The notes below the pieces were generated by a model, which saw nothing but the letters and a program-made list of their open reading frames with translations, did no database searches and was not told the DNA's origin. A stretch of 64,000 nt of DNA, from contig OZ219790.1 of the NCBI GenBank assembly GCA_964291215.2, positions 2,048,001 to 2,112,000 of the forward strand, written 5' to 3'. This document shows, one piece after another, positions 1 through 64,000 of the stretch. The translations under genes and the position numbers were made by a program. Source of the DNA: Alphaproteobacteria bacterium. GTDB lineage: Bacteria > Pseudomonadota > Alphaproteobacteria > MPNO01 > UBA830. How positions within the stretch are numbered: position 1 is the first letter of the stretch; each line of letters starts with the position of its first letter.

Positions 1-212
1 GCGAAGCCCTCAACGGGCAGGACAACCTCGAAGCCCCGGTCATGAAGACACTGGTGAACCTTGCGGTGATAGCGGCCTGTCGCCCACCACACGGGTTACC
101 TCGAGGCTGCGAAGCCACGTGCCCAGTGCCCGCCAGCTCGTGGCGTCGTTCGTAAAACGACGCCCCAGATGTCCAGACTGGCCTTGCTGACCCCTGCTAC
201 TACCTTGACCAT
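1..212 (-). pseudogene. IS110-family (DEDD) recombinase N-terminus, eroded, runs off the window edge
   Basis: ATG at 212 after a GAGG RBS. Reads MVKVVAGVSKASLDI, matching the IS110 GxDVSKxxLD motif with a small deletion. Frameshifted downstream. Confidence 0.7.
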
Positions 213-214
213 CG

Positions 215-390
215 TTCCTCGCCTTATGATGATACGGTTCAAACCCAAGCATCCATTCAGGACGCAAGGGACGCCAAAGGAGGTTGCCACGCTCGGGAAC
301 GGCTCTATAAAGCCAAGGACGGAACGGCAACCTCCGCGGAGATCGTTTGATCCCCGCTCCCCTGTACGTTCTCACACAGGGGAGCGGAAT
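215..390 (-). ncRNA. Candidate IS110 bridge RNA in the left non-coding end
   Basis: Stem GGAGGTTGCC (279-288)/GGCAACCTCC (326-335) encloses an internal loop. A second loop-like segment ends just before the RBS, and a hairpin lies at 354-387. The arrangement resembles IS621-type bridge RNAs. Confidence 0.6.
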
Positions 391-494
391 CTCTTTGCAA
401 CCATAGCTCTCCCATAGTCGAGGTTATCCACATTTTCCCGCCCCCAACTGCTGTGGATGATTTCATCATCAAGGGGACAAAACCTAGTCATATA

Positions 495-1321
495 AGGACG
501 GAGCTGCGCGAGCCGCCCTCCGGGGCGGCCCTCCACCGGGTCGTCCGGTCGATCGACCCCGAGGCGCTCGAGGACATGCTCGGCCGCCGGCTCGCCCGGG
601 CGCTTGCCGCCGACGGCAAGCGCATCCGCGGCGCCAACCGCAACGGCCACCACGAGACCGTGGCCCTTGTCGACCACGCCTCCGGCGCACCCTTCGCGCT
701 GTTGAACTTCGACGACGGCGAGCCGGCGGCCACGCACGACCTCCTCAAGCGCACCGATGTCCGCGGCAAGGTGATCACCCTCGACGCGCTGCACACGACG
801 CGCAAGACGGCGACGCTGATCACCCGGCGCTGCGGCGCAGACCACATCTTCCCGGTCAAAGGGAATGCGCCCGCAACCTTCGACACCCTCGACGGCATCG
901 ACCGGGAGGCGAATGCCACCGGCCGCTTCAAGGAGGCAAGGCCCGCCTCGAGCAGCGCTCGATACGTGCCGATCGAGGACCTGATCAACTACCCCGGCGT
1001 CAGCCGGATCGCCCGCATCAAGCGCTACCGCAAGCCGCCGGAAAAGAGCGCCAGCGGCGCAGCGAGCGGCAACAACCACACCGGTACATCATCACCTCGC
1101 TCGATGCGCAACACGCGTCGCCAGAGGAACTGCTGCGGCTCGATCGCGGGCACCGGGCCGTGGAAAACATGAACCACCGAGACTGCGTCTTCGGCGAGGA
1201 CGCCTGCCTGACCCGCACCGGCCCCACAAACCGCGCCAGCCTCGACAACATCGCGCTCGCGGTGATCTTCGCCAACCGACGCGAGAGCCTCGCCGAAATC
1301 CCGCCGTTTTATGCAACCGAC
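495..1321 (+). pseudogene. ISAs1-family transposase, eroded, interrupted at its 3' end by IS66
   Basis: DGKRIRG, GKVITLDALHT, VKGN and a frameshifted AVEN...FGED motif. Confidence 0.8.
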
Positions 1322-2829
1322 GTATCTACTCACCCCTAGTTGGGTTCTGATTGGTCGTAGTGCTCGTTGATGATGTCTGCGGCTTTTCCGTCGAGGGCGA
1401 TCTGGGTGGCGACGAGTGGGTTGTAGCCGAGTGCGGCCATGGAGGTGAGGTAGCTTGAGCCCCGGCACCATGCTTTTGCGTGGAGCGGAAGCATCCGGAC
1501 ACCTTGACCTTTGCCATCCTGATCTTCTGTTCTCCGGCATTGTTGGTGAAGCTGACGTCGGGGTTGTCTATGAAGCGCAGGTTTTCGTGTTTCACGAGAC
1601 GTTCGTGCAGGTTGTGCGCGTCGGACTTGCGTCCACGTTTTCCTTTCGGCGGGATGTCGGGCAGTTCCCTGGCGCCCTGATGGTGCGGTAGCGCTCGCGC
1701 CCGGCGTCGTTCAGGGTTTTGGATGCGCTCTTGTTGACCTTGTGGCAGGGAGCAGGCTCTTCATCAGTCGCGCGGTAGCCTCGACGACAAAGATCAGTTC
1801 GCGCAGCAGGTGGCTGCCGCACAACTGGTGGCTACACTGGCCCATGTACGAGGCCCAGGACGCCCTTGTAGCACGGGCCGATCTCTTGCCTCCCGGCCGC
1901 GCTTGCGGTGCGGGAACTTGCACGTCAGCGTCCCACGACATGAAGCCACTTACTGTTGATCCGAAATCGTCGACATCGGGCGTTGCAGGAGGTGCGCCAC
2001 GGCGGCCTCCTCCCATGACGCATCGTGAAAGCATAGCTGAGGCAGGTTGCCTCGGAGAGCTTGATGCCGGAGATCGCCTGCACGAACGCGACGGCGCAGG
2101 GACAGCATTTGGGCGACCAGCAGGTTGATAACGAGGGCCTGGATGCCGATGCCGTACTGCACGGGATGTTGTCGGGGAACCGGCCCCGGGCCTTGCACTT
2201 CGGGCATTCCTTGATCTCGGCGCGGCGCTCGACGACCTCGAACACGATGTCGTGCGGCGCTCCCGATCGACGGGGCCGTCGATGTCGGCGCCGCAGGCGT
2301 CGCAGGCCGCGACCGTCTCCTCGACGATGATCTTGCGCAGGTTGTCGCCCATCTGCCGGTTCGGCTTCGGGCCCTTGCCGTTGCTCCCGGCACGCTCTTG
2401 TCCGTCTGTGACGGCGGCAGACCGGAGTTCCGGCTCGTGCGTGGTCTTCTCCAGAAGGACGACGATGAAGATGTCGAGCAGGATGACGAGGACGCGGATG
2501 ACGGCCTCTTCCGCCACCTTGCCGGCAGCGCCGCGGTCTTGGCCGCTTCGAACTCCTCGCGCGCCGCCCGTCGCCATCACCCGGCCTTGCGCTTCATCAG
2601 CGCGCCGCTTCCGAGATGCGTTTCCACATACAGATCATGCGGGGGCTGGAGCCCCGGAAGCAGCTGGCACAGCCCGCTCGTCGCCTTCGATCCAAAGTAG
2701 CCCACTGGCGGTCCCCGTCGTTCTCGATTACCACCACTAAACGAATCGGCCTGCAGTGTCAAATCTCCACGAAAACCCGTTCGTTGCTCTACCCCGACAT
2801 CAAGCCGGAACCAGGGGGTGAGCAGTTAC
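1322..2829 (-). mobile_element. IS66-family element (single-transposase type), copy 1, eroded
   Basis: TIRs GTATCTACTCACCCC/GTAACTGCTCACCCC. 8-bp TSD CAACCGAC (1314-1321, 2830-2837). Fragments QLCGSHLLREL and FTNNAGEQKIRMAKVK. Confidence 0.9.
2577..2705 (-). CDS. Short leader ORF inside IS66 resembling the N-terminus of a Dam/D12-class adenine methyltransferase
   Basis: GTG-GYFGSKATSGLCQ...PPHDLYVETHLGSGALMKRK. Its stop overlaps the transposase start (TGATG). Also present at 12164-12292 and about 53720-53851. Confidence 0.6.
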   Translation of the reverse strand: MGYFGSKATSGLCQLLPGLQPPHDLYVETHLGSGALMKRKAG

Positions 2830-3020
2830 CAACCGACAGCAGCCAAAGCCAGAAAACCCGGCAGGGTTGGGCCTGTGAAACCTCCGGGCAGCAGAAGACA
2901 AGAAAATTGAATGCAGCGTGGGAAAGGCTTGGCTGGCACGCAAGCGCCGGTTGTTGCAAGCAGACCTTAATGACAAGATGGCCCGGACGGTCGGAAAAAG
3001 GAAACGATGGGCTGCATTTC

Positions 3021-4157
3021 ATGGAGCAGAGGCCGGTCCGCGACAACCCGCTCTACAACCAGAACCGGATGAAGATCGGTATCATCGCCATGAACTGCAG
3101 CCACGGGTCGACGATCACCACCGCCGACAATTCGTGGGAGATGACTTGGCCGGACACCCGCGAGGTCTCGGTGATGGCGGATCGCGCGGGTTTCGAGATC
3201 CTTCTGCCGGTTGCCCGGTGGCGCGGCTATGGCGGCGAGACGAACTTCAACAACCGCACCTTCGAGACCTACAACTGGGCCGCAGGCGTGGCTGCTGTCA
3301 CCGACTATTCCTGCATCTTCTCGACCTCGCACGTCCCGCTCACGCACCCGGTCGCCGCAGCCAAGCAGTGCGCGACGATCGACCATATCTCCGGCGGGCG
3401 CTTTGCGCTCAACGTCGTCTGTGGATGGTTTAAGAACGAATTCGAGATGTTTAACGCCGAATGGCGCGAGCACGATGTCCGTTACGAATACGCGACCGAA
3501 TGGCTCGACCTGGTACGGCGGATATGGACCGAGGAGAACGAGTTCGATTTCGAGGGCCGCTGGTTTACCTCGCGGAATATCTGGAGCCAGCCCAAGCCGA
3601 TCCAGAAACCCATGCCCCCCGTGATGAATGCCGGCGGCTCGCAGGCCGGCCAGAAATTCGCCGCCACGCAGGCGGACATGAACTTCGTCATTCTCAAGCA
3701 GCGGGACATCGAAGGTGGCCGGACGCAGATCCGCAAGCTGAAGGACATGGCGCGCGAGGCCGGCCGCGAGGTCCAGAGCTGGATTCACGTCTATGTCGTC
3801 TGCCGTGAGACCGAGAAGGAAGCCCGCGACTACCTCAATCATTATGTCGTGGAGCGTGGCGACTATGTCGCCGTGAACAACCTGCTCAAGATCTTCGGCA
3901 TGCAGTCGGAGACCCTGCCACCGGATGTCCTCGATGAATTCCGCTTCCACTTCATTGCCGGGCATGGCGGCTACCCGCTGGTCGGCACGGCGGAACAGAT
4001 CGTCGACGAGATCGACACGCTGGTCAGGATCGGCGTCGATGGGATCCTGATTTCCTGGGTCGACTACAAAACCGAATGCCGCCAGTGGATCGACGAGGTC
4101 ATGCCGCTGATGGAACAAGCCGGCCAGCGTCGGCCATTCGAAGCGACGGGCGGCTGA
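3021..4157 (+). CDS. LLM-class (luciferase-like) flavin-dependent monooxygenase
   Basis: Intact ORF with PVARWRGYGG, ATIDHISGGRFALNVVCGW and MNAGGS motifs. Confidence 0.92.
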   Translation: MEQRPVRDNPLYNQNRMKIGIIAMNCSHGSTITTADNSWEMTWPDTREVSVMADRAGFEILLPVARWRGYGGETNFNNRTFETYNWAAGVAAVTDYSCIFSTSHVPLTHPVAAAKQCATIDHISGGRFALNVVCGWFKNEFEMFNAEWREHDVRYEYATEWLDLVRRIWTEENEFDFEGRWFTSRNIWSQPKPIQKPMPPVMNAGGSQAGQKFAATQADMNFVILKQRDIEGGRTQIRKLKDMAREAGREVQSWIHVYVVCRETEKEARDYLNHYVVERGDYVAVNNLLKIFGMQSETLPPDVLDEFRFHFIAGHGGYPLVGTAEQIVDEIDTLVRIGVDGILISWVDYKTECRQWIDEVMPLMEQAGQRRPFEATGG

Positions 4158-4332
4158 CGTCCGGAGACACCCGCCTCCACGGCCTGCGCGGTCCGGGCCG
4201 CGGACCGGAAGGTGTCGTCGCAACGGCGCCCCCGCCGGCGGGGCAGATCCGATGCGCCCTTCCACGGCACCTAATCGCCGCGCATTAGGCCAGACTGCGG
4301 AGGAAGACGAGATGACCCATTTCCCGAGCTAG

Positions 4333-5237
4333 TCACCTGAATCTAAAGTTCGTGGCATAAGTTTTGTTCGACGCGGAGACAGAAGCGCTTGACGGCGGCG
4401 AGGATTTCGTCGGCTGATTTGGTCCACTTGAAGGGTTTGGGATTTTCGTTGTGGGTTGAAGGCCCGGATGTCGGTTTCGAGTTGCAGGGTCGAGCGGCCA
4501 CGTTGCAACTGCTTGCGGGTCAGTTCGGCGAACCAGCGCTCGACCTGCACGAGGCGGATGTCGGCGTGAAGTGGACGTGCCAGTGCGGCCGCCGCGCCAG
4601 CCAGACCGCGGCGGTCTTGTGGGTGGCGTAGTTGTCCATGACGATGTCGAGGCCGTCCGGGACATTGCGGTCGATCACCTTGAGGAAGTCGAGGAACTCT
4701 TTGGCCCGGTGGCGTCTGTTGCCGATGACCGCGCCGGTGGCGATGTCGAGCGCCGCGAACAGCGAGGTCGTTCCGTTGCGCTTGTAGTCATGGGTGCGCC
4801 GCTCAGGGATGCCGGGCAGCAGGACCGGCTGGGTGCGGGCCTGGCTCTTTTCGTCGACGCAGAGCACCAGCGCGCGATCCGGCGGCGAGAGGTAGAGGCC
4901 GACGATGTCGCGGACCTTGTCGACGAAGTGCGGATCACGGGAGAGCTTGAACGTCTCGGCCCGGTGCAGGCCGAAGGCGCCCCAGATGCGCCAAATCGAC
5001 GTCAGCCCCGCCTCCTTCGCCATCGAGCGCAGCGACCAGTGGGTCGCGGGCGTCGAGGTGAGCGTGCGCTCGATCACTTCCGCCACCTTCTCGTCCGCGA
5101 TGCTCCGCGGGCGTCCCGGCTCAGCCCCTCGATGCGGTCCTTGACAAAGCGCCTGCGCCACTTGCCGACGGTGTGCACGCCGATCTCTGCGGCCACCGCC
5201 TTGTTGCCAAGTCCGTCCGCGCAACGCAGGATGGGCC
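4333..5237 (-). pseudogene. IS630-family transposase, eroded, 5' truncated by IS256
   Basis: [33 protein letters not shown] and MDNYATHK motifs. CTAG at the outer end (4329-4332). Confidence 0.85.
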
Positions 5238-5308
5238 GAGGTACTGTAACTTGATGTCTGGAAATTTGTCTGAGGTTTGCGCTTTGAGGCGTTTCACTGG
5301 GGGGCTAG

Positions 5309-8300
5309 CCCTGCCGTGTCATGACAAATCTGGTTGACAATGGTTTACGTGTTCACGCGTGTCTTTGTCCATCCCGGAACCCGATTTTGTGACCCGGTGC
5401 GGCGCTGGTGTGTCTGGCCACATGATCTGGTGACCCGGGCGTGCTGCGGTAGCCGCCGAGATGGGCGACCAGGTGCACCGCATCGGCGAGACGCTCCGGT
5501 TCCTTCAGGGCGTACTTGTGTGCGTAGTCGCGCGAGCTCGCTGTCGGTGAACATCAGCTGCGGCTCGCACCTGGCGGCAGGGTCATGATGCGCGATGACG
5601 GCGTTGATCGCCCGCTGCAGCCGGTGCGGAACAGAAGGTGTTCCACCCTGCATCCGGATTTGAGCACGTAATCCTCGATTCGCCAGCGCTGAAGGTAGAA
5701 GCCGACGATGTCGGCCGCCTCCTTCGCCAACCCGCACGGTGGTCAGCAGGCACCGGGATCCTCACCCTCGGGCGCTCCCTGACCCCGTGCAGGGACACCG
5801 GCTTCGCGCTGGGGGCGGTGCCCGTCACGGGTGACGGACCGCAACTCGCCAGGCGCTTCTGTCGCGCGGGCCTTCTTCCGGCTGGCTTGCTCCGTCAGTC
5901 CCTCGATCTCAATCAGGCCGCCGGCCATGACGGCGAACAGCCTTCCCTCCTTCAGCACCCTGTCATGCTTGGCGCGCAGATCGACGCGGGGCAAGCGCGT
6001 GTCGAACAGCTCGAAGATGTCGGCTTCCCGACGGAGATGACGCGCGTCTTGCCGCCGGGGTGGCAGCGCCTTGAACCCCTCGAGCTGCGGCGTGTCTCCT
6101 GCGACCGGGGCTTCACCGGACCCAGCACCCCGAGTGGCAGGTCAGTCACCGCCAGGGTCGCGTGCAGGCCCCGGTCTGGTTCTCACCTGCAGGCCGTCGC
6201 AGCCGGGACGCCGGGAGAAGTTCAGGTCCGTGCCGCAAGAACCGTCTTCTGGCCACGGATGCGCCGGATGCTGCCGGTGCGGCGCAAGAATGTTCGCCGG
6301 CGTGATCTCCGATTCGACGGGCGACCATCCGGTAAAACGCATTGATCGCGGTGTTGTCGGCGCTGGGAGACGCATTGATCTTCTGACCGGCCGCCAGAAG
6401 GCCGGCGCTCCAGGCGCGCAGAAAGTCGCTTGTCACCCCCCTCCAAACTCGTTCTGCGCCCAGTCGTTCAGACCTTCGCCCGGCGAGGGCGCATGATCGA
6501 CCTCCCCAGCTTCCTGCGCGCTCCAGTTCGGCCACGAAGACCGTCTTCACCGTCTCCCAGTGCTCCCGATCCTGCCGGCCTTCGGTCCTGCACAGGAAGT
6601 TGGCCGCGCGCAGGCAGGGTAACCTTCATCGGCAAAACTGAGCCATGGTCGAAACGGTCCTCGAAGTCACGCGGCGCAGGATGCGCACATCGCTGGGCGG
6701 GCAAAGCACCTGATCAAGAAACGGCTCAGACAGACGATCCGCTGCAGGTGGCCCCGGCGCTGCCCGTCGTTCCATCCAGCGGTCCCGCGCCGCGCTGCCG
6801 CGGCAAATCCCGCCGTGCCACCCGTGCGCCGAGCCCACGAGATATTGGCAGCCGGCGAAGGTCGTCGCGGGTGTTTACGCGCAATCAGCGTGACCGCCCG
6901 GTCAATACGATCCCCGACTACGATGATCTCGAGATCCCGAATGCGCGCGCCGGAACCTCTGCAGCGATACCAACAGGCGAGGCCGGCGGTTGATTGTCGG
7001 TGACTTCGGCGCCGGCAGGACGATCTCCGGGCGCCCAGCGCCCTCAGGCAGCCGGCAAGCTGCAGACGGCCGCGCGCGTCGACAAAGGCAAACTCCTCGC
7101 AGACGACCCAGAGCCGACCGGCTGTCGAACTGCTCACAGGACAGCAGCGACGCAATCCGCGCAACTGCTGCCTCGTCCCGCAATGTGCGGCTGATCTGTG
7201 ACATGGGACACTTATGCCACCCCCACTTCCAGTCTGAAGTGCAACACCCGGCCCTCATCGCAGTGAGGGCGTAGCCCGAACGGAGATGAGGGCCGGGTTG
7301 CGCAAATTTTTCCCCTCTGCCCCTCTCGATTCCGCCTGGGAACAGCTTCAGTTCCTTCAACATCGAGCTTATGCAACGCCTTTGTCGGCTTCAAGCCACT
7401 ATTTCGCCGTCGCGCGGCATGGACCCTGCTGCACGTTGCGGCTTTGGAACATGGCGCAGATAGTCAGGGCGGTTTCACTTCAAGATTACCTCCGTCGGCG
7501 ATCCCAGGACTTTCCGAGTGTTGAGCCGATCCTGTACCTTCTGAACATCTTCGTTGCATGTCGCGCGAAAGTCCGTGCCCTTCGGGAAGTACTCCCGCAC
7601 CAGGCCGTTGGTGTGCTCATTCAAGCCGCGCTCCCGGGAATGGAAAGGCGAAAAAAAATCTGCGTCAAGTGCGACACGCCTGTGGTCTGCGAACTCCTTG
7701 CCGTTGTGATTGTGTGGACCAATAGCGCACCAGAGCCGAGCAGGCGGATCATGACCGAACCGACCGTGTCTGCAGTCTTTCTGTCCACCCGTCCCAGCAA
7801 GGTGTATTTCGTGGCACGAGCGACACGACAGCTCCACTGTGAGCTTTGCCGATGATGGCTCCCAGTCGCCGATCCGTTCCTTTGCCTCCGCAGGGCGCTC
7901 GGAAATGTCCACTCGGCCAGGACCCGGCCGGAATGGCATCCGCCCTTCCAGTTCGGCTTCTTGCCGCGCCGCCGAAGCTTCTTCCACAGGACGCCCCCGG
8001 CTCTCCGATCTTCGGCGATCATAGATCCGTTGCCGACCCACGGCCCTCCAGTCGAAAACGGCCGCTGATCTGCTCGGGGCCCTCCCGCAGCTTTTTCTGA
8101 GCCTCAACCCGAGGCGTCAACCGCCAGGAAACAGACGAGGCGGCCCTGCGTTTCTGCCATCCTTTGCGCCTGTTTGTGACGGTAACCCCGTCCCCCGGTG
8201 TTGCGCTTGATCTCCCGGAAAATTGTTGATCGGCCCAGCTGCCGAGCAATCGCACCTTGTGAAAGACCGCTTTTCTGCCTCAATCTGGCATCGCTCTTCG

Positions 8301-8494
8301 TAGGTGACGGTAGCCTTTGGACATGAACAAGCTCCCTCCATCTTGTACAGGAACTCTCGCCGCTGCTGGACAGCTCCGCAACATCATGCGTCTAAAAACA
8401 CATGGCCACAGCCCATCATGTGTTGCACTTCACTATGGAACGGGGGCACGCTGAAACACCGTTGTCCAGCTAAAATTTCCGTGACATGCGAGGG
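5309..8494 (-). mobile_element. IS4-family (Tn5-like) element with DUF4338-like N-terminal domain, copy A, eroded
   Basis: CTAG TSD (5305-5308, 8495-8498). TIRs CCCTGCCGTGTCA/CCCTCGCATGTCA. Fragments LSRFLIR, WAQNEFGG and GTDLNF. Confidence 0.8.
7221..8446 (-). mobile_element. IS30-family element, copy 1, eroded
   Basis: TIR CCCC-N-TTCCA...TGAAGTGCAACA. TSD CAC, confirmed by the empty site at about 18450. ERGLNEHTNGLVREYFPKG motif. Confidence 0.88.
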
Positions 8495-8569
8495 CTAGCC
8501 CCCCCCCCAGTGAAACGCGGCGCCATCGTGCTATCCCATGGAGTTGCAAAACCTTCATGGAGGAAGCGA

Positions 8570-9651
8570 ATGGACCTGCGACACACTACGACGATCGGGA
8601 CTGTTTTGGAACATCTGATCGCAAACGGAGCAACGGATCTGGGGCGGATCTTTGGTCAGCTCTTCGAGCTTGCGATGCAAATCGAGCGCGAGCAGCACTT
8701 GAAAGCGGGCCACCGGACGCCGGAGCGACAGGGCTATGCCAACGGCTACAAGCGGATCGACACCCCCACTGTTACCGTTCAGGTGCCAAAGACGGCCGGT
8801 CACGGGGACGACCCCCCAGTCGCTTGAACGCGGCCAGCGATCTTCTCGCGCCGTCATGCTGGCCGTAGCCGAGATGTACATCAAGGGTGTTTCCACGCGG
8901 CAAGCCGAAGATGTAATGCGCGAGTTCGGGAGCCTGTCCTCTTCTCAGGTCAGCCGGGCCACCAGGTTGCTCGATGAAGAACTCACCGCGCAACCGGCCC
9001 CTGATGAAATACTTGTCCTGGATGCGCGCTATGAAAAAGCCCGCCATGACGGCGTTGTGCGCGATGTCGCAGTACTCTCGGCCATCGGAATAGGGGCTGC
9101 AGGCACGTTCTGGGGCTCTCTGTGGCGCTCTCCGAGGCCGAGGTCCATTGGAGAGCCTTCCTGGAAAGCTTGCTAGCCCTGCATGGTACGACCTTCATCG
9201 TCTCGGATGACCATGCCGGGTTGAAAGCAGCACAACGCGCGGTGCTAGGCGCGGCGACATGGCAGCGCTGCCAATTCCACCTGGCGCAAAACGCCGTGCA
9301 CCGAACAACGACATCAGGAAACGTATTGGAAAACAGCTCGGAGCCATGCGTCCTCACTCCAAGCCGCCGAGGCTGAACTGGGCACCCTCGTGGCCAGCGA
9401 CAAGCATCCAGGCTTCCTGGCTGGAAAAGAATGCGGGGCTCGCTGTCTTCACCTTGCCCGATGCTCACCGCAAGCGCATGCGAACCTCGAACGGCATCGA
9501 GCGACCGATCCAGCAAAAACTCAAGCGGCGCACCTCCAAAGTCAGGGTCTTTCCGAACCTCGCCTCGTTGGAGCGCCTCTCAACCGCAGTCCTCATCGAC
9601 GAAAAATGGGAAACCGAAACCAAGATCAAATGGGAACAGCTCGATGACTGA
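8570..9651 (+). pseudogene. IS256 transposase, multiply frameshifted
   Basis: EMYIKGVSTR, LDARYEK, WQRCQFH and RTSNGIER motifs. Confidence 0.9.
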
Positions 9652-9691
9652 GAGCTTCACGACAATTTCCAGACATCAGGTTGCGTAATCC

Positions 9692-10871
9692 GCGGTCAGC
9701 GGGTGGCGTTGTGCCTTCAGGACGGGACGGACCTGAATTTCGCGACCCGTCTGCGATGGGCTCGGCATCATCGGCACGAACCAGACGACCGCGGAAACCC
9801 CGGGCCTTCACCTGCACGCCAGCTATGTCGTCAGCGGCGACGGCCTGCCGCTGGGGGTGGCGCGTCTCGCCTTCGACGCTCCTCCCCGCCCCCGGACGAA
9901 GACCGGGTCGTCCGAGGATGCCGAGAGATCCCGGCGCATGTCGCAGTGCTGGCTCGACGGTCTCGACGACATTGCGGACCTCGCGGCCCGGACGACCGGG
10001 GTGAAGTTCGTGTGCGTGATGGACCGGGAAGCGGACTTCTTCGAACTCTTTGACCGGCAGCATCGCCATCTGTCGATTCTGGTGCGGGCCCGACACGACC
10101 GAGTCCTGACCCGCGGGGGCCCGAAGCTGTTTGCCCGTCTGCGCGCGTCTGCCTGCCGCGGCACCATGCAGATCGACATTCCCCGCCTGACGGCCCGGCC
10201 GAAGTCCTCGGGGCGCACGAAGCGGCTCGGCCGCACCCCCCCCGGCGGAACGCGGTGCTCGCATTGCGCTGGCTGTCGACCACGCTGCCGGCGCCTGCCA
10301 ACTGCTCCGATGCCGCACCCGTGGCCGTGACTGCGCTGCATCTCCTCGAGACGGACCCGCCGACCGGGGAGTTACCGGTGGAATGCTTCCTGCTGACCGA
10401 CCTTCCGGTGGACCACGCGGCGCGGGAGGTCGTCGGCCGGTATGCGCTGCGCTGGCGGATGCTGGTTCCGGGTGCTGAAGTCCGATTGCCGGGCGGAACA
10501 CCTGGCGACGCACAAGGCCTGCCGGCTGGAACGGCAGATCACCATCCACGCCGTGATCGCCTGGCGTCTTTTCGGGCAGGACGTTCCGACGATCGAGCCC
10601 GACTGCCTGTTCTCGGACTTGGAACTCCGCTTCCTCTCCAACTATGCCCGCCGATACCGGCCGGACCCACACTCGGGGCGGCGATGACACTGGTGGCGAT
10701 CCTCGGCGGATATTTGGACCGCAAGCATGATCCGCTACCGGGCGACCAGACGATGTGGCTATCCGCGACTGGCCACCGCCACGCTGGCCTATGAATGCCT
10801 GCTCGAGGCTCTCGGCCTGGATCCGATGTCGGAAGGACATGATCATGCCCTGCGCGATTTATGACTAAAAG
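9692..10871 (+). pseudogene. IS4-family (Tn5-like) transposase, 3' part, eroded
   Basis: QDGTDLNF, VMDREADFFELF, YALRW and LGGYLDRKHDPLPG motifs. Confidence 0.8.
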
Positions 10872-12416
10872 GTATCTACTCACCCCTAGTTGGGTTCTGA
10901 TTGGTCGTAGTGCTCGTTGATGATGTCTGCGGCTTTTCCGTCGAGGGCGATCTGGGTGGCGACGTGATGATTGTAGCCGAGTGCGGCCATGGAGGTGAGG
11001 TAGCTTGAGCCCCGGCACCATGCTTTTGCGTGGAGCATGGTGCGGAAGCATCCGGACACCTTGACCTTTGCCATCCTGATCTTCTGTTCTCCGGCATTGT
11101 TGGTTAAGCTGACATCGGGGTCGTCTGTGAAGCGCAGGACTGACTTTTCGTGTTTCACGAGACGTTCGTGCAGGTTGTGCGCGTCGGACTTGCGTCCACG
11201 TTTTCCTTTCGTCGGGATGTCGGGCAGTTCCTTGGCGCCCTGATGGTGCGGTAGCGCTTGTGCACGGCCCGGCGTCGTTCAGGGTCTTGGATGCGCTCTT
11301 GTTGATCTTGTGGCAGACCTCGCGGAGCAGGCTCTTCATCAGTCGCGCGGTAGCCTCGACGACAAAGGTCAGTTCGCGCAGCAGGTGGCTACCGCACAGC
11401 TGGTGGCTACACTGGCCCATGTACGAGGCCCAGGACGCCCTTGTAGCACGGGCCGATCTCTTGCCCGCGCTTGCGGTGCGGGAACTTGCACGTCAGGGTC
11501 CCACGACATGGAGCCACTTACTGTTGATCCGAAATCGTCGACATCGGGCGTTGCAGGAGGTGCGCCACGGCGGCCTCCTCCCATGACGCATCGTGAAAGC
11601 ATAGCTGAGGCAGGTTGCCTCGGAGAGCTTGATGCCGGAGATCGCCTGCACGAACGCGACGGCACGGCGCAGGGACAGCATTTGGGCGACCAGTAGGTTG
11701 ATGACGAGGGCCTGAATGCCGATGCCGTACTGCACGGGATGTTGTCGGGGAACCGGCCCTTGGTCCGGGCCTTGCACTTCGGGCATTCCTCGGCGCGGCG
11801 CTCGACGACCTCGAACACGATGTCGTGCGGCGCTCCCGATCGACGGGGCCGTCGATGTCGGCGTCGCAGGCATCGACCGCGACCGTCTCCTCGACGATGA
11901 TCTTGCGCAGGTTGTTGCCCATCTGCCGGTTCGGCTTCGGGCCCTTGCCGTTGCTCCCGGCACGCTCTCGTCCTTGTCCGTCTGTGACGGCGGCAGACCG
12001 GAGTTCCGGCTCGTGCGTGGTCTTCTCCAGAAGGACGACGATGAGGATGTCGAGCAGGATGACGAAGACGCGGATCACGGCCTCTTCCGCCACCTTGCCG
12101 GCAGCGCCGCGGTCTTGGCCGCTTCGAACTCCTCGCGCAGCGACGTTGCGTTGACCGTCGCCATCACCCGGCCTTGCGCTTCATCAACGCGCCGCCTCCG
12201 AGATGCGTTTCCACATACAGATCATGCGGGGGCTGGAGCCCCGGAAGCAGCTGGCACAGCCCGCTCGTCGCCTTCGATCCAAAGTAGCCCACTGGCGGTC
12301 CCCGTCGTTCTCGATTACCACCACTAAACGAATCGGCCTGCAGTGTCAAATCTCCACGAAAACCCGTTCGTTACTCTACCCCGACATCAAGCCGGAACCA
12401 GGGGGTGAGCAGTTAC
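10872..12416 (-). mobile_element. IS66-family element, copy 2, eroded
   Basis: Same TIRs as copy 1. TSD ACTAAAAG (10864-10871, 12417-12424). Confidence 0.9.
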
Positions 12417-12434
12417 ACTAAAAGTTAGTGCTAG

Positions 12435-12630
12435 CCCGAAGTTCCAGAGCCGATCAGACGTAAGTGCCTGATAGAAATCACATTCAATAAATTTCAGCGG
12501 TCTGGGTACACCAGGGCTTCACGCCTAGGGTACACTAGGCCGAAGTTCCAGAGCCGATCAGTCCTAAGTACCTGATAGAAATGACATTCGATACATTTCA
12601 GCGGTCTGGGTACACTATGGCTTCACGCCC
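12435..12630. repeat. Tandem diverged duplication (about 100 bp) of the IS1634 right end
   Basis: CCGAAGTTCCAGAGCCGATCAG...TTTCAGCGGTCTGGGTACAC starts near 12436 and 12540, each shortly after a CTAG. Confidence 0.85.
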
Positions 12631-14240
12631 AGGAGCTTGAAAGCCCTTCTCTGGAACGGCGTGGGCCGTGTGGTGACCGGGAAGGGTTCGGCGCCCGCAA
12701 GGCGGGGCGCCACGGTGTTGCGGGTCGCAAGATCGCCGATGAGGGTGCGGAAGCTGTGCCCCCTCCGGGCGTCCTTTTCGTGGCCGCCTTGGCCCGGGCG
12801 CTCGCCGAGACTTCTGCCGGCGCCACGACGGACGGCCGCCTTCGGCATCCTCGTCGTCGAACAGCATGGGCTTCAGTCGCATGTGCCATTCGATGTAGTA
12901 GGCGAGCATGCACAGGAAGACGCGGACTCGGGGCGGTGGTAGACGGGGCGCACCTTCAGGTCCTTGAGGCTGCGGAAGGCCCGTTCCACGGAGCTCAACC
13001 GCTTGTAGGTCTGCACCGTGCCGGGACCGTCGAGCTCGCTCTGCGGCAGGCGGATCACGTAGAGGAGCCTGGCCTCGGCGGCGATGGCAGCCGCATCGCG
13101 CCCATAGGTGAAGACCCCCTCGTCGTCGATGGACCACGTGAAATGCTTGGCCATCCTGCCGATGACCTTTCGCTCCCCGATCTTCCCGGCGCCCGGCGCT
13201 GGTCTCGCTGCGGCAATCGGTGCGAGCCTCGGTGGCCTCGAGCAGTTCCTGGCGCTTGCGAGCCCGATCCAGCAGGGGGTTGCGGCAGAGGCGCTCGCCG
13301 GGATACGCATCGCTGGTGATCTCCACCAAGTCCCTCTCGTCGAAGAGCGACATCTCGACATCGCCGGCCTCCACTAGGGAACGGATGCCCCTCAAGGCGC
13401 TGGCCCGCAGGCTTCACCTCCTCGCGGGCCTCGGTCAGCATCCCCCACCAGCACCACCTTCGCCAGGGAGAACCGCTCCTGCAGCGTGGTGATCTGCGAG
13501 GACAGCGTCGCCGGGTGTTGCCGGGGAAGACCTGCACCGACACCCGTCCCGGTCGCACAGAAGGCCGACTGCAGCTTGCCCTTCTTGCCATCCCGGGAAT
13601 GACCCCGTTGGGCCAAGGGGCATGCCCTCCCCTCCATCCACACGGAAGTCAGGAGCACCAGGCAGCCCTCTTCGAGGTGCCGCCAGGGGATCTTCTCCTG
13701 ACGTTCCAGGAGCCGTAGAGGGCATTCTCGTCCAACTCCGCATCTCACCCAAGGTGCTGACCGCTGTCGCCAGCCTCCTGGCCAGCTTCGAGGCGGGCTC
13801 AAGGATGCGTGCCACGATCATGGCGAGAACCTGATCGCGCTCGGGAGAAGGCTTCGGGTCGATCCGCCGGTCCAGTTTCTTCAGGGTTCCCAGCACCGCG
13901 GCGACATGGGGAAGAGAGCGGACGAGGCGTCGTCGAGACCTGCGGTTCCTCCCTTGAGCAGAATGCGCAATCCCTCGATGAGAGCGGGCTTGGAAAGGTT
14001 GGCGAGGGTGCGCTTCTTGACCGTTCCGGCTTCGCGGCAGGACTCGCGGAGCAGGATGGCGGGCGGGGACGAGCGGTTGGGGATGGATTCGATATACATG
14101 GCTATAGGCGGCAGATCCATGGACGTCAAGCATCCAACATAATATTACATGGGTACAATATGACGCACGAAAAATCAGATAAACCACGCTGCATCAATGA
14201 CTTGACGTGCATTTCAACCGGAATTTTCTGGAACTTCGGG
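12435..14240 (-). mobile_element. IS1634-family element, eroded
   Basis: TIR CCCGAAGTTCCAG with CTAG flanks (12431, 14241). MYIESIPNRSSPPAILLRES, VERAFRSLK and VFLCMLAYYIEWHM motifs. Confidence 0.82.
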
Positions 14241-14413
14241 CTAGCCTGCGCCCAATAGCAATCACGAGACGCCGAGTAGGCGGCGAAGTGGCGCACTTGG
14301 CAGTCGTAGCAAGCGGAGTTCCTCGTGCCGCCACCGGTCTGACGTCTGCGCGCGCCTCGCGCCGGCGCCACGGGCCCTCGATGCGCAAGAAGCCGCGTCC
14401 GCCGAGTTTTCCG

Positions 14414-15613
14414 TCAGCCCAGTTCCCTTGCCCGCGCCAGGACTCCGATCATGGATGACTGGAGAAGATAGTTCCTTGCCGCCACGGGATCGGCGGCCGT
14501 CCGCCGCAATTCGTCGTGCTTTGTCCTGCGCGCATCCGCGTCGACCTCCTCGAGGAGCGCCTTGTTGCGCAAGGTCGCCAGCTGGACGTATTCGATTGCT
14601 ATCGGACGCCGTTGCGCATCGTAGCGATCAAGTTCACTCTCGTCCATTCGCCCGTGCCAGACGCCATCGAGCTTCTCGCAGAGATTGACGGCATCGTGAA
14701 TACCGCCGTTCATGCCCATTCCTCCCAGCGGATTGTTTATGTGCGCTGAATCTCCGGCAAGGAAGATCCGTCCCTTGCGATAGGTGTCGGCAACCCGCTG
14801 ATGCACCGCGTAGGCCGTGCGGTGATACGTCTCGTAGTCGCCGTCCTTGGGGCATATCCGCTGCATGCGCCGCTGCACCGACTCGTTGGTCACCAGCATC
14901 TCGGCGCTCTCCCCCGGTCGCGACGGCATCAGGAGACGCCACAGGCCGGGCACCCGCACGAAGACGAACCAGAAATCGACACCCGCAACATAGGCGATCG
15001 GCGCCAGATTCTCGAAATGTTCATCAAACGGATACGCCGTGCTCGCGCACAGCCACAACTCCGGAAAGGTCAGACCGTCGAATCCGATGCCCTGCTCGAT
15101 GCGGACGACGCTCGAGGCGCCGTCGGCCGCGACGAGATAGCGCCCGCGCAGCGTTTCGCGGCCCCCTAGCGTCTCGACTTCGACGGAAACGCCGTCATCA
15201 TCCTGTGCCGCAGCCACGACGCGGTTCTGGAAACGCACGTCGACGCTGCCCGCCCGGGCGAGTTCCTCGACGATGATCTGGGTCAGCTTGTACTGCTCAC
15301 ACTGCACGCGATAGGGGTGCCTGGTATCGTTTTCGAGCACTCCGAGATCCCATTCCGCGATGACGCCGTCTCGGGCATCCCGATACTGCCAGACCGGACA
15401 GATGATGCCCTCCGAAATGAGGCGCTCGACGACGCCGAGTTCGTCGAGCATGTCCAGGGTCGGCGGGTGAAACGTCGAGGCGCGCAGATCCTCGGGGAGT
15501 TCGGCGCACGCTTCGAGAAGCGTTACCGGAATGCCGTTTTGCGACAGCTGCAGCGCCGCCACACAGCCGACCGGGCCGGCACCGGCTATCAGAACGCGAT
15601 CATCGCCTCTCAT
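14414..15613 (-). CDS. FAD-dependent monooxygenase (aromatic hydroxylase-like)
   Basis: IAGAGPVG, ADGASS and LAGDSAH motifs; intact ORF. Confidence 0.9.
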   Translation of the reverse strand: MRGDDRVLIAGAGPVGCVAALQLSQNGIPVTLLEACAELPEDLRASTFHPPTLDMLDELGVVERLISEGIICPVWQYRDARDGVIAEWDLGVLENDTRHPYRVQCEQYKLTQIIVEELARAGSVDVRFQNRVVAAAQDDDGVSVEVETLGGRETLRGRYLVAADGASSVVRIEQGIGFDGLTFPELWLCASTAYPFDEHFENLAPIAYVAGVDFWFVFVRVPGLWRLLMPSRPGESAEMLVTNESVQRRMQRICPKDGDYETYHRTAYAVHQRVADTYRKGRIFLAGDSAHINNPLGGMGMNGGIHDAVNLCEKLDGVWHGRMDESELDRYDAQRRPIAIEYVQLATLRNKALLEEVDADARRTKHDELRRTAADPVAARNYLLQSSMIGVLARARELG

Positions 15614-15656
15614 GAATGCGCGCCCGCCGGCCGAACTGCGGATCGGGAGAACGACA

Positions 15657-16073
15657 TCATCCGTCCAGCAGTCCTTCTTCCCTAGCCTGGTCGAGGGCTT
15701 CGGCGGCGCTGCGGAACGCATCGACACCTGCCGGAATACCGCAATACACGGTTGCATGGGCAAGTGCGTCGCGGATTTCCTCGACCGTGCAGCCGTTCCT
15801 CAACGCGCCGCGGGTGTGGGCCTTCAGCTCATGCATCTTGCCAAGCGCGGTGAGGATCGCCAGATTCATCAGGCTCCGCATCTTGTGATCCAGCGTGTCG
15901 TTGGTCCACGCCCCGCCCCAACAATACTCGGTGACCATGGTCTGGATCACGCCCGTGAACGGATCCGTCTTGGCCCGTTCGATCTGGGGGTCGACATAGG
16001 TCTTGCCAAGCACTTTCCTGCGCACTGCGAGACCCGCGTCGAATAGTTTTTCGTTAGTTGGTTCAATAGCCAT
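15657..16073 (-). CDS. Carboxymuconolactone decarboxylase family protein
   Basis: GLAVRRKVLG, EYCWGGAW and HTRGALRNG...YCGIPAG motifs. Confidence 0.9.
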   Translation of the reverse strand: MAIEPTNEKLFDAGLAVRRKVLGKTYVDPQIERAKTDPFTGVIQTMVTEYCWGGAWTNDTLDHKMRSLMNLAILTALGKMHELKAHTRGALRNGCTVEEIRDALAHATVYCGIPAGVDAFRSAAEALDQAREEGLLDG

Positions 16074-16464
16074 GCCTTGATCTCCCGTGGCAGGTTGAGG
16101 CGTATCCGGAAGGGGACGGATCCTCGAAATTATCGGACCCGCTGGGCGCCGAAACTGGCACAACGGATCCCCCTGCGCAAGAAACCCGCGATTCTGCTGA
16201 TGCCACCCCGCCGGGGCCGGTTGCGGCCCCGAAAACCGCCCCCGTTCCAGCTTCACTGCCGGGACGGCAATCCTCACGCAGGCATTTCTGCCTTCCATCG
16301 CCAATGCCCGGAAATCCGGAATCGAGCGAGTAAGGCGAAGCCCTCGCGGCAAAGGGCTGCCGTCTCGCCAATCTGCGCATCGACCTCTCCCTTGGGCAAC
16401 TGTGCATACCGGCGGCCGGCGGCTAATCGCGGCCAACCCAACATGAGTGCGCGTGGCGACGCAG

Positions 16465-16595
16465 GATCTGCGAACATACGAACCCCAACGCTGGCCCGAT
16501 GTCGTGTTGTCTGCGGCTCGAAGAGCGGCAATATATCTGGTGCGCATTTCTCCGATGTCTGTCAGATTCTCCCTGCCTCATGCAAACGGCCGCGG
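16465..16595 (-). pseudogene. 3' remnant of a Fic-like 'mobile mystery protein B' gene
   Basis: FA*GRENLTDIGEMRTRYIAALRAADN followed by frameshifted DIGPALGF. Confidence 0.55.
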
Positions 16596-16600
16596 CCCTT

Positions 16601-17440
16601 TCAATCTGACACCATTGAGTTCATTGATTTCTGCATATCGAGTTTCCGCATCGCTCGGTGATATTCGTTGAAATTGAGGAGGATCTTGTAACCCTGCCAG
16701 AGTTTCTCGGTTCCCGGCAGGGGTTGGCGTTTGCCGGGGATGAAGCCTGCCACGCGTGCGACCTCGATGGCGAAGACTTTGATGGTCGGTTCAGGATCGG
16801 GAGGTCCACGCGGTTGGTGTCGTCTGACGGGCTTGTGGATGTTCAGGACCGTGATCTCGTCGCGGTGGACGATGTAGCTGGCCGGCGTGCGAGACGCTCG
16901 ACAGTCATGACGCGGCATGCGGTGATGGCGTCGAAGGCCGGACACTTCCTCAGGTCGTCGGCCTGGCCGGTCCTCGATCCGTGTGCCGACCTTCAGGGCC
17001 TTGAAGTATTCTTCAATCAGCCATCGCCTTTCGTGGAAGGAGATGGTGTCGAGGGCAGCGGTGACGTCGCCTTCGGTGGTGAGCAGCATCCAGTCGAGGG
17101 GATCTGCCGGTGGGCCGGGTTCCGTGATGTGTACGGCCATCATGGAGAGCGGCGGCGTTCCCCGGGGCTTCCGGTCCGGTGGCGCAAGGTCGACCCTTGC
17201 CGTGCGGCCTTCGAGGCCCTTGCGCTCCTTGCGGCGGCGCGGCCCTCCGCAGGCTGCGATGTCGATCGGCCTGGTCGCGATGCACGGCTCATCGGCCATG
17301 TGGTCCCGAAGGTCCCGTTGCGCGCCCGTTGCGGTGACCACGCGGCGGCATGTCGAGCGCCTGACGCGCACCAGCAGACCAGCTCCGGGCCAGCAGGTCC
17401 CGGATGTCGCCTTCACGGATCACCAGCACCCTTGTCGAGG
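16601..17440 (-). pseudogene. IS4-family (Tn5-like) transposase, 3' part
   Basis: WMLLTT, RWLIEEYFKALKVG and GKRQPLPGTEKLWQG motifs. Confidence 0.82.
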
Positions 17441-18329
17441 GAGATTACGCAACCTGATGTCTGGAAATTGTCGTGAATCTGATCGAGCTGTTCCCATTTG
17501 ATGTATGCCTTGGTTTCGGTTTCCCATTTTTCGTCGATGAGGACTGCGGTTGAGAGGCGCTCCAACGAGGCGAGGTTCGGAAAGACCCTGACTTTGGAGG
17601 TGCGCCGCTTGAGCTCTTGCCGGATCGGTCGCTCGATACCGTTCAAGGTTCGCATACGTTTGCGGTGAGCATCGGGCAAGGTGAAGACAGCGAGCCCCGC
17701 ATTCTTTTCCAGCCAGGAAGCCTGGATGCTTGTCGCGATAGCTGGCCACGAGGGCGCCCAGTTCAGCCTCGGCGGTTTGGAGTGAGGAGGCGTGGCTCCG
17801 AGCTGTTTTCCGATACGTTTCCTGATGTCGTTGTTCGGTGCGTGCTGCACGGCGTTTTGTGCCAAGTGGAACTGGCAGCGCTGCCACGTCGCCGCGCCCA
17901 GCACCGCGCGTCGTGCCGCTTTCAGCCCGGCATGGTCATCCGAGACGATGAAGGTCGTACCATGCAGGGCTAGCAAGCTTTCCAGGAAGGCTCTCCAATG
18001 GACCTCGGCCTCGGAGAGCGCCACAGAGAGCCCCGGAACGTGCCTGCAGCCCCTATTCCGATGGCCGAGAGCATTGCAACATCGCGCACAACGCCGTCAT
18101 GGCGGGCTTTTTCATAGCGCGCATCCAGGATCAGGTATTTCATCAGGGGCGGGTTGCGCGGCGAGTTCTTCATCGAGCAACCTGGTGGCCCGGCTGACCT
18201 GAGAAGAGGACAGGCTCCCGAACTCGCGCATTACATCCTGCCGCGTGGAAACACCCTTGATGTACATCTCGGCTACGGCGCGAGAAGATCGCTGGCCGCG
18301 TTCAAGCGACTGGGGATAGAAAAAAAACG
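17441..18329 (-). pseudogene. IS256 copy 2, 5' truncated
   Basis: Near-identical to 8815-9691, with the right TIR at about 17441. Confidence 0.88.
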
Positions 18330-20417
18330 GGGATACTGTAACTTGATGTCTGGAAATTTGTCTGAGGTTTGCGCTTTGAGGCGTTTTACTGGGGGAGGGG
18401 GGGCTAGCCCTCGCATGTCACGGAAATTTTAGCTGGACAACGGTGTTTCAGCGTGGCATAAGTGTCCCATGTCACAGATCAGCCGCACATTGCGGGACGA
18501 GGCAGCAGTTGCGCGGATTGCGTCGCTGCTGTCCTGTGAGCAGTTCGACAGCCGGTCGGCTCTGGGTCGTCTGCGAGGAGTTTGCCTTTGTCGACGCGCG
18601 CGGCCGTCTGCAGCTTGCCGGCTGCCTGAGGGCGCTGGGCGCCCGGAGATCGTCCTGCCGGCGCCGAAGTCACCGACAATCGACCGCCGGCCTCGCCTGT
18701 TGGTATCGCTGCAGAAGTTCCGGCGCGCGCATTCGGGATCATCGTGGTCGGGGATCGTATTGACCGGGCGGTCACGCTGATTGCGCGTGAACACCCGCGA
18801 CGACCTTCGCCGGCTGCCAATATCTTGTGGGCTCGGCGCACGGGTGGCGCGGCGGGGTTTGCCGCGGCTGCGCAGCGCGGGACCGCTGGATGGAACGACG
18901 GGCAGCGCCGGGGCCACCTGCAGCTGATCGTCTGTCTGAGCCGTTTCTTGATCAGGTGCTTTGCCCGCCCAGCGATGTGCGCATCCTGCGCCGCGTGACT
19001 TCGAGGACCGTTTCGACCATGGCTCAGTTTTGCCGATGAAGGTTACCCTGCCTGCGCGCGGCCAACTTCCTGTGCAGGACCGAAGGCCGGCAGGACCGGG
19101 AGACGGTGAAGACGGTCTTCGTGGCCGAACTGGAGCGCTCGTGGCGCAGGAAGCTGGGGAGGTCGATCATGCGCCCTCGCCGGGAGAGGGTCTGAACGAC
19201 TGGGCGCAGAACGAGTTTGGAGGGGGGTGACAAGCGACTTTCTGCGCGCCTGGAGCGCCGGCCTTCTGGCGACCGGTCAGAAGATCAATGCGTCTCCCAG
19301 CGCCGACAACACCGCGATCAATGCGTTTTACCGGATGGTCGCCCTCGGAGATCACGCCGGCGAACATTCTTGCGCCGCACCGGCAGCATCCGTGGCCAGA
19401 AGACGGTTCTTGCCGGACGGCACGGACCTGAACTTCTCCCGGCCTGCAGGTGAGAACCAGACCGGGGCCTCAAGCCTGCATGCGACCCTGGCGGTGACTG
19501 ACCTGCCACTCGGGGTGCTGGGTCCGGTGAAGCCCCGGTCGCAGGAGACACGCCGCAGCTCGAGGGGTTCAAGGCGCTGCCACCCCGGCGGCAAGACGCG
19601 CGTCATCTCCGTCGAGAAGCCGACATCTTCGAGCTGTTCGACACGCGCTTGCCCCGCGTCGATCTGCGCGCCAAGCATGACAGGGTGCTGAAGGAGGGAA
19701 GGCTGTTCGCCGTCATGGCCGGCGGCCTGATTGAGATCGAGGGACTGACGAAGCAAGCCAGCCGGAAGAAGGCCCGCGCGACAGAAGCGCCTGGCGAGTT
19801 GCGGTCCGTCACCCGTGACGGGCACCGCCCCCAGCGCGAAGCCGGTGTCCCTGCACGGGGTCAGGGAGCGCCCGAAGGTGAGGATCCCGTGGTGCCTGCT
19901 GACCACCGTGCGGGTCGGCGAAGGAGGCGGCCGACATCGTCGGCTTCTACCTTCAGCGCTGGCGAATCGAGGATTACGTGCTCAAATCCGGATGCAGGGT
20001 GGAACACCTTCTGTTCCGCACCGCCTGCAGCGGGCGATCAACGCCGTCATCGCGCATCATGACCCGGCCGCCAGGTGCGAGCCGCAGCTGATGTTCACCG
20101 ACAGCGAACTCGCGCGACTACGCACACAAGTACGCCCTGAAGGAACCGGAGCGTCTCGCCGATGCGGTGCACCTGGTCGCCCATCTCGGCGGCTACCGCA
20201 GCACGCCCGGGTCACCAGATCATGTGGCCAGACACACCAGTGCCGCACTGGGTCACCAAATCGGCCGGGAAATCGGGTTCCGGGATGGACAAAGACACGC
20301 GTGAACACGTAAACCATTGTCAACCAGATTTGTCATGACACGGCAGGGCTAGCCCCCCAGTGAAACGCCTCAAAGCGCAAACCTCAGACAAATTTCCAGA
20401 CATCAAGTTACAGTACC
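18330..20417. mobile_element. Composite of two inverted IS256 left ends enclosing an IS4/DUF4338 element
   Basis: 18330-18403 and 20353-20417 are inverted copies of the IS256 left end and hairpin arm. Confidence 0.75.
18408..20348 (+). mobile_element. IS4/DUF4338 element, copy B, eroded, without IS30
   Basis: CTAG at 18404 and 20349. Inverted near-copy of 5309-8494. Confidence 0.85.
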
Positions 20418-21300
20418 GATCGCCGCCCGCGCCCGCCCCAGGCGGCGCCGGAAGGCAGGCCGCTGCGCTCAACCATCGCGTGTTCGTCGACCATGGACAA
20501 CAATTTCGGAGAAAGGGCTGTCAGGGGCCCGGCCAACGGGCGGAAGCCCGGCTTCGGTTCCGACAGCATGGACGGTTGTCATGTACACGGCACGGTCGCG
20601 AGGAGCGGCCTCGACGTTCTGCGCTGGCGCCTGCGCGGAGAACGGCGGCCCGGCGATCTGTCGCCTTGGTTGCCGTGAGCCCGGAGAGGCGGCGGAGATT
20701 CGCAGCGCCGCCGTGAGGTCGAGGGCGCGACTTCATGGTCGCGCAGATGCGGCTGCTGAGCGAACTGACGATCACGGAGCGGACCCCATCGCCCGCGCCT
20801 TCTGCCGCCGCCAGCCCCGAAGCTGATCACACCGCCGCCCCGAAGACCCTCGACGAGCCCCGCCCGCTGACACTGCCTCGGATACACGCGCCTGGCGGCG
20901 CCGCAGATGCGCTACGCGGTTCATGACCGGAACGGCGAGCCGCTGCTTCTCGACCGCCGCATGGACCGCGCGCTGCAACACCACGCCCGTGCCCTGCGAG
21001 ACCCTGGTCGAGGTCCCGCGCCGCGGCGTCTGCCGGCCGCGTCGGAACAACCAGCGGCCGCTACGACCGACATGACAGAAGCCGAAGAAGGACATCTGGC
21101 CCGCTCCGCAAGGACTGGAAGCGGACCCTCAATCGCTGACCCCTGCAACCGGCACGGGATGGCGCTCAGCTCCTCCTCCGCAGCGCCGGGACAAAACCGC
21201 GACCAATGCGGAAAACACGGCATCGCGCCAGTGCCCCTCACCGCGCATCCCGGTGCACGAAACCGCTCCGGATGACGCTGGAACTTCCTGACAAAAGCCC
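20418..21300 (+). pseudogene. Remnants of an IS66-type transposase C-terminus and a DUF4338-like gene
   Basis: MDNNFGERAVRGP and LGYTRLAAPQMRYAVHDRNGEPL fragments. Confidence 0.55.
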
Positions 21301-21792
21301 GTCAAACGGACGAAAACAACAACACCTCACCCCACGAACGAACGCTTATCAGTTTTTCTGCCGATAATCACAAGGCGATAACCTGTTGGCATGCAGCATG
21401 AAACAGGCGATCGCCTGATTTATCGAATATTGCAATGAGGCCTTGGCCTGCTGACTTGCCTGATGCGGGCCATGTATGTGACGCTGGGTTTCCGCCCGGC
21501 CTGAACGACCCCGCCACCTTCAGCGCCTGACGCCGTCCTGCAGGCGAACCGATGGAGCCACCAAGATGTGTCGGAACTCCCTTTTGTCGTCCGGCAAGCC
21601 GGAAAGGCTGCAATGATATTGCCTGTTGGGCCGCAACCATATTTGATGGTGTCGAATGCCCCTGACAGGCCCGTTCTTCCCGAACCAAAGCCCAGCCCGC
21701 GCAAAAATGGTCCCGAGGAGATCCCATACACATCGGCCCGGCCCTGTGGTAGTCTACGCTGGTATCAGCTTCCCGAGCACGGAATCAGCAGC

Positions 21793-22389
21793 ATGTCGGA
21801 TTTCAACCTTCGCGATGGCGACACCATCGACTTCCTCCTGTCGCGCCGCTCCATCCTCGCCCGCATGATGGACGGACCCGGTCCCGACGAACAGGACCTG
21901 CGCAAGATCATGGAAGCGGGAATGCGGGTTCCCGATCACGGGCGGCTGGCGCCGTGGCGTTTCATCGTCATACGCGGAGATGCACGCGAAAGGCTCGGCG
22001 CGACCCTCGGCACCGCCTTCCTCAAAAACAACCCCGATGCGATCGAGGAGCAGGTTGGGCTCGAACGCGAACGCCTTACCCGGGCGCCCGTCGTGATCGC
22101 GGTCGTGTCAAAGACCGTCAAGGAACACAAGATCCCGGAATGGGAGCAAATACTGTCGTCCGGGGCCGCCTGCCAGACCATGCTAATCGCTGCACTCTCC
22201 ATGGGATACGCGGCCCAGTGGATCACCGAATGGTACGCGTACGATCCCGAGGTAAAGCGGGCGCTAGGGCTGGATACAGACGACCAGATCGCCGGCTTTC
22301 TCTATCTCGGGCACGAAGCCGAGGAGCCGACGGAACGCAACCGCCCGGACTATGACGACATCGTTTCGGAGTGGATGCCGACCGGCTGA
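21793..22389 (+). CDS. Nitroreductase (YdjA-like)
   Basis: LLSRRS, RVPDHGRLAPWRF and AQWITEW motifs. Confidence 0.92.
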   Translation: MSDFNLRDGDTIDFLLSRRSILARMMDGPGPDEQDLRKIMEAGMRVPDHGRLAPWRFIVIRGDARERLGATLGTAFLKNNPDAIEEQVGLERERLTRAPVVIAVVSKTVKEHKIPEWEQILSSGAACQTMLIAALSMGYAAQWITEWYAYDPEVKRALGLDTDDQIAGFLYLGHEAEEPTERNRPDYDDIVSEWMPTG

Positions 22390-22425
22390 CCCGCCCTTCC
22401 CCGGACACGGAGAACGGCCGCGTCC

Positions 22426-23415
22426 CTACGCGCCCATCGCCAGAACTACCTTGCCGCGGATCCGGCGGTCGCGCAGGACTTTGCAGGCCACGGTAACGTC
22501 CTCGAGCGGATAGACGGCTTGGATCGGCATTTCGACGCTACCGGATGCGATCAGGTCGAATATCTCGGCTTGCACTTCGCGCACGCGCGCCGGCTCTCGT
22601 TCGCGGTATTCAGCCCAGTTCAGACCAGCGACGGCGATGTTCTTGAGAAGCGTGTAATTGGTGCGAACCGCCGGAATCGTTCCACTGGCAAAGCCCACGA
22701 CGATCGCGCGGCCGCCGAATTCGAGCGCCCTGATGGCGCCGTCGAACGCATCGCCGCCAAGCATCTCGACCACGACATCGACGCCGCCGCCGGTGATCGC
22801 CCGGACCTGCTCCCGAATCGAATCCCTGAGGTCGCCGGCCGACAGGTCGACCAGATGCCGCGCACCGGCAGCAACGGCAGCATCGCTCTTGTCCATGGTC
22901 GTCAGCCCGGCAATGGCCTCGCAGCCATGCGCTGCAGCAAGCTGCAGCGCCGCCAGCCCGACGCTACCAGATGCGCCCGTGACCAGTACCCGATCGCCGG
23001 CCGCCGCGCGCGCGCGTTCGTGGAGCGCGAAATGCGCCGTCTGGAACGCGATGCCGCAGGCAGCCGCCTGCTCGAAGCTCACGCCGTCGGGAACCGGGTA
23101 GCAGTTTTTCTCGGCAACGACGATCTCTTCCGCGTAGGCGCCCCATTCCACCTGCGCCATGACGCGGTCGCCGGGCTCAAAGAGCGTTACCTCTCCGCCG
23201 ACCGCAGTGACGACTCCGGCCCCTTCCTTGCCCGGCGTGAACGGAAGCGGCGGACGCACCTGGTACTTGCCCTCGATGACCAGCAGGTCGGGAAAATTGA
23301 CCGCAGCGGCCCTGCATCCGACCACCACCTCGTCAGGACCGGGTTCCCGCCCGGACATGTCTTCAACGACTAGATTCTCGGGAGGCCCGAGTGCCTTCAC
23401 GACCGCTGCGCGCAT
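22426..23415 (-). CDS. NADPH:quinone oxidoreductase (MDR family)
   Basis: VNFPDLL, PFTPGKE and VTGASGSVG motifs. Confidence 0.92.
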   Translation of the reverse strand: MRAAVVKALGPPENLVVEDMSGREPGPDEVVVGCRAAAVNFPDLLVIEGKYQVRPPLPFTPGKEGAGVVTAVGGEVTLFEPGDRVMAQVEWGAYAEEIVVAEKNCYPVPDGVSFEQAAACGIAFQTAHFALHERARAAAGDRVLVTGASGSVGLAALQLAAAHGCEAIAGLTTMDKSDAAVAAGARHLVDLSAGDLRDSIREQVRAITGGGVDVVVEMLGGDAFDGAIRALEFGGRAIVVGFASGTIPAVRTNYTLLKNIAVAGLNWAEYREREPARVREVQAEIFDLIASGSVEMPIQAVYPLEDVTVACKVLRDRRIRGKVVLAMGA

Positions 23416-23504
23416 GCTTGCTCCATTACTGTCCCACCGCCGGCGCCTTCGCCAGACAGGTGGCCGTTTTCCATGAGGAGGCCGGGTACGGGACGCTCTG
23501 CGTT

Positions 23505-24275
23505 CTACGCTTCGAGGATGCGCCACCCCCGGCTGCCCATGACTTCCAGCGGACGGAAGCGCGCCTTGTAGTCCATCTTCTCCGAACCCTCAATCCAGTA
23601 GCCGAGATAGACCATCGACAGGCCGAGTTCCCGGGCGCGGGCGACCATTGACAGGATCATGTAGGTGCCAAGACTGCGGCGCTCGAGCCGGGCGTCAAAG
23701 AAGCTGTAGACCGCCGACAGCGAATCGCGCAGGCGATCCATCAGCATGACCGCAACGAGCGTCCCGTCGGAATCGCGGTATTCGACAATGCGCGACGCCA
23801 CCGGCGAGTCTTCGACCATCTCACGATAGTCCTCGAATGACATCGACGACATCTCGCCGCCGCCGTGGCGAGTCTGCTGGTAGGCCTCGAAGAGGCAGTA
23901 CTGCTCCTCCGTTGCCATCACATCCATGTCGACCAGCGTCAGGTCGGCGTTGCGGTTGATGACCCGTCTGAAGGACCTGGTCGGCTGGAAGTCCGGGACC
24001 ACGATGCGGACCGGCACGCAGGCGTCGCATTGCGGGCAGGCGGGCCTGTAGGCGACGCCGTGGCTACGCCGAAAACCGGCTTCCGACAACCACTCGTAGA
24101 GATCGTCGGCGTCGGGTCCCGACAGATGGGTAACGACCTTCCGTTCCATGCGGCCCTGGATATAGGGACACGGCAGGATGCGCGTACCGAAGAAGAGACG
24201 TTCCGGATCCGTCAGTGGCTGATTCATGTCCGGGCTCAGGGACGACGGGTCCGGGACGCCCGCCGCGCTCTCCAT
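23505..24275 (-). CDS. Arginyltransferase-like protein (ATE/Bpt family)
   Basis: PCPY, GFRRS, YRPAC, SAVYSFFD and YLGYWI...KMDYK motifs. The start could instead be 24227. Confidence 0.9.
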   Translation of the reverse strand: MESAAGVPDPSSLSPDMNQPLTDPERLFFGTRILPCPYIQGRMERKVVTHLSGPDADDLYEWLSEAGFRRSHGVAYRPACPQCDACVPVRIVVPDFQPTRSFRRVINRNADLTLVDMDVMATEEQYCLFEAYQQTRHGGGEMSSMSFEDYREMVEDSPVASRIVEYRDSDGTLVAVMLMDRLRDSLSAVYSFFDARLERRSLGTYMILSMVARARELGLSMVYLGYWIEGSEKMDYKARFRPLEVMGSRGWRILEA

Positions 24276-24419
24276 CGTGTTGTCACGGTGCCGGCAACCA
24301 GGTGGCAACGCCCGGGACCGGCGATCCGTACAGAGAACCCCAGTCTAGCGTGGCATGCACGGCGTTCAAGGCCGCGCATGCGGGCGGGTACGCGCCGCCC
24401 GCATGCCTCGCGACCTTCG

Positions 24420-25345
24420 AATCCATCGGTAATTCGGTGCCCGACAACTCGGGCCGCCGGTCGATGAAGCGCGCCGAGCGATGACTCGCGGAATGCGAGG
24501 GTCGCGCAGTTCGCACGCTCCTGGAGAACGACTATCTCCTTGGCGTGGCCGACGAAACCCGGCTGGGCGCATTGCGCTTCCGTCGGGCTGGCGACCAGAC
24601 GTTCGAGGCTCCGATTCGCACAGGCATGCCGGCTCTGATCGCGCTTGACCGTCTGCTTCAGATCACTGAGCGAATTCTCCGCGACGAGGAAACCGACGAA
24701 TATCTCCGGCTCATCTTCGCGCCCGGTTCCTCCCTGGGCGGCGCGCGCCCGAAGGCGTCGGCGGTCGACCAGTACGGCCGCCTCTCGATCGCCAAGTTTC
24801 CGAAGGAGACCGACGGTTACTGCATGGAAACTTGGGAGGAGATTGCGCTGCGTCTGGCCAACCAGGCGGGGGTCATCACGCCCACGCATGATCTGATCGA
24901 TGTCACCGGCAAGAAGGTCATGCTGTCACGGCGCTTCGATCGCTAAGGCGCAATCCGTATTCCATTCCTGTCGGCCATGGCGATGATGGGTGCGCGAGAT
25001 GGCGAGCGCGGCAGCTACCCCGAGATCGTCGATGGTCTCGCGGAACATAGCGCCCAAGGAAAGACGGACGCCCATGCTCTTTATCGGCGCATCGTCTTCA
25101 ACGTGTTGATCTCCGATGTCGACAATCACCTGCGCAACGACGGCTTCCTGTAACTCGGCAGGACGAGATGGTCACTCTTTCCCGCCTACGACCTCAATCC
25201 TGTATCCGCAGACCTCAAGGCACATGTCCTGACGACCAACATCGATCTCGACGAGGGCACCTGTTCGCTCGATCTGCTGGAGGCCGTCTCAGGGTATTTT
25301 GCGCTGACGCTGGCGCAGGCCCGTCCGATCATCTAGGAAGTCGCG
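24420..25345 (+). pseudogene. HipA-family toxin kinase, inactivated
   Basis: SSLGGARPKA and DNHLRN motifs. Stops at 24944, 25151 and 25334. Confidence 0.85.
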
Positions 25346-26354
25346 ACGAATGTGGAACGGACAGCCGCTCTTCCCGGACAACGGATCCAACCTGCCCTGT
25401 TCCGCGACGATCGACTACCGACAGGGTGCCGCCAACGGAATCCCCATCAGACAGTGTGCCAACGCTCATACGTCATACCGCCGGGAATTTCTTCCGCCTC
25501 CCGACGAACTTTTGCGCCACGCTGAAACAACCAGGACCGGCGGTGCTATAATCGACTGATGGTGTTTCGACAACCGGAATCCCATTCTCCTCGAATCCGA
25601 ATCATGGGTCCGTCCCTTTCTGTCTGGACAAAAGCGGACTGACCGGGCTTCTCCCACGAAGATCCCACGCTGCTAATCCGGCGACGACTGGAGAGATTTT
25701 TACAGTTTGCGTCGCGCTGCAATCGTGCCGCCAAGACTCGATAGAGCTTTCTCGGCACAAAAATTGCGATCAAGGAGGCGATCTGTGATAACGCGAGCCC
25801 CAACGCATTCGGATTTCGCGTCTCCGAATTAGCATGGGATCACCGTGGGGCTTTTCCGGACCGCCAGCTTGTCTGTCCCCATTTGTCCTCGATTGTCCGG
25901 ACAGGCGGAAACCAGAAGGGACAAACGAAGAGTCATAACAGTGTAAAGTTGCCGCTGGAGCGCCATGCAGCGGGATCGAGAACGCCGCCGCGGCGCGCAG
26001 GCCTCGTTGCAACAGTTTTCCGTTGACGGACGCGTCCTATCTCCTGTCCATCCGCATTGGTGCCACAGCTCTGCGGGAGCCTTCCGTGTTCACGGCAAGA
26101 CTCGAGGGCAGAATTAATACCGGCCACAGACGGTCCGGCCGGAAAACGAACAGCGCCACCGTCAGCAGCCGGTCCGGAGCAGGGTTGCAGCCCGCCCGCT
26201 TATCTGACAAAACCGGCAAAATCCCGACAGTGCGCCGCTCAGCGCCCCGTCTGCGGAGGATGCCGCTTCGGCTGTCTTTCCCGGGCCGGCGCCACGCGAA
26301 CCGGAAACGCCGCCCGGCGCGGACTGGAATCCGAGCGATTTCGAGGAACGAAGC

Positions 26355-26780
26355 ATGCCCGACAACGTAACATCGATGGAAGCTCTGCAGGAGCGGATGA
26401 GCGCCAGCCCGTTCAACGACTGGATGGGCCTCAGGATCGAGAGTTTGACCGAAGACGAGATCACGGTGTCGGTGGGGTGGCGCGAGGAGATGATTTCGAA
26501 CCCGGCCGCCCGTTACACCCATGGCGGGATCATCGGCGCCGTCATCGACACGGTGGCGGATTTCATGATCGCGGCAAAGGTCGGCATGCCCGTCCCGACG
26601 GTCGACATCCGCATCGACTACCACCGCGCTGCGATGCCCGGCGATCTCACCTGCACCGGCCGCATCGTCCGCCTCGGGAGCACGAACTCGGTCGCCGAGG
26701 CCTATCTGCGGGATGGTGAAGGCAGGCTGGTCGCGAGCGGGCGCGGCACGTATTTCACCGCCGCCGCACGGAAAGACTGA
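26355..26780 (+). CDS. PaaI-family thioesterase
   Basis: HGGIIGAVID and PTVDIRIDY motifs. Confidence 0.92.
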   Translation: MPDNVTSMEALQERMSASPFNDWMGLRIESLTEDEITVSVGWREEMISNPAARYTHGGIIGAVIDTVADFMIAAKVGMPVPTVDIRIDYHRAAMPGDLTCTGRIVRLGSTNSVAEAYLRDGEGRLVASGRGTYFTAAARKD

Positions 26781-26884
26781 CGGATCGAACTCCGCCGGGC
26801 CGGTCTCGGACGGCCCGACACCCTTGCAGACATGCAGGAGCCGGCCGACCGCAAGGACGGCGCGCCGTCCTGCATCTCCCGCGC

Positions 26885-28180
26885 TCAACCGAACACGCGC
26901 CGGAAGATCGTGTTCACATGTTTAGCATGATGGCCCGGATCGAACAGGCCGGCGAGGGTGGCGTGATCGAGGAAACTGCCGATCTCGTCATCCTCCTGCA
27001 GCCGCTCCAGAAACGAACCGCCGCCATTCCACACCGCCATCGCATTGCGCTGCACGGCAGAATAGGCGTCCTCGCGGCTCATCCCGGCCTGGGTGAGCGC
27101 GAGCAGCACCTGCTGCGAATGGACCAAGCCGCCGAGCCGGTCGAGATTGGCCGCCATGTTTTCGGGATAGACGACGAGCCGTTCGATGACGCTGGCGGCG
27201 CGGGCCAGAAGAAAGTCAAGCGTGATCGTCGCGTCGGGGCCAATCACCCGCTCGACCGACGAATGCGAGATGTCGCGCTCGTGCCAGAGGGCCACATTCT
27301 CCATCGCCGGAATGCAGCTCGACCGTACCAGCCGCGCAAGCCCCGTGATGTTTTCGGTGAGCACTGGATTGCGCTTGTGCGGCATCGCCGAGGAGCCTTT
27401 CTGGCCAGGCGCGAAATACTCCTCGGCCTCCATCATCTCCGTGCGCTGGAGGTGGCGGATTTCGACGGCGAGGCGCTCGGCCGAGGACGCGATGACAGCG
27501 AGAGTAGCAAAGAACATCGCGTGCCGGTCGCGCGGGATGACTTGGGTCGACACCGGCTCCAGCTCGAGACCCATAGCCCGCGCGACATGTTCCTCAACCC
27601 GGGGGTCGATATTGGCGAAGGTGCCCACCGCCCCCGATATCGCGCAAGTCGCGATTTCGTTGCGGGCTGCGCGCAGGCGGGCACGGTTGCGGTCGAACTC
27701 GGCATAGTGGCCGGCGAGCTTCAGGCCGAAGGTGGTGGGTTCGGCGTGGATCCCGTGGCTGCGGCCGATGACCGACGTCATTCTGTGCTCTTCGGCCCGC
27801 GCACGAAGCGCCGCCAGTAGGATGTCGAGATCCTCAAGAAGGATTTCGGCTGCCTGGGAAAGCTGGACCGCAAGGCAGGTGTCGAGAACATCGGACGACG
27901 TCATGCCCTGATGGACGAAGCGCGCCTCGTCGCCAACATGTTCAGCAAGGTTGGTCAGAAACGCGATGACGTCATGCCGGGTCTCGCGCTCTATCTCGTC
28001 GATGCGCTCGACTTCGAAGCGGCCGCGCTCGCGCACCGCCCTCGCAGCTTCCTTCGGAATCACGCCAAGCTCGGCCTGGGCATCGCAGGCATGGGCTTCG
28101 ATCTCGAACCAGATGCGGTACCGGTTCTCGGGCGTCCATATTGCCGCCATCCGCGGCCGTGAATAGCGCGAAATGGCCAT
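26885..28180 (-). CDS. purB: Adenylosuccinate lyase
   Basis: TRHDVIAF, GRSHGIHAEPTTFG and GSSAMPHKRNP motifs. Confidence 0.97.
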   Translation of the reverse strand: MAISRYSRPRMAAIWTPENRYRIWFEIEAHACDAQAELGVIPKEAARAVRERGRFEVERIDEIERETRHDVIAFLTNLAEHVGDEARFVHQGMTSSDVLDTCLAVQLSQAAEILLEDLDILLAALRARAEEHRMTSVIGRSHGIHAEPTTFGLKLAGHYAEFDRNRARLRAARNEIATCAISGAVGTFANIDPRVEEHVARAMGLELEPVSTQVIPRDRHAMFFATLAVIASSAERLAVEIRHLQRTEMMEAEEYFAPGQKGSSAMPHKRNPVLTENITGLARLVRSSCIPAMENVALWHERDISHSSVERVIGPDATITLDFLLARAASVIERLVVYPENMAANLDRLGGLVHSQQVLLALTQAGMSREDAYSAVQRNAMAVWNGGGSFLERLQEDDEIGSFLDHATLAGLFDPGHHAKHVNTIFRRVFG

Positions 28181-28577
28181 CAGTCTCGCGTCATGTGGCT
28201 GTGAGTCATTGGGACCGCCCCCGAGGGTGGCGCCGCCATGAACCGGCGGACGGTCCAGCCTACTCGACCCGATTCCGGACGACAAGGGAACTGCCGGCCC
28301 GCCGGCTCCGCAAGGCCCGCCAATCCGCGATGTTCCGACACGGCGCCGCGCGAGAATGGTGATGCAGTTCCCTGTCAGACCCGGGCGGCGGCCGAAAACG
28401 CGCCCCGTAAAATCGGCAACACGCGCCGCTGCGACAGCAAAACGGTATTGAAGTTGCGCGGCAATCCGGTCGGTGGCAGAAACCGGGCTGTAGTGGCACG
28501 CGGGCCGGAGCATGACGCAACGGGGGATCCGGCCCGACGCTGGCGGACCAGTACCACGCTATCGGAGGTGGCGCAGG

Positions 28578-29336
28578 ATGGGAGAGTATCCGGACCGTCA
28601 CGATTTCGTCACGGTCGCACTGACCGGAACCGGCACGCCGCGCCGCTTTGCACGAAATGAAGGCGGCCGGGATTTCGTCGTTGGCGACCTTCACGGCGCG
28701 TTCGCCACGCTCGAAGCGCTACTCGACGAGGTATCGTTCGACACTCGCCACGACCGCCTGTTCTCGGTTGGCGACTTGGTGGATCGCGGCGCCGCCTCGG
28801 GAAAGGCCCTCGACTGGATCGAGGGCCGTCCGTGGTTTCATTCCGTTCGCGGCAATCACGAGCAACTCCTGCTCGATTCGGCAACAAGCTTCGGAGCCGT
28901 GCAGCTCTGGATGTCGAACGGTGGCGACTGGTGGCATGCGGAGGACGACAGCCGGCAGAGCCGGTTCCGCGACGCCGTTGCCCGGTTGCCTTTCGCGCTC
29001 CGCATTGAGACCGCCACCGGCGGCGTCGGCGTCATCCATGCGGATATCCCGAGCGGCTGGGACTGGGACTCCATGTGCACCCGCCTCGGAGCGGGCGACC
29101 GCGAGGCCATCTGCCACGCGCTGTGGCTCCGCGAGCGCTGCCGCCTGCCCGAAAGCGGCAAGCCGGTTGCCGGCGACATCGACCGCATCTATTGCGGCCA
29201 CACACCGATGAAGGAACCGACGACCGTAGCGAACATCCATTATCTCGACACCGGCGCCGGCTGGGGCCACCGGCTGACTATCGCGGAAATACACCCCCGG
29301 CGCCACTGGACGCACACGCTGGCCGTGATTGACTGA
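28578..29336 (+). CDS. Ser/Thr protein phosphatase (PPP metallophosphoesterase, PphA/NinI-like)
   Basis: GDLHG, GDLVDRG, RGNHE and GHT motifs. Confidence 0.9.
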   Translation: MGEYPDRHDFVTVALTGTGTPRRFARNEGGRDFVVGDLHGAFATLEALLDEVSFDTRHDRLFSVGDLVDRGAASGKALDWIEGRPWFHSVRGNHEQLLLDSATSFGAVQLWMSNGGDWWHAEDDSRQSRFRDAVARLPFALRIETATGGVGVIHADIPSGWDWDSMCTRLGAGDREAICHALWLRERCRLPESGKPVAGDIDRIYCGHTPMKEPTTVANIHYLDTGAGWGHRLTIAEIHPRRHWTHTLAVID

Positions 29337-29472
29337 TACCGGTTCTCGGGGACAGCACGCGGCGCTTCACCGATTCTACCGCCGGAAAGCCCCGACCGGC
29401 ACCACCTGGATGCCAGCAGCTTCCTGCGGCGCGACCACGACCCTGACAGGGATGTCCACGATAGCTTGGAGA

Positions 29473-29501
29473 TTGCCTTTTGCGCAGACATCGAATATAC
29501 T
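29473..29501 (+). promoter_or_regulatory. sigma70-like promoter of tRNA-Arg
   Basis: TTGCCT-17 bp-TATACT, 12 nt upstream of the tRNA. Confidence 0.65.
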
Positions 29502-29513
29502 CCCGTCTTCTAG

Positions 29514-29590
29514 GCGCCCGTAGCTCAACTGGACAGAGTACCTGACTACGGATCAGGGGGTTGGGGGTTCGAATCCTCCCGGGCGCGCCA
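29514..29590 (+). tRNA. tRNA-Arg (ACG)
   Basis: GCGCCCG acceptor stem, CCTGA-CTACGGA-TCAGG anticodon arm, GTTCGAATC T-loop, encoded CCA. Confidence 0.96.
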
Positions 29591-29649
29591 TGCTTCCCGA
29601 CATTGCCAAAGACTACACTGCCCCGGCGCGGCGCCAGTGGTTGGACGCG

Positions 29650-30517
29650 TTCTCAAGCCTCGCCGCAGAAGGCGAAGCGGAAGGCGTCGCCGTGCGCTCT
29701 CACGTGGCCCGCGGACGGCGTCGCGAAATGCGCCGGCATCATCGGAGCATCGTTTTCGGCCTGCGTTTCGAGAAACGCGCGGCGCGTGGCCCGCGCGCCG
29801 TCCGCATCGACGCAGAAGCAGCTGTTCTGGTGCTCCGCATTGCAGCGGATGATGCATCAGATCGCCGCTCATGACCGCCTCGCGCCCGCGGCTCCGGATG
29901 CGCACGCAGACATGGCCCGGGGACGGCTCGAGGCGAACCCAGCGGTCGATCACGTGATCGTCGGCCACGAGGTCCGCCTGCCCGGCACGCATCACCGGCG
30001 TGATCGAGTCCTCGTGATAGGGGTCGTCGGCGAAGTTCTCGGTGCGATAGTGCCGTTCCCAGAATTCTCATTCCCGGCGGCCGAACAGGTAGCGGGCATT
30101 GGGGAAAGTTGGCACCCACACGCCGCCAACGAGCCGCGTGTTCCAGCCGACGTGATCGACATGCAGATGAGTGCAGAGCACACGGTCGACAGCCTCTGGC
30201 GCCACGCCGGCGCGGTCGAGATTGGCAAGGTAAGGCCACGACCTGCGGTGATAGCGCGGCTTGCGCAGCCGTTCGCGATCGTTGCCGCTGCAGGTGTCTG
30301 CCAGGACAACGGTCTGCGGCGTGGTGATGACGAAGCTGTGGAAGGCAAGGACGAGAAGGTCCGACACCGGGTCGAGAAAGCCGGGTCCGAGCCAGCCGCG
30401 CTGCGCCTCGACGATGTCCGGCCGGATAGCAGTAAACAGCACTTCGAGCGCAAGCAGCGGCTGTTCGAATTCGAGGACACGATCTATGCGGACATCGCCA
30501 AGTTGTCAGCTGTTCAT
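29650..30517 (-). pseudogene. MBL-fold metallo-hydrolase, inactivated
   Basis: THLHVDHVG and GDLMH motifs. TGA stops at 30506 and 30068. PGHTPGH motif reduced to PGH. Confidence 0.85.
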
Positions 30518-30606
30518 GAACCCTCGCCGGGGTTTGTCGCATGGCCTGCGACCGCCGACCAAGGCTCTTCTTTTGCCATGTTCTTGATATTAATAAAATA
30601 ATGATT

Positions 30607-31803
30607 CCCCCGTTCCATAGTGAAGTTCAAAACATGATGGGATTTAATCATGTGTTTTTAGACGCATGATGTTGCGGAGCGGTAGCGGCGAGAGTTCCTG
30701 TACAAGATGAAGGGAGCTTGTTCATGTCCAAAGGCTACCGTCACCTACGAAGAGCGATACCAGATTGAGGCAGAAAAGCGGTCTTTCACAAGGTGCGATT
30801 GCTCGGCGGCTGGGCCGATCAACAATTTTCCGGGAGATCAAGCGCAACACCGGGGGACGGGGTTACCGTCACAAGCAGGCGCAAAGAATGGCAGAAACGC
30901 AGGGCAGCCTCGTCTGTTTCCTAGCGGTTGACGCCTCGGGCTGAAGCTCAGAAAAAGCTGCGGGAGGGCCCCGAGCAGCGGCCGTTTTCGACTGGAGGGC
31001 CGTGGGTCGGCAACGTATCCATGATCGCATTCATGAAGATCGGAGAGCCGGGGGCGTCTTGTGGAAGAAGCTTCGGCGGCGCGGCAAGAAGCCGAACTGG
31101 AAGAGCGGATGCCATTCTGGCCGGGTGGACATTTCCGAGCGCCCTGCGGAGGCAAAGGAACGGATCGGCGACTGGGAGCCATCATCGGCAAAGCTCACAG
31201 TGGAGCTGTCGTGTCGCTCGTGCCACGAAATACACCTTGCTGGGTGGACAGAAAGACACGGTCGGTTCGGTCATGATCCGCCTGCTCGGCTCTGGTGCGC
31301 TATTGGTCCACACAATCACGTCAGACAACGGAGTTCGCAGACCACAGGCGTGTCGCACTTGACGCAGATTTCTTCTTCGCCTTTCCATTCCTGGGAGCGT
31401 GGCTTGAATGAGCACACCAACGGCCTGGTGCGGGAGTACTTCCCGAAGGGCAAGGACTTTCGCGCGACATGCAACGAAGATGTTCAGAAGGTGCGGCTCA
31501 ACACTCGGAAAGTCCTGGGATCGCCGACGGAGGTAATCTTGAAGTGAAACCGACCTGACCATCTGCGCCATGTTCCGCAGCCGCAACGTGCAGCAGGGTC
31601 CATGCCGCGCGACGACGAAATAGTGGCTTGAAGCCGACAAAGGCGTTGCATAAGCTCGATGTTGAAGGAACTGAAGCTGTTCCCAAGCGGAATCGAGAGG
31701 GGCAGAGGGGGAAAACTTGTGCAACATCCGGCCCTCATCTCCGTTCGGGCTACGCCCTCACTGCGATGAGGGCCGGATGTTGCACTTCAGACTGGAAGTG
31801 GGG
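30607..31803 (+). mobile_element. IS30-family element, copy 2, eroded
   Basis: Same TIRs as copy 1. TSD ATT (30604-30606, 31804-31806). Confidence 0.88.
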
Positions 31804-31932
31804 ATTTTATATCAATGAGTTAAAATTGCATTACCTGATGTGTCTTCATTTCGAGATCAGATGTTTTCAACCCCGTGCGCCCGTTTGTCCGTAAAAGTTC
31901 CGTCGGGCCGTGACGGGCCTGATCGACCCATT

Positions 31933-32190
31933 TTAGCGATTGAGGGTTCTGAGCCAGATGTGCTTTTTCGGCTGGTCTCGTTTGTTGTGCCTGTCGTAGC
32001 GTCCCCGGCCCTGGGTTGTGCCGACGCGGGTCCAGCCGGAAGCCTTGTAGACGGCACCGGTGTATCGCGGGGTCTCGATGAGCACGGGGGTGATGTTGTA
32101 GCGCTCGGTCCAGTCTGTGGGCAGGCGGCGGCGGACGATGGCGAGGATGTGCGAGCCGAGGTTGGGGATCTCGATCCAGGGCAGGCCTCT
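31933..32190 (-). pseudogene. DUF4338 (DruA-like) C-terminal fragment
   Basis: PNLGSHIL...DWTERY..PVLIET...GAVYKASGW...TTQGRGR. Confidence 0.7.
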
Positions 32191-32515
32191 CGCCCCAGGC
32201 GCAGGCCGTCGACTTCTGGCACAGCTGCGAGCATCTCCGCACAACCTCCGACCACGCCGTCGATCCCCGCTGGTTCGAGACTTACCGCCATACCCTGCGA
32301 CACGACCTGCACGGCAGCGCCAGGGTCATCAGGGCGCTGTGCTATCTCCGCGACAAGGCAGGCAGCAACCGCATCACGCGCATCGCCATCGAGCGCGAAC
32401 TCGCCTTCTTCCGCAAGCACCGCAAGCGCATGCGATACCGCAACCTCAGCGACCGGGGCATCGCCATCGGCTCCGGTGTCGTCGAGGCCGCAAACAAAAC
32501 CCTCGTCAAACAGAG
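32190..32515 (+). pseudogene. ISKra4/ISLre2-like transposase fragment
   Basis: Near-copy of about 43100-43410 (DFWH, IGSGVVEAANK). Confidence 0.8.
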
Positions 32516-32636
32516 AACCGCACCTTTGGTGCTAACCATCTGACATGATTGTGGATTTTTCCCGTTTCCGGTGCAACCGAGCGCGGCATCGAACCCGGTT
32601 CTGCACAGGAGTGCAACAGATCAGGGAGCCGCAATC

Positions 32637-33758
32637 TTGGCAGCCATCCGCCTCACCCAGCGCCGGGTCGATACCCTCCGGCCCCGCAAGTCCGTCCGCA
32701 ATGTCCGGGACGCCGGACTGAAGGGCTACGGCGTGCGCGTCATGCCTTCGGGCACGAAGCGCTACTTCATCCACAGCCAGCACCGCGGCCACCGGGTCTG
32801 GAAGATCGTCGGCGACGCAGCGGTCATGACCGAGGCCGAAGCGCGCGCCCGGTCCATGCTCGCCGCTCTCCGCGACGACAGGGACATCGAAGCGGAAGCA
32901 TCCGGCGACGCGCTGTTCGAGAGCGTCGCCGAAGAGGTCTTCACCCGCTACGGCAGGCGCTGGAAGCCGCGCACGCTCGCCGTCAACCGCCATTATCTCC
33001 GGCGACAGATACTGCCCTTCTTCGCGGGCCGGCCGATCGCGGAGATCGACCGCGAGGAGGTGCAGCATTGGTTCCGCTCGCTCCATGCGGTGCCGGCGGC
33101 GGCGAACCGTTCGGCGCCGATCCTGTCCGTCATCATGCAGCAGGCCGAGGCCTGGGGATACCGCACCGATGGCGGCAATCCCTGCAAGGGCATCCGGCGC
33201 TACCGGCAGAAGCGGTCGGAGCGCTTCCTGTCGCCCGAGGAATACCGCCGCCTCGGCAGGGCGCTGGACCGCCATGAGGCCCGGCAGCCGTTCCGGGTCG
33301 CGGCGCTCCGCCTGCTTCTGCTGACCGGCTGCCGCAAGTCGGAGATCGTCACCCTGGAATGGCGCTTCTACCGCGATGGCAGGCTCTACCTGGCTGATTC
33401 CAAAACTGGTCCCCGCACGGTCTGGCTGTGCAAGGCGGCGCGGGAGGTCCTCGACGGGCTGCCGCGTTCGTCGCGCTTCGTGTTCCCCATCGCAGGCCGG
33501 CGCACGCCCTGGAGCTGGCTGGACGCCTTCTGGATGCAGTTGCGCACCGAGGCGGGCCTCGAGGACATGCGCCTGCATGACATGCGGCACAGCTACGCCA
33601 GCATGGCGCTGTCGGGCGGCGAGACGATCCGCACGGTGGGCCGGCTGCTGGGTCATGAGAAGGCTGCGACCACGCTGAAATACGCGCATCTCTCCGACGC
33701 GACGGTCAGGGAGACGGTCGAGGCGCTGGCGCCGCTGCTCTCGGGAGCGCAGTCATGA
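32637..33758 (+). CDS. Tyrosine integrase with arm-DNA-binding domain (Int1)
   Basis: TTG start after GGGAG. GYGVRVMPSGTKRY arm domain, TGCRKSEI, DSKTG, HDMRH and LLGH...TLKY motifs. Confidence 0.88.
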   Translation: MAAIRLTQRRVDTLRPRKSVRNVRDAGLKGYGVRVMPSGTKRYFIHSQHRGHRVWKIVGDAAVMTEAEARARSMLAALRDDRDIEAEASGDALFESVAEEVFTRYGRRWKPRTLAVNRHYLRRQILPFFAGRPIAEIDREEVQHWFRSLHAVPAAANRSAPILSVIMQQAEAWGYRTDGGNPCKGIRRYRQKRSERFLSPEEYRRLGRALDRHEARQPFRVAALRLLLLTGCRKSEIVTLEWRFYRDGRLYLADSKTGPRTVWLCKAAREVLDGLPRSSRFVFPIAGRRTPWSWLDAFWMQLRTEAGLEDMRLHDMRHSYASMALSGGETIRTVGRLLGHEKAATTLKYAHLSDATVRETVEALAPLLSGAQS

Positions 33759-34920
33759 CGGGCAGGGCGGGGAAGGTCCGCCTGACGGATGCAGGCGTCG
33801 CAAGATTGAAGCCGGGCGGGACGGAATATATCGTGAAGGACACGCGTATCGCCGGTCCGGGCGTGCGGGTCCGTCCTTCCGGGCATCGCGGTTTCGTGTG
33901 GCACGGGACCGTGAACGGCAGGATGGTGCGGACGACCATAGGCGCGGCCGCGCTGATGACGGTAGAGGAAGCCCGGGTCGCATGCCGGGCCCTGCTGGAC
34001 GGCTCGCATTCGCTCTGCGCCGCAGACCCTGCCGCCCGGACTTCCGTTCCCCTGTTCCGGGATTTCGTCATGCAGGACTGGCTGCCGGCGCGCCGGGGCC
34101 ATTGCAGCCCGGTCTGGGGCGAGCGCGTGGAGCATATGGTCCGGCGACGGCTTCTGCCCGCCTTCGGGGCGCTCCGCCTCGACCGCATCGCCAGGCCCAT
34201 GTCGAACGCTGGTTCGACGCCATGAGCCGCAAGACGCCGGGCGCCGCCAACATCGCGCTCGTCGTGTTGCGCCAGATCGTGACCGCCGCCAGGGCCGTCG
34301 GTCATGTTGGAACCGACCCTGCCGCCGGCGTCAGGCCGAACCCGCGCCGGAAGATGATCCGCTTCCTGTCCGCAGAAGAGATCGCCCGGCTTCACCGAAC
34401 CCTGGACCGGCTGGTGCGGGAACGGCCCTCGCGCCGCCCGCAGGCCGACATCATCCGCCTGCTGCTGCTGACCGGCTGCCGGAAGAGCGAAATCCTGAAG
34501 CTCGGATGGTCGGAGGTCGACGGCGACACACTCAGATTGGCGGAGGCCAAGATGGGCGCGCGCACGGTATGGCTGAGCGGGGCGGCGCAGGCCGTCATCG
34601 CCCGCCAACCGCGAAACGGGAGCGCCTTCGTGTTTCCGTCGCCGGGAGACCCGGCAAGGCCGCAATCCAGCAATCTGGGTCTCTGGCTTCTGGCAAGGCG
34701 TGAAGCCGGAATCGAGGATGCGCGCCTGCACGATTTGCGCCATACGGTGGCCAGTCAGGCCGTGGCCAGTGACGTTCCGCTGCCGATCGTCCTCGGATGC
34801 TCGGTCATACGCAGCCGATCATGACGCTCAGATACGCCCATGTCGGGACCATGAGGTCGAAAACGCCGCAGAACGCATCGGGGCGAGAATCGCCAAGGCT
34901 TTGGCTGGCGGGCCAGTCGA
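33755..34920 (+). pseudogene. Second tandem tyrosine integrase (Int2), frameshifted
   Basis: ATGA overlap with Int1. GVRVRPSG, TGCRKSEI and HDLRH motifs. Frameshifts near 34190 and 34790. Confidence 0.85.
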
Positions 34921-35271
34921 TTACGGGAGTCCACCCTGATACCCGACTGCCGGATCGCACGACAGGGCAGGAACGCTCAGCAGGCTGGGCACAACTCCGT
35001 GAGGCGTTTGCGCAGTTCTGAAGTCGTTTCTGGGCAAGGGCTTCGGGCCGGGCTGAGATTTTTCTTACCCCGGCGGTTTGTCTGATTTCCGCGGTGTTCG
35101 GCGTGACGCGGGGTCGGGTTTGTCGATTTTCACCCCACGCCGGGAGGAGGGCCGGGCGTGCCCGGTCGTCGTCTTTGCTGGCGCGTCGCGTTGTGCGTTC
35201 GTCATGAGATAGAAGTTGTCGCTATCGGGCCTGGGCCCTGTTCCCCTACGTGTCCAGACGATTGGAAGAAC

Positions 35272-35829
35272 ATGATGGCGACGGGAGAGACGTTACCGTT
35301 TTCGTGGCGGTCTGTCGAAGGTCTTCCGGATCTTGCGCGGTTGCGTGTGGTGCTGGAGGTGCTTCCGGACGAGGAGGTTGTGGCGGCGCTTGAGGCGGGT
35401 CGTGGCCGGGGTCGCAACGACTACCCGGTGCGGGCGATGTGGCGGGCTCTGATAGCGGGGATCGTGTTCCAGCACGCCTTGATGCAGTTGCTTCTGCGGG
35501 AGCTGGGCCGCAACCCGGCGCTTCTGGAGATTTGCGGGTTCGAGGCGCTTCCCTGGCAGGGCGCGCGGTGAGGCGTCCGGCGCCGTTGCGCTCGACGGTG
35601 CCGGGTTTCCTGGAACTTCTCGCACTTTCTAGGGCGCGTGGTGCGGCTTGATGACGAGCGCGGCCTTGTGTCGGGGATGATCGGGCGTCTGCGCGCCTCG
35701 CTGTTCGAGGAGTTGCCGGACTTCGGTCGCCATCTCGGGTATGACGGCAAGGCGGTGGCGAGCCACTCGACGGGCCGGATTGCCGGTGACAGGGGGAAGA
35801 CATCGGACCCCGATGCGGACTGGGGCAAG
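35272..35829 (+). pseudogene. Transposase, 5' half
   Basis: GRGRNDYPVRAMWRAL and YDGKAVASHS...DPDADWGK motifs. Confidence 0.8.
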
Positions 35830-35911
35830 TAAATAACTTCCCACGAAGCACCCACTTCGGCATCCCTGCCAAGCCCTTCCATTCGAGGCATGTATGACAT
35901 AAGTAGTTGCG

Positions 35912-35940
35912 TTGACAGGGTTATTTCTGTCCGCTAGATT
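35912..35940 (+). promoter_or_regulatory. sigma70-like promoter upstream of Int3
   Basis: TTGACA-17 bp-TAGATT. Confidence 0.65.
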
Positions 35941-36206
35941 GCGGCCATGGAACCCACAGTCGCCAAACGAGACAAGAGAGCGAGTGCTTACGATCCGTTT
36001 CGCACGCTCGCATTCCCGCTGCGCTTACGAGAAAATCGACCCGTTCCACCACAGGACGCCATCCGTCGAATCCGGTTCGGCGAGGCCGTGACGGAGGGAG
36101 CGATGGCGCAGACCGAATTCGGACCGGACCTGCCGGAACGCGGAGCCGGCATCGTCGTTTTCATCGTCGCCATGACCGAACGCCCTCGTCTCCGGAGCAG
36201 GACGCC

Positions 36207-37359
36207 ATGACGCAACGCCAGTACCGCACCCTCTCCAAGCGTATCGTCGACAGTCTTCCCGCCGATGGCAGGGACACCGTCTACTAGGACCGCGAGCTGC
36301 CCGGTTTCGGCCTGCGCGTCTACGCGAGCGGCAAGAAGGTCTTCGTCGTCCAGACGCGAGCCTTCGGCCGTTCCAGACGCGTGACCCTCGGCGAGCACGG
36401 CAACCCGCTCTCCGCCGACCCGCAAGGAGGCCGCCGAGGTCATCGTCCGCATCAAGACGGGGCAGCCCCCGCAGGACCCGGCCAACGATCCCACCGTCGC
36501 CGACCTCGCGGACCGCTACTTCCGCGAACATGTCGAGATGCACTGCAAGCCGGCCACCGTCTCCCGCTACCGGATCACGCTGCGCAAGCACATCGTGCCC
36601 GCCCTCGGCGGGCGTCTCGTCGCCGAGGTCGGGCACAAGGACATCCTGCGCTTCCACGACGCGCTGCATCACAGCCCCAGTGTCGCCAACCGGGCGGCCG
36701 ACATTCTGGTCAAGATGTTCAATCTGGCCGACGCGTGGGGCTGGTGTCCCTCGGGGCGCAACCCGGCCCGGAGCGTGCCCCGTTTCAGGGTCGAGAAGCA
36801 CGAGCGCTTCCTCACCCGCGAGGAACTCTCCCGGCGAGGCGCTCAGGGCCGCGCCCGCCGGGCGTCCCCCCATGCGGCGGCCGCCATCTATCTTCTCGTG
36901 CTGACCGGCTGCCGGCGCAACGAGATCCTCGGCCTGCGGTAGGACGACCTCAACTTCGACACCGGCGAGATACGGCTGCGCGACTCCAAGACCGGCGCGC
37001 GGATGGCGCCGATGCCGGCAAGGGTGGCCGCGGTGTTCGCCGGCCTGCCCCGCACGCCCGGCAATCCCTGGGTCTTCCCCGGCAGGAAGAAGGGCGCGCA
37101 CCTGGTCAACCTCAACGACTCCTGGGGCCGCATCCGCAAGGACGCGGGTCTCGAAGGCATCCGCCTGCACGACTTGCGCCACACCTTCGCTTCCAGGGTG
37201 CTCGCGCTGGGCGAGGGCCTGGCGATGATCGGCGACCTGCTCGGCCACCGCAAGGTGAGCGCCACCGCGCGTTACCTCGCGCGGGACTCGGTGCGGGTGT
37301 CCTCGGCCCGGATCGCCGCCGACATCGGCGCCAGGATCATGGCGCCGGACGGCCGCTAG
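36207..37359 (+). pseudogene. Tyrosine integrase with arm-binding domain (Int3), inactivated
   Basis: MTQRQYRTLSKRIVD..VY*DRELPGFGLRV, TGCRRNEI and HDLRH motifs. TAG at 36285 and 36940, plus frameshifts. Confidence 0.88.
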
Positions 37360-37482
37360 CGCGCCCGCGTCAAGGCGTACTCCGGAAGGACACTCCATCG
37401 CGAGATCTGGGACCAGGACGAGGCCATCGCCGCCGAAGCCTTCCGCATCCTCAGCCAGGGCGTCGCGCCCGACGGATACCAG

Positions 37483-38208
37483 ATGGCAGACGAACGCGAA
37501 CACCTCCTCTGGGGCTTCGTCAACATGCTCCACGCCCAGACGCAGCGCCTCGACCGCGCCGCCGACAGGCTCACCCCCGAACTCCAGAACCTCCAGCGCA
37601 CACAGGACGGCTCCGAGATCAGGTCCCTGGAACTGGAACTCACGACCGACCGCGCGCAGAACCTCGGCGACCGACGCGACGCCTTCGAGACCTTGCGCGA
37701 CGAGGCCGCCGAAGCCTACCGCGCAGACACCGGCGACACATGGCGGCCCCGGCGCGGCAGCCACGCCAGCCAGACCGGACATCTGACCTCCGCAGCCATC
37801 GACGCCCGCGACTTCGTCCGCGCCCGAAAGGACCGCAAGACACAGGCTCACCTGCCCCAGGGAACCCTCGTCGCCATCGCCGGCGGAAAGGACATCGCAA
37901 ATCCGGCGGCAGTCATCGAGCGCCTCGACAAGGTCCGCGCCAGGTATGCCGACCTCGTCCTCGTCCATGGCGGCGGCCCCGGCGTCGAGAAGATCGCCGC
38001 AAGCTGGGCCGAGCGCAACGGCGTCCACCAGGTCGTCTGCAAGCCCGACTGGGACCGCCACGGTCGCGCCGCCCCCTTCCGCCGCAACGACGAACTGCTC
38101 AACCTCCTGCCGAAGGGCGTCATCGCCTTCCCCGGCTCCGGCATCACCGACAACCTCGTCGACAAGGCCCGCAGCCTCGGCATCCCGGTCATGCGCTGCC
38201 CCGCCTGA
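37483..38208 (+). CDS. DUF2493 (SLOG/YspA-like) domain protein; N-terminus probably eroded
   Basis: LLWGFVN, VAIAGG, LVHGGG, WAERNGV and AAPFRRN motifs. Confidence 0.8.
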   Translation: MADEREHLLWGFVNMLHAQTQRLDRAADRLTPELQNLQRTQDGSEIRSLELELTTDRAQNLGDRRDAFETLRDEAAEAYRADTGDTWRPRRGSHASQTGHLTSAAIDARDFVRARKDRKTQAHLPQGTLVAIAGGKDIANPAAVIERLDKVRARYADLVLVHGGGPGVEKIAASWAERNGVHQVVCKPDWDRHGRAAPFRRNDELLNLLPKGVIAFPGSGITDNLVDKARSLGIPVMRCPA

Positions 38209-38581
38209 CACGCAGCACCCACGGGCCGCGTCGTCTCCGCTCCGGCGGCGGCGCGGTCCGTCTCCATAGGCGCACACCCGTCACGCGGCAGCTACGCCTC
38301 GCGCGCGCTTCGCGCCGCGTTCGTGCGGAGCCTGCCCCGGACTGCGATCCGGGGCTGCCGCATCACGCGCCGCTGCACCATGCTGCGCATGGGTGCATCG
38401 CGGGCTGCGCCGAGCCCGGCGCAGTGCCGCCGGCACTGCTAACCCGCCCAATGCCGGCGCTGCTGCCGGACCAGCACGACACCGTGCTTCGCACCGCTGC
38501 CCGCAGTCGTGCAGGCGCCGCCGTCGGCGCCTCCGATCGCAACGGCTATCGCAACCGTCACCGCACCCGCGCGGCCGACGC

Positions 38582-38830
38582 CGCGGTAACGGGTGCGCCA
38601 TCCCCGTCTGCGTCTGCGGTAATGTGTGAGCAGCACGCAATCACCCTGAACAGCCCCGCTTTCGTCGAGCACGCCTGTATCGCGGTAACATGTGCGCGGC
38701 GTCCTTCGGCTCCGCGGAACATGTGCGGCGGCGCCCGTGCCGCCGAGGTAACGCCGCCGGCTCCGGTGCGCCATGTGTGAAGACTGCCCTCCGCCGTTTG
38801 CACGCCGCGCCGCGTTCTGTTACCTCTGCG
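38582..38830. repeat. Phased GCGGTAAC(ATGTG) motif array
   Basis: GG(T)AA cores at 38585, 38618, 38684, 38716 and 38747, plus an inverted copy near 38820. Confidence 0.55.
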
Positions 38831-39199
38831 ACCGGACGACAACGCGGAACGCGCCCGAAGATCGCGGACCGGTCGTCTCGCTCAATCGCCGCGACGGCTC
38901 CCGTCCCTTGTGACGCCGGCGTTTCAGGCGATGGTGGTGTGCAGGGCAACCTCGCCCGATCTCGACTCCGTTCGGAGTTTTACCGTCACACCCGACGCAT
39001 CCTTGATGCAGGCGTTGCCATGGCTGCCCGTGTCCGCTGTTGGCTGCCCATGCCGCGGGCAGGCGCAGGTCTGTCCACCCCTGTCACGCCGGGAAAGGTC
39101 GCACCGAATTGGTAGCTCCCGTGTTTGCTGCAAACACATGCGCGATATCAGGAGGTTGGGCGCCGCCCCGCCGCACTCCGTCGGACATGGAGGCCCTAG

Positions 39200-41373
39200 C
39201 CCTGCCGTGTAGACATAAATCTACCAAGCAATGGTTTTGGCGATGCCCGCCGCGCCTACCATGTTGGCGGGATTTTGGGCACGGTCTGGCTGTTGTCGCC
39301 GGCTTGAGCAGCCAGCGCGGGTGCAGCGGCTCGGGTAGCAAAAGACCCACTGGACAACTCCGGCGCGAAGAGTCGCGGCATGGCACAGTCACAGATCCAG
39401 TCCACGCGCGGCGGAGCCCCGGATTGCCGCGATTCTGGCGCGGGAGCGGTTTGGCAGCCGCCACGCGCCGCCGTCTGTGCGAGGATTCAGGGACCGGCGG
39501 GGCCGTTTGCAGCTTGCCGGTTGTCTGAAGGCTTTGCGGGCTCTGGAGGCGCGCTCGGAAGTGATTGTCCTTCCACCGCCGCGGCGGTGCGGCCGTCGCT
39601 TCTGGGGACGCCGATAGCGCCTGCGGAGGGAGTTCCGGACCGGCTTTCGGAGGTTTGAGATTGCGGCGGTGGACACGCGCGCCGGCCGCCGGGTGTGGAA
39701 CACGCTGATGGCATACGAGCATCCGCGTGACGACGTTTGCCGGCTGCGCTATCTCGTTGGCTCCGAGCATGGTCTTTTGGGCGCCGCGGGGTTTTCTGCC
39801 GCTGCGGTTGTCGGCGCGCGACCGGGGGTGGGACGAAGCGCAGCGGCGGGACAATCTTGACCGGGTTCTGAGCCGTTTCCTGATCCGGCCGGGTGTTGCC
39901 AACCTTGCCAGCCATGTGCTGGGGCGTGTTCTGCGGCGGGGGACTTCGAGGCGCGTTACGGTTTTCAGCCGTGGCTTGTCGAGACGTTTCTCGAGGATCA
40001 GGGGGCGTGCCTGCGTGCGGCGAACTTCTTGGCGCGACGGCGGGGCGCGGCCGTCAGGATCGCGAGAACCGCGGCCGGTGAATTCATGTACGCGGCGGCG
40101 TCTGGGGGTTCCGGAGGCGGCGCTCGATCCGGGCGAGGGGCTTGGCGTGTGGGCGGTGAACGAGTTTGGAGGTGCGCAGTTGGGCGACAAGCGGTTGACG
40201 GCTGGTCAAGAGTGCGACGCTGGCGTATCCAGGGCGCGCGCAATGTCGAGAGCGACGAGGCTGCGGTGAACGGTTTCTACCGACTGATCGAGCATCCTGC
40301 GGACGTGACGGTCGAGAACATCCTCGCGCCGCGAGCGCACGGGCATGCGCGGACAGTCGACGGTGCTCGCGATGGCACCGATCTGAACTTCACGCGTCGT
40401 CCGTACACCGATGGCCTGCAGATCATCGGCAAGAACCAAACCGGCGCCCTGGGATTGCACCTGACGCTTGCGGTGAACGGGCTGCCGCGTGCTGCGCCTC
40501 GGTCACCGCACGTGCAAGACCCGGCGCTTGAGGACACGCTCCGGGCGACGCGCGCGCTGACGCGGGTGATCGCGGTGTGCGAGGCCGACTGTCTGTTCGA
40601 TGCCCAGCGCCGGGGGTCGAACTGCTGGTGCGGACGACCGCTGCCTGGCCGGCGAACGGAAGCTGTTCGCGACCGTCAGCCCCGCCGCGAGCCGGGTCGA
40701 GCGCCTCGGCGAGCGCAGGAAGTCGAGCAAGGTCAAGCCGCGCGCGCAAAGCGAGTTGCGCTTTTGCAAGGCCACCCTGCCGGCCACTGTCAAGAAGCCG
40801 GTCTCGGCCGTCCACCTCATCGAGCGCAACCCGCCCGGCAACGAGGACCCGATCCAGTGGTTCCTGCTCGCCACCGTCGACCACGCCGCAACCGCCGCCG
40901 AGATGATCGGATATTACCTCCAAAGGCGTCGAGGACTTCTTCAGAGTCCTCAAGTCCGGCTGCCGAACCGAGTTCCTCATGTTCCGCACCGCCTGCAACG
41001 CGCCATCACCATCAACGCCGTCATCGCCTGGCGCATCATGGTCATGACCCTGCGGCAGGTCCCCGAGTGCGAGCCCGAACTGCTGTTCACCGATCACGAA
41101 CTCAGCTTCCTGCGTCACTACGCCCTCAACAGCCGGCTCGATGCTCCCGACACGCTCGGGAACGCCGTCCGCCTCGTCGCCCATCTCGGCGGATACCGCG
41201 GGCGAACGCCCGACCCCGGAAACCAGATCATGTGGCAGGGCTACGGAACCCTCACGAAAGCCACCATCGGCCACAGAATCGGACACCAATTCGGCTTCGA
41301 GGACGGCAAGCGATACATGCTCGAACAGGTGCAAAAACATGTTGGGTAGCAAACTTGTGGCTACACGGCAGCC
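39200..41373 (+). mobile_element. IS4/DUF4338 element (related family), eroded
   Basis: CTAG TSD (39196, 41374). TIR CTGCCGTGTAG. LSRFLIRP, WAVNEFGGAQLGDKRL, DGTDLNF and LGGYRG motifs. Confidence 0.82.
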
Positions 41374-41604
41374 CTAGCCTGCCCCCGCTGGATATGGACT
41401 TGCTCCTGCGGAACTACCAGTCTGGTATCGCCCTCGCATACGCTGCACCATGACAGCTACCGGTCCGGTAGCTGTCCGAAGGCCGCGTTCGCCCGCGACT
41501 TCGGTCCGTCACACCGAACGACCGGGGGCGGCGCGGCTCCGGGGATCTGAAAGAACCGGAACCGGAACTCTTCCGAATCCATACGCAAGAACGGACAAAA
41601 CCGC

Positions 41605-41943
41605 ATGACATCGTCACTCCAGAAGAACATCCGGGTCACCGCAGACCAATGGAAGCGTATCGAAACGGCGGCAAGGGAGCGGCAGGTTTCGCCCAATCGG
41701 CTCGTCGTCGAGCTCGCCATCGAAGCCCTCGACCGGCGCGAATGGCCCGATACCGAGGCTGAAATCAAGGTGGCCCGGGCCTCGCTGTTCGCCGCCCAGG
41801 CCATCGCCCGGAACCTCATTGCCGACGGACGCCAGGCCGAAGTAGAGGAAATCCGGGAGTTCATCTCGACGATCGTGCCGGACCCCGATGCAGAAAGGCC
41901 TGCCGATGGCGTTCTCACCGCTCCGTCCACTCACGCGGACTGA
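41605..41943 (+). CDS. Small putative ribbon-helix-helix DNA-binding protein
   Basis: Intact 112-aa ORF; KNIRVTADQWKRIETAARER..SPNRLVVELA pattern. Confidence 0.6.
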   Translation: MTSSLQKNIRVTADQWKRIETAARERQVSPNRLVVELAIEALDRREWPDTEAEIKVARASLFAAQAIARNLIADGRQAEVEEIREFISTIVPDPDAERPADGVLTAPSTHAD

Positions 41944-41946
41944 GCA

Positions 41947-41961
41947 GGGGCGAGCAGTTAC
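41947..41961. repeat. Solo IS66 terminal repeat
   Basis: GGGGCGAGCAGTTAC versus GGGGTGAGCAGTTAC in the IS66 copies. Confidence 0.6.
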
Positions 41962-43508
41962 GCTTTGTTCCTCCCAGAGAAAGTTGTGGACGACGAGATT
42001 CCTGTGGGTGCAAGTCCGGTATGGCTATCGTAACCGTTTGATATATTGAGATTTTGCCTTTGTTTCCGGTTCCCGATTACCGGGGTTTGGTGACAATCGG
42101 TGGTTGGAGGGCCGGCATTTGTCACGGTTGCACGATGGCGGGGAGGTTGTGCGGGACCGCTCCGCCCCGCCAGAGGCGGTCAGGATGTTGTGTGCACGTC
42201 ACCCTCGGGAGCGGTCCCATGCCAGTGTCGCAGTCTGCGCAGTCTTCGTCCATCGATCTGTCGGGCTTGCCGGCTGGGGTTCTCGAGGCACTGACGGGGT
42301 TGGCGGCCGTGTGCCGTGCGGCGCTTGCCCCGGAGCCCTGTCCGGCGGCGTTCGAGGAGGTGGAGCGGCGAGTTCGGGAGGGCGTGAACGTGCTGGGCTG
42401 CGCGGTGCTGGGGTCGTGGATCAAGCGCCTCGACTACGGGCCGGGTCGAACAGGCCGGGCAGTAGCGGTTCCGTGTGGCGGCGACGCCGAAGACGATCAT
42501 GAGCACGCTCGGCCCGGTGACCTACAGGCGGGCGCGCTATCGCCACGGCGTGGGCGGCCCCTCGTTCGTGCCGGTGGACGAGAGCCTGGGGCTGGTGAAC
42601 GACTGGCTGATGCGCCCGGCCGCGCGGCTCGGGCTGATGATGATGGGCCATTGCACGGCGCGGGAAGCGGAGGCGTTCTTCTCGGAGATGGGTGCCATGG
42701 CGCCGTCCGCGAGCACGCTGCAACGGCTCGTCCGGACCATGCATGAGCGCTGGGAAGGCCTCGGACCGCAGGCGCTGGAGAGTATCCGCGACAGGGAGGA
42801 CATCCCGCCCGAGGCGGTCAGCGCCCCGGTCTCGCTGGACGGCGTGATGGTGGCGTTGCGCGCCGGCGAGGACGGGCGCGACGAGGCCTGCTGGCGCGAG
42901 GCCGCCTGCGGCACGGTCTCCTTCCACGGCCGGGAAGGCGAACGGCTCAAGACCCTCTATCTCGCCCGTATGCCCGAGAGCGGCAAGCGCACGCTGAAGG
43001 CCCAGCTCGCAAGCGAGGTCGCGCATATCCGCCGCGCGCGCCCCGATATCGCGGTCGTTGCGCTCGCCGACGGCGCCCCCGACAACTGGACCTTCCTGGA
43101 GAGCCTCTCGCCCGAGGCCGTCGACTTCTGGCACGCCTGCGAGCATCTCCGCACAGCCTCCGACCATGCCGTCGATCCCAACTGGTTCGAGACTTGCCGC
43201 CATACCCTGCGACACGACCTGCACGGCAGCGCCAAGGTGATCCGGGCGCTGCGCTACCTGCGCGACAAGGCAGGCGGCAACCACACCGCGCGCACCGCCA
43301 TCAAGCGCGAACTCGCCTTCTTCCGCAAGCACCGCAAGCGCATGCGATACCGCAACCTCAGCGACCGGGGCATCACCATCGGTTCCGGCGTTGTCGAGGC
43401 CGCAAACAAAGTAACCCTCCGAGGTAGGCCGCCTGTCGCATTTCTCCGGGATCGGGGAGGGTACGCGCTCGGAGGTGGGCGCGCGTCGCAGGTGCCCACC
43501 AAGGATAA

Positions 43509-43928
43509 GTGGACACTATGCGGATGTGGGACGCAGCCGAGCATGCAGGCTCCGGGGTCGACGGTCGGGGGCGCCGCCTTCGCCGTCGATGGAGCGAGGC
43601 GCGGAAGCGCCTGATCGTTGCGGAGAGCTACCAGCCCGGGGTTTCGGTTTCGGTCGTGGCGCGCCGACATGACGTGAACGCGAACCTGGTCTTCAAGTGG
43701 CGGCGCCAGTATCGGGAGCTGGCGCGCGTGGTGGGCGGCTTCGTCCCGGTGGTTGTCTCTTCGACGGAAGGGGCGGAGCCGGCGAAGCTGCTGCCGGCGC
43801 CGGAGGCCGAACCGTCTGCCTCCGGACGGATCGAGATTGCGCTGGCGGACGGCTCGCGCGTGACGGTCGACCGGGATGTGGACGCGGCGGCGCTGTCGCG
43901 GGTTCTCGGGGTTCTGGAACGGCGATGA
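43509..43928 (+). CDS. tnpA: IS66 TnpA (HTH)
   Basis: [13 protein letters not shown]...[17 protein letters not shown]. Confidence 0.88.
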
Positions 43929-44242
43929 TCCCGGTTCCGAGCGGGGCGCGGGTCTGGCTTGCGACGGGCGTGACGGACATGCGTCGCGGGATGAACACGC
44001 TGGCGCTGCAGGTCCAGCAAGGTCTCGGCCGCGATCCGCATGCGGGCGATCTCGTGAAGATCCTCTGGACTGACGGGATCGGGACCTCGCTCTACGCCAA
44101 GCGTCTGGAGCGTGGCCGGTTCCCCTGGCCGGCTGCTTCGGGCGAGGCGGTGTCGATCAGCGCGGCGCAGCTTGGCTATTTGCTGGAAGGGATCGACTGG
44201 CGGAACCCGGTCCGGACCTGGCGGCCGTCGCGGGCCGGCTGA
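43925..44242 (+). CDS. tnpB: IS66 TnpB accessory protein with an in-frame deletion
   Basis: TDMRRGMN and [10 protein letters not shown] motifs; lacks the conserved FxFRGRR segment. Confidence 0.85.
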
Positions 44243-44313
44243 CAGGCGGCAAATGGACTCATCCGACAGGATTGTCATGGCGGCGGGGCGGTTGTTATGA
44301 TTCGCTTCCGGGC

Positions 44314-45981
44314 ATGCCGGACGGATCGGACATCGACGCTCTGAAGGCGGCGCTGGCTGCGGCGGAAGTCAAGGCGACTGATGCCGAGGCGAAGGCGACC
44401 GAGGCCGAGGAGCGGGCCGCAGTTGCGGAGGCCGAGGCTTCCAACGCCGTGGCGAAGGTGTCGGACGCGGAGGCGCAGATCGCCTCCCTGAAGCTGATGA
44501 TCGAGAAGCTCCGTCACGCGCTCTTCGGCCAGCGATCGGAGCGCAAGCAGCGCCTTCTCGACCAGATGGAGCTCCAGCTCGATGAGCTTGAGGCGAGCGC
44601 CACCGAGGACGAGTTGGCGGCCGAACAGGCGGCTACCGGCACGACGCAGGTCAAGGCGTTCACCCGCCGCCGCCGGTCCGGGCGCAAGCCGTTCCCCGAA
44701 CACCTTCCCCGCGAACGGGTGGTTGTACCCCCACCGGCCGCCTGTGAGTGCTGCGGCTCGCAGAAGCTCTCGAAGATCGGCGAGGACATCACCGAGACGC
44801 TGGAGGTCATTCCGCGCCAGTGGAAGGTGATCCAGACGGTGCGCGAGAAGTTCACCTGCCGGGACTGCGAGAAGATCAGCCAGCCGCCGGCGCCGTTCCA
44901 CCCGACGCCGCGCGGCTGGGCGGGCCCCAACCTGTTGGCGATGATCCTGTTCGAGAAGTATGGGACGCACCAGCCTCTGAACCGCCAGCGCGACCGCTAT
45001 GCGCGCGAGGGCGTCGATCTCAGCCTGTCGACCCTGGCCGACCAGGTGGGCGCCTGCACCGTGGCGCTACGCCCGCTGCACGACCTGATCGCATCGCATG
45101 TGCTGGCGGCCGAGCGTCTGCATGGCGACGACACGCCGGTGCCGGTTCTGGCCAGGGGCAAGACCGACACCGGGCGGGCCTGGGTCTATGTCCGCGACGA
45201 CAGACCGTTCGGCGGTCCGGACCCGCCGGCGGCCCTGTTCCACTACTCGCGGAACCGCTCGGGCGATCACCCGCTCGAGCATTTGCGGAGCTACGCCGGC
45301 ATCCTGCAGGCCGACGCCTTTGCCGGATATAACCGGCTCTACGAGCCCGCCCGATCGCCGGGGCCCGTGACCGAAGCTGCCTGCTTCGCCCATGCGAGGC
45401 GCAAGTTCTACGAGCTCGCCGACATCGCGGCCGGCAAGAGGCGCGGCAGGAACGCGCCGCCGATCTCGCCGCTGGCGATGGAAGCCGTGAAGCGGATCGA
45501 TGCGCTGTTTGACATCGAGCGCGGGATCAACGGCGAGACCGCCGAGCGCCGCCTCGCGGTGCGCCGCGAGCAGAGCGCACCGCTCCTCGCCGACCTCGAG
45601 GACTGGATGCGCACCGAGCGTGCCGGGCTGTCGCGCCATTCCCCCGTGGCCAGGGCCATGGACTATATGCTGAAGCGCTGGGACGGCTTCGCCCGCTTCC
45701 TCGATGACGGACGTATCTGCCTGTCAAACAACGCCGCGGAGCGCGCAATCAGGCCGCTGGCCCTGGGCAGACGCTCCTGGCTGTTCGCCGGCTCCGACCG
45801 CGGCGGCTTGCGCGCGGCCGCCATGTACACCCTGATCGGCACCGCCAAGCTCAACGATGTCGATCCCCAGGCCTGGCTCGCCGACGTGCTCGCCCGCATC
45901 GCCGGGACGCCGCAGAGCCGCCTCCACGAACTCCTGCCATGGAAATGGCAGGAACAACGCCGGCACGATCAGGCCGCATAG
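44314..45981 (+). CDS. tnpC: IS66 transposase TnpC
   Basis: FGQRSER, HGDDTPV, CFAHARRKF and NNAAERAIR motifs; intact. Confidence 0.95.
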   Translation: MPDGSDIDALKAALAAAEVKATDAEAKATEAEERAAVAEAEASNAVAKVSDAEAQIASLKLMIEKLRHALFGQRSERKQRLLDQMELQLDELEASATEDELAAEQAATGTTQVKAFTRRRRSGRKPFPEHLPRERVVVPPPAACECCGSQKLSKIGEDITETLEVIPRQWKVIQTVREKFTCRDCEKISQPPAPFHPTPRGWAGPNLLAMILFEKYGTHQPLNRQRDRYAREGVDLSLSTLADQVGACTVALRPLHDLIASHVLAAERLHGDDTPVPVLARGKTDTGRAWVYVRDDRPFGGPDPPAALFHYSRNRSGDHPLEHLRSYAGILQADAFAGYNRLYEPARSPGPVTEAACFAHARRKFYELADIAAGKRRGRNAPPISPLAMEAVKRIDALFDIERGINGETAERRLAVRREQSAPLLADLEDWMRTERAGLSRHSPVARAMDYMLKRWDGFARFLDDGRICLSNNAAERAIRPLALGRRSWLFAGSDRGGLRAAAMYTLIGTAKLNDVDPQAWLADVLARIAGTPQSRLHELLPWKWQEQRRHDQAA

Positions 45982-46316
45982 CTCGCAACTGCCGCTTCGC
46001 GCTTCATCAACGGCATAACCGCCCCGGGTTCACAGCAACACACCCTGCGGCCCTTGCCGGATGCATACCAAACAAAACCCTCGTCGCACAGAGGATGAAG
46101 CGCTCCGGCATGCGATGGCGCATCGCCGGCGGCCAGGCCGTACTCACCGTACGCGCCCTCATCAAATCCGGACGCTTCGACCGCGCATGGGAAACTCTCA
46201 TGAGCGATGCCGATACCCCGGCCAACGACAACAGCTGTCCCGGCTACGCCCCCAAGCGCGCCGCATAAACCCGATCAGCCCAGCGATCCCGGCGTCGCCA
46301 TGCCAGACTCACGCCC

Positions 46317-46628
46317 ATTCCTGTCGCACCTGAATTTCCTAAGTCGGTCGTCGAACTGGAGCAACTCGCCAGTTGCGTTCGGCACTTTCTTCTTGGTCGA
46401 GGGATCCATCATTCCTGATTCCACACCAAGACCCCCCTCTTTGATACGGGTAATCAGGGCATCAACAATCATGATGACCCCGATCATTTTCAGGGGGCCT
46501 GGTTCGCATCTGCGAACCTGCGACATCAACTCCGAGAAGTTTGCCCTCGGATAGATGCGATCAATACGTCCGTCCTCTCCCGTCTCGGGGAAGTCCAGAA
46601 ATGCACCTACAGTCTGCTCTTGCTGCAC
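46317..46628 (-). pseudogene. HEPN-like protein split by an IS; continues at 41997-41962
   Basis: AAGGAG RBS and GTG start. Rejoined sequence reads KFRCDRN|LVVHNFLWEEQS, an RxxxxH motif. Confidence 0.65.
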
Positions 46629-46659
46629 AGAGCTCTCCTTAGTGAATGCCGGTTTATAT

Positions 46660-47226
46660 TCAATTCAATGGGGTTTGTCCAGTTAATTGAACGATCATCT
46701 TCACTGCATCGGATAATGATCCTCCCCAATCGGTTAGCCAGTCGGGAATTGCCTCGGGCGAGACATGCAGCCATGCCGTATCGCTGCCAGACCTCCCACC
46801 GTGCTGTGATGAGATAATCCCCGCCGACCATTGTCGTAAAATCAACTCCTTCGGCAGTACCCAACAATGAGCGTCGAATGGACTAAGGCCCAAGCATACC
46901 GCAAATTCATAGTCTTGATCACGCAATTGCTGAAATCTATACGATCCACCCTTCCACAAGGTGCTCATCTTTATTTCAGCTCGCCGTCCCGCAATGATTC
47001 TGTCGGCGTGGGCGTCCGGAGACCGGGTCACGTCAAACCCTTTGGTAGTAAGAAACCCTGAGACCAATTTTTCTCCGATGGAGCCAACTTGTCTTGACGG
47101 CCTAGTCTTTATCCATGCAAAGGGGCTACCGACCCACGAAGCGTCATCGGCACTTTGATAGTCATTTTGGAGGGTCCTGGAATAGGAGGCCAGTATCTCC
47201 ACTTCCGGGTCTTGGATTCGAGCCAT
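46660..47226 (-). CDS. Putative PD-(D/E)xK restriction endonuclease
   Basis: GEKLV...DAHADR...AEIK..FQQLR. Overlaps the MTase 3' end and has visibly lower GC. Confidence 0.7.
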   Translation of the reverse strand: MARIQDPEVEILASYSRTLQNDYQSADDASWVGSPFAWIKTRPSRQVGSIGEKLVSGFLTTKGFDVTRSPDAHADRIIAGRRAEIKMSTLWKGGSYRFQQLRDQDYEFAVCLGLSPFDAHCWVLPKELILRQWSAGIISSQHGGRSGSDTAWLHVSPEAIPDWLTDWGGSLSDAVKMIVQLTGQTPLN

Positions 47227-48100
47227 TCTGGTCGGTCTCCAGCTGCGGGGCGGCGACGAGATACCCCTCTTGGTAGAAGCGCGGGCCGGCGGAGGCGAGG
47301 CGGCGGGCCATCACGTTCACGGCTTCGGGGCTAATGTCGATAAGAACGGCTTGACGGCCTTTGCGGACCGCCGCCTCGCCGGTCGTGCCGCTGCCGGCGA
47401 AGAAATCCAGCACCCGGTCGCCCCGATTGGAATGCACGCTGACGATGCGATTGAGGATCGCGATCGGCTTCTGGGTCGGGTAGCCGGTCTTTTCCCTACC
47501 GTTGGGACTCACGATCGTTTGCCACCACACATCGGTGGGCGTCTTGCCGCGCGCCGCCTTCTCGGGTCCCACAAGGCCCGGCGCCATGTAGGGGATGCGG
47601 TCGATGTCATCATAGTGGTAGGTGTAGTTTTCCGGGTCTTTCGCATACCAGAGGATGTTGTCGTGCTTTGTGGACCAACGCCGTTTCGACCGTGCGCCGT
47701 AGTCGTAGGCCCAGACGATCTCATTGAGGAACGATTCGCGCCCGAAGATTTCGTCCAGCAGCACCTTGCAGTAATGCGATTCCCGGTAGTCGATATGCAG
47801 GAAGAAGGAGCCGTGGGGCGCGAGCAGCCGGTGCGCCTCTCTGAGTCGAGGTTCTATGAAGCCCATGTAGTCGTCGAAGACATCGTTCCAGGAGGAGGCG
47901 CCGAGGCGGACCGTGCGGTAGCGCTTGCCCTGGAAGCCCGTCCGGTCGCCCTCGTCGTCGCGGACCGTGCGGAGCCGCGTGCGCGCCTGTGCCTTACCGG
48001 TGTTGAAAGGCGGATCGATATAGATGAGGTCGAAACTGCCGTCCCCGAAGCGGGAGAGCACTTCCAGATTGTCGCCCAGATGGATTTCGAGTTTAGCCAT
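47162..48100 (-). CDS. Site-specific DNA methyltransferase (N6/N4, beta class)
   Basis: IDPPF, YPTQKP and DFFAGSGTT motifs. Confidence 0.93.
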   Translation of the reverse strand: MAKLEIHLGDNLEVLSRFGDGSFDLIYIDPPFNTGKAQARTRLRTVRDDEGDRTGFQGKRYRTVRLGASSWNDVFDDYMGFIEPRLREAHRLLAPHGSFFLHIDYRESHYCKVLLDEIFGRESFLNEIVWAYDYGARSKRRWSTKHDNILWYAKDPENYTYHYDDIDRIPYMAPGLVGPEKAARGKTPTDVWWQTIVSPNGREKTGYPTQKPIAILNRIVSVHSNRGDRVLDFFAGSGTTGEAAVRKGRQAVLIDISPEAVNVMARRLASAGPRFYQEGYLVAAPQLETDQNGSNPRPGSGDTGLLFQDPPK

Positions 48101-48938
48101 TGGATACTCTAGTGCTCAGCTCGTTACCGCCCCAAAAAGGTTACCATGTCGCTACCAGACGACAATCATCTCGTGGCCATTATGCCGGCGGCCATAATTT
48201 TGGGGGCTATATGCGAAAATGCCCATTTCCGGATCATAACAGGTCCGTCTTCTTGAGGTAACCCCAGTCGTCTTCCCCTGATCGGCGATCTGCGTCGGGT
48301 GTGATCCTGACGCGCCGAAGGGCGTTCCAATCGCGCTTCCTGACCGCTCACCCCGTCGGGCGCTGCAAGCTGTTGTGCCATCGGCATTCAGCCCGAGCGG
48401 CGGTTGAGCGGCAGCACCCGCCGCGCACTTGCGGAGACAGTCCTGCGAACCGCCGCGCGGCTTCCGAGCGGCACTATAGGAAGCACGAGGGAGCGATACA
48501 ATGCGCGAAGTCCCGTTCATCGGCAGCGTCATTCGCTCGGCCCGTATCATCGGCGGCGGTGCGGGCCCGACCGGTCCGGCCGATATACAATCGCGGTTAC
48601 ATGGCTGCCTGTAGCGGCGAACCGCGTCGTGCGCATGTCGCCGCATGGTCGCTTCAATGCGGTGGGCATGACGATGCAGGCTGGAGCGCAGATTCGACGG
48701 CGGCCCGCGTGAACTGTCGGGCGGCCAGCAATCAAGGCGGGGACCTACCGCATCCGGCAGGTGCATTATGTCGATCGCGTGAGCGATGTTTCATTGTCGG
48801 GATGGTTGCATGTCGCTCCGTCGTCGGCGACAACAGACGCATGGCAGAAACAAACAAGAAACTGCCGGCAGCGGAAGCATGCTTCACGGACGGTCGGCGC
48901 TGCCGGCCCCTGTCCATATCCTTGCGGCGCCCGACGCC

Positions 48939-51780
48939 ATGACGCCGGACGCGTTCATCGCCAAGTGGCGGGCGTCGGAATTGAAGGAACGCTCGGCGTC
49001 GCAGGAGCATTTCATCGACCTGTGCCGCCTGCTGGGTGAGCCGACGCCGGCGGAAGCCGACCCGGTGGGCGAACAGTACTGCTTCGAGCGCGGGGCGCGG
49101 AAGGACAGCGGCGGCGACGGCTGGGCCGATGTGTGGAAGCGCGGCTGCTTCGCCTGGGAGTACAAGGGCAAGCACGCCGACCTCGACGCGGCGTTCAACC
49201 AGCTTCGCCAGTACGCGCTTGCGCTGGATAACCCGCCGCTGCTGATCGTCTCGGACATGGCGCGGTTCCGCATCCGCACCAACTGGACCAACAGCGTGAG
49301 CGAGACGCACGAGTTCACGCTCGACGATCTGGCCGACGGCGCGACCCGCGACAAGCTCAAATGGGCGATGTCGGACCCGGAGCGGCTGCGGCCGGGTGAG
49401 ACGCGACAGGCGGTGACGGAACGCGCGGCGGCGACCTTCGCGGCGCTTGCGCAGGGCTTGCGCGAGCGGGGCCACGTTCCGCAGGCGGTGGCGCATTTCG
49501 TGAACCGGCTCGTGTTCTGCATGTTCGCGGAGGATGTGGACCTGCTGCCGGGCAGCATGTTCACCCGGATGCTGGAACAGGCGCGGAGGCAGCCCGACGA
49601 ATTTGCCGAATTGGCGGGCGATCTGTTCAGCGCAATGTCCACAGGTGGCCGGATCGGCTTTGAATCGGTGGCCTGGTTCAACGGCGGTTTGTTCGACGAC
49701 GACGCGGCGTTGCCCCTCGACCGCGCGGGGATCGAGACGGCGCTCAAGGCCGCGGCGCTCGACTGGTCGGAGATCGACCCGTCGATTCTCGGCACGCTGT
49801 TCGAACGCGGCCTCGACCCGGACAAGCGCTCGCAACTCGGGGCGCACTACACCGACCGCGACAAGATCATGCGCATCGTCGAGCCGGTAATCGTCCGACC
49901 GCTGCTTGCGGAGTGGGACACGGCGAAGGCCGGGATTGCAGCCCTGATCGAGCGCGCGGACGCAGCCCGGTCGCCAGCGGCCCGGACACGGCTGCGGCGC
50001 CGGGCGGACGAGGCGTTGCGCGGTTTCCTCGAACGGCTGCGGGCGTTCATCGTGCTCGACCCGGCCTGCGGATCGGGCAACTTCTTGTATCTCGCGCTGC
50101 ATGAGCTCAAGGACATTGAACACCGGGTCCAGCTTGAAGCGGAGGCGCTGGGCCTTGAGCGCCGGTTCCCGGCAGTCGGCCCGGCGAATGTGAAGGGGAT
50201 CGAGATCAACGCCTATGCGGCGGAGCTTGCCCGCGTGTCGGTGTGGATCGGCGAAATCCAGTGGATGCGGCGCAACGGCTTCGGCGCCTCAAAAGACCCG
50301 GTTCTCGATCCGCTCGACACCATCGAATGCCGCGACGCGATCCTCGCGCCGGACGGGAGCGAGCCGGACTGGCCGGAGGCCGAGGTCGTGGTCGGTAATC
50401 CGCCGTTTCTGGGCGATCGAGTCATGCGGGACGGCCTCGGCCACGAATACACGGAGCGTTTGCGCCGCAGATACCGGGGCAGGGTGCCGGCGTCGGGCGA
50501 TCTCGTCTGCTACTGGTTCCACAAGGCAGGCAGGCTGGTTGCGGAAGACAGGTTCGCCCGCGCCGGCCTTGTCGCCACGAATTCGATCCGGGGCGGGAAC
50601 AACCGGAAGGTCCTCGACCGAATTGCCAGTGAAGGTATTGTTTTCGACGCTTGGCCGGACGAGCCTTGGGTTATCGACGGGGCCGCCGTGCGGGTGTCGC
50701 TCGTTTGCTTCGGGGCGAAGGATGCGGACCTTCCGGTTTTCCTGAACGGTAAGAAAACGGCGCATATCCACGCCGACCTTACGGCAGATGGAATCGATCT
50801 GACGCGAGCTGCACGAGAACGGGGATACCGCATTTCTGGGCGTCAACAAGAACGGCGCATTCGACATTCCGGGCAGCTTGGCGCGGGAATGGCTGCGGCT
50901 CCCCTCCAACCCGAATGGACGCTTGAACGCCGATGTCTTGAAACCCCGAATCGTCGGCAGGGATGTGGTCCAGCGTTCCTCCGACCAATGGATAATCGAC
51001 TTCGGCTCTGCCATGACCGAAGCGGAAGCCGCACTTTACGAAGCGCCCTTCGCGCAGGTTGCCGAGCATGTGAAGCCGGTGCGGGCAAGTAACCAGGTCA
51101 AGGCGCTCAGGGACAATTGGTGGCAGCACTGGCGGCCTCGCCCGGCAATGCGGCGGGCCATTGGTGGTATGGCCCGCTATATCGCAACGCCGACATTGGC
51201 TAAGCATCGTCTGTTCGTATGGCTGGACGCAGGCGTTTGTCCCGACCACCAGCTTATCGTCATCGCACGCGACGACGATGTTACCTTCGGCATCCTGCAC
51301 AGCCGGTTTCACGAGGCTTGGTCCTTGCGGCTGGGGACGTGGCTCGGCAAGGGCAACGATCCGCGCTACACGCCGACCACCACCTTCGAGACCTTCCCCT
51401 TCCCGGGGGGCCTCTCGCCGGATATTCCCGCCGCCGACTACGCTGCCGACCCGCGCGCCGTCGCCATCGCCGAGGCCGCGCGGCGACTGGTGGAGTTGCG
51501 CGACCGCTGGCTCCACCCGCCGGAATGGGTGACGTGGGTGGACGAACCGGTGCCGGGCTATCCGAAACGCCCGGTTGCTCGCGACGAAGCGGCGGCAAAG
51601 CACCTCAAGACCCGCACGCTGACCAACCTCTACAACGCCCGCCCCCAATGGCTCGCCGACGCCCACGCCGAGCTCGACGCCGCCGTCGCGGAAGCGTATG
51701 GCTGGGATACGGATCTGAGTGAGGAGGAGGCGCTTGGAAAGTTGCTGGCGTTGAACTTGGCAGCCGAAGCCGAAGACTGA
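48939..51780 (+). pseudogene. MmeI-like (type IIG/IIL) restriction-modification enzyme with one frameshift near 50814
   Basis: ADVWK..AWEYK, FNGGLF, LGAHYT, DPACGSGNF, GNPPF and FETFPFP motifs. Confidence 0.88.
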
Positions 51781-52422
51781 TCCAAAGAAAGCGTTGCAGG
51801 CTATGAAACGACATTGTTGCCGAAATTGCCACTTCCTTGCTAAGCTCGACTTTGTGCATTACGCTGCGAAGCAGAGGGCGTACTGCATACGCATCATCTT
51901 GTTGGGCGGAATTATGTTTGGTTCCCGGTTTGGCGGGGAGCGCGATAAATTGTTTCCAAGCCAGAGTTGGCATCGTATGGCCGCGATTGCGTCGGAGAAT
52001 GTGACGCTGGTTTTCTGGTACCAGGCGGCGGCGTAGGACAGGTGGTTTGTCAAGAGCACGTCTGTGGCCCAGAGGCAGACGAGGCTGTAGAGCCCGCAGA
52101 GGACGGGGGTGGTTCGTGCGATCGCCGCGTGTGACTACTGGCGTTGTGTTTCGAGCCCGAGATGGGCGCGCAGTTCCTGGAAGGTGACCTCGACCTGCCA
52201 GCGCCGCACGAAGGTGGCGATGATCTTGGCCGGCTCCATGTTGGTGTCGGTGCAGAAGAACGCCTGCGGGTCTCGCTCGCCTTCCGGGTCTCGCACCAGC
52301 ACCTATCGGATGGCCTTGGGAGGTGTGCCGGGACGATACCAGAGCGCGGTATCGGAGATGATCTGGAGTGTCTTTTCCTTCGAACTTCCGTACCAGCGCG
52401 GAAGCGTGATGCTTGTCCAGCG

Positions 52423-53975
52423 GTATCTACTCACCCCTTGTTGGGTTCTGATTCATAGTGCTCGTTGATGATGTCTGCGGCTTTTCCGTCGAGGGCGATC
52501 TGGGTGGCGACGAGTGGGTTGTAGCCGAGTGCGGCCATGGAGGTGAGGTAGCTTGAGCTCCGGCACCATGCTTTTGCGTGGAGCGGAAGCATCCGGACAC
52601 CTTGACCTTTGCCATCCTGATCTTCTGTTCTCCGGCATTGTTGGTGAAGCTGACGTTGGGGTCGTCTGTGAAGCGCAGGTTTTCGTGTTTCACGAGACGT
52701 TCGTGCAGGTTGTGCGCGTCGGACTTGCGTCCACGTTTTCCTTTCGTCGGGATATCGGGCAGTTCCCTGGCGCCCTGATGGTGCGGTAGCGCTTGCGCAC
52801 GGCCCGGCGTCGTTCAGGGTTTTGGATGCGCTCTTGTTGACCTTGTGGCAGACCTCGCGGAGCAGGCTCTTCATCAGTCGCGCGGTAGCCTCGACGACAA
52901 AGGTCAGTTCGCGCAGCAGGTGGCTGCCGCACAGCTGGTGGCTACACTGGTCATAGCCCATGTACGAGGCCCAGGACGCCCTTGTAGCACGGGATGATGC
53001 CGATCTCTTGCCTCCCGGCCGCGCTTGCGGTGCGGGAACTTGCACGTCAGGGTCCCACGACATGGAGCCACTTGCTGTTGATCCGAAAGCCGGTCTCATC
53101 GACATTGGGCGTTGCAGGAGGTGCGCCACGGCGGCCTCCTCCCATGACGCATCGTGAAAGCATAGCCGAGGCCTCGGAGAGCTTGATGCCGGAGATCGCC
53201 TGCACGAACGCGACGGCACGGCGCAGGGACAGCATTTGGGCAACCAGCAGGTTGATGACGAGGGCCTGGATGCCGATGCCGTACTGCACGGTATGTTGTC
53301 GGGGAACCGGCCCTTGGTCCGGGCCTTGCACTTCGGGCATTCCTCGGCGTCGACGCGGCGCTCGACGACCTCGAACACGATGTCGTGCGGCGCTCCCGAT
53401 CGACGGGGTCGACGCCGCAGGCGTCGCAGGCCGCGACCGTTTCCTCGACGATGGTCTTGCGCAGGTTGTCGCCCATCTGCCGGTTCGGCTTCGGGCCCTT
53501 GCCGTTGCTTCCGGCACGCTCTCGTCCTTGTCCGTCTGTGACGGCGGCAGACCGGAGTTCCGGCTCGTTTTGCGCGTAGTCTTCTCCAGAAGGACGACGA
53601 TGAGGATGTCGAGCAGGATGACGAAGACGCGGATCACGGCCTCTTCCGCCACCTTGCCGGCAGCGCCGCGATCCGGGTCTTGGCCGCTTCGAACTCCTCG
53701 CGCGCCGCGTTGACCGTCGCCATCACCCGGCCTTGCGCTTCATCAGCGCGCCGCCTCCGAGATGCGTTTCCACATACAGATCATGCGGAGGCTGGAGCCC
53801 CGGAAGCAGCTGGCACAGCCCGCTCGTCGCCTTCGATCCAAAGTAGCCCACTGGCGGTCCCCGTCGTTCTCAATGACCACCACTAAGCGAATCGGCATGC
53901 AGTGTCAAATCTCCACGAAAACCCGTTCGTTACTCTACCCCGACATCAAGCCGGAACCAGGGGGTGAGCAGTTAC
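52423..53975 (-). mobile_element. IS66-family element, copy 3, eroded
   Basis: Same TIRs as copies 1 and 2. TSD GTCCAGCG (52415-52422, 53976-53983). Confidence 0.9.
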
Positions 53976-54674
53976 GTCCAGCGGGCATCGGGGTCGTCAA
54001 GGCGGGTCTGGAGCTTGGGCAGGGGCGGCCCCTTTTGCCGGGGTCGACCGCGTTTGTTCGGGTCGCGCGGCGGCGGGGCGCGAAGAGGTTGGCATCGAGC
54101 CTCAGCCTGCTGATGAGGGTTGCGCGCTGTCCGATGCGCCAGGCGAGTTCGTGGGTTCCGAAACTGCTGTCGGCGACGAAGACGATCGCGCGTTGCGGGA
54201 CCCAGCGAAGGATTTGAAGCATGCCCTGTCGCGCCCAGTCGGTGAGTTGCTTGTGACGCCGGCCTTGCCTGGCGGCGAAGCGTTCGGACGGGGCCAGGAT
54301 GGTCAGGAAGGGCAGGGCCCTGATGCCCGGCGACCAGGGCAGCGGGACAAGCAGCATGAAGCTGAGCCAGCGCAGCCCGCTGGTCTTGACGAAATGGCCA
54401 TGGCTGGAACGCACCGGGTCGCGATAGATGCCGCGCGCCTTGATACGCGCGCCCCAGCGGCGCTCAATGGTGTCATCGAGCCCGATGATGATCGGTCCCT
54501 GCCCGGCAAGCCGCGCCACCAGCACGAGCACGAGCCGGCGTGAAAGGTCACGCGGGTCCCAGCGGGCGCGATTGAGAACCTGATGGTAGGACGAGAATGT
54601 CTCGCACATCGCCCGCCCGGTCACCCGCAGGCAGGCCGACACGGTGTAAGCGGTGCGGCGGAGGCACCCGGCTT

Positions 54675-56294
54675 TCAGCTTGACGGGGGCTTGAAGCTCC
54701 AGGGCAGGAGTTCGTCGATGCGGCTGTTTGGATGGCCGGCGGCGATTCTCTCCAGCGTGATCTTGAGCCAGGCGTAGGGCTCGACGCCGTTCATCTTCGC
54801 CGTCTCGATGAGCGAGCCGATGCGGCCCCAGGAGCGCGCGCCCTCGTCGTGGCCGGCGAACAACGCATTTTTCGCGGTGAGCTTGATCGGCCGGATCCGA
54901 TTTTCGACGAAGTTGCTGTCCATCTCGACGCGCCCGTCGTGCAGGAAGACCAGCAACCCGTCCCACTGGTTGGCGATGTAGGTCAACTTCTCGCCGAGGC
55001 GGGACTTGGGCGAGACGCGCGAGCGCTGCTCGTCGAGCCACACGCCGAAGGCGTTCACCAGCGGCGCGGACTCGGTCCAGCGGACGAACTGGCGCGTCGC
55101 CGGCTCCTCACCCCGGATCCTGTCCTCGATCCTGTAGAGCTGCGCGATGCGCTCCAGTCCGGCCTTCGCGATCGGCGAGCGGCTGCTGTCGAACACCGTC
55201 TCAAGGCCGCGCCTGGCGTGTGCCCAACAGGCACAGAGCGTCAGCGCCCCGCCCGGGCGATCCGCCCGGCCGAGCCGGTTGTGGCCGGCATAGCCGTCGA
55301 CCTGCACCGATCCCTGGAAGCCCTCGAGGAGCTTCTCGCCATGCTTGCCGCTGCGCCCGGGCGCATACTCATAGACCACCCCCGGCGGGTCCGCCCCGGA
55401 CCAGGCCCGCTGGTCGCGCACCATGGTCCACAGATAGCCGGTTTTGGTCTTGCCCCGGCCCGGGTCGAGAACCCGAACCGTGGTTTCGTCCAGACCCAGG
55501 GTGCTCGACGTCTTCAGCGCCGTCTTCAGGCGCTCATACACGGGCCCGAGGTGGAACGACGCCTTGCCGACCCAGCCGGCCAGCGTCGAGCGGTCCAGTT
55601 GCAGCCCCGAGCGGGCATAGATCTGAGCCTGGCGGTACAGCGGAAGGTGGTCGGCATATTTGGAGATCAGGACATGGGCGATGGCGCCTTCGGTCGGCAG
55701 CCCGCCCTCGATCAGCCGCGCCGGCGCCGGCGCCTGGGTGACGCCTTCCTCGCACTTGCGGCAGGCGTATTTCGGGCGCACCGTGACGATCACCCGCAAC
55801 TGCGCCGGCACGATGTCGAGCCTCTCGGCGCGGTCCTCGCCGATCTTCACCATCTCCCCGCAGCCGCAGGGGCACAGCGTGCTCTCCGGCTCGATCACCT
55901 GCTCGATCCGTTCCAGGTGCTCCGGCAAATGGCCGAGATTGCGCTCCAAGCGGGGCTTCCTCGGTGCGCGCGGCGGCGACGGATTGTCGGCCGCGGCCTG
56001 TGCTTCCCCCTCCGCAGACGCGCCCTCCAGCTCCTCGAACGCCAGCTGGCGCTCGTCCGCCGACAGCTTCTCCGACCTCTTGCCATACACAAGGCGGACC
56101 AGTTCAAGGTTCAGATGCTCCAGACGGCGGATGCGCGCCGACAGCGCCTCATTCTCACCCGCGAGGCAGACCTTCTCTTCCGTCAGCGTCCTGTTCTCGG
56201 TGCGAAGCGTCTCCAGCGCCGCAAGCGCCTGCCTCGCAGCCGCCGCCTGTTCCGGCGTCAGCGTGTCGAGGTCCATCTCCGCAAGCGCTGCCAT
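54675..56294 (-). CDS. tnpC: IS66 transposase TnpC
   Basis: YGKRSEK, LDETTV, CWAHARR and DSNFVENRIR motifs. Confidence 0.95.
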   Translation of the reverse strand: MAALAEMDLDTLTPEQAAAARQALAALETLRTENRTLTEEKVCLAGENEALSARIRRLEHLNLELVRLVYGKRSEKLSADERQLAFEELEGASAEGEAQAAADNPSPPRAPRKPRLERNLGHLPEHLERIEQVIEPESTLCPCGCGEMVKIGEDRAERLDIVPAQLRVIVTVRPKYACRKCEEGVTQAPAPARLIEGGLPTEGAIAHVLISKYADHLPLYRQAQIYARSGLQLDRSTLAGWVGKASFHLGPVYERLKTALKTSSTLGLDETTVRVLDPGRGKTKTGYLWTMVRDQRAWSGADPPGVVYEYAPGRSGKHGEKLLEGFQGSVQVDGYAGHNRLGRADRPGGALTLCACWAHARRGLETVFDSSRSPIAKAGLERIAQLYRIEDRIRGEEPATRQFVRWTESAPLVNAFGVWLDEQRSRVSPKSRLGEKLTYIANQWDGLLVFLHDGRVEMDSNFVENRIRPIKLTAKNALFAGHDEGARSWGRIGSLIETAKMNGVEPYAWLKITLERIAAGHPNSRIDELLPWSFKPPSS

Positions 56295-56345
56295 GGCCCG
56301 CTCGATAGCACTGTGTCGGGGAGCCGGGGGCCCCGATCCGCTGAG

Positions 56346-56699
56346 TCATTCCGCCTCAGCCGGGGCCCGGACGGACAGCGCCCGAACACGACGCCAGTCC
56401 AGCCCGCAGAACAGCGCCTCGAACTGTGCATGGTTCAGCGTCATGACGCCGTCGCGGATCGCAGGCCACACGAAGCCCTGATCCTCCAGACGCTTGTAGA
56501 CCATCACCAACCCGGTCCCGTCATGGAAGACGAGCTTCAGCCTGTCGCTTCGTTTCGCCCTGAAGAGGAAGACCGTTCCCGTGAACGGGTCCTTGCGCAA
56601 CACGCTCTTCACATGCGCAACAAGGCCGTCGTGCTGCTTCCTGAAGTCCACGGGCTTCGTCGCAACGACGATCCGCACACGGTTCGATGGGAAGATCAT
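56346..56699 (-). CDS. tnpB: IS66 TnpB
   Basis: PVDFRK, VFLFRAKRSDRLKL and YKRLE motifs. Confidence 0.93.
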   Translation of the reverse strand: MIFPSNRVRIVVATKPVDFRKQHDGLVAHVKSVLRKDPFTGTVFLFRAKRSDRLKLVFHDGTGLVMVYKRLEDQGFVWPAIRDGVMTLNHAQFEALFCGLDWRRVRALSVRAPAEAE

Positions 56700-57094
56700 G
56701 ACGCCGCGTTCAGCGCAGAAACGATCTCCGCCAACCGTCCCGCCGGCACGGCCGCGTCCAGACGGACCGTAACCCTGTCCATAACGACTTCCAGACGCGC
56801 GCCGCTCGCCTCACCGACACCGCTACCCTCCGCCCGGACAACCAGCGGCGCAAACGCCACTTCCACCGCAGGCAAAACAAGCCGACCTTCCCGCGCCAGG
56901 CGACGCCAGCCCGTCAACTGGTTCGCATGGACGCCATGTCTGCGCGCAACCTCGCGAACCGTCGCACCCGGCTCCAGCGTCTCCGCCACAATCCGCGCCT
57001 TCAAATCATCCGGCCAGCGACGACGACCGCCTCCAACCGGAAGCACTTCTACGCTCCTGAGTGTCTCAACTGAGCCCAACATTGTGAAACTCAC
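56696..57094 (-). CDS. tnpA: IS66 TnpA
   Basis: RRRWPDDLKARIVAETL...VARRHGV. Confidence 0.9.
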   Translation of the reverse strand: MSFTMLGSVETLRSVEVLPVGGGRRRWPDDLKARIVAETLEPGATVREVARRHGVHANQLTGWRRLAREGRLVLPAVEVAFAPLVVRAEGSGVGEASGARLEVVMDRVTVRLDAAVPAGRLAEIVSALNAAS

Positions 57095-57441
57095 CTCCTG
57101 CTCAAATCACAGAAGGGGAATCCCAAATCACGCCTTCAACTGGAAGGGGGCTCAGCCGCCCCGCTTACGACACGGTTCTCTTGCCCGGCGCCAGCAACGC
57201 TCCCATGACCAGAACCACCACCAGCCGCCAGGTCGGGGATGAGAAGGCGCCTCGAAAGGGCTCCAGCCAGTCGATCAGGAACGGCGGAACCGGATCGCCA
57301 ATGGCGCTCGAAGGGTCGTCGAAATGTGTCATGACGACCTTCGAATCCAGAAGCACCCGGCATGCAAGGGCGCCCGCATGCGACCGGGTGAATCAGCATC
57401 GCTGCAGCGACAGAAGCCATCCAATCCGATATCACTGCTTC

Positions 57442-57729
57442 ATGGCCGCATCCGACCCCTGTCTGGCGCGCATCGAAGCGTTCAACAAATCCAGGGGCGG
57501 AGGCGTGACGGTCACTAGGGTGCGCGGCGGCTACAATCTGTATCTCACGGCCACGCAGGCACCGATCGCAAGGCTCCAGCCGAAAGGCTCAGGTAACAAG
57601 ATGAGGATGCGCTACTGGTCCTGGCGCCAGTCCTGGCAGGATGTCGGAGACATGGGGGGCCTCGTGCTCCCGCTCGAACAGGCCCTCGACGAAATCGCCA
57701 AAAACGAGATCTTCTGGACATGGACGTGA
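57442..57729 (+). CDS. Hypothetical protein (DUF3024-like), passenger inside the IS701 ends
   Basis: Intact 95-aa ORF; PIARL...RYWSWRQSW...LEQALDEI...IFW. Confidence 0.6.
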   Translation: MAASDPCLARIEAFNKSRGGGVTVTRVRGGYNLYLTATQAPIARLQPKGSGNKMRMRYWSWRQSWQDVGDMGGLVLPLEQALDEIAKNEIFWTWT

Positions 57730-57756
57730 GGTAATTTTGTACAAAGTCGAGCTTAG

Positions 57757-57945
57757 AGATTTTATTTTCAAGTAGACAGTAGGCTTCGGCGGACGATCCG
57801 CTTCCATCTGGCCGTGCAGGTGCGTGAACGCGAGGGGGGCGAAGCCCAGCCGAGCGCGGGCGTCATCGACAGCCAGACATGGCGGCAGAGTCAATATATC
57901 TCTCTGAGCAGACTGAAAACCACGGAGGCAAGCGGGATTAGCAGT
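57757..57945 (+). pseudogene. IS5-family transposase fragment
   Basis: REREG..QPSAGVIDSQT...KTTE. Confidence 0.6.
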
Positions 57946-58176
57946 TATGCGGTAGTGGAGAATGGTCCGGATCCGGCGATCCACGGCGTGGTGCGGTGGC
58001 GGCGCTGCGACCTGGCGGCATGGCTCAGCGAGCAGTTCGGCGTGTCGCTGGGGGTGACGACGGTCGGACAGGAGTTGCGTCGCATGGGCTACGCCAAGCT
58101 CTCTGCGCGCCCGCGCCACCATGCCCGGGACGAAGCTGCGTTGGCGGCGTTCAAAAAAAGTTCCCCGACCGCCTGA

Positions 58177-59108
58177 GTGTCCGGCCCGGAATGAATTGAG
58201 TGATTTCAGTGTGTTGTGCTTCACTGGCAGTGTCCAGGCAATCAGCGAGGCACAAGATGTGGACTGAAATCACTCGACCGAAATATGACCGCACGGGGCT
58301 TCGTTACGCAAGCGATCTGAGCGATGGCGAATGGCGCGTGATCGAGCCCCATATGCCGGCGCCGAAGGCTCTGGGCCGGCCACGGACGACGGACCTGCGG
58401 GAGGTGGTAAACGCCATCCTGTATGTGCTGCGTTCGGGCTGCCCCTGGCGCTTGCTGCCGAACGACTTTCCGCCCCGTTCGACGGTGCAACGCTATTTCG
58501 CCGCGTGGCGGGACGAGGCGCTGTGGGCGCGCATCAATCACCGTCTCCTGATGGCGGCCCGCGAGGCCGAGGGGCGCGAGGCCAGCCCGTCGGCCGGCGT
58601 CATCGACAGCCAGTCGGTCAAGACCACGGAAAGCGGCGGTCCACGGGGCTTTGACGCGGGCAAGAAGATCAAGGGCCGCAAACGCCACATCCTCACCGAC
58701 ACCGGCGGCCTGCTGGTTGCCGCTCAGGTCCACGCCGCCAACATCCAGGACCGCGACGGCGCCCCCTCGGTGCTTGCCTCCATCCGCCACGCCTTCCCTT
58801 GGCTGCGTCACGTCTTCGCCGACGGCGCCTGTGCCGGCCCCAAGCTCGCGGCGGCTCTGGAACGGATCGGGCGGTGGACCCTGGAGATTGTCCAGCGCCC
58901 GGCCGGTGCGCGCGGGTTCGATGTCCTGCCGCGCCGCTGGGTGGTCGAGCACACATTGGCCTGGTTGAACCGCAATCGACGGCTCGCAAAGGACTTCGAG
59001 GCCAGCGTCACCACCGCCCAAGCCTGGCTCTTCATCGCCAGCGTTCAACTCATCACCAGAAGACTGGCAAGATATTGAAAATAAACACCTTAATTATGGG
59101 CCGGACTC
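58177..59108 (+). mobile_element. IS5-family element, intact
   Basis: TIR core GTCCGGCCC. TSD TGA (58174-58176, 59109-59111). Confidence 0.9.
58257..59078 (+). CDS. IS5-family transposase
   Basis: YASDLSD, GCPWRLLP, IDSQSVK, KGRKRH and RWVVE motifs. Confidence 0.93.
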   Translation: MWTEITRPKYDRTGLRYASDLSDGEWRVIEPHMPAPKALGRPRTTDLREVVNAILYVLRSGCPWRLLPNDFPPRSTVQRYFAAWRDEALWARINHRLLMAAREAEGREASPSAGVIDSQSVKTTESGGPRGFDAGKKIKGRKRHILTDTGGLLVAAQVHAANIQDRDGAPSVLASIRHAFPWLRHVFADGACAGPKLAAALERIGRWTLEIVQRPAGARGFDVLPRRWVVEHTLAWLNRNRRLAKDFEASVTTAQAWLFIASVQLITRRLARY

Positions 59109-59929
59109 TGAGGGAAATCCGCGCTGCACTTGGTGACGGCGTCGAGGTCGAAGTCTGGTGGCAGGACGAGGCGCGCGTCGGACAGAAGAACAAGATCACC
59201 CGGCGATGGGCGAAACGCGGCACCCGACCGTCAGCGCCCAAGGACCAGAGAACGATATCGGCCTACATCTTCGGCGCCATATGCCCGCATAAGGGCAAGG
59301 CCGCCGGCCTCGTCATGCCCCACGCCAACACGGAGGCACTCAACGCCCACCTCGCCGAGGTCGCCCTCACCGTCGAACCCGGAGCCCATGCCCTCGTCAT
59401 GCTCGACCGGGCCGGATGGCACATCTCCTCGACCCTCCAAGTGCCCGACAACATAACCCTCATGCCGCTCCCGCCCCGGTCCCCCGAGCTCAATCCTGTC
59501 GAGAATGTCTGGCAGTTCATGCGCGACAACTGGCTCTCGAACCGCGTCTTCCAGAACTACGACGACATACTCGATCACTGCTGCCAGGCCTGGAACAATC
59601 TCGTCTCACAACCAGAACGCATCGCCTCCATCGGAACTCGAAAATGGGCCCATGGGTTCTGAACCAGCGCCGTTGGTATGAGTTCCCTCGTGCACTGCGC
59701 GCAAGAAGGCACCCGGCAAGCATGGCCTTTTTTCACGGTCTGGCGGAACGCTTGCCGTCATGCCCTTCGGGCGATGGACCGTTTGTCGGCATGCGCGAGC
59801 CGGCAACGCCTCATTTCGGATCGATCCGGTCTCGGGCCGCTATCTGGAAACAGGCTTGATTTGCCGGAGGCCAGAAAAAACCAGTAAAATCAGCGATATA
59901 TAGAAGATTCAAAATATCCCGTTACATTG

Positions 59930-60826
59930 GGGGCAAGCACGAAACGGGCGGGGTGAACGCGAAGACCGGCGCGGTGTGGAAGAAGGTGAAGTCGTGGTTC
60001 GGCTACGGGCTGCACCTGATCGCCGACACGGACTACGAGGTTCCTGTAGCCTTCGAGGTGACGCGGGCGTCGGCGTCCGAGCCCGGGGCGCTGTCCGGGA
60101 TGGTGGAGGAGTTGTTCGCCGGGGCGCCGGAGGTGGCCGGTCGCTGCGCCACCTTCAGCGCCGACCGCTGTCTCGACAACGCCCGCCTGAAGGCGCTGCT
60201 GTGGGACAGGTGGCATATCCGCCCGCTGATCGACACGCGCCTGATGTGGCGGGTCGAGAAGAAGGAGCCGGGCCATGACCCGGCCGATCACGCGACCGCT
60301 GTTCCCCGGGCGCGCCGACGTCATCGTTCATGACGAACGCGGCCGGGTGTCCTGCGTGTGCCCGCAGACCGGCGAGGTCCGCACCATGGCCTTCCAGGGG
60401 TTCGAGGCCGGGCGCGGCGTCTGCGGCACGCTCGAATACCGCTGCCCCGCAGCCGCCTTCGGCTTCGAGTGCAAGGGACGCCGGGCCTGCCATCGGGCGG
60501 GTGGGGTGAAGTCCGGCGAATACGGCCGCATCCTGCGCGCCGACCTCGACAGCCATGACCGGCGCATCTTCACGCCCACGCCCTGGGGCAGCCCGTCATG
60601 GCGGCGCGGATACAACCGGCGCACCGCCATGGAGCAGATCAACGCCCGCCTCGACCGCAGGTTCAACTTCGAGACCCATTACATCCGCGGCCGCGCCAGG
60701 ATGAAGACACGCCTCGGCCTAGCGCTCGCGGTCATGATGGCCATGGCGCTTGCCCAGGCTCGCGCCGGACGCGCCGCACGCATGCGCTTCCTGGTCGGCA
60801 CCGTGCCCTGGCTCGACACCGGCTGA
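59930..60826 (+). pseudogene. Transposase, 3' half (partner of 35272-35829)
   Basis: GKHETGG..WFGYGLHLIAD, ADRCLD and YNRRTAMEQINARL motifs; one frameshift. Confidence 0.82.
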
Positions 60827-61396
60827 GCCCTCAACAGACTCCCGACAGCCCCGATCGAACCCGCCGGAACACCGGCAGACGGACAAACGCGACCGAGGCA
60901 CGGCGATGCTGCCGTGCCGAGCCGCTCAAGCTCCAAAACATCCATTGCCGGGCGGGTCGGCCACCCCGTATCATGAAAACAGGTGCCGGCCGCGCGGGCG
61001 GGACTTCGGGCTTGTACGGGGTTGCCTACCGGTCACGATCCGCAAGACGGGCGCCGCAGATGGCGAGTATCGGACGCCTCGGAAGCAGTACTTTGGCGGG
61101 GAGTGGTTTTTTGTGCGCCCGATCCCCAACCATTTTCACGGCAAATCAACCGGTGCGACCGCCCCGAACGCCGGAACAAACGACATCCCCACCCGGACCG
61201 ACGGTCCCTCGCGACCAAAAAAACACCACAGCGCAAATTTCTGTCCGTTGACCGTCAACGGAGTTGTGCTCATGCTCGCTCAAGCAAGGACTTTCCGGGG
61301 TGCAGTTCATGGTCGTCATGCGAGACCGTTTCGTGGACGACACAGGGGCCCGAGACAGGTATTCGTCGCGCCACCCGCAACTTCTTGCTGTTCGCC

Positions 61397-61549
61397 CTGA
61401 TCCAGGTCGACGTGCCGAGCCTGATCAACCCGCCGTCTGGCTGCCATTTCCACACGCGCTGCCCCTATGCGAAGGAGCGTTGCCGGATCGAATCGCCGGT
61501 GCTGCGCGAAATCGCCCCCGGCCACACAGTTGCCTGCCACCTGCGCTGA
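61397..61549 (+). pseudogene. 3' fragment of an oligopeptide ABC transporter ATPase
   Basis: [19 protein letters not shown]...C...VACH. Confidence 0.8.
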
Positions 61550-61558
61550 GCGGCGGAG

Positions 61559-62162
61559 CTACGTTTTCGGAGACCGGAGCAGGCTGCCGACATCGCGCCA
61601 CAATTTGGCGAACGAGGGGGGAATTACGCCGCGCTTCGGCCATATCGAAAGTCGCGGTGAGTGCAGCTTGGTCGAGTGTTTCCCGGTAACGCCGGCCGAG
61701 TGGCATCCTTGCGCTGAGCCAGCCCTTGGCGTCCTGGATGGCTTCGGGATCGTCCGGCGATGCAAGCGCTTCGTCGAGGCCGCGCCGTCCGGCGAGCGAG
61801 CCGGCGGCCGCCAGGAACCAAGCTTCGTATTCCGCTTTTGCCAGAACGGCGCGGATGTCCCGTCCCGGACTGGCCGCAACGGCGCGGGCGAGAAGTTGCG
61901 GGGCGAGTTCTGCCGGGCAATCGCGGTCGGCGTCGAGCAGTATCAGCACACATCCGTCCGTCCCCGCCAGATGCGAGGCAAATGCTACGGCGCGTTCCAA
62001 TTCGTCTTGTTTCACGAGCCTGTTGCGCGGCACACGGATTGGCCGGGGCGTCTCGACAACGATGTCCGGCGATATCTCTCCGGCGATGCGGCGGAGCAAT
62101 TCCGGTAGCGCCATTACCTCGCCATGCCCCTCCACAATCGCCAGGATGGTCCTGCGCATCAT
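61559..62162 (-). CDS. DUF4276-family (TOPRIM-like) protein with an apparent +1 frameshift at a G6 run
   Basis: IVEGHGE, LLDADRD and EYEAWFLA motifs. The C-terminus SFAKLWR lies in another frame. Confidence 0.8.
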
Positions 62163-63370
62163 TCTGTGATCGGGCCGAACAGGTCCAATTGACGGGCGTT
62201 TGGTTTGGAAAGCGACGGGTCCGGGTCAAGCTGGTTCATCCTGAGCAATTCGCCGGCTGTGTAGAGGCGATCCCTTAGCGCCAACCGTCCGGACTCATTC
62301 AACGGACCCATGCGGCTTTCGCCGCTTTCCGCCGTGACGGCGATGATCTGGTCCGGCGAAATATCCGGGTTGTCGAGCAGTTCCGGGCTGTGGCTGGTAA
62401 CAAGAATCTGCGTGTGCTCGGCCGCGTCCCGAAGGCTGTCCACCAGTACGCCGGCGGCCGCGGGATGCAGCGCAATTTCGGGCTCTTCGATGCCGACGAG
62501 CCAGCGCCTCCGGTCGTCCTGGGCATAGCTCTGGAACAACGCCACCAGAACCCCGAGCGCGCGCAGCGTACCGTCCGACATGTTCCCGGCGAGGAACTGC
62601 CACGGGTGTCGCGCGCCTCGAACCCTCTGGCGGAACGTCAGGGTTTCCCTTGGCCCTATGGTCCGCCGCTCGACGCCAGTAATCCCGGGAACCACCTGGC
62701 CGAGATAATCCTCGATTCTTCGCTTGAAGTCCGGCGCGTTCTCCGAAAGGTTGTGCAATACGCTGGCTATGTTGTAGCCGTCCCGTTCCAGGAGCCTTCC
62801 CGGATCGGGCGGCTGGAGGTTCCGGATCGCCTCTGGATTCAGATTGTAGAAGCCGGTTGTCGCCAAGGCCTCGTAAACGGCGCGGAACGGCTCCAGACCC
62901 GAGACCGTGACAAGATACAGTCGATCGGCGGCGGCGACGGGAGGATGCGTGATCGTACTTTCGACAACAGCGCCCCGCTCTGTTTTGTAACGATGCTCGC
63001 CAAGGCCGTTTCGCGGCGCGACGAGGCATTCTTCCTTCTGGACTTCATAGCCTCCCCGTTTCATGGCTCCGACCGTGAAGGCGTGGTAGCCGACCCATTC
63101 CTCAAGCGTGAATTCGAGCCGAATGCCGAAATGGGTGGGGTGGCCGCCGGAGCGCCGGCGGACCTCGCCGATGCCGCCTCGGTCGCGTAGCGCATGGTCC
63201 ATGGAGTAACCGAGCGATTCGGCGGTGAATCTGAGCGCATCGAGAAAATTACTTTTACCGGAGCCGTTCGGGCCGACGAGAAAGGAAAGCTGCGCCGGCC
63301 TCACATCGCATGCGCCGATGCTCTTGTAGTTTCGCAATACAATGCGTGTCAGCAGGCGGCGGTCGGGCAT
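62159..63370 (-). CDS. ABC/AAA_21-type ATPase
   Basis: NYKSI, GPNGSGKS, MSDGT, IEEPE..LHP and TSHS motifs. Confidence 0.92.
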   Translation of the reverse strand: MPDRRLLTRIVLRNYKSIGACDVRPAQLSFLVGPNGSGKSNFLDALRFTAESLGYSMDHALRDRGGIGEVRRRSGGHPTHFGIRLEFTLEEWVGYHAFTVGAMKRGGYEVQKEECLVAPRNGLGEHRYKTERGAVVESTITHPPVAAADRLYLVTVSGLEPFRAVYEALATTGFYNLNPEAIRNLQPPDPGRLLERDGYNIASVLHNLSENAPDFKRRIEDYLGQVVPGITGVERRTIGPRETLTFRQRVRGARHPWQFLAGNMSDGTLRALGVLVALFQSYAQDDRRRWLVGIEEPEIALHPAAAGVLVDSLRDAAEHTQILVTSHSPELLDNPDISPDQIIAVTAESGESRMGPLNESGRLALRDRLYTAGELLRMNQLDPDPSLSKPNARQLDLFGPITE

Positions 63371-63529
63371 TGCGGGTCTCCCGCTGTCGAGTCGGCGCGA
63401 CCCTAGCGTCAATGTAGCAGATCGGCGCCCGGCCCGTCAGCGCCTTGACAGTGCCGCCGCCCAGCACGCAGTCTGCCGGGCAGAGCGCGGGGAGGGCGCT
63501 CGTCACGATGCGCGGCCAGCGAGAGCCAG

Positions 63530-63800
63530 ATATATAGCATGTGCAGCGCGCGGTCTTCGGTCAGGCGCTTCATCTGCCGCATATAGGAGCGAAGCGGGCA
63601 GCCCGCATCGCCACGGCAAAAGGTGCCCCGCAGCAGCCCGTAGCACAGAAGCTGCCAGATCCACTGGCAATCGAGCATGTCGCTTTTGCGGCCGGCAATA
63701 TGCTTCGTCATCCGCGGCGGCACCAGAAGCACCTCGAAGCCGCCGCGCTCCAGCACCTCGTAGACCGGGATCGAGTAGACCGAGCATCCATGTTTCTTGG
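63530..63800 (-). pseudogene. IS110-family transposase fragment
   Basis: VYSIPVYEVLE...GRKSDMLDCQW...GLLRG. Confidence 0.75.
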
Positions 63801-64000
63801 CAAGGTTTTTGCGGGTGTCTGTGGTGATGTTTTCTGTGGTTGTCCACAAGCGGTGTGGGGTTTGCTCTGCGAGCGAGGCGACATGAAGCTTGTGGTCCCG
63901 GCGGCGGGTTGCCGTCCATTGGTCACGTGAACGCGGCTACCTTGCCGTCCCCGGGCATGGTAACGTGACCGTCCGGGTTCCAGGTGTCCCAAGGCGGTTC

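Follow-up and report, generated by a model that had tools for sequence, protein, structure and literature searches.

The insertion sequences (IS) of this uncultured alphaproteobacterium (genome G000) are eroded by small deletions with a size peak at 5–7 bp, and the pattern probably reflects a lineage-specific, size-locked source of deletions combined with gene conversion among repeats that favours the shorter allele. The window, i.e. the whole stretch of 64,000 nucleotides that was analysed, had been described in an initial annotation as containing IS copies broken by many few-bp deletions, and this description was borne out both in the window and genome-wide.

Three copies of one IS66 family lie on the reverse strand of the window. 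Copy 1 (1322..2829) has a dead transposase and carries 34 deletions and 19 SNPs relative to a reference for the family that was derived from 112 copies in the genome, copy 2 (10872..12416) carries 24 deletions and 26 SNPs, and copy 3 (52423..53975) carries 24 deletions and 24 SNPs. All three retain terminal inverted repeats (TIRs) and a perfect 8-bp target-site duplication (TSD), respectively CAACCGAC, ACTAAAAG and GTCCAGCG, and their C-terminal fragments give a weak match, below the cut-off, to Pfam DDE_Tnp_IS66. Thirteen deletions are common to the three copies, eight to copies 1 and 2 and five to copies 1 and 3, while the pairing of copies 2 and 3 depends on the TGATCT site, where copy 3 lacks 6 bp and copy 2 lacks 12 bp spanning the site. 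All pairings occur, as had been claimed from three quoted indels, each of which is as it was described: besides TGATCT, these are ATGGTGC, lost from 98 of 112 genomic copies with the 7-bp segment retained in window copy 2 (about 11037), and TCATAG, lost from 71 of 112 and from a further 22 as an 8-bp variant, with the segment retained in window copy 3 (about 52951). Two intact IS66 transposase reading frames of different family, at 44272..45981 (forward strand) and 54675..56294 (reverse strand), serve as contrast cases.

The genome holds 113 full-length copies of the window's IS66 family, of which 112 were analysed; one chimeric copy was left out of most counts and one 1,926-bp copy was removed before alignment. 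The analysed copies carry about 32 deletions each, 79% of them 5–7 bp in length, at shared sites that are near linkage equilibrium, and identical breakpoints are found in up to 110 of the 112. None of the 112 has fewer than four deletions that shift the reading frame. Intact TIRs and TSDs are retained by 79 of 113, and 323 private SNPs, mostly C>T, occur among the copies. No intact close homologue was found in plasmids, and among intact transposases of the genome the closest is 32–37% identical, so that deletions fixed throughout the family fall outside these counts.

Other repeats in the window are deleted to differing degrees. Family-23 copy A (5242..7220, forward; 14 copies), an element with an IS256-type left end that we take from a motif to be IS4-like, carries 15 deletions of 5–7 bp and 20 SNPs and is split by an IS30-like copy, resuming at 8447–8501; copy B (18431..20415, reverse) has 15 deletions of 5–7 bp and 26 SNPs. 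The IS30-like copies A (7221..8446, forward; TSD CAC) and B (30607..31803, reverse; TSD ATT) contain six and nine deletions of 5–7 bp, respectively, in their family-11 part, and Pfam gave no confirmation of the IS30 label for either. The TSDs of the two IS30-like copies are 3 bp long and their TIRs are imperfect. IS256 copy A (8612..9620, forward), from a 78-copy family, and the partial copy B (17440..18330, reverse) both match Transposase_mut, copy A having eight deletions of 5–7 bp. Two unlabelled families are represented at 12878..14243 (family 56, reverse, 16 copies; 28 deletions, 22 of 5–7 bp) and 20442..21348 (family 41, forward, 24 copies; 14 deletions, nine of 5–7 bp), and a young element of the four-copy family 61 (39203..41379, reverse) is at an early stage, with three SNPs and two deletions (6 and 11 bp). 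As for DUF4338, which had been listed among the deletion-broken elements, the sole DUF4338/DruA match in the window (about 31984–32184) lies outside the heavily deleted copies. Across all families of at least five copies, distinct deletions of 1 to 9 bp number 263, 103, 105, 51, 257, 565, 312, 97 and 77, respectively.

Deletions of this size have also become fixed in genes present once, contrary to the suggestion of a RIP-like restriction to repeats. The host block at 21351..30556 is single-copy and syntenic with the sister genome G001, which is 93% identical to G000; relative to G001 it has gaps at about 21713 (5 bp), 21770 (10 bp), 28353 (7 bp), 29824 (5 bp) and 29912 (12 bp), whereas G001 itself has no gap of 3 bp or longer. 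In intact single-copy genes, 6-bp losses number 37 in G000 versus one in G001 (22 versus 1 in a 398 kb sample and 15 versus 0 in an independent 175 kb), against 14 versus 13 for the 3-bp control (Fisher p=1.3e-5). Losses of 5–7 bp in non-coding single-copy DNA amount to 31 versus 9 per 30 kb, and coding single-copy DNA favours in-frame losses (25 of 6 bp; 10 of 5 and 7 bp). Two-residue protein losses are also in excess in G002 (34 versus 2, with 10 versus 8 for one residue), where they are polarised as deletions, part of the regions examined having been chosen for their gaps, and in G004 (28 versus 6), compared with 10 versus 9 in G003. The repeats of G002, a separate assembly, have a size peak at 5–6 bp (40/68/8), while the three pairs examined in G004 show no clear 5–7-bp peak. 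Single-copy pseudogene candidates, identified against distant relatives and against G001, were mostly mis-called frames.

Repeats make up 28.5% of the genome. A pairwise self-comparison by tiles, in which 2,000 of 6,155 were run unmasked and the others with repeat families masked, shows deletion load rising with copy number. Among dead families, the carried load of 5–7-bp deletions rises sixfold with copy class (2.0, 4.5, 8.2, 10.1 and 11.8 per copy-kb), a trend that is partly inflated because a deletion carried by each member of a small family goes unseen. The load of 1-, 2- and 4-bp deletions (0.9–1.8 per copy-kb) does not rise, SNPs per copy-kb are flat (15–25) with a singleton C>T share of 0.42–0.57, and distinct 5–7-bp events per distinct SNP stay at 0.07–0.13 in every class. 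A two-copy group II intron has one copy with 31 deletions (23 of 5–8 bp) and 35–42 SNPs, a load beyond the supply of present-day partners that counts against the proposed spread. In run X2 this intron has a depth of 3,600–5,000 and a single-copy gene one of about 51, which suggests past or population-level copies.

A rise in load with copy number is what a RIP-like defence would produce, if repeat pairing triggered new 5–7-bp deletions by a dedicated system and the single-copy losses were collateral. The dependence of load on flanking homology, the destruction of every IS66 transposase, the density of deletions, which is about 14 per kb in IS66 copies and about 1 per kb in non-coding DNA present once, and the heavily deleted two-copy intron also fit such a defence. 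It is nonetheless unlikely to be responsible, as distinct events per SNP are almost flat over copy classes, the identical breakpoints indicate that lesions were copied and not cut anew, losses in host genes are plain, repeats remain abundant and a candidate gene was not found. In fungal RIP, the RID/DIM-2 cytosine methyltransferase acts before meiosis. The likeness to that system lies in a homology-dependent, cumulative loss of transposon coding capacity irrespective of element family, as portrayed in the accessible portions of PMC3318451 and bioRxiv 2021.04.05.438447; RIP, however, makes new C-to-T changes only in duplications, whereas the lesions here are deletions, occur also in unique DNA and have apparently been copied. 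RIP proper was rejected both in its C-to-T form, given the nature of the lesion and the flat SNP density, and as pairing-induced new mutation, given the flat event rate and the identical breakpoints.

Copying among paralogs accords better with the way in which alleles are distributed. The sharing is not tree-like, as had been noted from the window: in the IS66 family the four-gamete condition fails for deletions in 1026 of 1160 pairs and for SNPs in 2440 of 4466, and r2 is about 0.02 for SNPs and for deletions. At 1–4 bp, deletion–SNP pairs have an r2 of 0.30 with 43% four-gamete, versus 0.58 and 9% for SNP–SNP pairs, and three pairs of copies with common insertion flanks resemble each other internally no more than pairs drawn at random. 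These patterns show non-allelic exchange that has left the copies mosaic, and the preserved TSDs suggest that it is non-reciprocal. On indirect evidence, the shorter allele is likely to be transmitted preferentially: 154 of 412 deletions of 5–7 bp reach a frequency of at least 50%, versus 11 of 127 of 1–4 bp (p=6e-11), and deletions, unlike SNPs, are depleted near breaks in homology. Against this model, a copy's load is uncorrelated with how many private SNPs it carries (rho 0.10, p 0.32). Hotspot deletions within 150 bp of a unique break stand at 0.78 of the family expectation (bootstrap 0.71–0.85) and far sites at 0.96 in 135 pieces, with SNP controls of 0.97 near and 1.05 far; the contrast stems from 108 truncations, the 27 true interruptions giving 0.81 near and 0.86 far. 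In the terminal 100 bp or so of elements, deletions are absent and SNPs present. Deletion spread is, on these alignments, dependent on homology between paralogs, if weakly so in the true interruptions. Of the three options put forward in the initial annotation, copy-to-copy spread is thus the best supported, being directional and homology-dependent with a load that rises with copy number.

Unbiased gene conversion and transposition of damaged masters, superimposed on ordinary deletion bias, would shuffle SNPs as well, and the 79 copies with intact TIRs and TSDs could allow dead copies to be mobilised in trans. Microhomology of at least 2 nt at 44% of sites also resembles ordinary bacterial deletions, 43% of which, in pseudogenes, lie between 2–11-nt microhomologies according to the part of PMC6054270 consulted. 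The explanation is still improbable, since the 5–7-bp peak and the 6-bp excess in host genes are left unexplained and a single frequency spectrum is predicted, whereas singletons comprise 73 deletions versus 1646 SNPs and the alleles at 50% or more comprise 154 deletions versus about 150 SNPs (the latter estimated from the C>T excess). Moreover, no deficit near breaks would be expected, and the observed deficit and frequency spectra already contradict this reading. The same portion of PMC6054270 describes pseudogene deletions that outnumber insertions, as here, but that follow a power-law size distribution with a 3n excess, unlike the present peak at 5, 6 and 7 rather than 3, 4 and 9 bp and unlike alleles common to up to 110 copies.

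Sequence context offers little to explain which sites are lost. Junction microhomology is 0–1 bp at 454 of 807 recurrent sites (56%), and tandem repeats occur at 33 of 843 sites. Recurrence at microhomologies, one of the options raised earlier, is not supported as the main cause, microhomology of at least 2 bp being no commoner at recurrent 5–7-bp sites than among 8–11-bp deletions (46%); slippage and alternative end joining, which need junction microhomology at most events, were rejected. A motif with an RTC start or GAY end is found at 217 of 807 sites versus about 129 expected, but the preference is weak, the motif lacks a palindrome and allele frequency does not depend on it (0.46 versus 0.44), and transposase-target and homing-type models were dropped on this basis; an EM motif model (LL 371 versus 120–176 for shuffles) largely mirrors codon periodicity. 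Independent recurrent deletion at hotspots, through slippage or a nuclease or transposase motif and with no copying, would draw on this motif excess, on microhomology above random (0 bp at 33% of sites versus 51%) and on the several close SNP backgrounds. It is very doubtful that it suffices, as such a motif is unable to pick out, within 1.8 kb, the roughly 45 precise positions that are used, a break 80–150 bp away lowers deletion frequency and load depends on copy number.

An assembly or polishing artefact that mixed repeat copies or dropped short segments is extremely improbable, for although run contigs are collapsed and copy phase is taken as assembled, both alleles are present in the contigs of three independent runs (at contig level, not phased copy by copy; 5–7 nt in 8 of the 12 indel rows listed, of 216 in total), the size peak recurs in the separate G002 assembly, unique DNA is affected with in-frame losses favoured, the copies carry the 323 private SNPs and the deletions respond to element ends and homology breaks.

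Neither a defect in mismatch repair nor an acquired end-joining pathway, for which a survey had been suggested, is supported. MutS and MutL are full-length in G000 with the MutL endonuclease motif intact, their alignments reveal no telling convergent change and 1–4-bp deletions are not the enriched class, so a mismatch-repair-deficient mutator was rejected on sequence grounds. Non-homologous end joining was likewise rejected, Ku (PF02735) and ATP-dependent ligase (PF01068) having no match in any of five genomes; LigD was not found. Profile searches, which divergent homologues could escape, gave no match to type IB topoisomerase (PF01028) in G000–G004 or to NucS/EndoMS (PF01939), Argonaute/Piwi (PF02171) and RecT (PF03837) in G000, where a GIY-YIG search returned UvrC only. 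RecA is intact, and of 31 E. coli repair queries (a set without uvrB, radA, recF/O/R and vsr) all but sbcC, sbcD, recC, recX and rayT match open reading frames, the standard repair set being intact. Within a sample of about one-fifth of G001, 125 of 798 open reading frames are absent from G000, and of the 100 of these that were scanned dprA alone concerns DNA uptake or repair. A loop limit of about 4 nt for MutS conflicts with the range of 1–6 nt given in PMC3167615, and the passages of PMC8235422 name no threshold; the conflict leaves a MutS-blind window unproven as the lower bound of the size class.

The favoured explanation, a size-locked source with short-allele-biased conversion, may be envisaged in three steps, by which deletions of 5–7 (up to 8) bases have accumulated chromosome-wide in this lineage. 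In the first, the pattern of which is seen in the data, the source hits single-copy and repeated DNA alike at about one-tenth of the point-mutation rate, with little need for microhomology and a weak sequence preference, and selection purges nearly all deletions from working genes except in-frame 6-bp ones. In the second, homologous IS copies swap short patches, shuffling SNPs and deletions almost independently; where long and short alleles pair, the 5–7-nt loop is likely to be removed more often than filled, often without neighbouring SNPs. Loop removal would require homology that runs uninterrupted for about 100–150 bp, which would make the ends of elements, and copies close to a break, lag. 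The third step, seen in one family, is the state of IS66, with at least four frameshifting deletions in every copy and TIRs and TSDs surviving. A single nick-and-religate activity with a 5–8-nt ruler may underlie the first two steps, and it may be episodic, acting on the G000 terminal branch, in G002 and probably in G004, but not in G001, G003 or the G000+G001 stem. A bolder proposal, advanced tentatively and with the balance somewhat against it, is an enzyme, either spread horizontally or switched on and off, with a 5–8-nucleotide ruler that excises one-strand pieces and reseals, at low rate everywhere, and clips loops on paired repeats so that the short allele wins. Such a self-amplifying deletion drive would end transposon families in proportion to copy number and would have shortened core proteins in steps of two residues in three lineages within a single genus.

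For Wolbachia, gene conversion between non-functional IS copies was reportedly described in 2009, going by the title of a study by Cordaux. Top1-type deletions, of 2–5 bp, arise from a nick and religation across the gap; the likeness is a size-limited deletion by cutting and religation, and the differences are the size, the rarity of tandem repeats and the lack of a type IB topoisomerase match. In the eukaryotic form of deletion-biased non-allelic gene conversion, paralogs exchange, the shorter allele wins (about 3.4:1) and neutral paralogs shrink cooperatively. The sources seen in part report no 5–7-bp window there and a primate bias that grows with length, whereas here the host is a bacterium, the size is locked and deletions of that size are also supplied at a raised level throughout the genome. 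Wolbachia is a symbiont whose genome, like the present one, is full of non-functional IS copies exchanging sequence, but in the portion of PMC3205602 available their decay is through substitutions and deletions over time, with no size lock or directional spread reported. No report of a 5–7-bp-locked deletion process in bacteria was found in searches confined to open-access papers.

The cause of bacterial deletional bias, and the reason why IS families die after bursts, are long-standing open questions. The deletion signature described here is sharp and countable, and it marks certain lineages but not a sister of 93% identity, so that comparing gene contents should reveal its cause and loops of known size should allow it to be tested. 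If the explanation is true, core proteins of bacteria can have losses of two residues fixed by conversion bias for indels, and active master elements can be killed by their own dead IS copies. Deletions spreading among copies towards the shorter version would cripple whole transposon families.

The window is the interval 2048001-2112000 of contig C1, and one of its proteins has relatives labelled as alphaproteobacterial. The source genome (G000; 6.15 Mb in two contigs, 64% GC, 99% completeness) has 28.5% of its sequence in repeats of at least three copies, and one of its host genes is found at 96% identity in a sponge metagenome run, the single run with a habitat label among those compared. 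The three IS66 copies of the window (1322-2829, 10872-12416 and 52423-53975) carry the terminal repeats, the 8-bp target-site duplications and the three indels that the initial annotation had described, and the target-site duplication is perfect in 79 of the 113 full-length copies of the family. Deletions and SNPs were scored in 112 copies against a union reference, giving 206 distinct deletions with 3,542 occurrences, of which 2,808 are of 5-7 bp. The mean copy holds 31.6 deletions as against 22-26 SNPs, and no copy has fewer than four deletions that shift the frame.

The window also contains a nested IS stack (5242-9690) consisting of an IS256-type end, a family-23 element and an IS30-like element, with a second arrangement at 18334-20415 that has the same IS256-type end, inverted, at both termini. 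A 99-nt tandem pair, 104 bases apart and 90% alike, adjoins IS66 copy 2 (12431-12633) and probably represents stacked element ends. Within a few kb after a tRNA (29514-29587) come three genes or gene fragments of tyrosine integrases (whole segment 29514-38780), which suggests stacked island insertions, and several extra radC-like and ssb genes elsewhere (C1 about 818-827 kb and 463 kb; C2 about 25 kb and 412 kb) suggest repeated integrative elements. An MmeI-type restriction-modification gene lies in two frames (48786-51780; 768-aa and 300-aa ORFs) beside an N6/N4 methylase (47162-48100), with a partial duplicate at C2 about 3.230-3.233 Mb, and an AAA_21 ATPase and DUF4276 gene pair (61425-63412) is a possible defence or toxin-antitoxin module.

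The 5-7-bp peak is seen again in most repeat families of G000. Pooled across families, distinct deletions of 4, 5, 6, 7 and 8 bp number 51, 257, 565, 312 and 97, respectively, which is unlike the power law of bacterial pseudogene deletion sizes as set out in the available text of PMC6054270. Long alleles are treated as ancestral because a tandem duplication is possible at only 33 of 843 recurrent deletion sites. The sequence motif at deletion sites is weak, and microhomology of at least 2 bp occurs at 44% of the recurrent sites, a proportion comparable to that in other size classes, which argues against the earlier proposal of recurrence at microhomologies as the main cause. Assembly mixing, also proposed, is not supported as the source, since both long and short alleles are present in contigs from three sequencing runs.

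The sharing of lesions among IS66 copies does not fit one genealogy, as had been noticed from the window alone: the four-gamete test fails for 1,026 of the 1,160 pairs of deletions and for 2,440 of the 4,466 pairs of SNPs, mean r2 is ~0.02 for both kinds of pair, and the copies are mosaics. In the large families r2 falls off over tens of bases. At 1-4 bp, SNP-SNP pairs have an r2 of 0.58 with 9% four-gamete failure, compared with 0.30 and 43% for deletion-SNP pairs, for which the decay is faster. Three copy pairs with identical insertion flanks are internally no more similar than random pairs; they may, however, stem from separate insertions into a shared target.

Spread among repeat copies is directional and requires homology. 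In families of at least 20 copies, 154 of 412 deletions of 5-7 bp reach a frequency of at least 50%, as against 11 of 127 of 1-4 bp (p=6e-11) and about 5% of SNPs, the latter an estimate derived from the C>T excess. By our own calculation, 85 deletions fall at 50-80% and 71 at 20-50%, a ratio closer to the strong-drive expectation of 1 than to the neutral 0.5. Observed and expected frequencies were also compared near to and far from unique breaks in 135 interrupted or truncated pieces, where hotspot deletions no more than 150 bp away from the break stand at 0.78 of expectation (0.71-0.85) and far sites at 0.96 (SNP control 0.97 and 1.05); this contrast stems from truncations, true interruptions (n=27) giving 0.81 near and 0.86 far. 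Full-length elements have no deletions in their outermost ~100 bp, where SNPs do occur. In dead families the load of 5-7-bp deletions rises with copy number from 2.0 to 11.8 per copy-kb, whereas 1-, 2- and 4-bp deletions and SNPs remain flat, as does the number of distinct events per SNP (0.07-0.13). In pairwise comparisons at 2-5% divergence, deletions per 100 SNPs rise with copy number from 3.0 to 23.6. For families of few copies the loads are too low, since a deletion common to all copies escapes detection.

The deletion source extends beyond repeats. In 366 intact single-copy genes compared with G001, which is the sister of G000 in a tree (nucleotide identity about 93%), 6 bp are missing 22 times in G000 and once in G001, with 3-bp losses at 11 and 9; a further 163 genes gave 15 and 0 for 6 bp, and 3 and 4 for 3 bp. 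Single-copy non-coding DNA (30 kb compared) shows 31 losses of 5-7 bp in G000 and 9 in G001, a density of about 1 per kb; IS66 copies have about 14 per kb. Coding DNA has 25 events of 6 bp to 10 of 5 and 7 bp, the pattern that selection would leave. If onset roughly coincided with the expansion of the IS families, the counts would be compatible with a supply of about one tenth of the SNP rate throughout the genome. Of the explanations first suggested, spread from copy to copy is the best supported, whereas a RIP-like restriction to repeats is not supported. The likeness to RIP is one of outcome; its C-to-T lesion, duplication-only targets and new pairing-induced mutations all fail here. The process operates in the manner of deletion-biased nonallelic gene conversion (PMC3280953), those of its features that could be checked indirectly being found here; G000 differs from that account in the added size lock and genome-wide supply, for which no report was found in the open-access literature.

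We favour, with moderate confidence, a size-locked deletion source combined with gene conversion biased to the short allele. The source would make deletions in unique and repeated DNA alike, and conversion between homologous copies would then favour the shorter allele; a single nick-and-religate activity may perform both. Loss of mismatch repair or gain of end joining, which the initial annotation had raised, finds no support in the gene content: MutS, MutL, RecA, RuvABC, RecG, RecJ, XseA, PolA, UvrA/C/D, RecQ, RNase HI/HII and an AddA-like helicase are intact, and searches of G000 for Ku, ATP-dependent ligase, NucS, TopIB, Piwi and RecT found none. The dprA gene is missing from G000 alone and is present in the relatives G001-G004 (in G001 at L161:14684-15718). 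Its absence makes import by transformation less likely and speaks for a genuine increase in supply.

The main counter-example to the proposed model remains a group II intron (C1 about 94860-96760, L182:160-2070; RVT_1 match below cut-off) with only one other copy (L183), one of the two carrying 31 deletions absent from the other. Both are nested among multicopy elements, and the load is strongly asymmetric. In run X2 the intron has a depth of 3,600-5,000, compared with about 51 for a unique gene, although depth does not equal copy number; 11 of the 12 indels listed, out of 64, are 5-8-nt segments absent from the better-preserved copy too. These data from X2 suggest that the intron family is or was multicopy. 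Runs X1 and X3 hold a form with an internal deletion of about 1.1 kb.

The deletion process is real, genome-wide and present in at least one other lineage, and among lineages it is episodic. The repeats of the relative G002 peak at 5-6 bp, and its proteins have 34 two-residue losses against 2 in G000 in 33,000 aligned residues; the corresponding counts are 28 against 6 for G004 and 10 against 9 for G003. The G002 gaps fall on its own branch in three-way and multi-genome alignments of up to seven genomes, part of the regions having been selected because they were gapped. The G000 losses (2, 6 and 9) are close to what its terminal branch alone would predict, so the long stem of G000 and G001 would contribute almost none. 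G003 showed no 5-7-bp indel in a small sample of 3.4 kb of repeats with 54 SNPs, and G004 no clear 5-7-bp peak in three repeat pairs. A tandem array of a ~1.64-kb unit in G002 (L048:11507-18021) is heavy with 5-6-bp indels, and G036, of the same order, has at least 35 near-identical IS256 copies, almost all intact, a possible negative or young control. The conserved single-copy core proteins of G002 and G004 (L039-L078) show a lineage-specific excess of two- and some four-amino-acid deletions, and such an excess could be used to screen other taxa for the process at the protein level.

Follow-up and report, generated by a model that had tools for sequence, protein, structure and literature searches.

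Lambda-type secondary attachment sites and the variable coupling sequences of Tn916-type elements are examples of integration at partial core matches, after which passage may leave the core or overlap changed. Mycobacteriophage phiRv1 integrates into a repeated element, REP13E12, with a serine integrase, and the conjugative Tn4371-family ICEs use an 8-bp attB. The sections of Farrugia et al. (2015, PMC4482086) drawn on here describe dusA islands and prophages, whose tyrosine integrase enters the 5′ end of a protein-coding gene while the island supplies a new 5′ end; these elements have direct repeats that match imperfectly (attL, attR), and variable cargo. Multi-recombinase tyrosine elements comprise SEs, GInts, RITs and Tn554 in the parts of Idola et al. 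(2023, PMC10214605) that we used, where one SE is reported inserted in an IS3 gene.

Here we analyze a 24.1-kb insert and interpret it as a decayed site-specific integrative island that carries restriction-modification (R-M) genes. It lies in a stretch of alphaproteobacterial DNA of 64,000 nucleotides, the whole of which we call the window.

Results

A single IS copy is split by the insert

We observed that the transposase gene of an IS5/IS1182-type host IS is interrupted at 35829/59938 by an insert of 24,100 bp (35830-59929). The upstream frame runs to ...DPDADWGK (35829) and is closed by a TAA (35830-35832) that consists of the first three bases of the insert itself, and the downstream frame restarts with HETGGVNAKTG at 59938. 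The 8-bp sequence GGGGCAAG is present on both sides of the insert, and deletion of 35830-59937 in silico yields one open transposase frame, confirming the split gene described in the initial annotation. The features of the locus are as follows.

34984..34999, no strand: left half of the palindromic IS target; TCCG(T) at 34996-35000 is one duplication copy
35000..35829, + strand: left part of the host IS; transposase fragments 35273-35571 and 35638-35829; Pfam DUF772
35822..35829, + strand: attL core GGGGCAAG, W-G-K codons
35830..36206, + strand: left end of the island; terminus TAAATAAC, variable stretch of ~20 nt, conserved block, promoter-like site
36207..37359, + strand: intA pseudogene, P4-like tyrosine integrase; Phage_int_M and Phage_integrase fragments
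37398..37399, no strand: deletion junction; flanks compared with seven genomic copies and four related loci
37399..39201, + strand: first part of a YAcAr/DUF2493 module; ORF 37483-38208; continues at 41372-41940
39202..41371, + strand: IS4-type IS, later insertion, Tn5-like dimerisation domain; 8-bp duplication CCCTAGCC
41999..46327, + strand: ISKra4-family IS, about 42003-43410 plus 46069-46327, interrupted by an IS66-family IS
43411..46068: IS66-family IS within the ISKra4-family IS; duplication CAAACAAA; empty site at C1:183075-183130
46660..48100, - strand: type II R-M pair; REase 46660-47226, N6/N4 methyltransferase 47162-48100
48786..51780, + strand: restriction-methylase of type IIG (MmeI-like); a frameshift divides it into 48786-51092 and 50878-51780
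52424..53975, - strand: the genome's high-copy IS, later insertion; 9-bp duplication GTCCAGCGG; empty site C1:437690-437740
54646..57168, - strand: second IS66-family IS, later insertion; TnpB 56346-56699, transposase 54675-56294; 8-bp duplication GACACGGT
57949..59679, + strand: IS630-type remnant with a nested IS5-type IS at 58178-59107
59680..59929, + strand: right end of the island, ...CATTG; seven other genomic copies, same end in three other genomes
59930..59937, + strand: attR core GGGGCAAG
59938..61243, + strand: right part of the host IS, with an additional MITE-like repeat of ~204 bp at approximately 60934-61150
61244..61269, no strand: second TCCGT (61244-61248) and right half of the palindromic target

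Homology to an intact copy places the boundaries of the host IS at 35000 and 61242/61243. This corrects the terminal inverted repeats formerly placed at 34987 and 61271, where the outer repeat is the palindromic target of the IS. Removing the host IS together with one copy of its flanking TCCG(T) duplication leaves a chromosomal target whose perfect inverted arms, 16 nt each, are separated by 1 nt. Because the 4-5-bp duplication is shared and a perfect palindrome is rebuilt, both IS halves are one IS copy, and the possibility that they derive from different copies, raised earlier as a potential refutation, is answered.

The uninterrupted copy of the host IS in this genome (C1:189362-191320) reads GACTGGGGCAGGCAC once; its C1:189362-190219 portion is 90% identical to the left IS part of the window, with homology beginning at 35000. 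At the core position this copy has a single GGGGCAGG, which differs from the GGGGCAAG of the window. An uninterrupted form with the window core once, GGGGCAAG-CAC, was found in a contig from a public sequencing run, and the occupied junction in a different run (single short contigs each). The transposase of the window's host IS has a second break at 35569-35571, and that of the "intact" copy is likewise split.

The insert is degraded and rearranged

Profile searches recovered the tyrosine integrase, the DUF2493/YAcAr module and the R-M genes expected from the initial annotation. A promoter and an integrase had been proposed at the left end. The promoter-like site, TTGACA-17-TAGATT at 35912-35940, is conserved in relatives; the integrase is present but is a pseudogene, in which a three-frame reading against paralogues located two stop codons (36285-36287, 36940-36942) and, near 36385-36420, a frameshift, and tblastn found it only in pieces with stops. 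The second integrase gene, intB, is absent, deleted at 37398/37399: relatives have the intB ATG at the matching position, and the window instead enters the middle of a YAcAr-module gene. No HTH_17 frame, and hence no excisionase, was found beside the right end. A tyrosine recombinase with an intact catalytic region is thus lacking from the window copy and present in relatives, and tblastn showed all IntA and IntB copies of this genome to be broken. About 12 kb (51%) of the insert consists of ISs that entered later, every one of them flanked by a separate duplication. With intA broken, intB deleted, no Xis and half of the length contributed by later ISs, the element does not fit the active or functionally "hidden" one originally envisaged.

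The R-M part of the predicted cargo was supported by PADLOC (REase_II, 2.4e-54; MTase_II, 2.3e-140) and by an N6_N4_Mtase domain hit; the HEPN and RHH genes predicted with it had no match in Pfam, NCBIfam or PADLOC. A paralogue of the type IIG gene at C2:3229004-3232559 is a single frame of 999 aa, and DNA homologous to this gene lies near integrases in two related loci, L012 and L019. What had been called a motif array amounts to three or four loose GCGGTAAC-like repeats at 38578-38700, within the YAcAr/DUF2493 module. The ORFs that we scanned in the insert and in a complete relative (G001, below) yielded no relaxase, oriT or type IV secretion gene; several of these ORFs have no family, and those of the window copy come from an incomplete interior.

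The interior of the window copy is rearranged, with a junction at 37398/37399, and part of it could stem from recombination with other repeats rather than from the original cargo. On a rival reading, the IS halves or element ends came from separate insertions later joined by homologous recombination, and the 24.1 kb never moved as a whole. Repeats are extremely abundant in the genome, which has hundreds of IS copies, element ends without a partner are frequent, at least one illegitimate junction lies inside the insert, and at a hotspot such as this site an identical 8-bp repeat is by itself no proof of a single event. Nevertheless, we consider such a joining very unlikely, given that the IS flanks belong to one copy, that both element ends are correctly ordered and oriented with identical cores, and that order and orientation of the YAcAr module are matched in a second class-1 copy, C2:3166655, where it lies about 6 kb downstream of intA.

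Relatives carry two tandem integrases

The canonical element of this island family has two tandem integrases, IntA and IntB. In relatives, both have Pfam Phage_integrase and Arm-DNA-bind_3 domains, and their HxLRH...Y region, kept in both proteins, was aligned to XerC-like structures; the two are 49% identical. IntB lies downstream of IntA in 23 of the 40 loci with IntA, across a gap of about 40 nt that contains no ORF. The genes that follow the pair are cargo, such as a methylase in L012 and ankyrin proteins in L008.

Element ends recur beside intA

The terminus TAAATAAC occurs at a fixed distance from intA in the window and at five other sites in this genome, and at the same distance in 8/49 related loci from other MAGs. 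The ends are therefore conserved near integrase homologues, which removes the second refutation put forward initially, and with the core paired around the insert they bear out the proposal of an integrative element that has an 8-bp core at its borders. Scanning the genome for the end patterns returned nine left-type matches, six of them true element ends, and nine right-type matches, of which eight are true. The flanks of the ends vary among the genomic copies; in the window's family, conserved ends are thus linked to the integrase at differing targets. The only natural junction seen of right end, GGGGTAAG and left end is a chromosomal one, at C2:532430-532751. Paired ends were found in this genome for the window copy only, the others being scattered, as they are in G003; in G002 the left end of L013 may pair with a right end that lies 81 kb away. 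Since the scattered ends are unpaired, element size and content are known from one complete relative only.

PIN/vapC genes are the likely usual target

In 22/38 related loci the left end adjoins a PIN gene, confirmed by Pfam, and provides the start codons of that gene. Five more loci (L014, L027, L032, L034 and L038) share the junction codons but received no PIN call. The window copy shares the intA homology and the terminal sequences of the family but not this junction: it lies within the transposase gene of an IS, and the codons at its end are GGA-AGT or GAG-AGT, not GTG/ATG-AGT.

The complete relative, in G001, is an element of 11,989 bp at L088:1475-13463, placed between the body of a vapC gene and that gene's own 5′ fragment plus vapB. 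Its order is attL, intA, intB, cargo, an excisionase-like ORF with an HTH_17 or "excise" domain, and attR. The attL core is GTGTCGAG and the attR core GTGTCGAC, the two differing at the last base. A sister genome, G010, has the empty site, with GTGTCGAC present once and 95-97% identity on either side. Judging from these sequences, the last-base difference and the attR version in the empty site are what recombination between attP and attB would be expected to leave. The common target, and usual landing site, of the family is likely to be the 5′ end of PIN/vapC genes, not an IS.

These cores also bear on whether the insert could be a transposon moved by a DDE transposase, for example of IS66 type, with GGGGCAAG as its 8-bp target-site duplication. 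The repeat around the insert is exact, and the IS66-family elements within it do make 8-bp duplications. We found this hard to credit: the insert ends are not inverted repeats and are unlike any IS ends inside it, they always travel with intA, and the 8 bp are alike at unrelated targets (GGGGCAAG or GTGTCSAG) and not random, while the G001 cores differ in the manner of attP x attB with the attR version in the empty site. Neither terminal inverted repeats nor a cognate transposase at the ends nor arbitrary-sequence duplications were found in the window element.

The same IS site has been occupied repeatedly

In this genome the IS is represented by an intact copy, the split copy of the window, a left half (C1:891195) and a right half (C1:783392). 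Except for the intact copy, with its GGGGCAGG, each of these has an element end at precisely this position. A further MAG also has a right end at this IS site. The left ends of the window element and of C1:891195 are 98% identical, compared with only 89.5% for their IS flanks, which points to repeated hits. An integrase lineage evolved to use a multicopy IS as its regular, harmless site could account for this pattern. However, elements located in PIN genes or elsewhere match the left 1.15 kb of the window element at 96-98% identity, and GGGGCAAG-type junctions also occur at several non-IS flanks (C2:3166655; L006, L030/L031, L044 and L084) and upstream of a LysR-like start (C1:1976535 and C2:1461726). 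The IS is low-copy in this genome and not a plentiful target, and the two solitary halves could be one insertion split by inversion, leaving perhaps only two events. A dedicated IS-homing island thus appears unlikely. Since GGGGCAAG-core elements also occupy non-IS sites, use of the IS looks opportunistic, and relaxed, core-directed targeting seems to fit the sequences better than a dedicated strategy. From the initial proposal of low-specificity or IS-targeting integration, we retain the reoccupation of the same IS site and give little weight to the dedicated strategy.

A tree built from the left 1.15 kb has the two core types intermingled, and core type varies together with the element's first ~20 nt. 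Core switching, as proposed below, leaves both observations unexplained so far.

Discussion

We estimate a probability of roughly 80% that the insert is a tandem-integrase island that recombined site-specifically into the IS via GGGGCAAG and has since lost its own recombination genes. Entry into the transposase gene was likely by recombination across this 8-bp core. IntA and IntB would act jointly, as XerC/XerD do, and their att site would be asymmetric, of the form ...CATTG / core / TAAATAAC... The usual attB would be the codons for (Y)-L-L/I-D-T-N with which a PIN gene begins, and which the element end may replace with GTG/ATG-AGT-TAT-TTA or ATG-TAT-CTA. The window lineage appears to have gained an altered core (as the reverse complement, CTTGCCCC in place of CTSGACAC), probably by passage through a secondary site, and this core could have redirected it to sites that match, for example the W-G-K codons of the host IS. 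Presumably, the R-M genes arrived as cargo.

More generally, the evidence leans slightly towards a picture in which alphaproteobacterial two-integrase islands home to the catalytic-aspartate codons at the start of PIN/VapC genes, re-supplying the toxin start and severing the toxin from its antitoxin and promoter, and in which a change of a few bases in the 8-bp core redirects them to other repeats, such as an IS transposase. If this is true, the most abundant toxin-antitoxin family is a many-copy landing pad for these islands.

The mechanism that we propose for the GGGGCAAG variant is that of lambda-type and Tn916-type systems, which have one integrase where the present family has two. Like phiRv1 and Tn4371-family ICEs, these islands integrate into a repeated mobile sequence or a very short, frequent attB. 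They differ from phiRv1 in using tyrosine rather than serine integrases; Tn4371-family elements are conjugative, and no relaxase or type IV secretion gene was seen among the scanned ORFs of the window insert and G001.

As far as the parts of Idola et al. (2023) used here describe them, SEs, GInts, RITs and Tn554 resemble the family in having more than one tyrosine recombinase gene at the left end beside a promoter region, a target preference and a short (6-bp) spacer. In contrast, the present family has only two adjacent paralogues, with P4-type arm-binding domains, and none of the accessory genes (tfp/srap, ginC/ginD, tnpC or a third recombinase) was found between or after intA-intB in the loci read. 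Terminal inverted repeats, described there for SE and RIT, are absent from the ends of the present elements, and the excisionase-like gene at the far end and the clean empty site follow the classical Int/Xis pattern instead.

The dusA islands, likened here by their description in the sections of Farrugia et al. (2015) that we drew on, share the 5′-end insertion with a replacement 5′ end, the flanking direct repeats and the variable cargo. They have one integrase rather than a tandem pair, and they target a housekeeping gene present in single copy, where the consensus spans 21 bp, compared with the starts of many PIN toxin genes and a 7-8-bp core here. Whereas those islands reside in dusA, the window copy resides in an IS.

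The insert and its host IS

On contig C1 of the genome (G000), the window covers 2048001-2112000. The transposase frame of the host IS (IS5/IS1182-type) runs to ...DPDADWGK at 35829, where a TAA stop (35830-35832) follows, and picks up again with HETGGVNAKTG at 59938. The core, GGGGCAAG, flanks the insert at 35822-35829 and 59930-59937. In-silico deletion of 35830-59937 gave a single continuous frame, which bears out the split transposase described in the initial annotation. An uninterrupted copy of the IS on the same contig (C1:189362-191320) matches the left part at 90% identity and the right part at 94%, and contains GACTGGGGCAGGCAC once. Homology to this copy puts the IS ends at 35000 and 61242/61243; the terminal inverted repeats proposed at 34987 and 61271 are not IS ends. 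TCCG(T) lies on each side of the IS; when the IS is taken out along with one of the repeat copies, what remains is a perfect palindrome of 16-nt arms around one base. The two halves therefore represent one IS insertion and not parts of different IS copies. Within the right part, at about 60934-61150, lies a ~204-bp MITE-like repeat that is absent from the intact copy, with further copies at C1:883135, C1:883370, C2:2401354 and C2:2411292-2411709.

An empty host IS carrying the core was found in part: the sole unoccupied copy in this genome (G000, contigs C1 and C2) has GGGGCAGG, but one public sequencing run holds the uninterrupted GGGGCAAG-CAC form of the site on a single short contig. Another run holds an occupied IS junction, again on a single short contig. 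Public runs gave partial matches only (best share 0.38, all short contigs), and no joints across the insert were reported.

Element ends recur beside a tandem integrase pair

We observed that the two termini of the insert (TAAATAAC... at its start, ...CATTG at its end) are found elsewhere in G000 and always break at exactly these positions, with flanking DNA that differs from copy to copy. A pattern scan returned nine left-type matches, six of them true ends and three due to chance, and nine right-type matches (eight true, one chance).

True element ends in G000 (pattern scan)
Left ends: window; C1:891195; C1:174315; C2:2482872; C2:3166655; C2:532675 (within an end-to-end junction)
Right ends: window; C1:398629; C1:537821; C1:783392; C1:1976535; C2:1447928; C2:1461726; C2:2469876

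The 8 bp outside these ends are of two similar types, GGGGCAAG and GTGTC(C/G)AG, the latter with variants GTGACCAA, GTGTCCAC and GGATCCAC. The same integrase gene, intA, always lies ~375 bp past the left end, and the promoter-like site proposed there (35912-35940) holds up as a consensus match and is conserved in relatives. With 362 aa of open frame from the intA copy at C2:3166655 as query, 55 loci were matched in other genomes, nearly all alphaproteobacterial MAGs. TAAATAAC stands as far from intA as in the window in 8 of the 49 loci long enough to examine, each time with GGGGCAAG or GT(G/A)TC(G/C)AG immediately outside. Conserved ends next to integrase homologues, a point raised in the initial annotation, are thus found both in G000 and elsewhere. 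Distant members (67-80% IntA identity) have the related terminus TAG(A/G)TA(C/A/T)....

A second integrase, IntB, follows IntA in 23 of the 40 loci with an IntA match, starting 35-45 nt past it in 20 and displaced by insertions in three; loci without IntB mostly have a truncated IntA or short flanks. The two proteins share 49% identity, and each has Arm-DNA-bind_3 and Phage_integrase domains and the HxLRH...Y region.

At C2:532430-532751 (L003), GGGGTAAG joins a right end head to tail to a left end that is cut after 73 bp, the order predicted earlier for a circle junction, but here in the chromosome; this is either a relic left by a tandem insertion or a junction resembling attP. Consistent left/right pairs were not found within plausible distances elsewhere in G000 or in a second genome (G003), and the right-end pattern gave only chance matches in the 6-kb flanks of related loci. 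In G002 the exact right-end pattern had no match, and a BLAST-type search then recovered diverged right ends. The only arm-type repeat common to both ends, in the window and G001 elements, was the 10-mer GCCGGCA[TA]CG (window 36145 and 59799; G001 element, L088, 1789 and 13333), possibly an integrase site, though too slight a basis for conclusions. Just past TAAATAAC (window 35838-35860, same place in related loci), ~20 nt are hypervariable and resemble a small hairpin with compensating changes (CGAAG...CTTCG vs CCGAG...CTCGG); they co-vary with core type, though conservation across the remainder of the left end is 96-98%.

PIN toxin genes appear to be the usual target

On the opposite strand, the left junction of GTGTCSAG-type elements reads GTG/ATG-AGT-TAT-TTA / CTS-GAC-AC..., that is M-S-Y-L / L-D-T-N, and that of distant members ATG-TAT-CTA / ATC-GAC-AC.... 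Of 38 loci tested, 22 had an ORF starting at this junction that is a full-length Pfam PIN domain (PF01850 or PF13470), with the alignment beginning at profile position 1-4, and five further loci (L014, L027, L032, L034, L038) have the same junction codons and no PIN call. Past their first residues these PIN proteins are mutually unrelated, and are therefore targets rather than parts of the element. These data suggest that the family normally targets the start of PIN toxin genes.

A complete element could be delimited in G001 (L088:1475-13463, 11,989 bp).

Order of the G001 element
vapC body
attL (core GTGTCGAG)
intA, intB
ankyrin and repeat-protein cargo
HTH_17 / 'excise'-domain ORF
attR (core GTGTCGAC)
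beyond attR: original vapC first codons (GTG-TTT-CTG-GTC-GAC-AC), AbrB-type vapB

In the sister genome G010, vapBC is uninterrupted and GTGTCGAC appears a single time, with 95-97% identity on either side of the site. An attP x attB exchange within GTGTCGA would leave attL and attR differing by one base, as they do here; a duplication made by a transposase would not. We also note that L088 1073-1489 is a full-length vapC with an element-supplied start, and that the antitoxin gene vapB and the native promoter (13464-13700) are left 12 kb from vapC.

A changed core best explains the use of an IS

In the window, the opposite strand of the core reads CTTGCCCC in place of CTSGACAC, and the element end supplies GGA-AGT or GAG-AGT in place of GTG/ATG-AGT; restoring a PIN gene would therefore be beyond the window element. 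Over the left 1.15 kb it nevertheless shares 96-98% identity with elements that occupy PIN genes (L026) or an IS630 transposase (C2:2482872). We considered whether the two core types are separate lineages, but they are intermixed in a tree of this segment, and the core change is therefore recent. Passage through a secondary site, a process known from lambda and Tn916-type elements, may have given rise to it; this origin leaves unexplained the co-variation of the first ~20 nt of the element with core type. With 249 occurrences of GGGGCAAG in G000, the target must be determined by more than the core.

Junctions with the GGGGCAAG-type core
IS site: window; C1:891195 (left); C1:783392 (right); another MAG (L086)
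Non-IS: C2:3166655; L006; L030/L031; L044; L084
About 20-30 bp upstream of a LysR-like start: C1:1976535; C2:1461726

No convincing ORF crosses the GGGGCAAG-core junctions outside the IS. Between the window and C1:891195, element left ends are 98% identical and IS flanks 89.5%, which speaks for separate hits on one IS site. The solitary halves on C1, one left and one right, may still derive from a single insertion divided by an inversion. The initial annotation had proposed an IS-targeting integrative element. An island with restriction-modification (R-M) cargo does lie in an IS site used more than once, but the copy is dead and the family normally sits in PIN toxin genes. For the use of an IS, the changed core is a better explanation than a dedicated IS-homing strategy.

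Cargo and decay of the window copy

PADLOC and Pfam identified R-M cargo, as had been claimed.

R-M genes in the insert
46660-47226: type II restriction endonuclease
47162-48100: N6/N4 methyltransferase, its partner
48786-51092 / 50878-51780: type IIG MmeI-like enzyme, frameshifted

The C2 paralogue of the type IIG enzyme is one 999-aa frame. Homologous DNA lies a few kb from the integrases in L012 and L019, and in L012 a methylase directly follows intB; R-M cargo is therefore recurrent in the family. The claimed HEPN and RHH genes, and further defence families, were not found by Pfam, NCBIfam or PADLOC, and the 'motif array' (38578-38700) proved to be a loose group of repeats resembling GCGGTAAC.

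The integrase reported at the left end is present as intA (36207-37359), but it carries a frameshift and two in-frame stops, each at a W codon (VY*DREL, LGLR*DDL). In relatives the intB ATG lies 40 nt downstream of intA; exactly there, at 37398/37399, the window switches into the middle of a YAcAr/DUF2493-module gene. The seven other G000 copies of this module extend upstream past the breakpoint, which is a deletion or illegitimate junction and not an element end. In L078 (G004:C1:2301383) of another MAG, a right end with core GGGGCCAG lies inside a YAcAr-module gene, 13 nt from the position of the window's 37399 junction. No excisionase-like frame was found beside the window's right end, and by tblastn all IntA and IntB copies in G000 are fragmented or contain stops. 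Two intA copies (C1:890008-890030 and C1:175503-175520) are cut after ...LRDSKTG, where an integrase paralogue (MPKRSTLRI...) starts, which suggests elements nested within each other's integrase genes.

That five IS entered later is proven by the duplication each made at its target and by paralogous DNA in which the sites are empty.

Later IS insertions in the insert
39202-41371: IS4-type IS
43411-46068: IS66, nested in an ISKra4-type IS
52424-53975: high-copy IS
54646-57168: second IS66
58178-59107: IS5-type IS, nested in an IS630 remnant

Together with the IS housing them, they make up about 12.3 of the 24.1 kb. The window copy is a fossil, with no present function except possibly that of the type II R-M pair, and it illustrates how fast IS bury an island in G000, a genome of two contigs with 64% G+C that is packed with IS. 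The ~1.55-kb high-copy IS also occupies 1320-2830 and 10869-12416, makes 9-bp duplications and has hundreds of copies across both contigs (87-99% identity); neither Pfam nor NCBIfam gave a family for its ORFs. Immediately to the left of the host IS, at 32571-34830, lies a second, more distant tandem integrase pair: Int1 (32571-33758, 395 aa) looks intact, Int2 (33755-about 34830) is frameshifted with the IS target palindrome just downstream, and the left side is cut by an ISKra4-type fragment (about 32400-32500). A HipA_C fragment (24545-24946), an AAA_21 (AbiEii-like) ATPase (62159-63412) and an IS110-type fragment (63409-63849) were also observed. The entire window is a mobile-element graveyard.

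Significance and comparison with known systems

The window copy is of modest interest, and the family-level pattern is the more valuable result. Integrative islands are usually mapped via tRNA genes and a few conserved genes. Such mapping would miss the IntA-IntB family, because it lands in brief runs of conserved codons within genes that are multicopy and poorly annotated: PIN toxins and, in the window, an IS. If PIN targeting is true, such islands can be located in alphaproteobacterial genomes by a simple rule, and the family offers a natural example of an attP core change redirecting an integrase pair. It would also raise the question of the fate of a vapBC module whose toxin, with an element-borne start, lies at least 12 kb from its antitoxin. 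No report of vapC/PIN integration or of this integrase pair was found in the full-text literature, a scope with subscription journals mostly outside it.

For the mode of integration, the nearest described parallel is the dusA islands, which substitute island sequence for the 5' end of their target (PMC4482086). For multiple tyrosine recombinases, the nearest parallels are SEs, GInts, RITs and Tn554 (PMC10214605). The IntA-IntB family lacks their accessory genes and inverted repeats. With its excisionase-like gene and clean empty site, it behaves like a classical Int/Xis island with a duplicated integrase.
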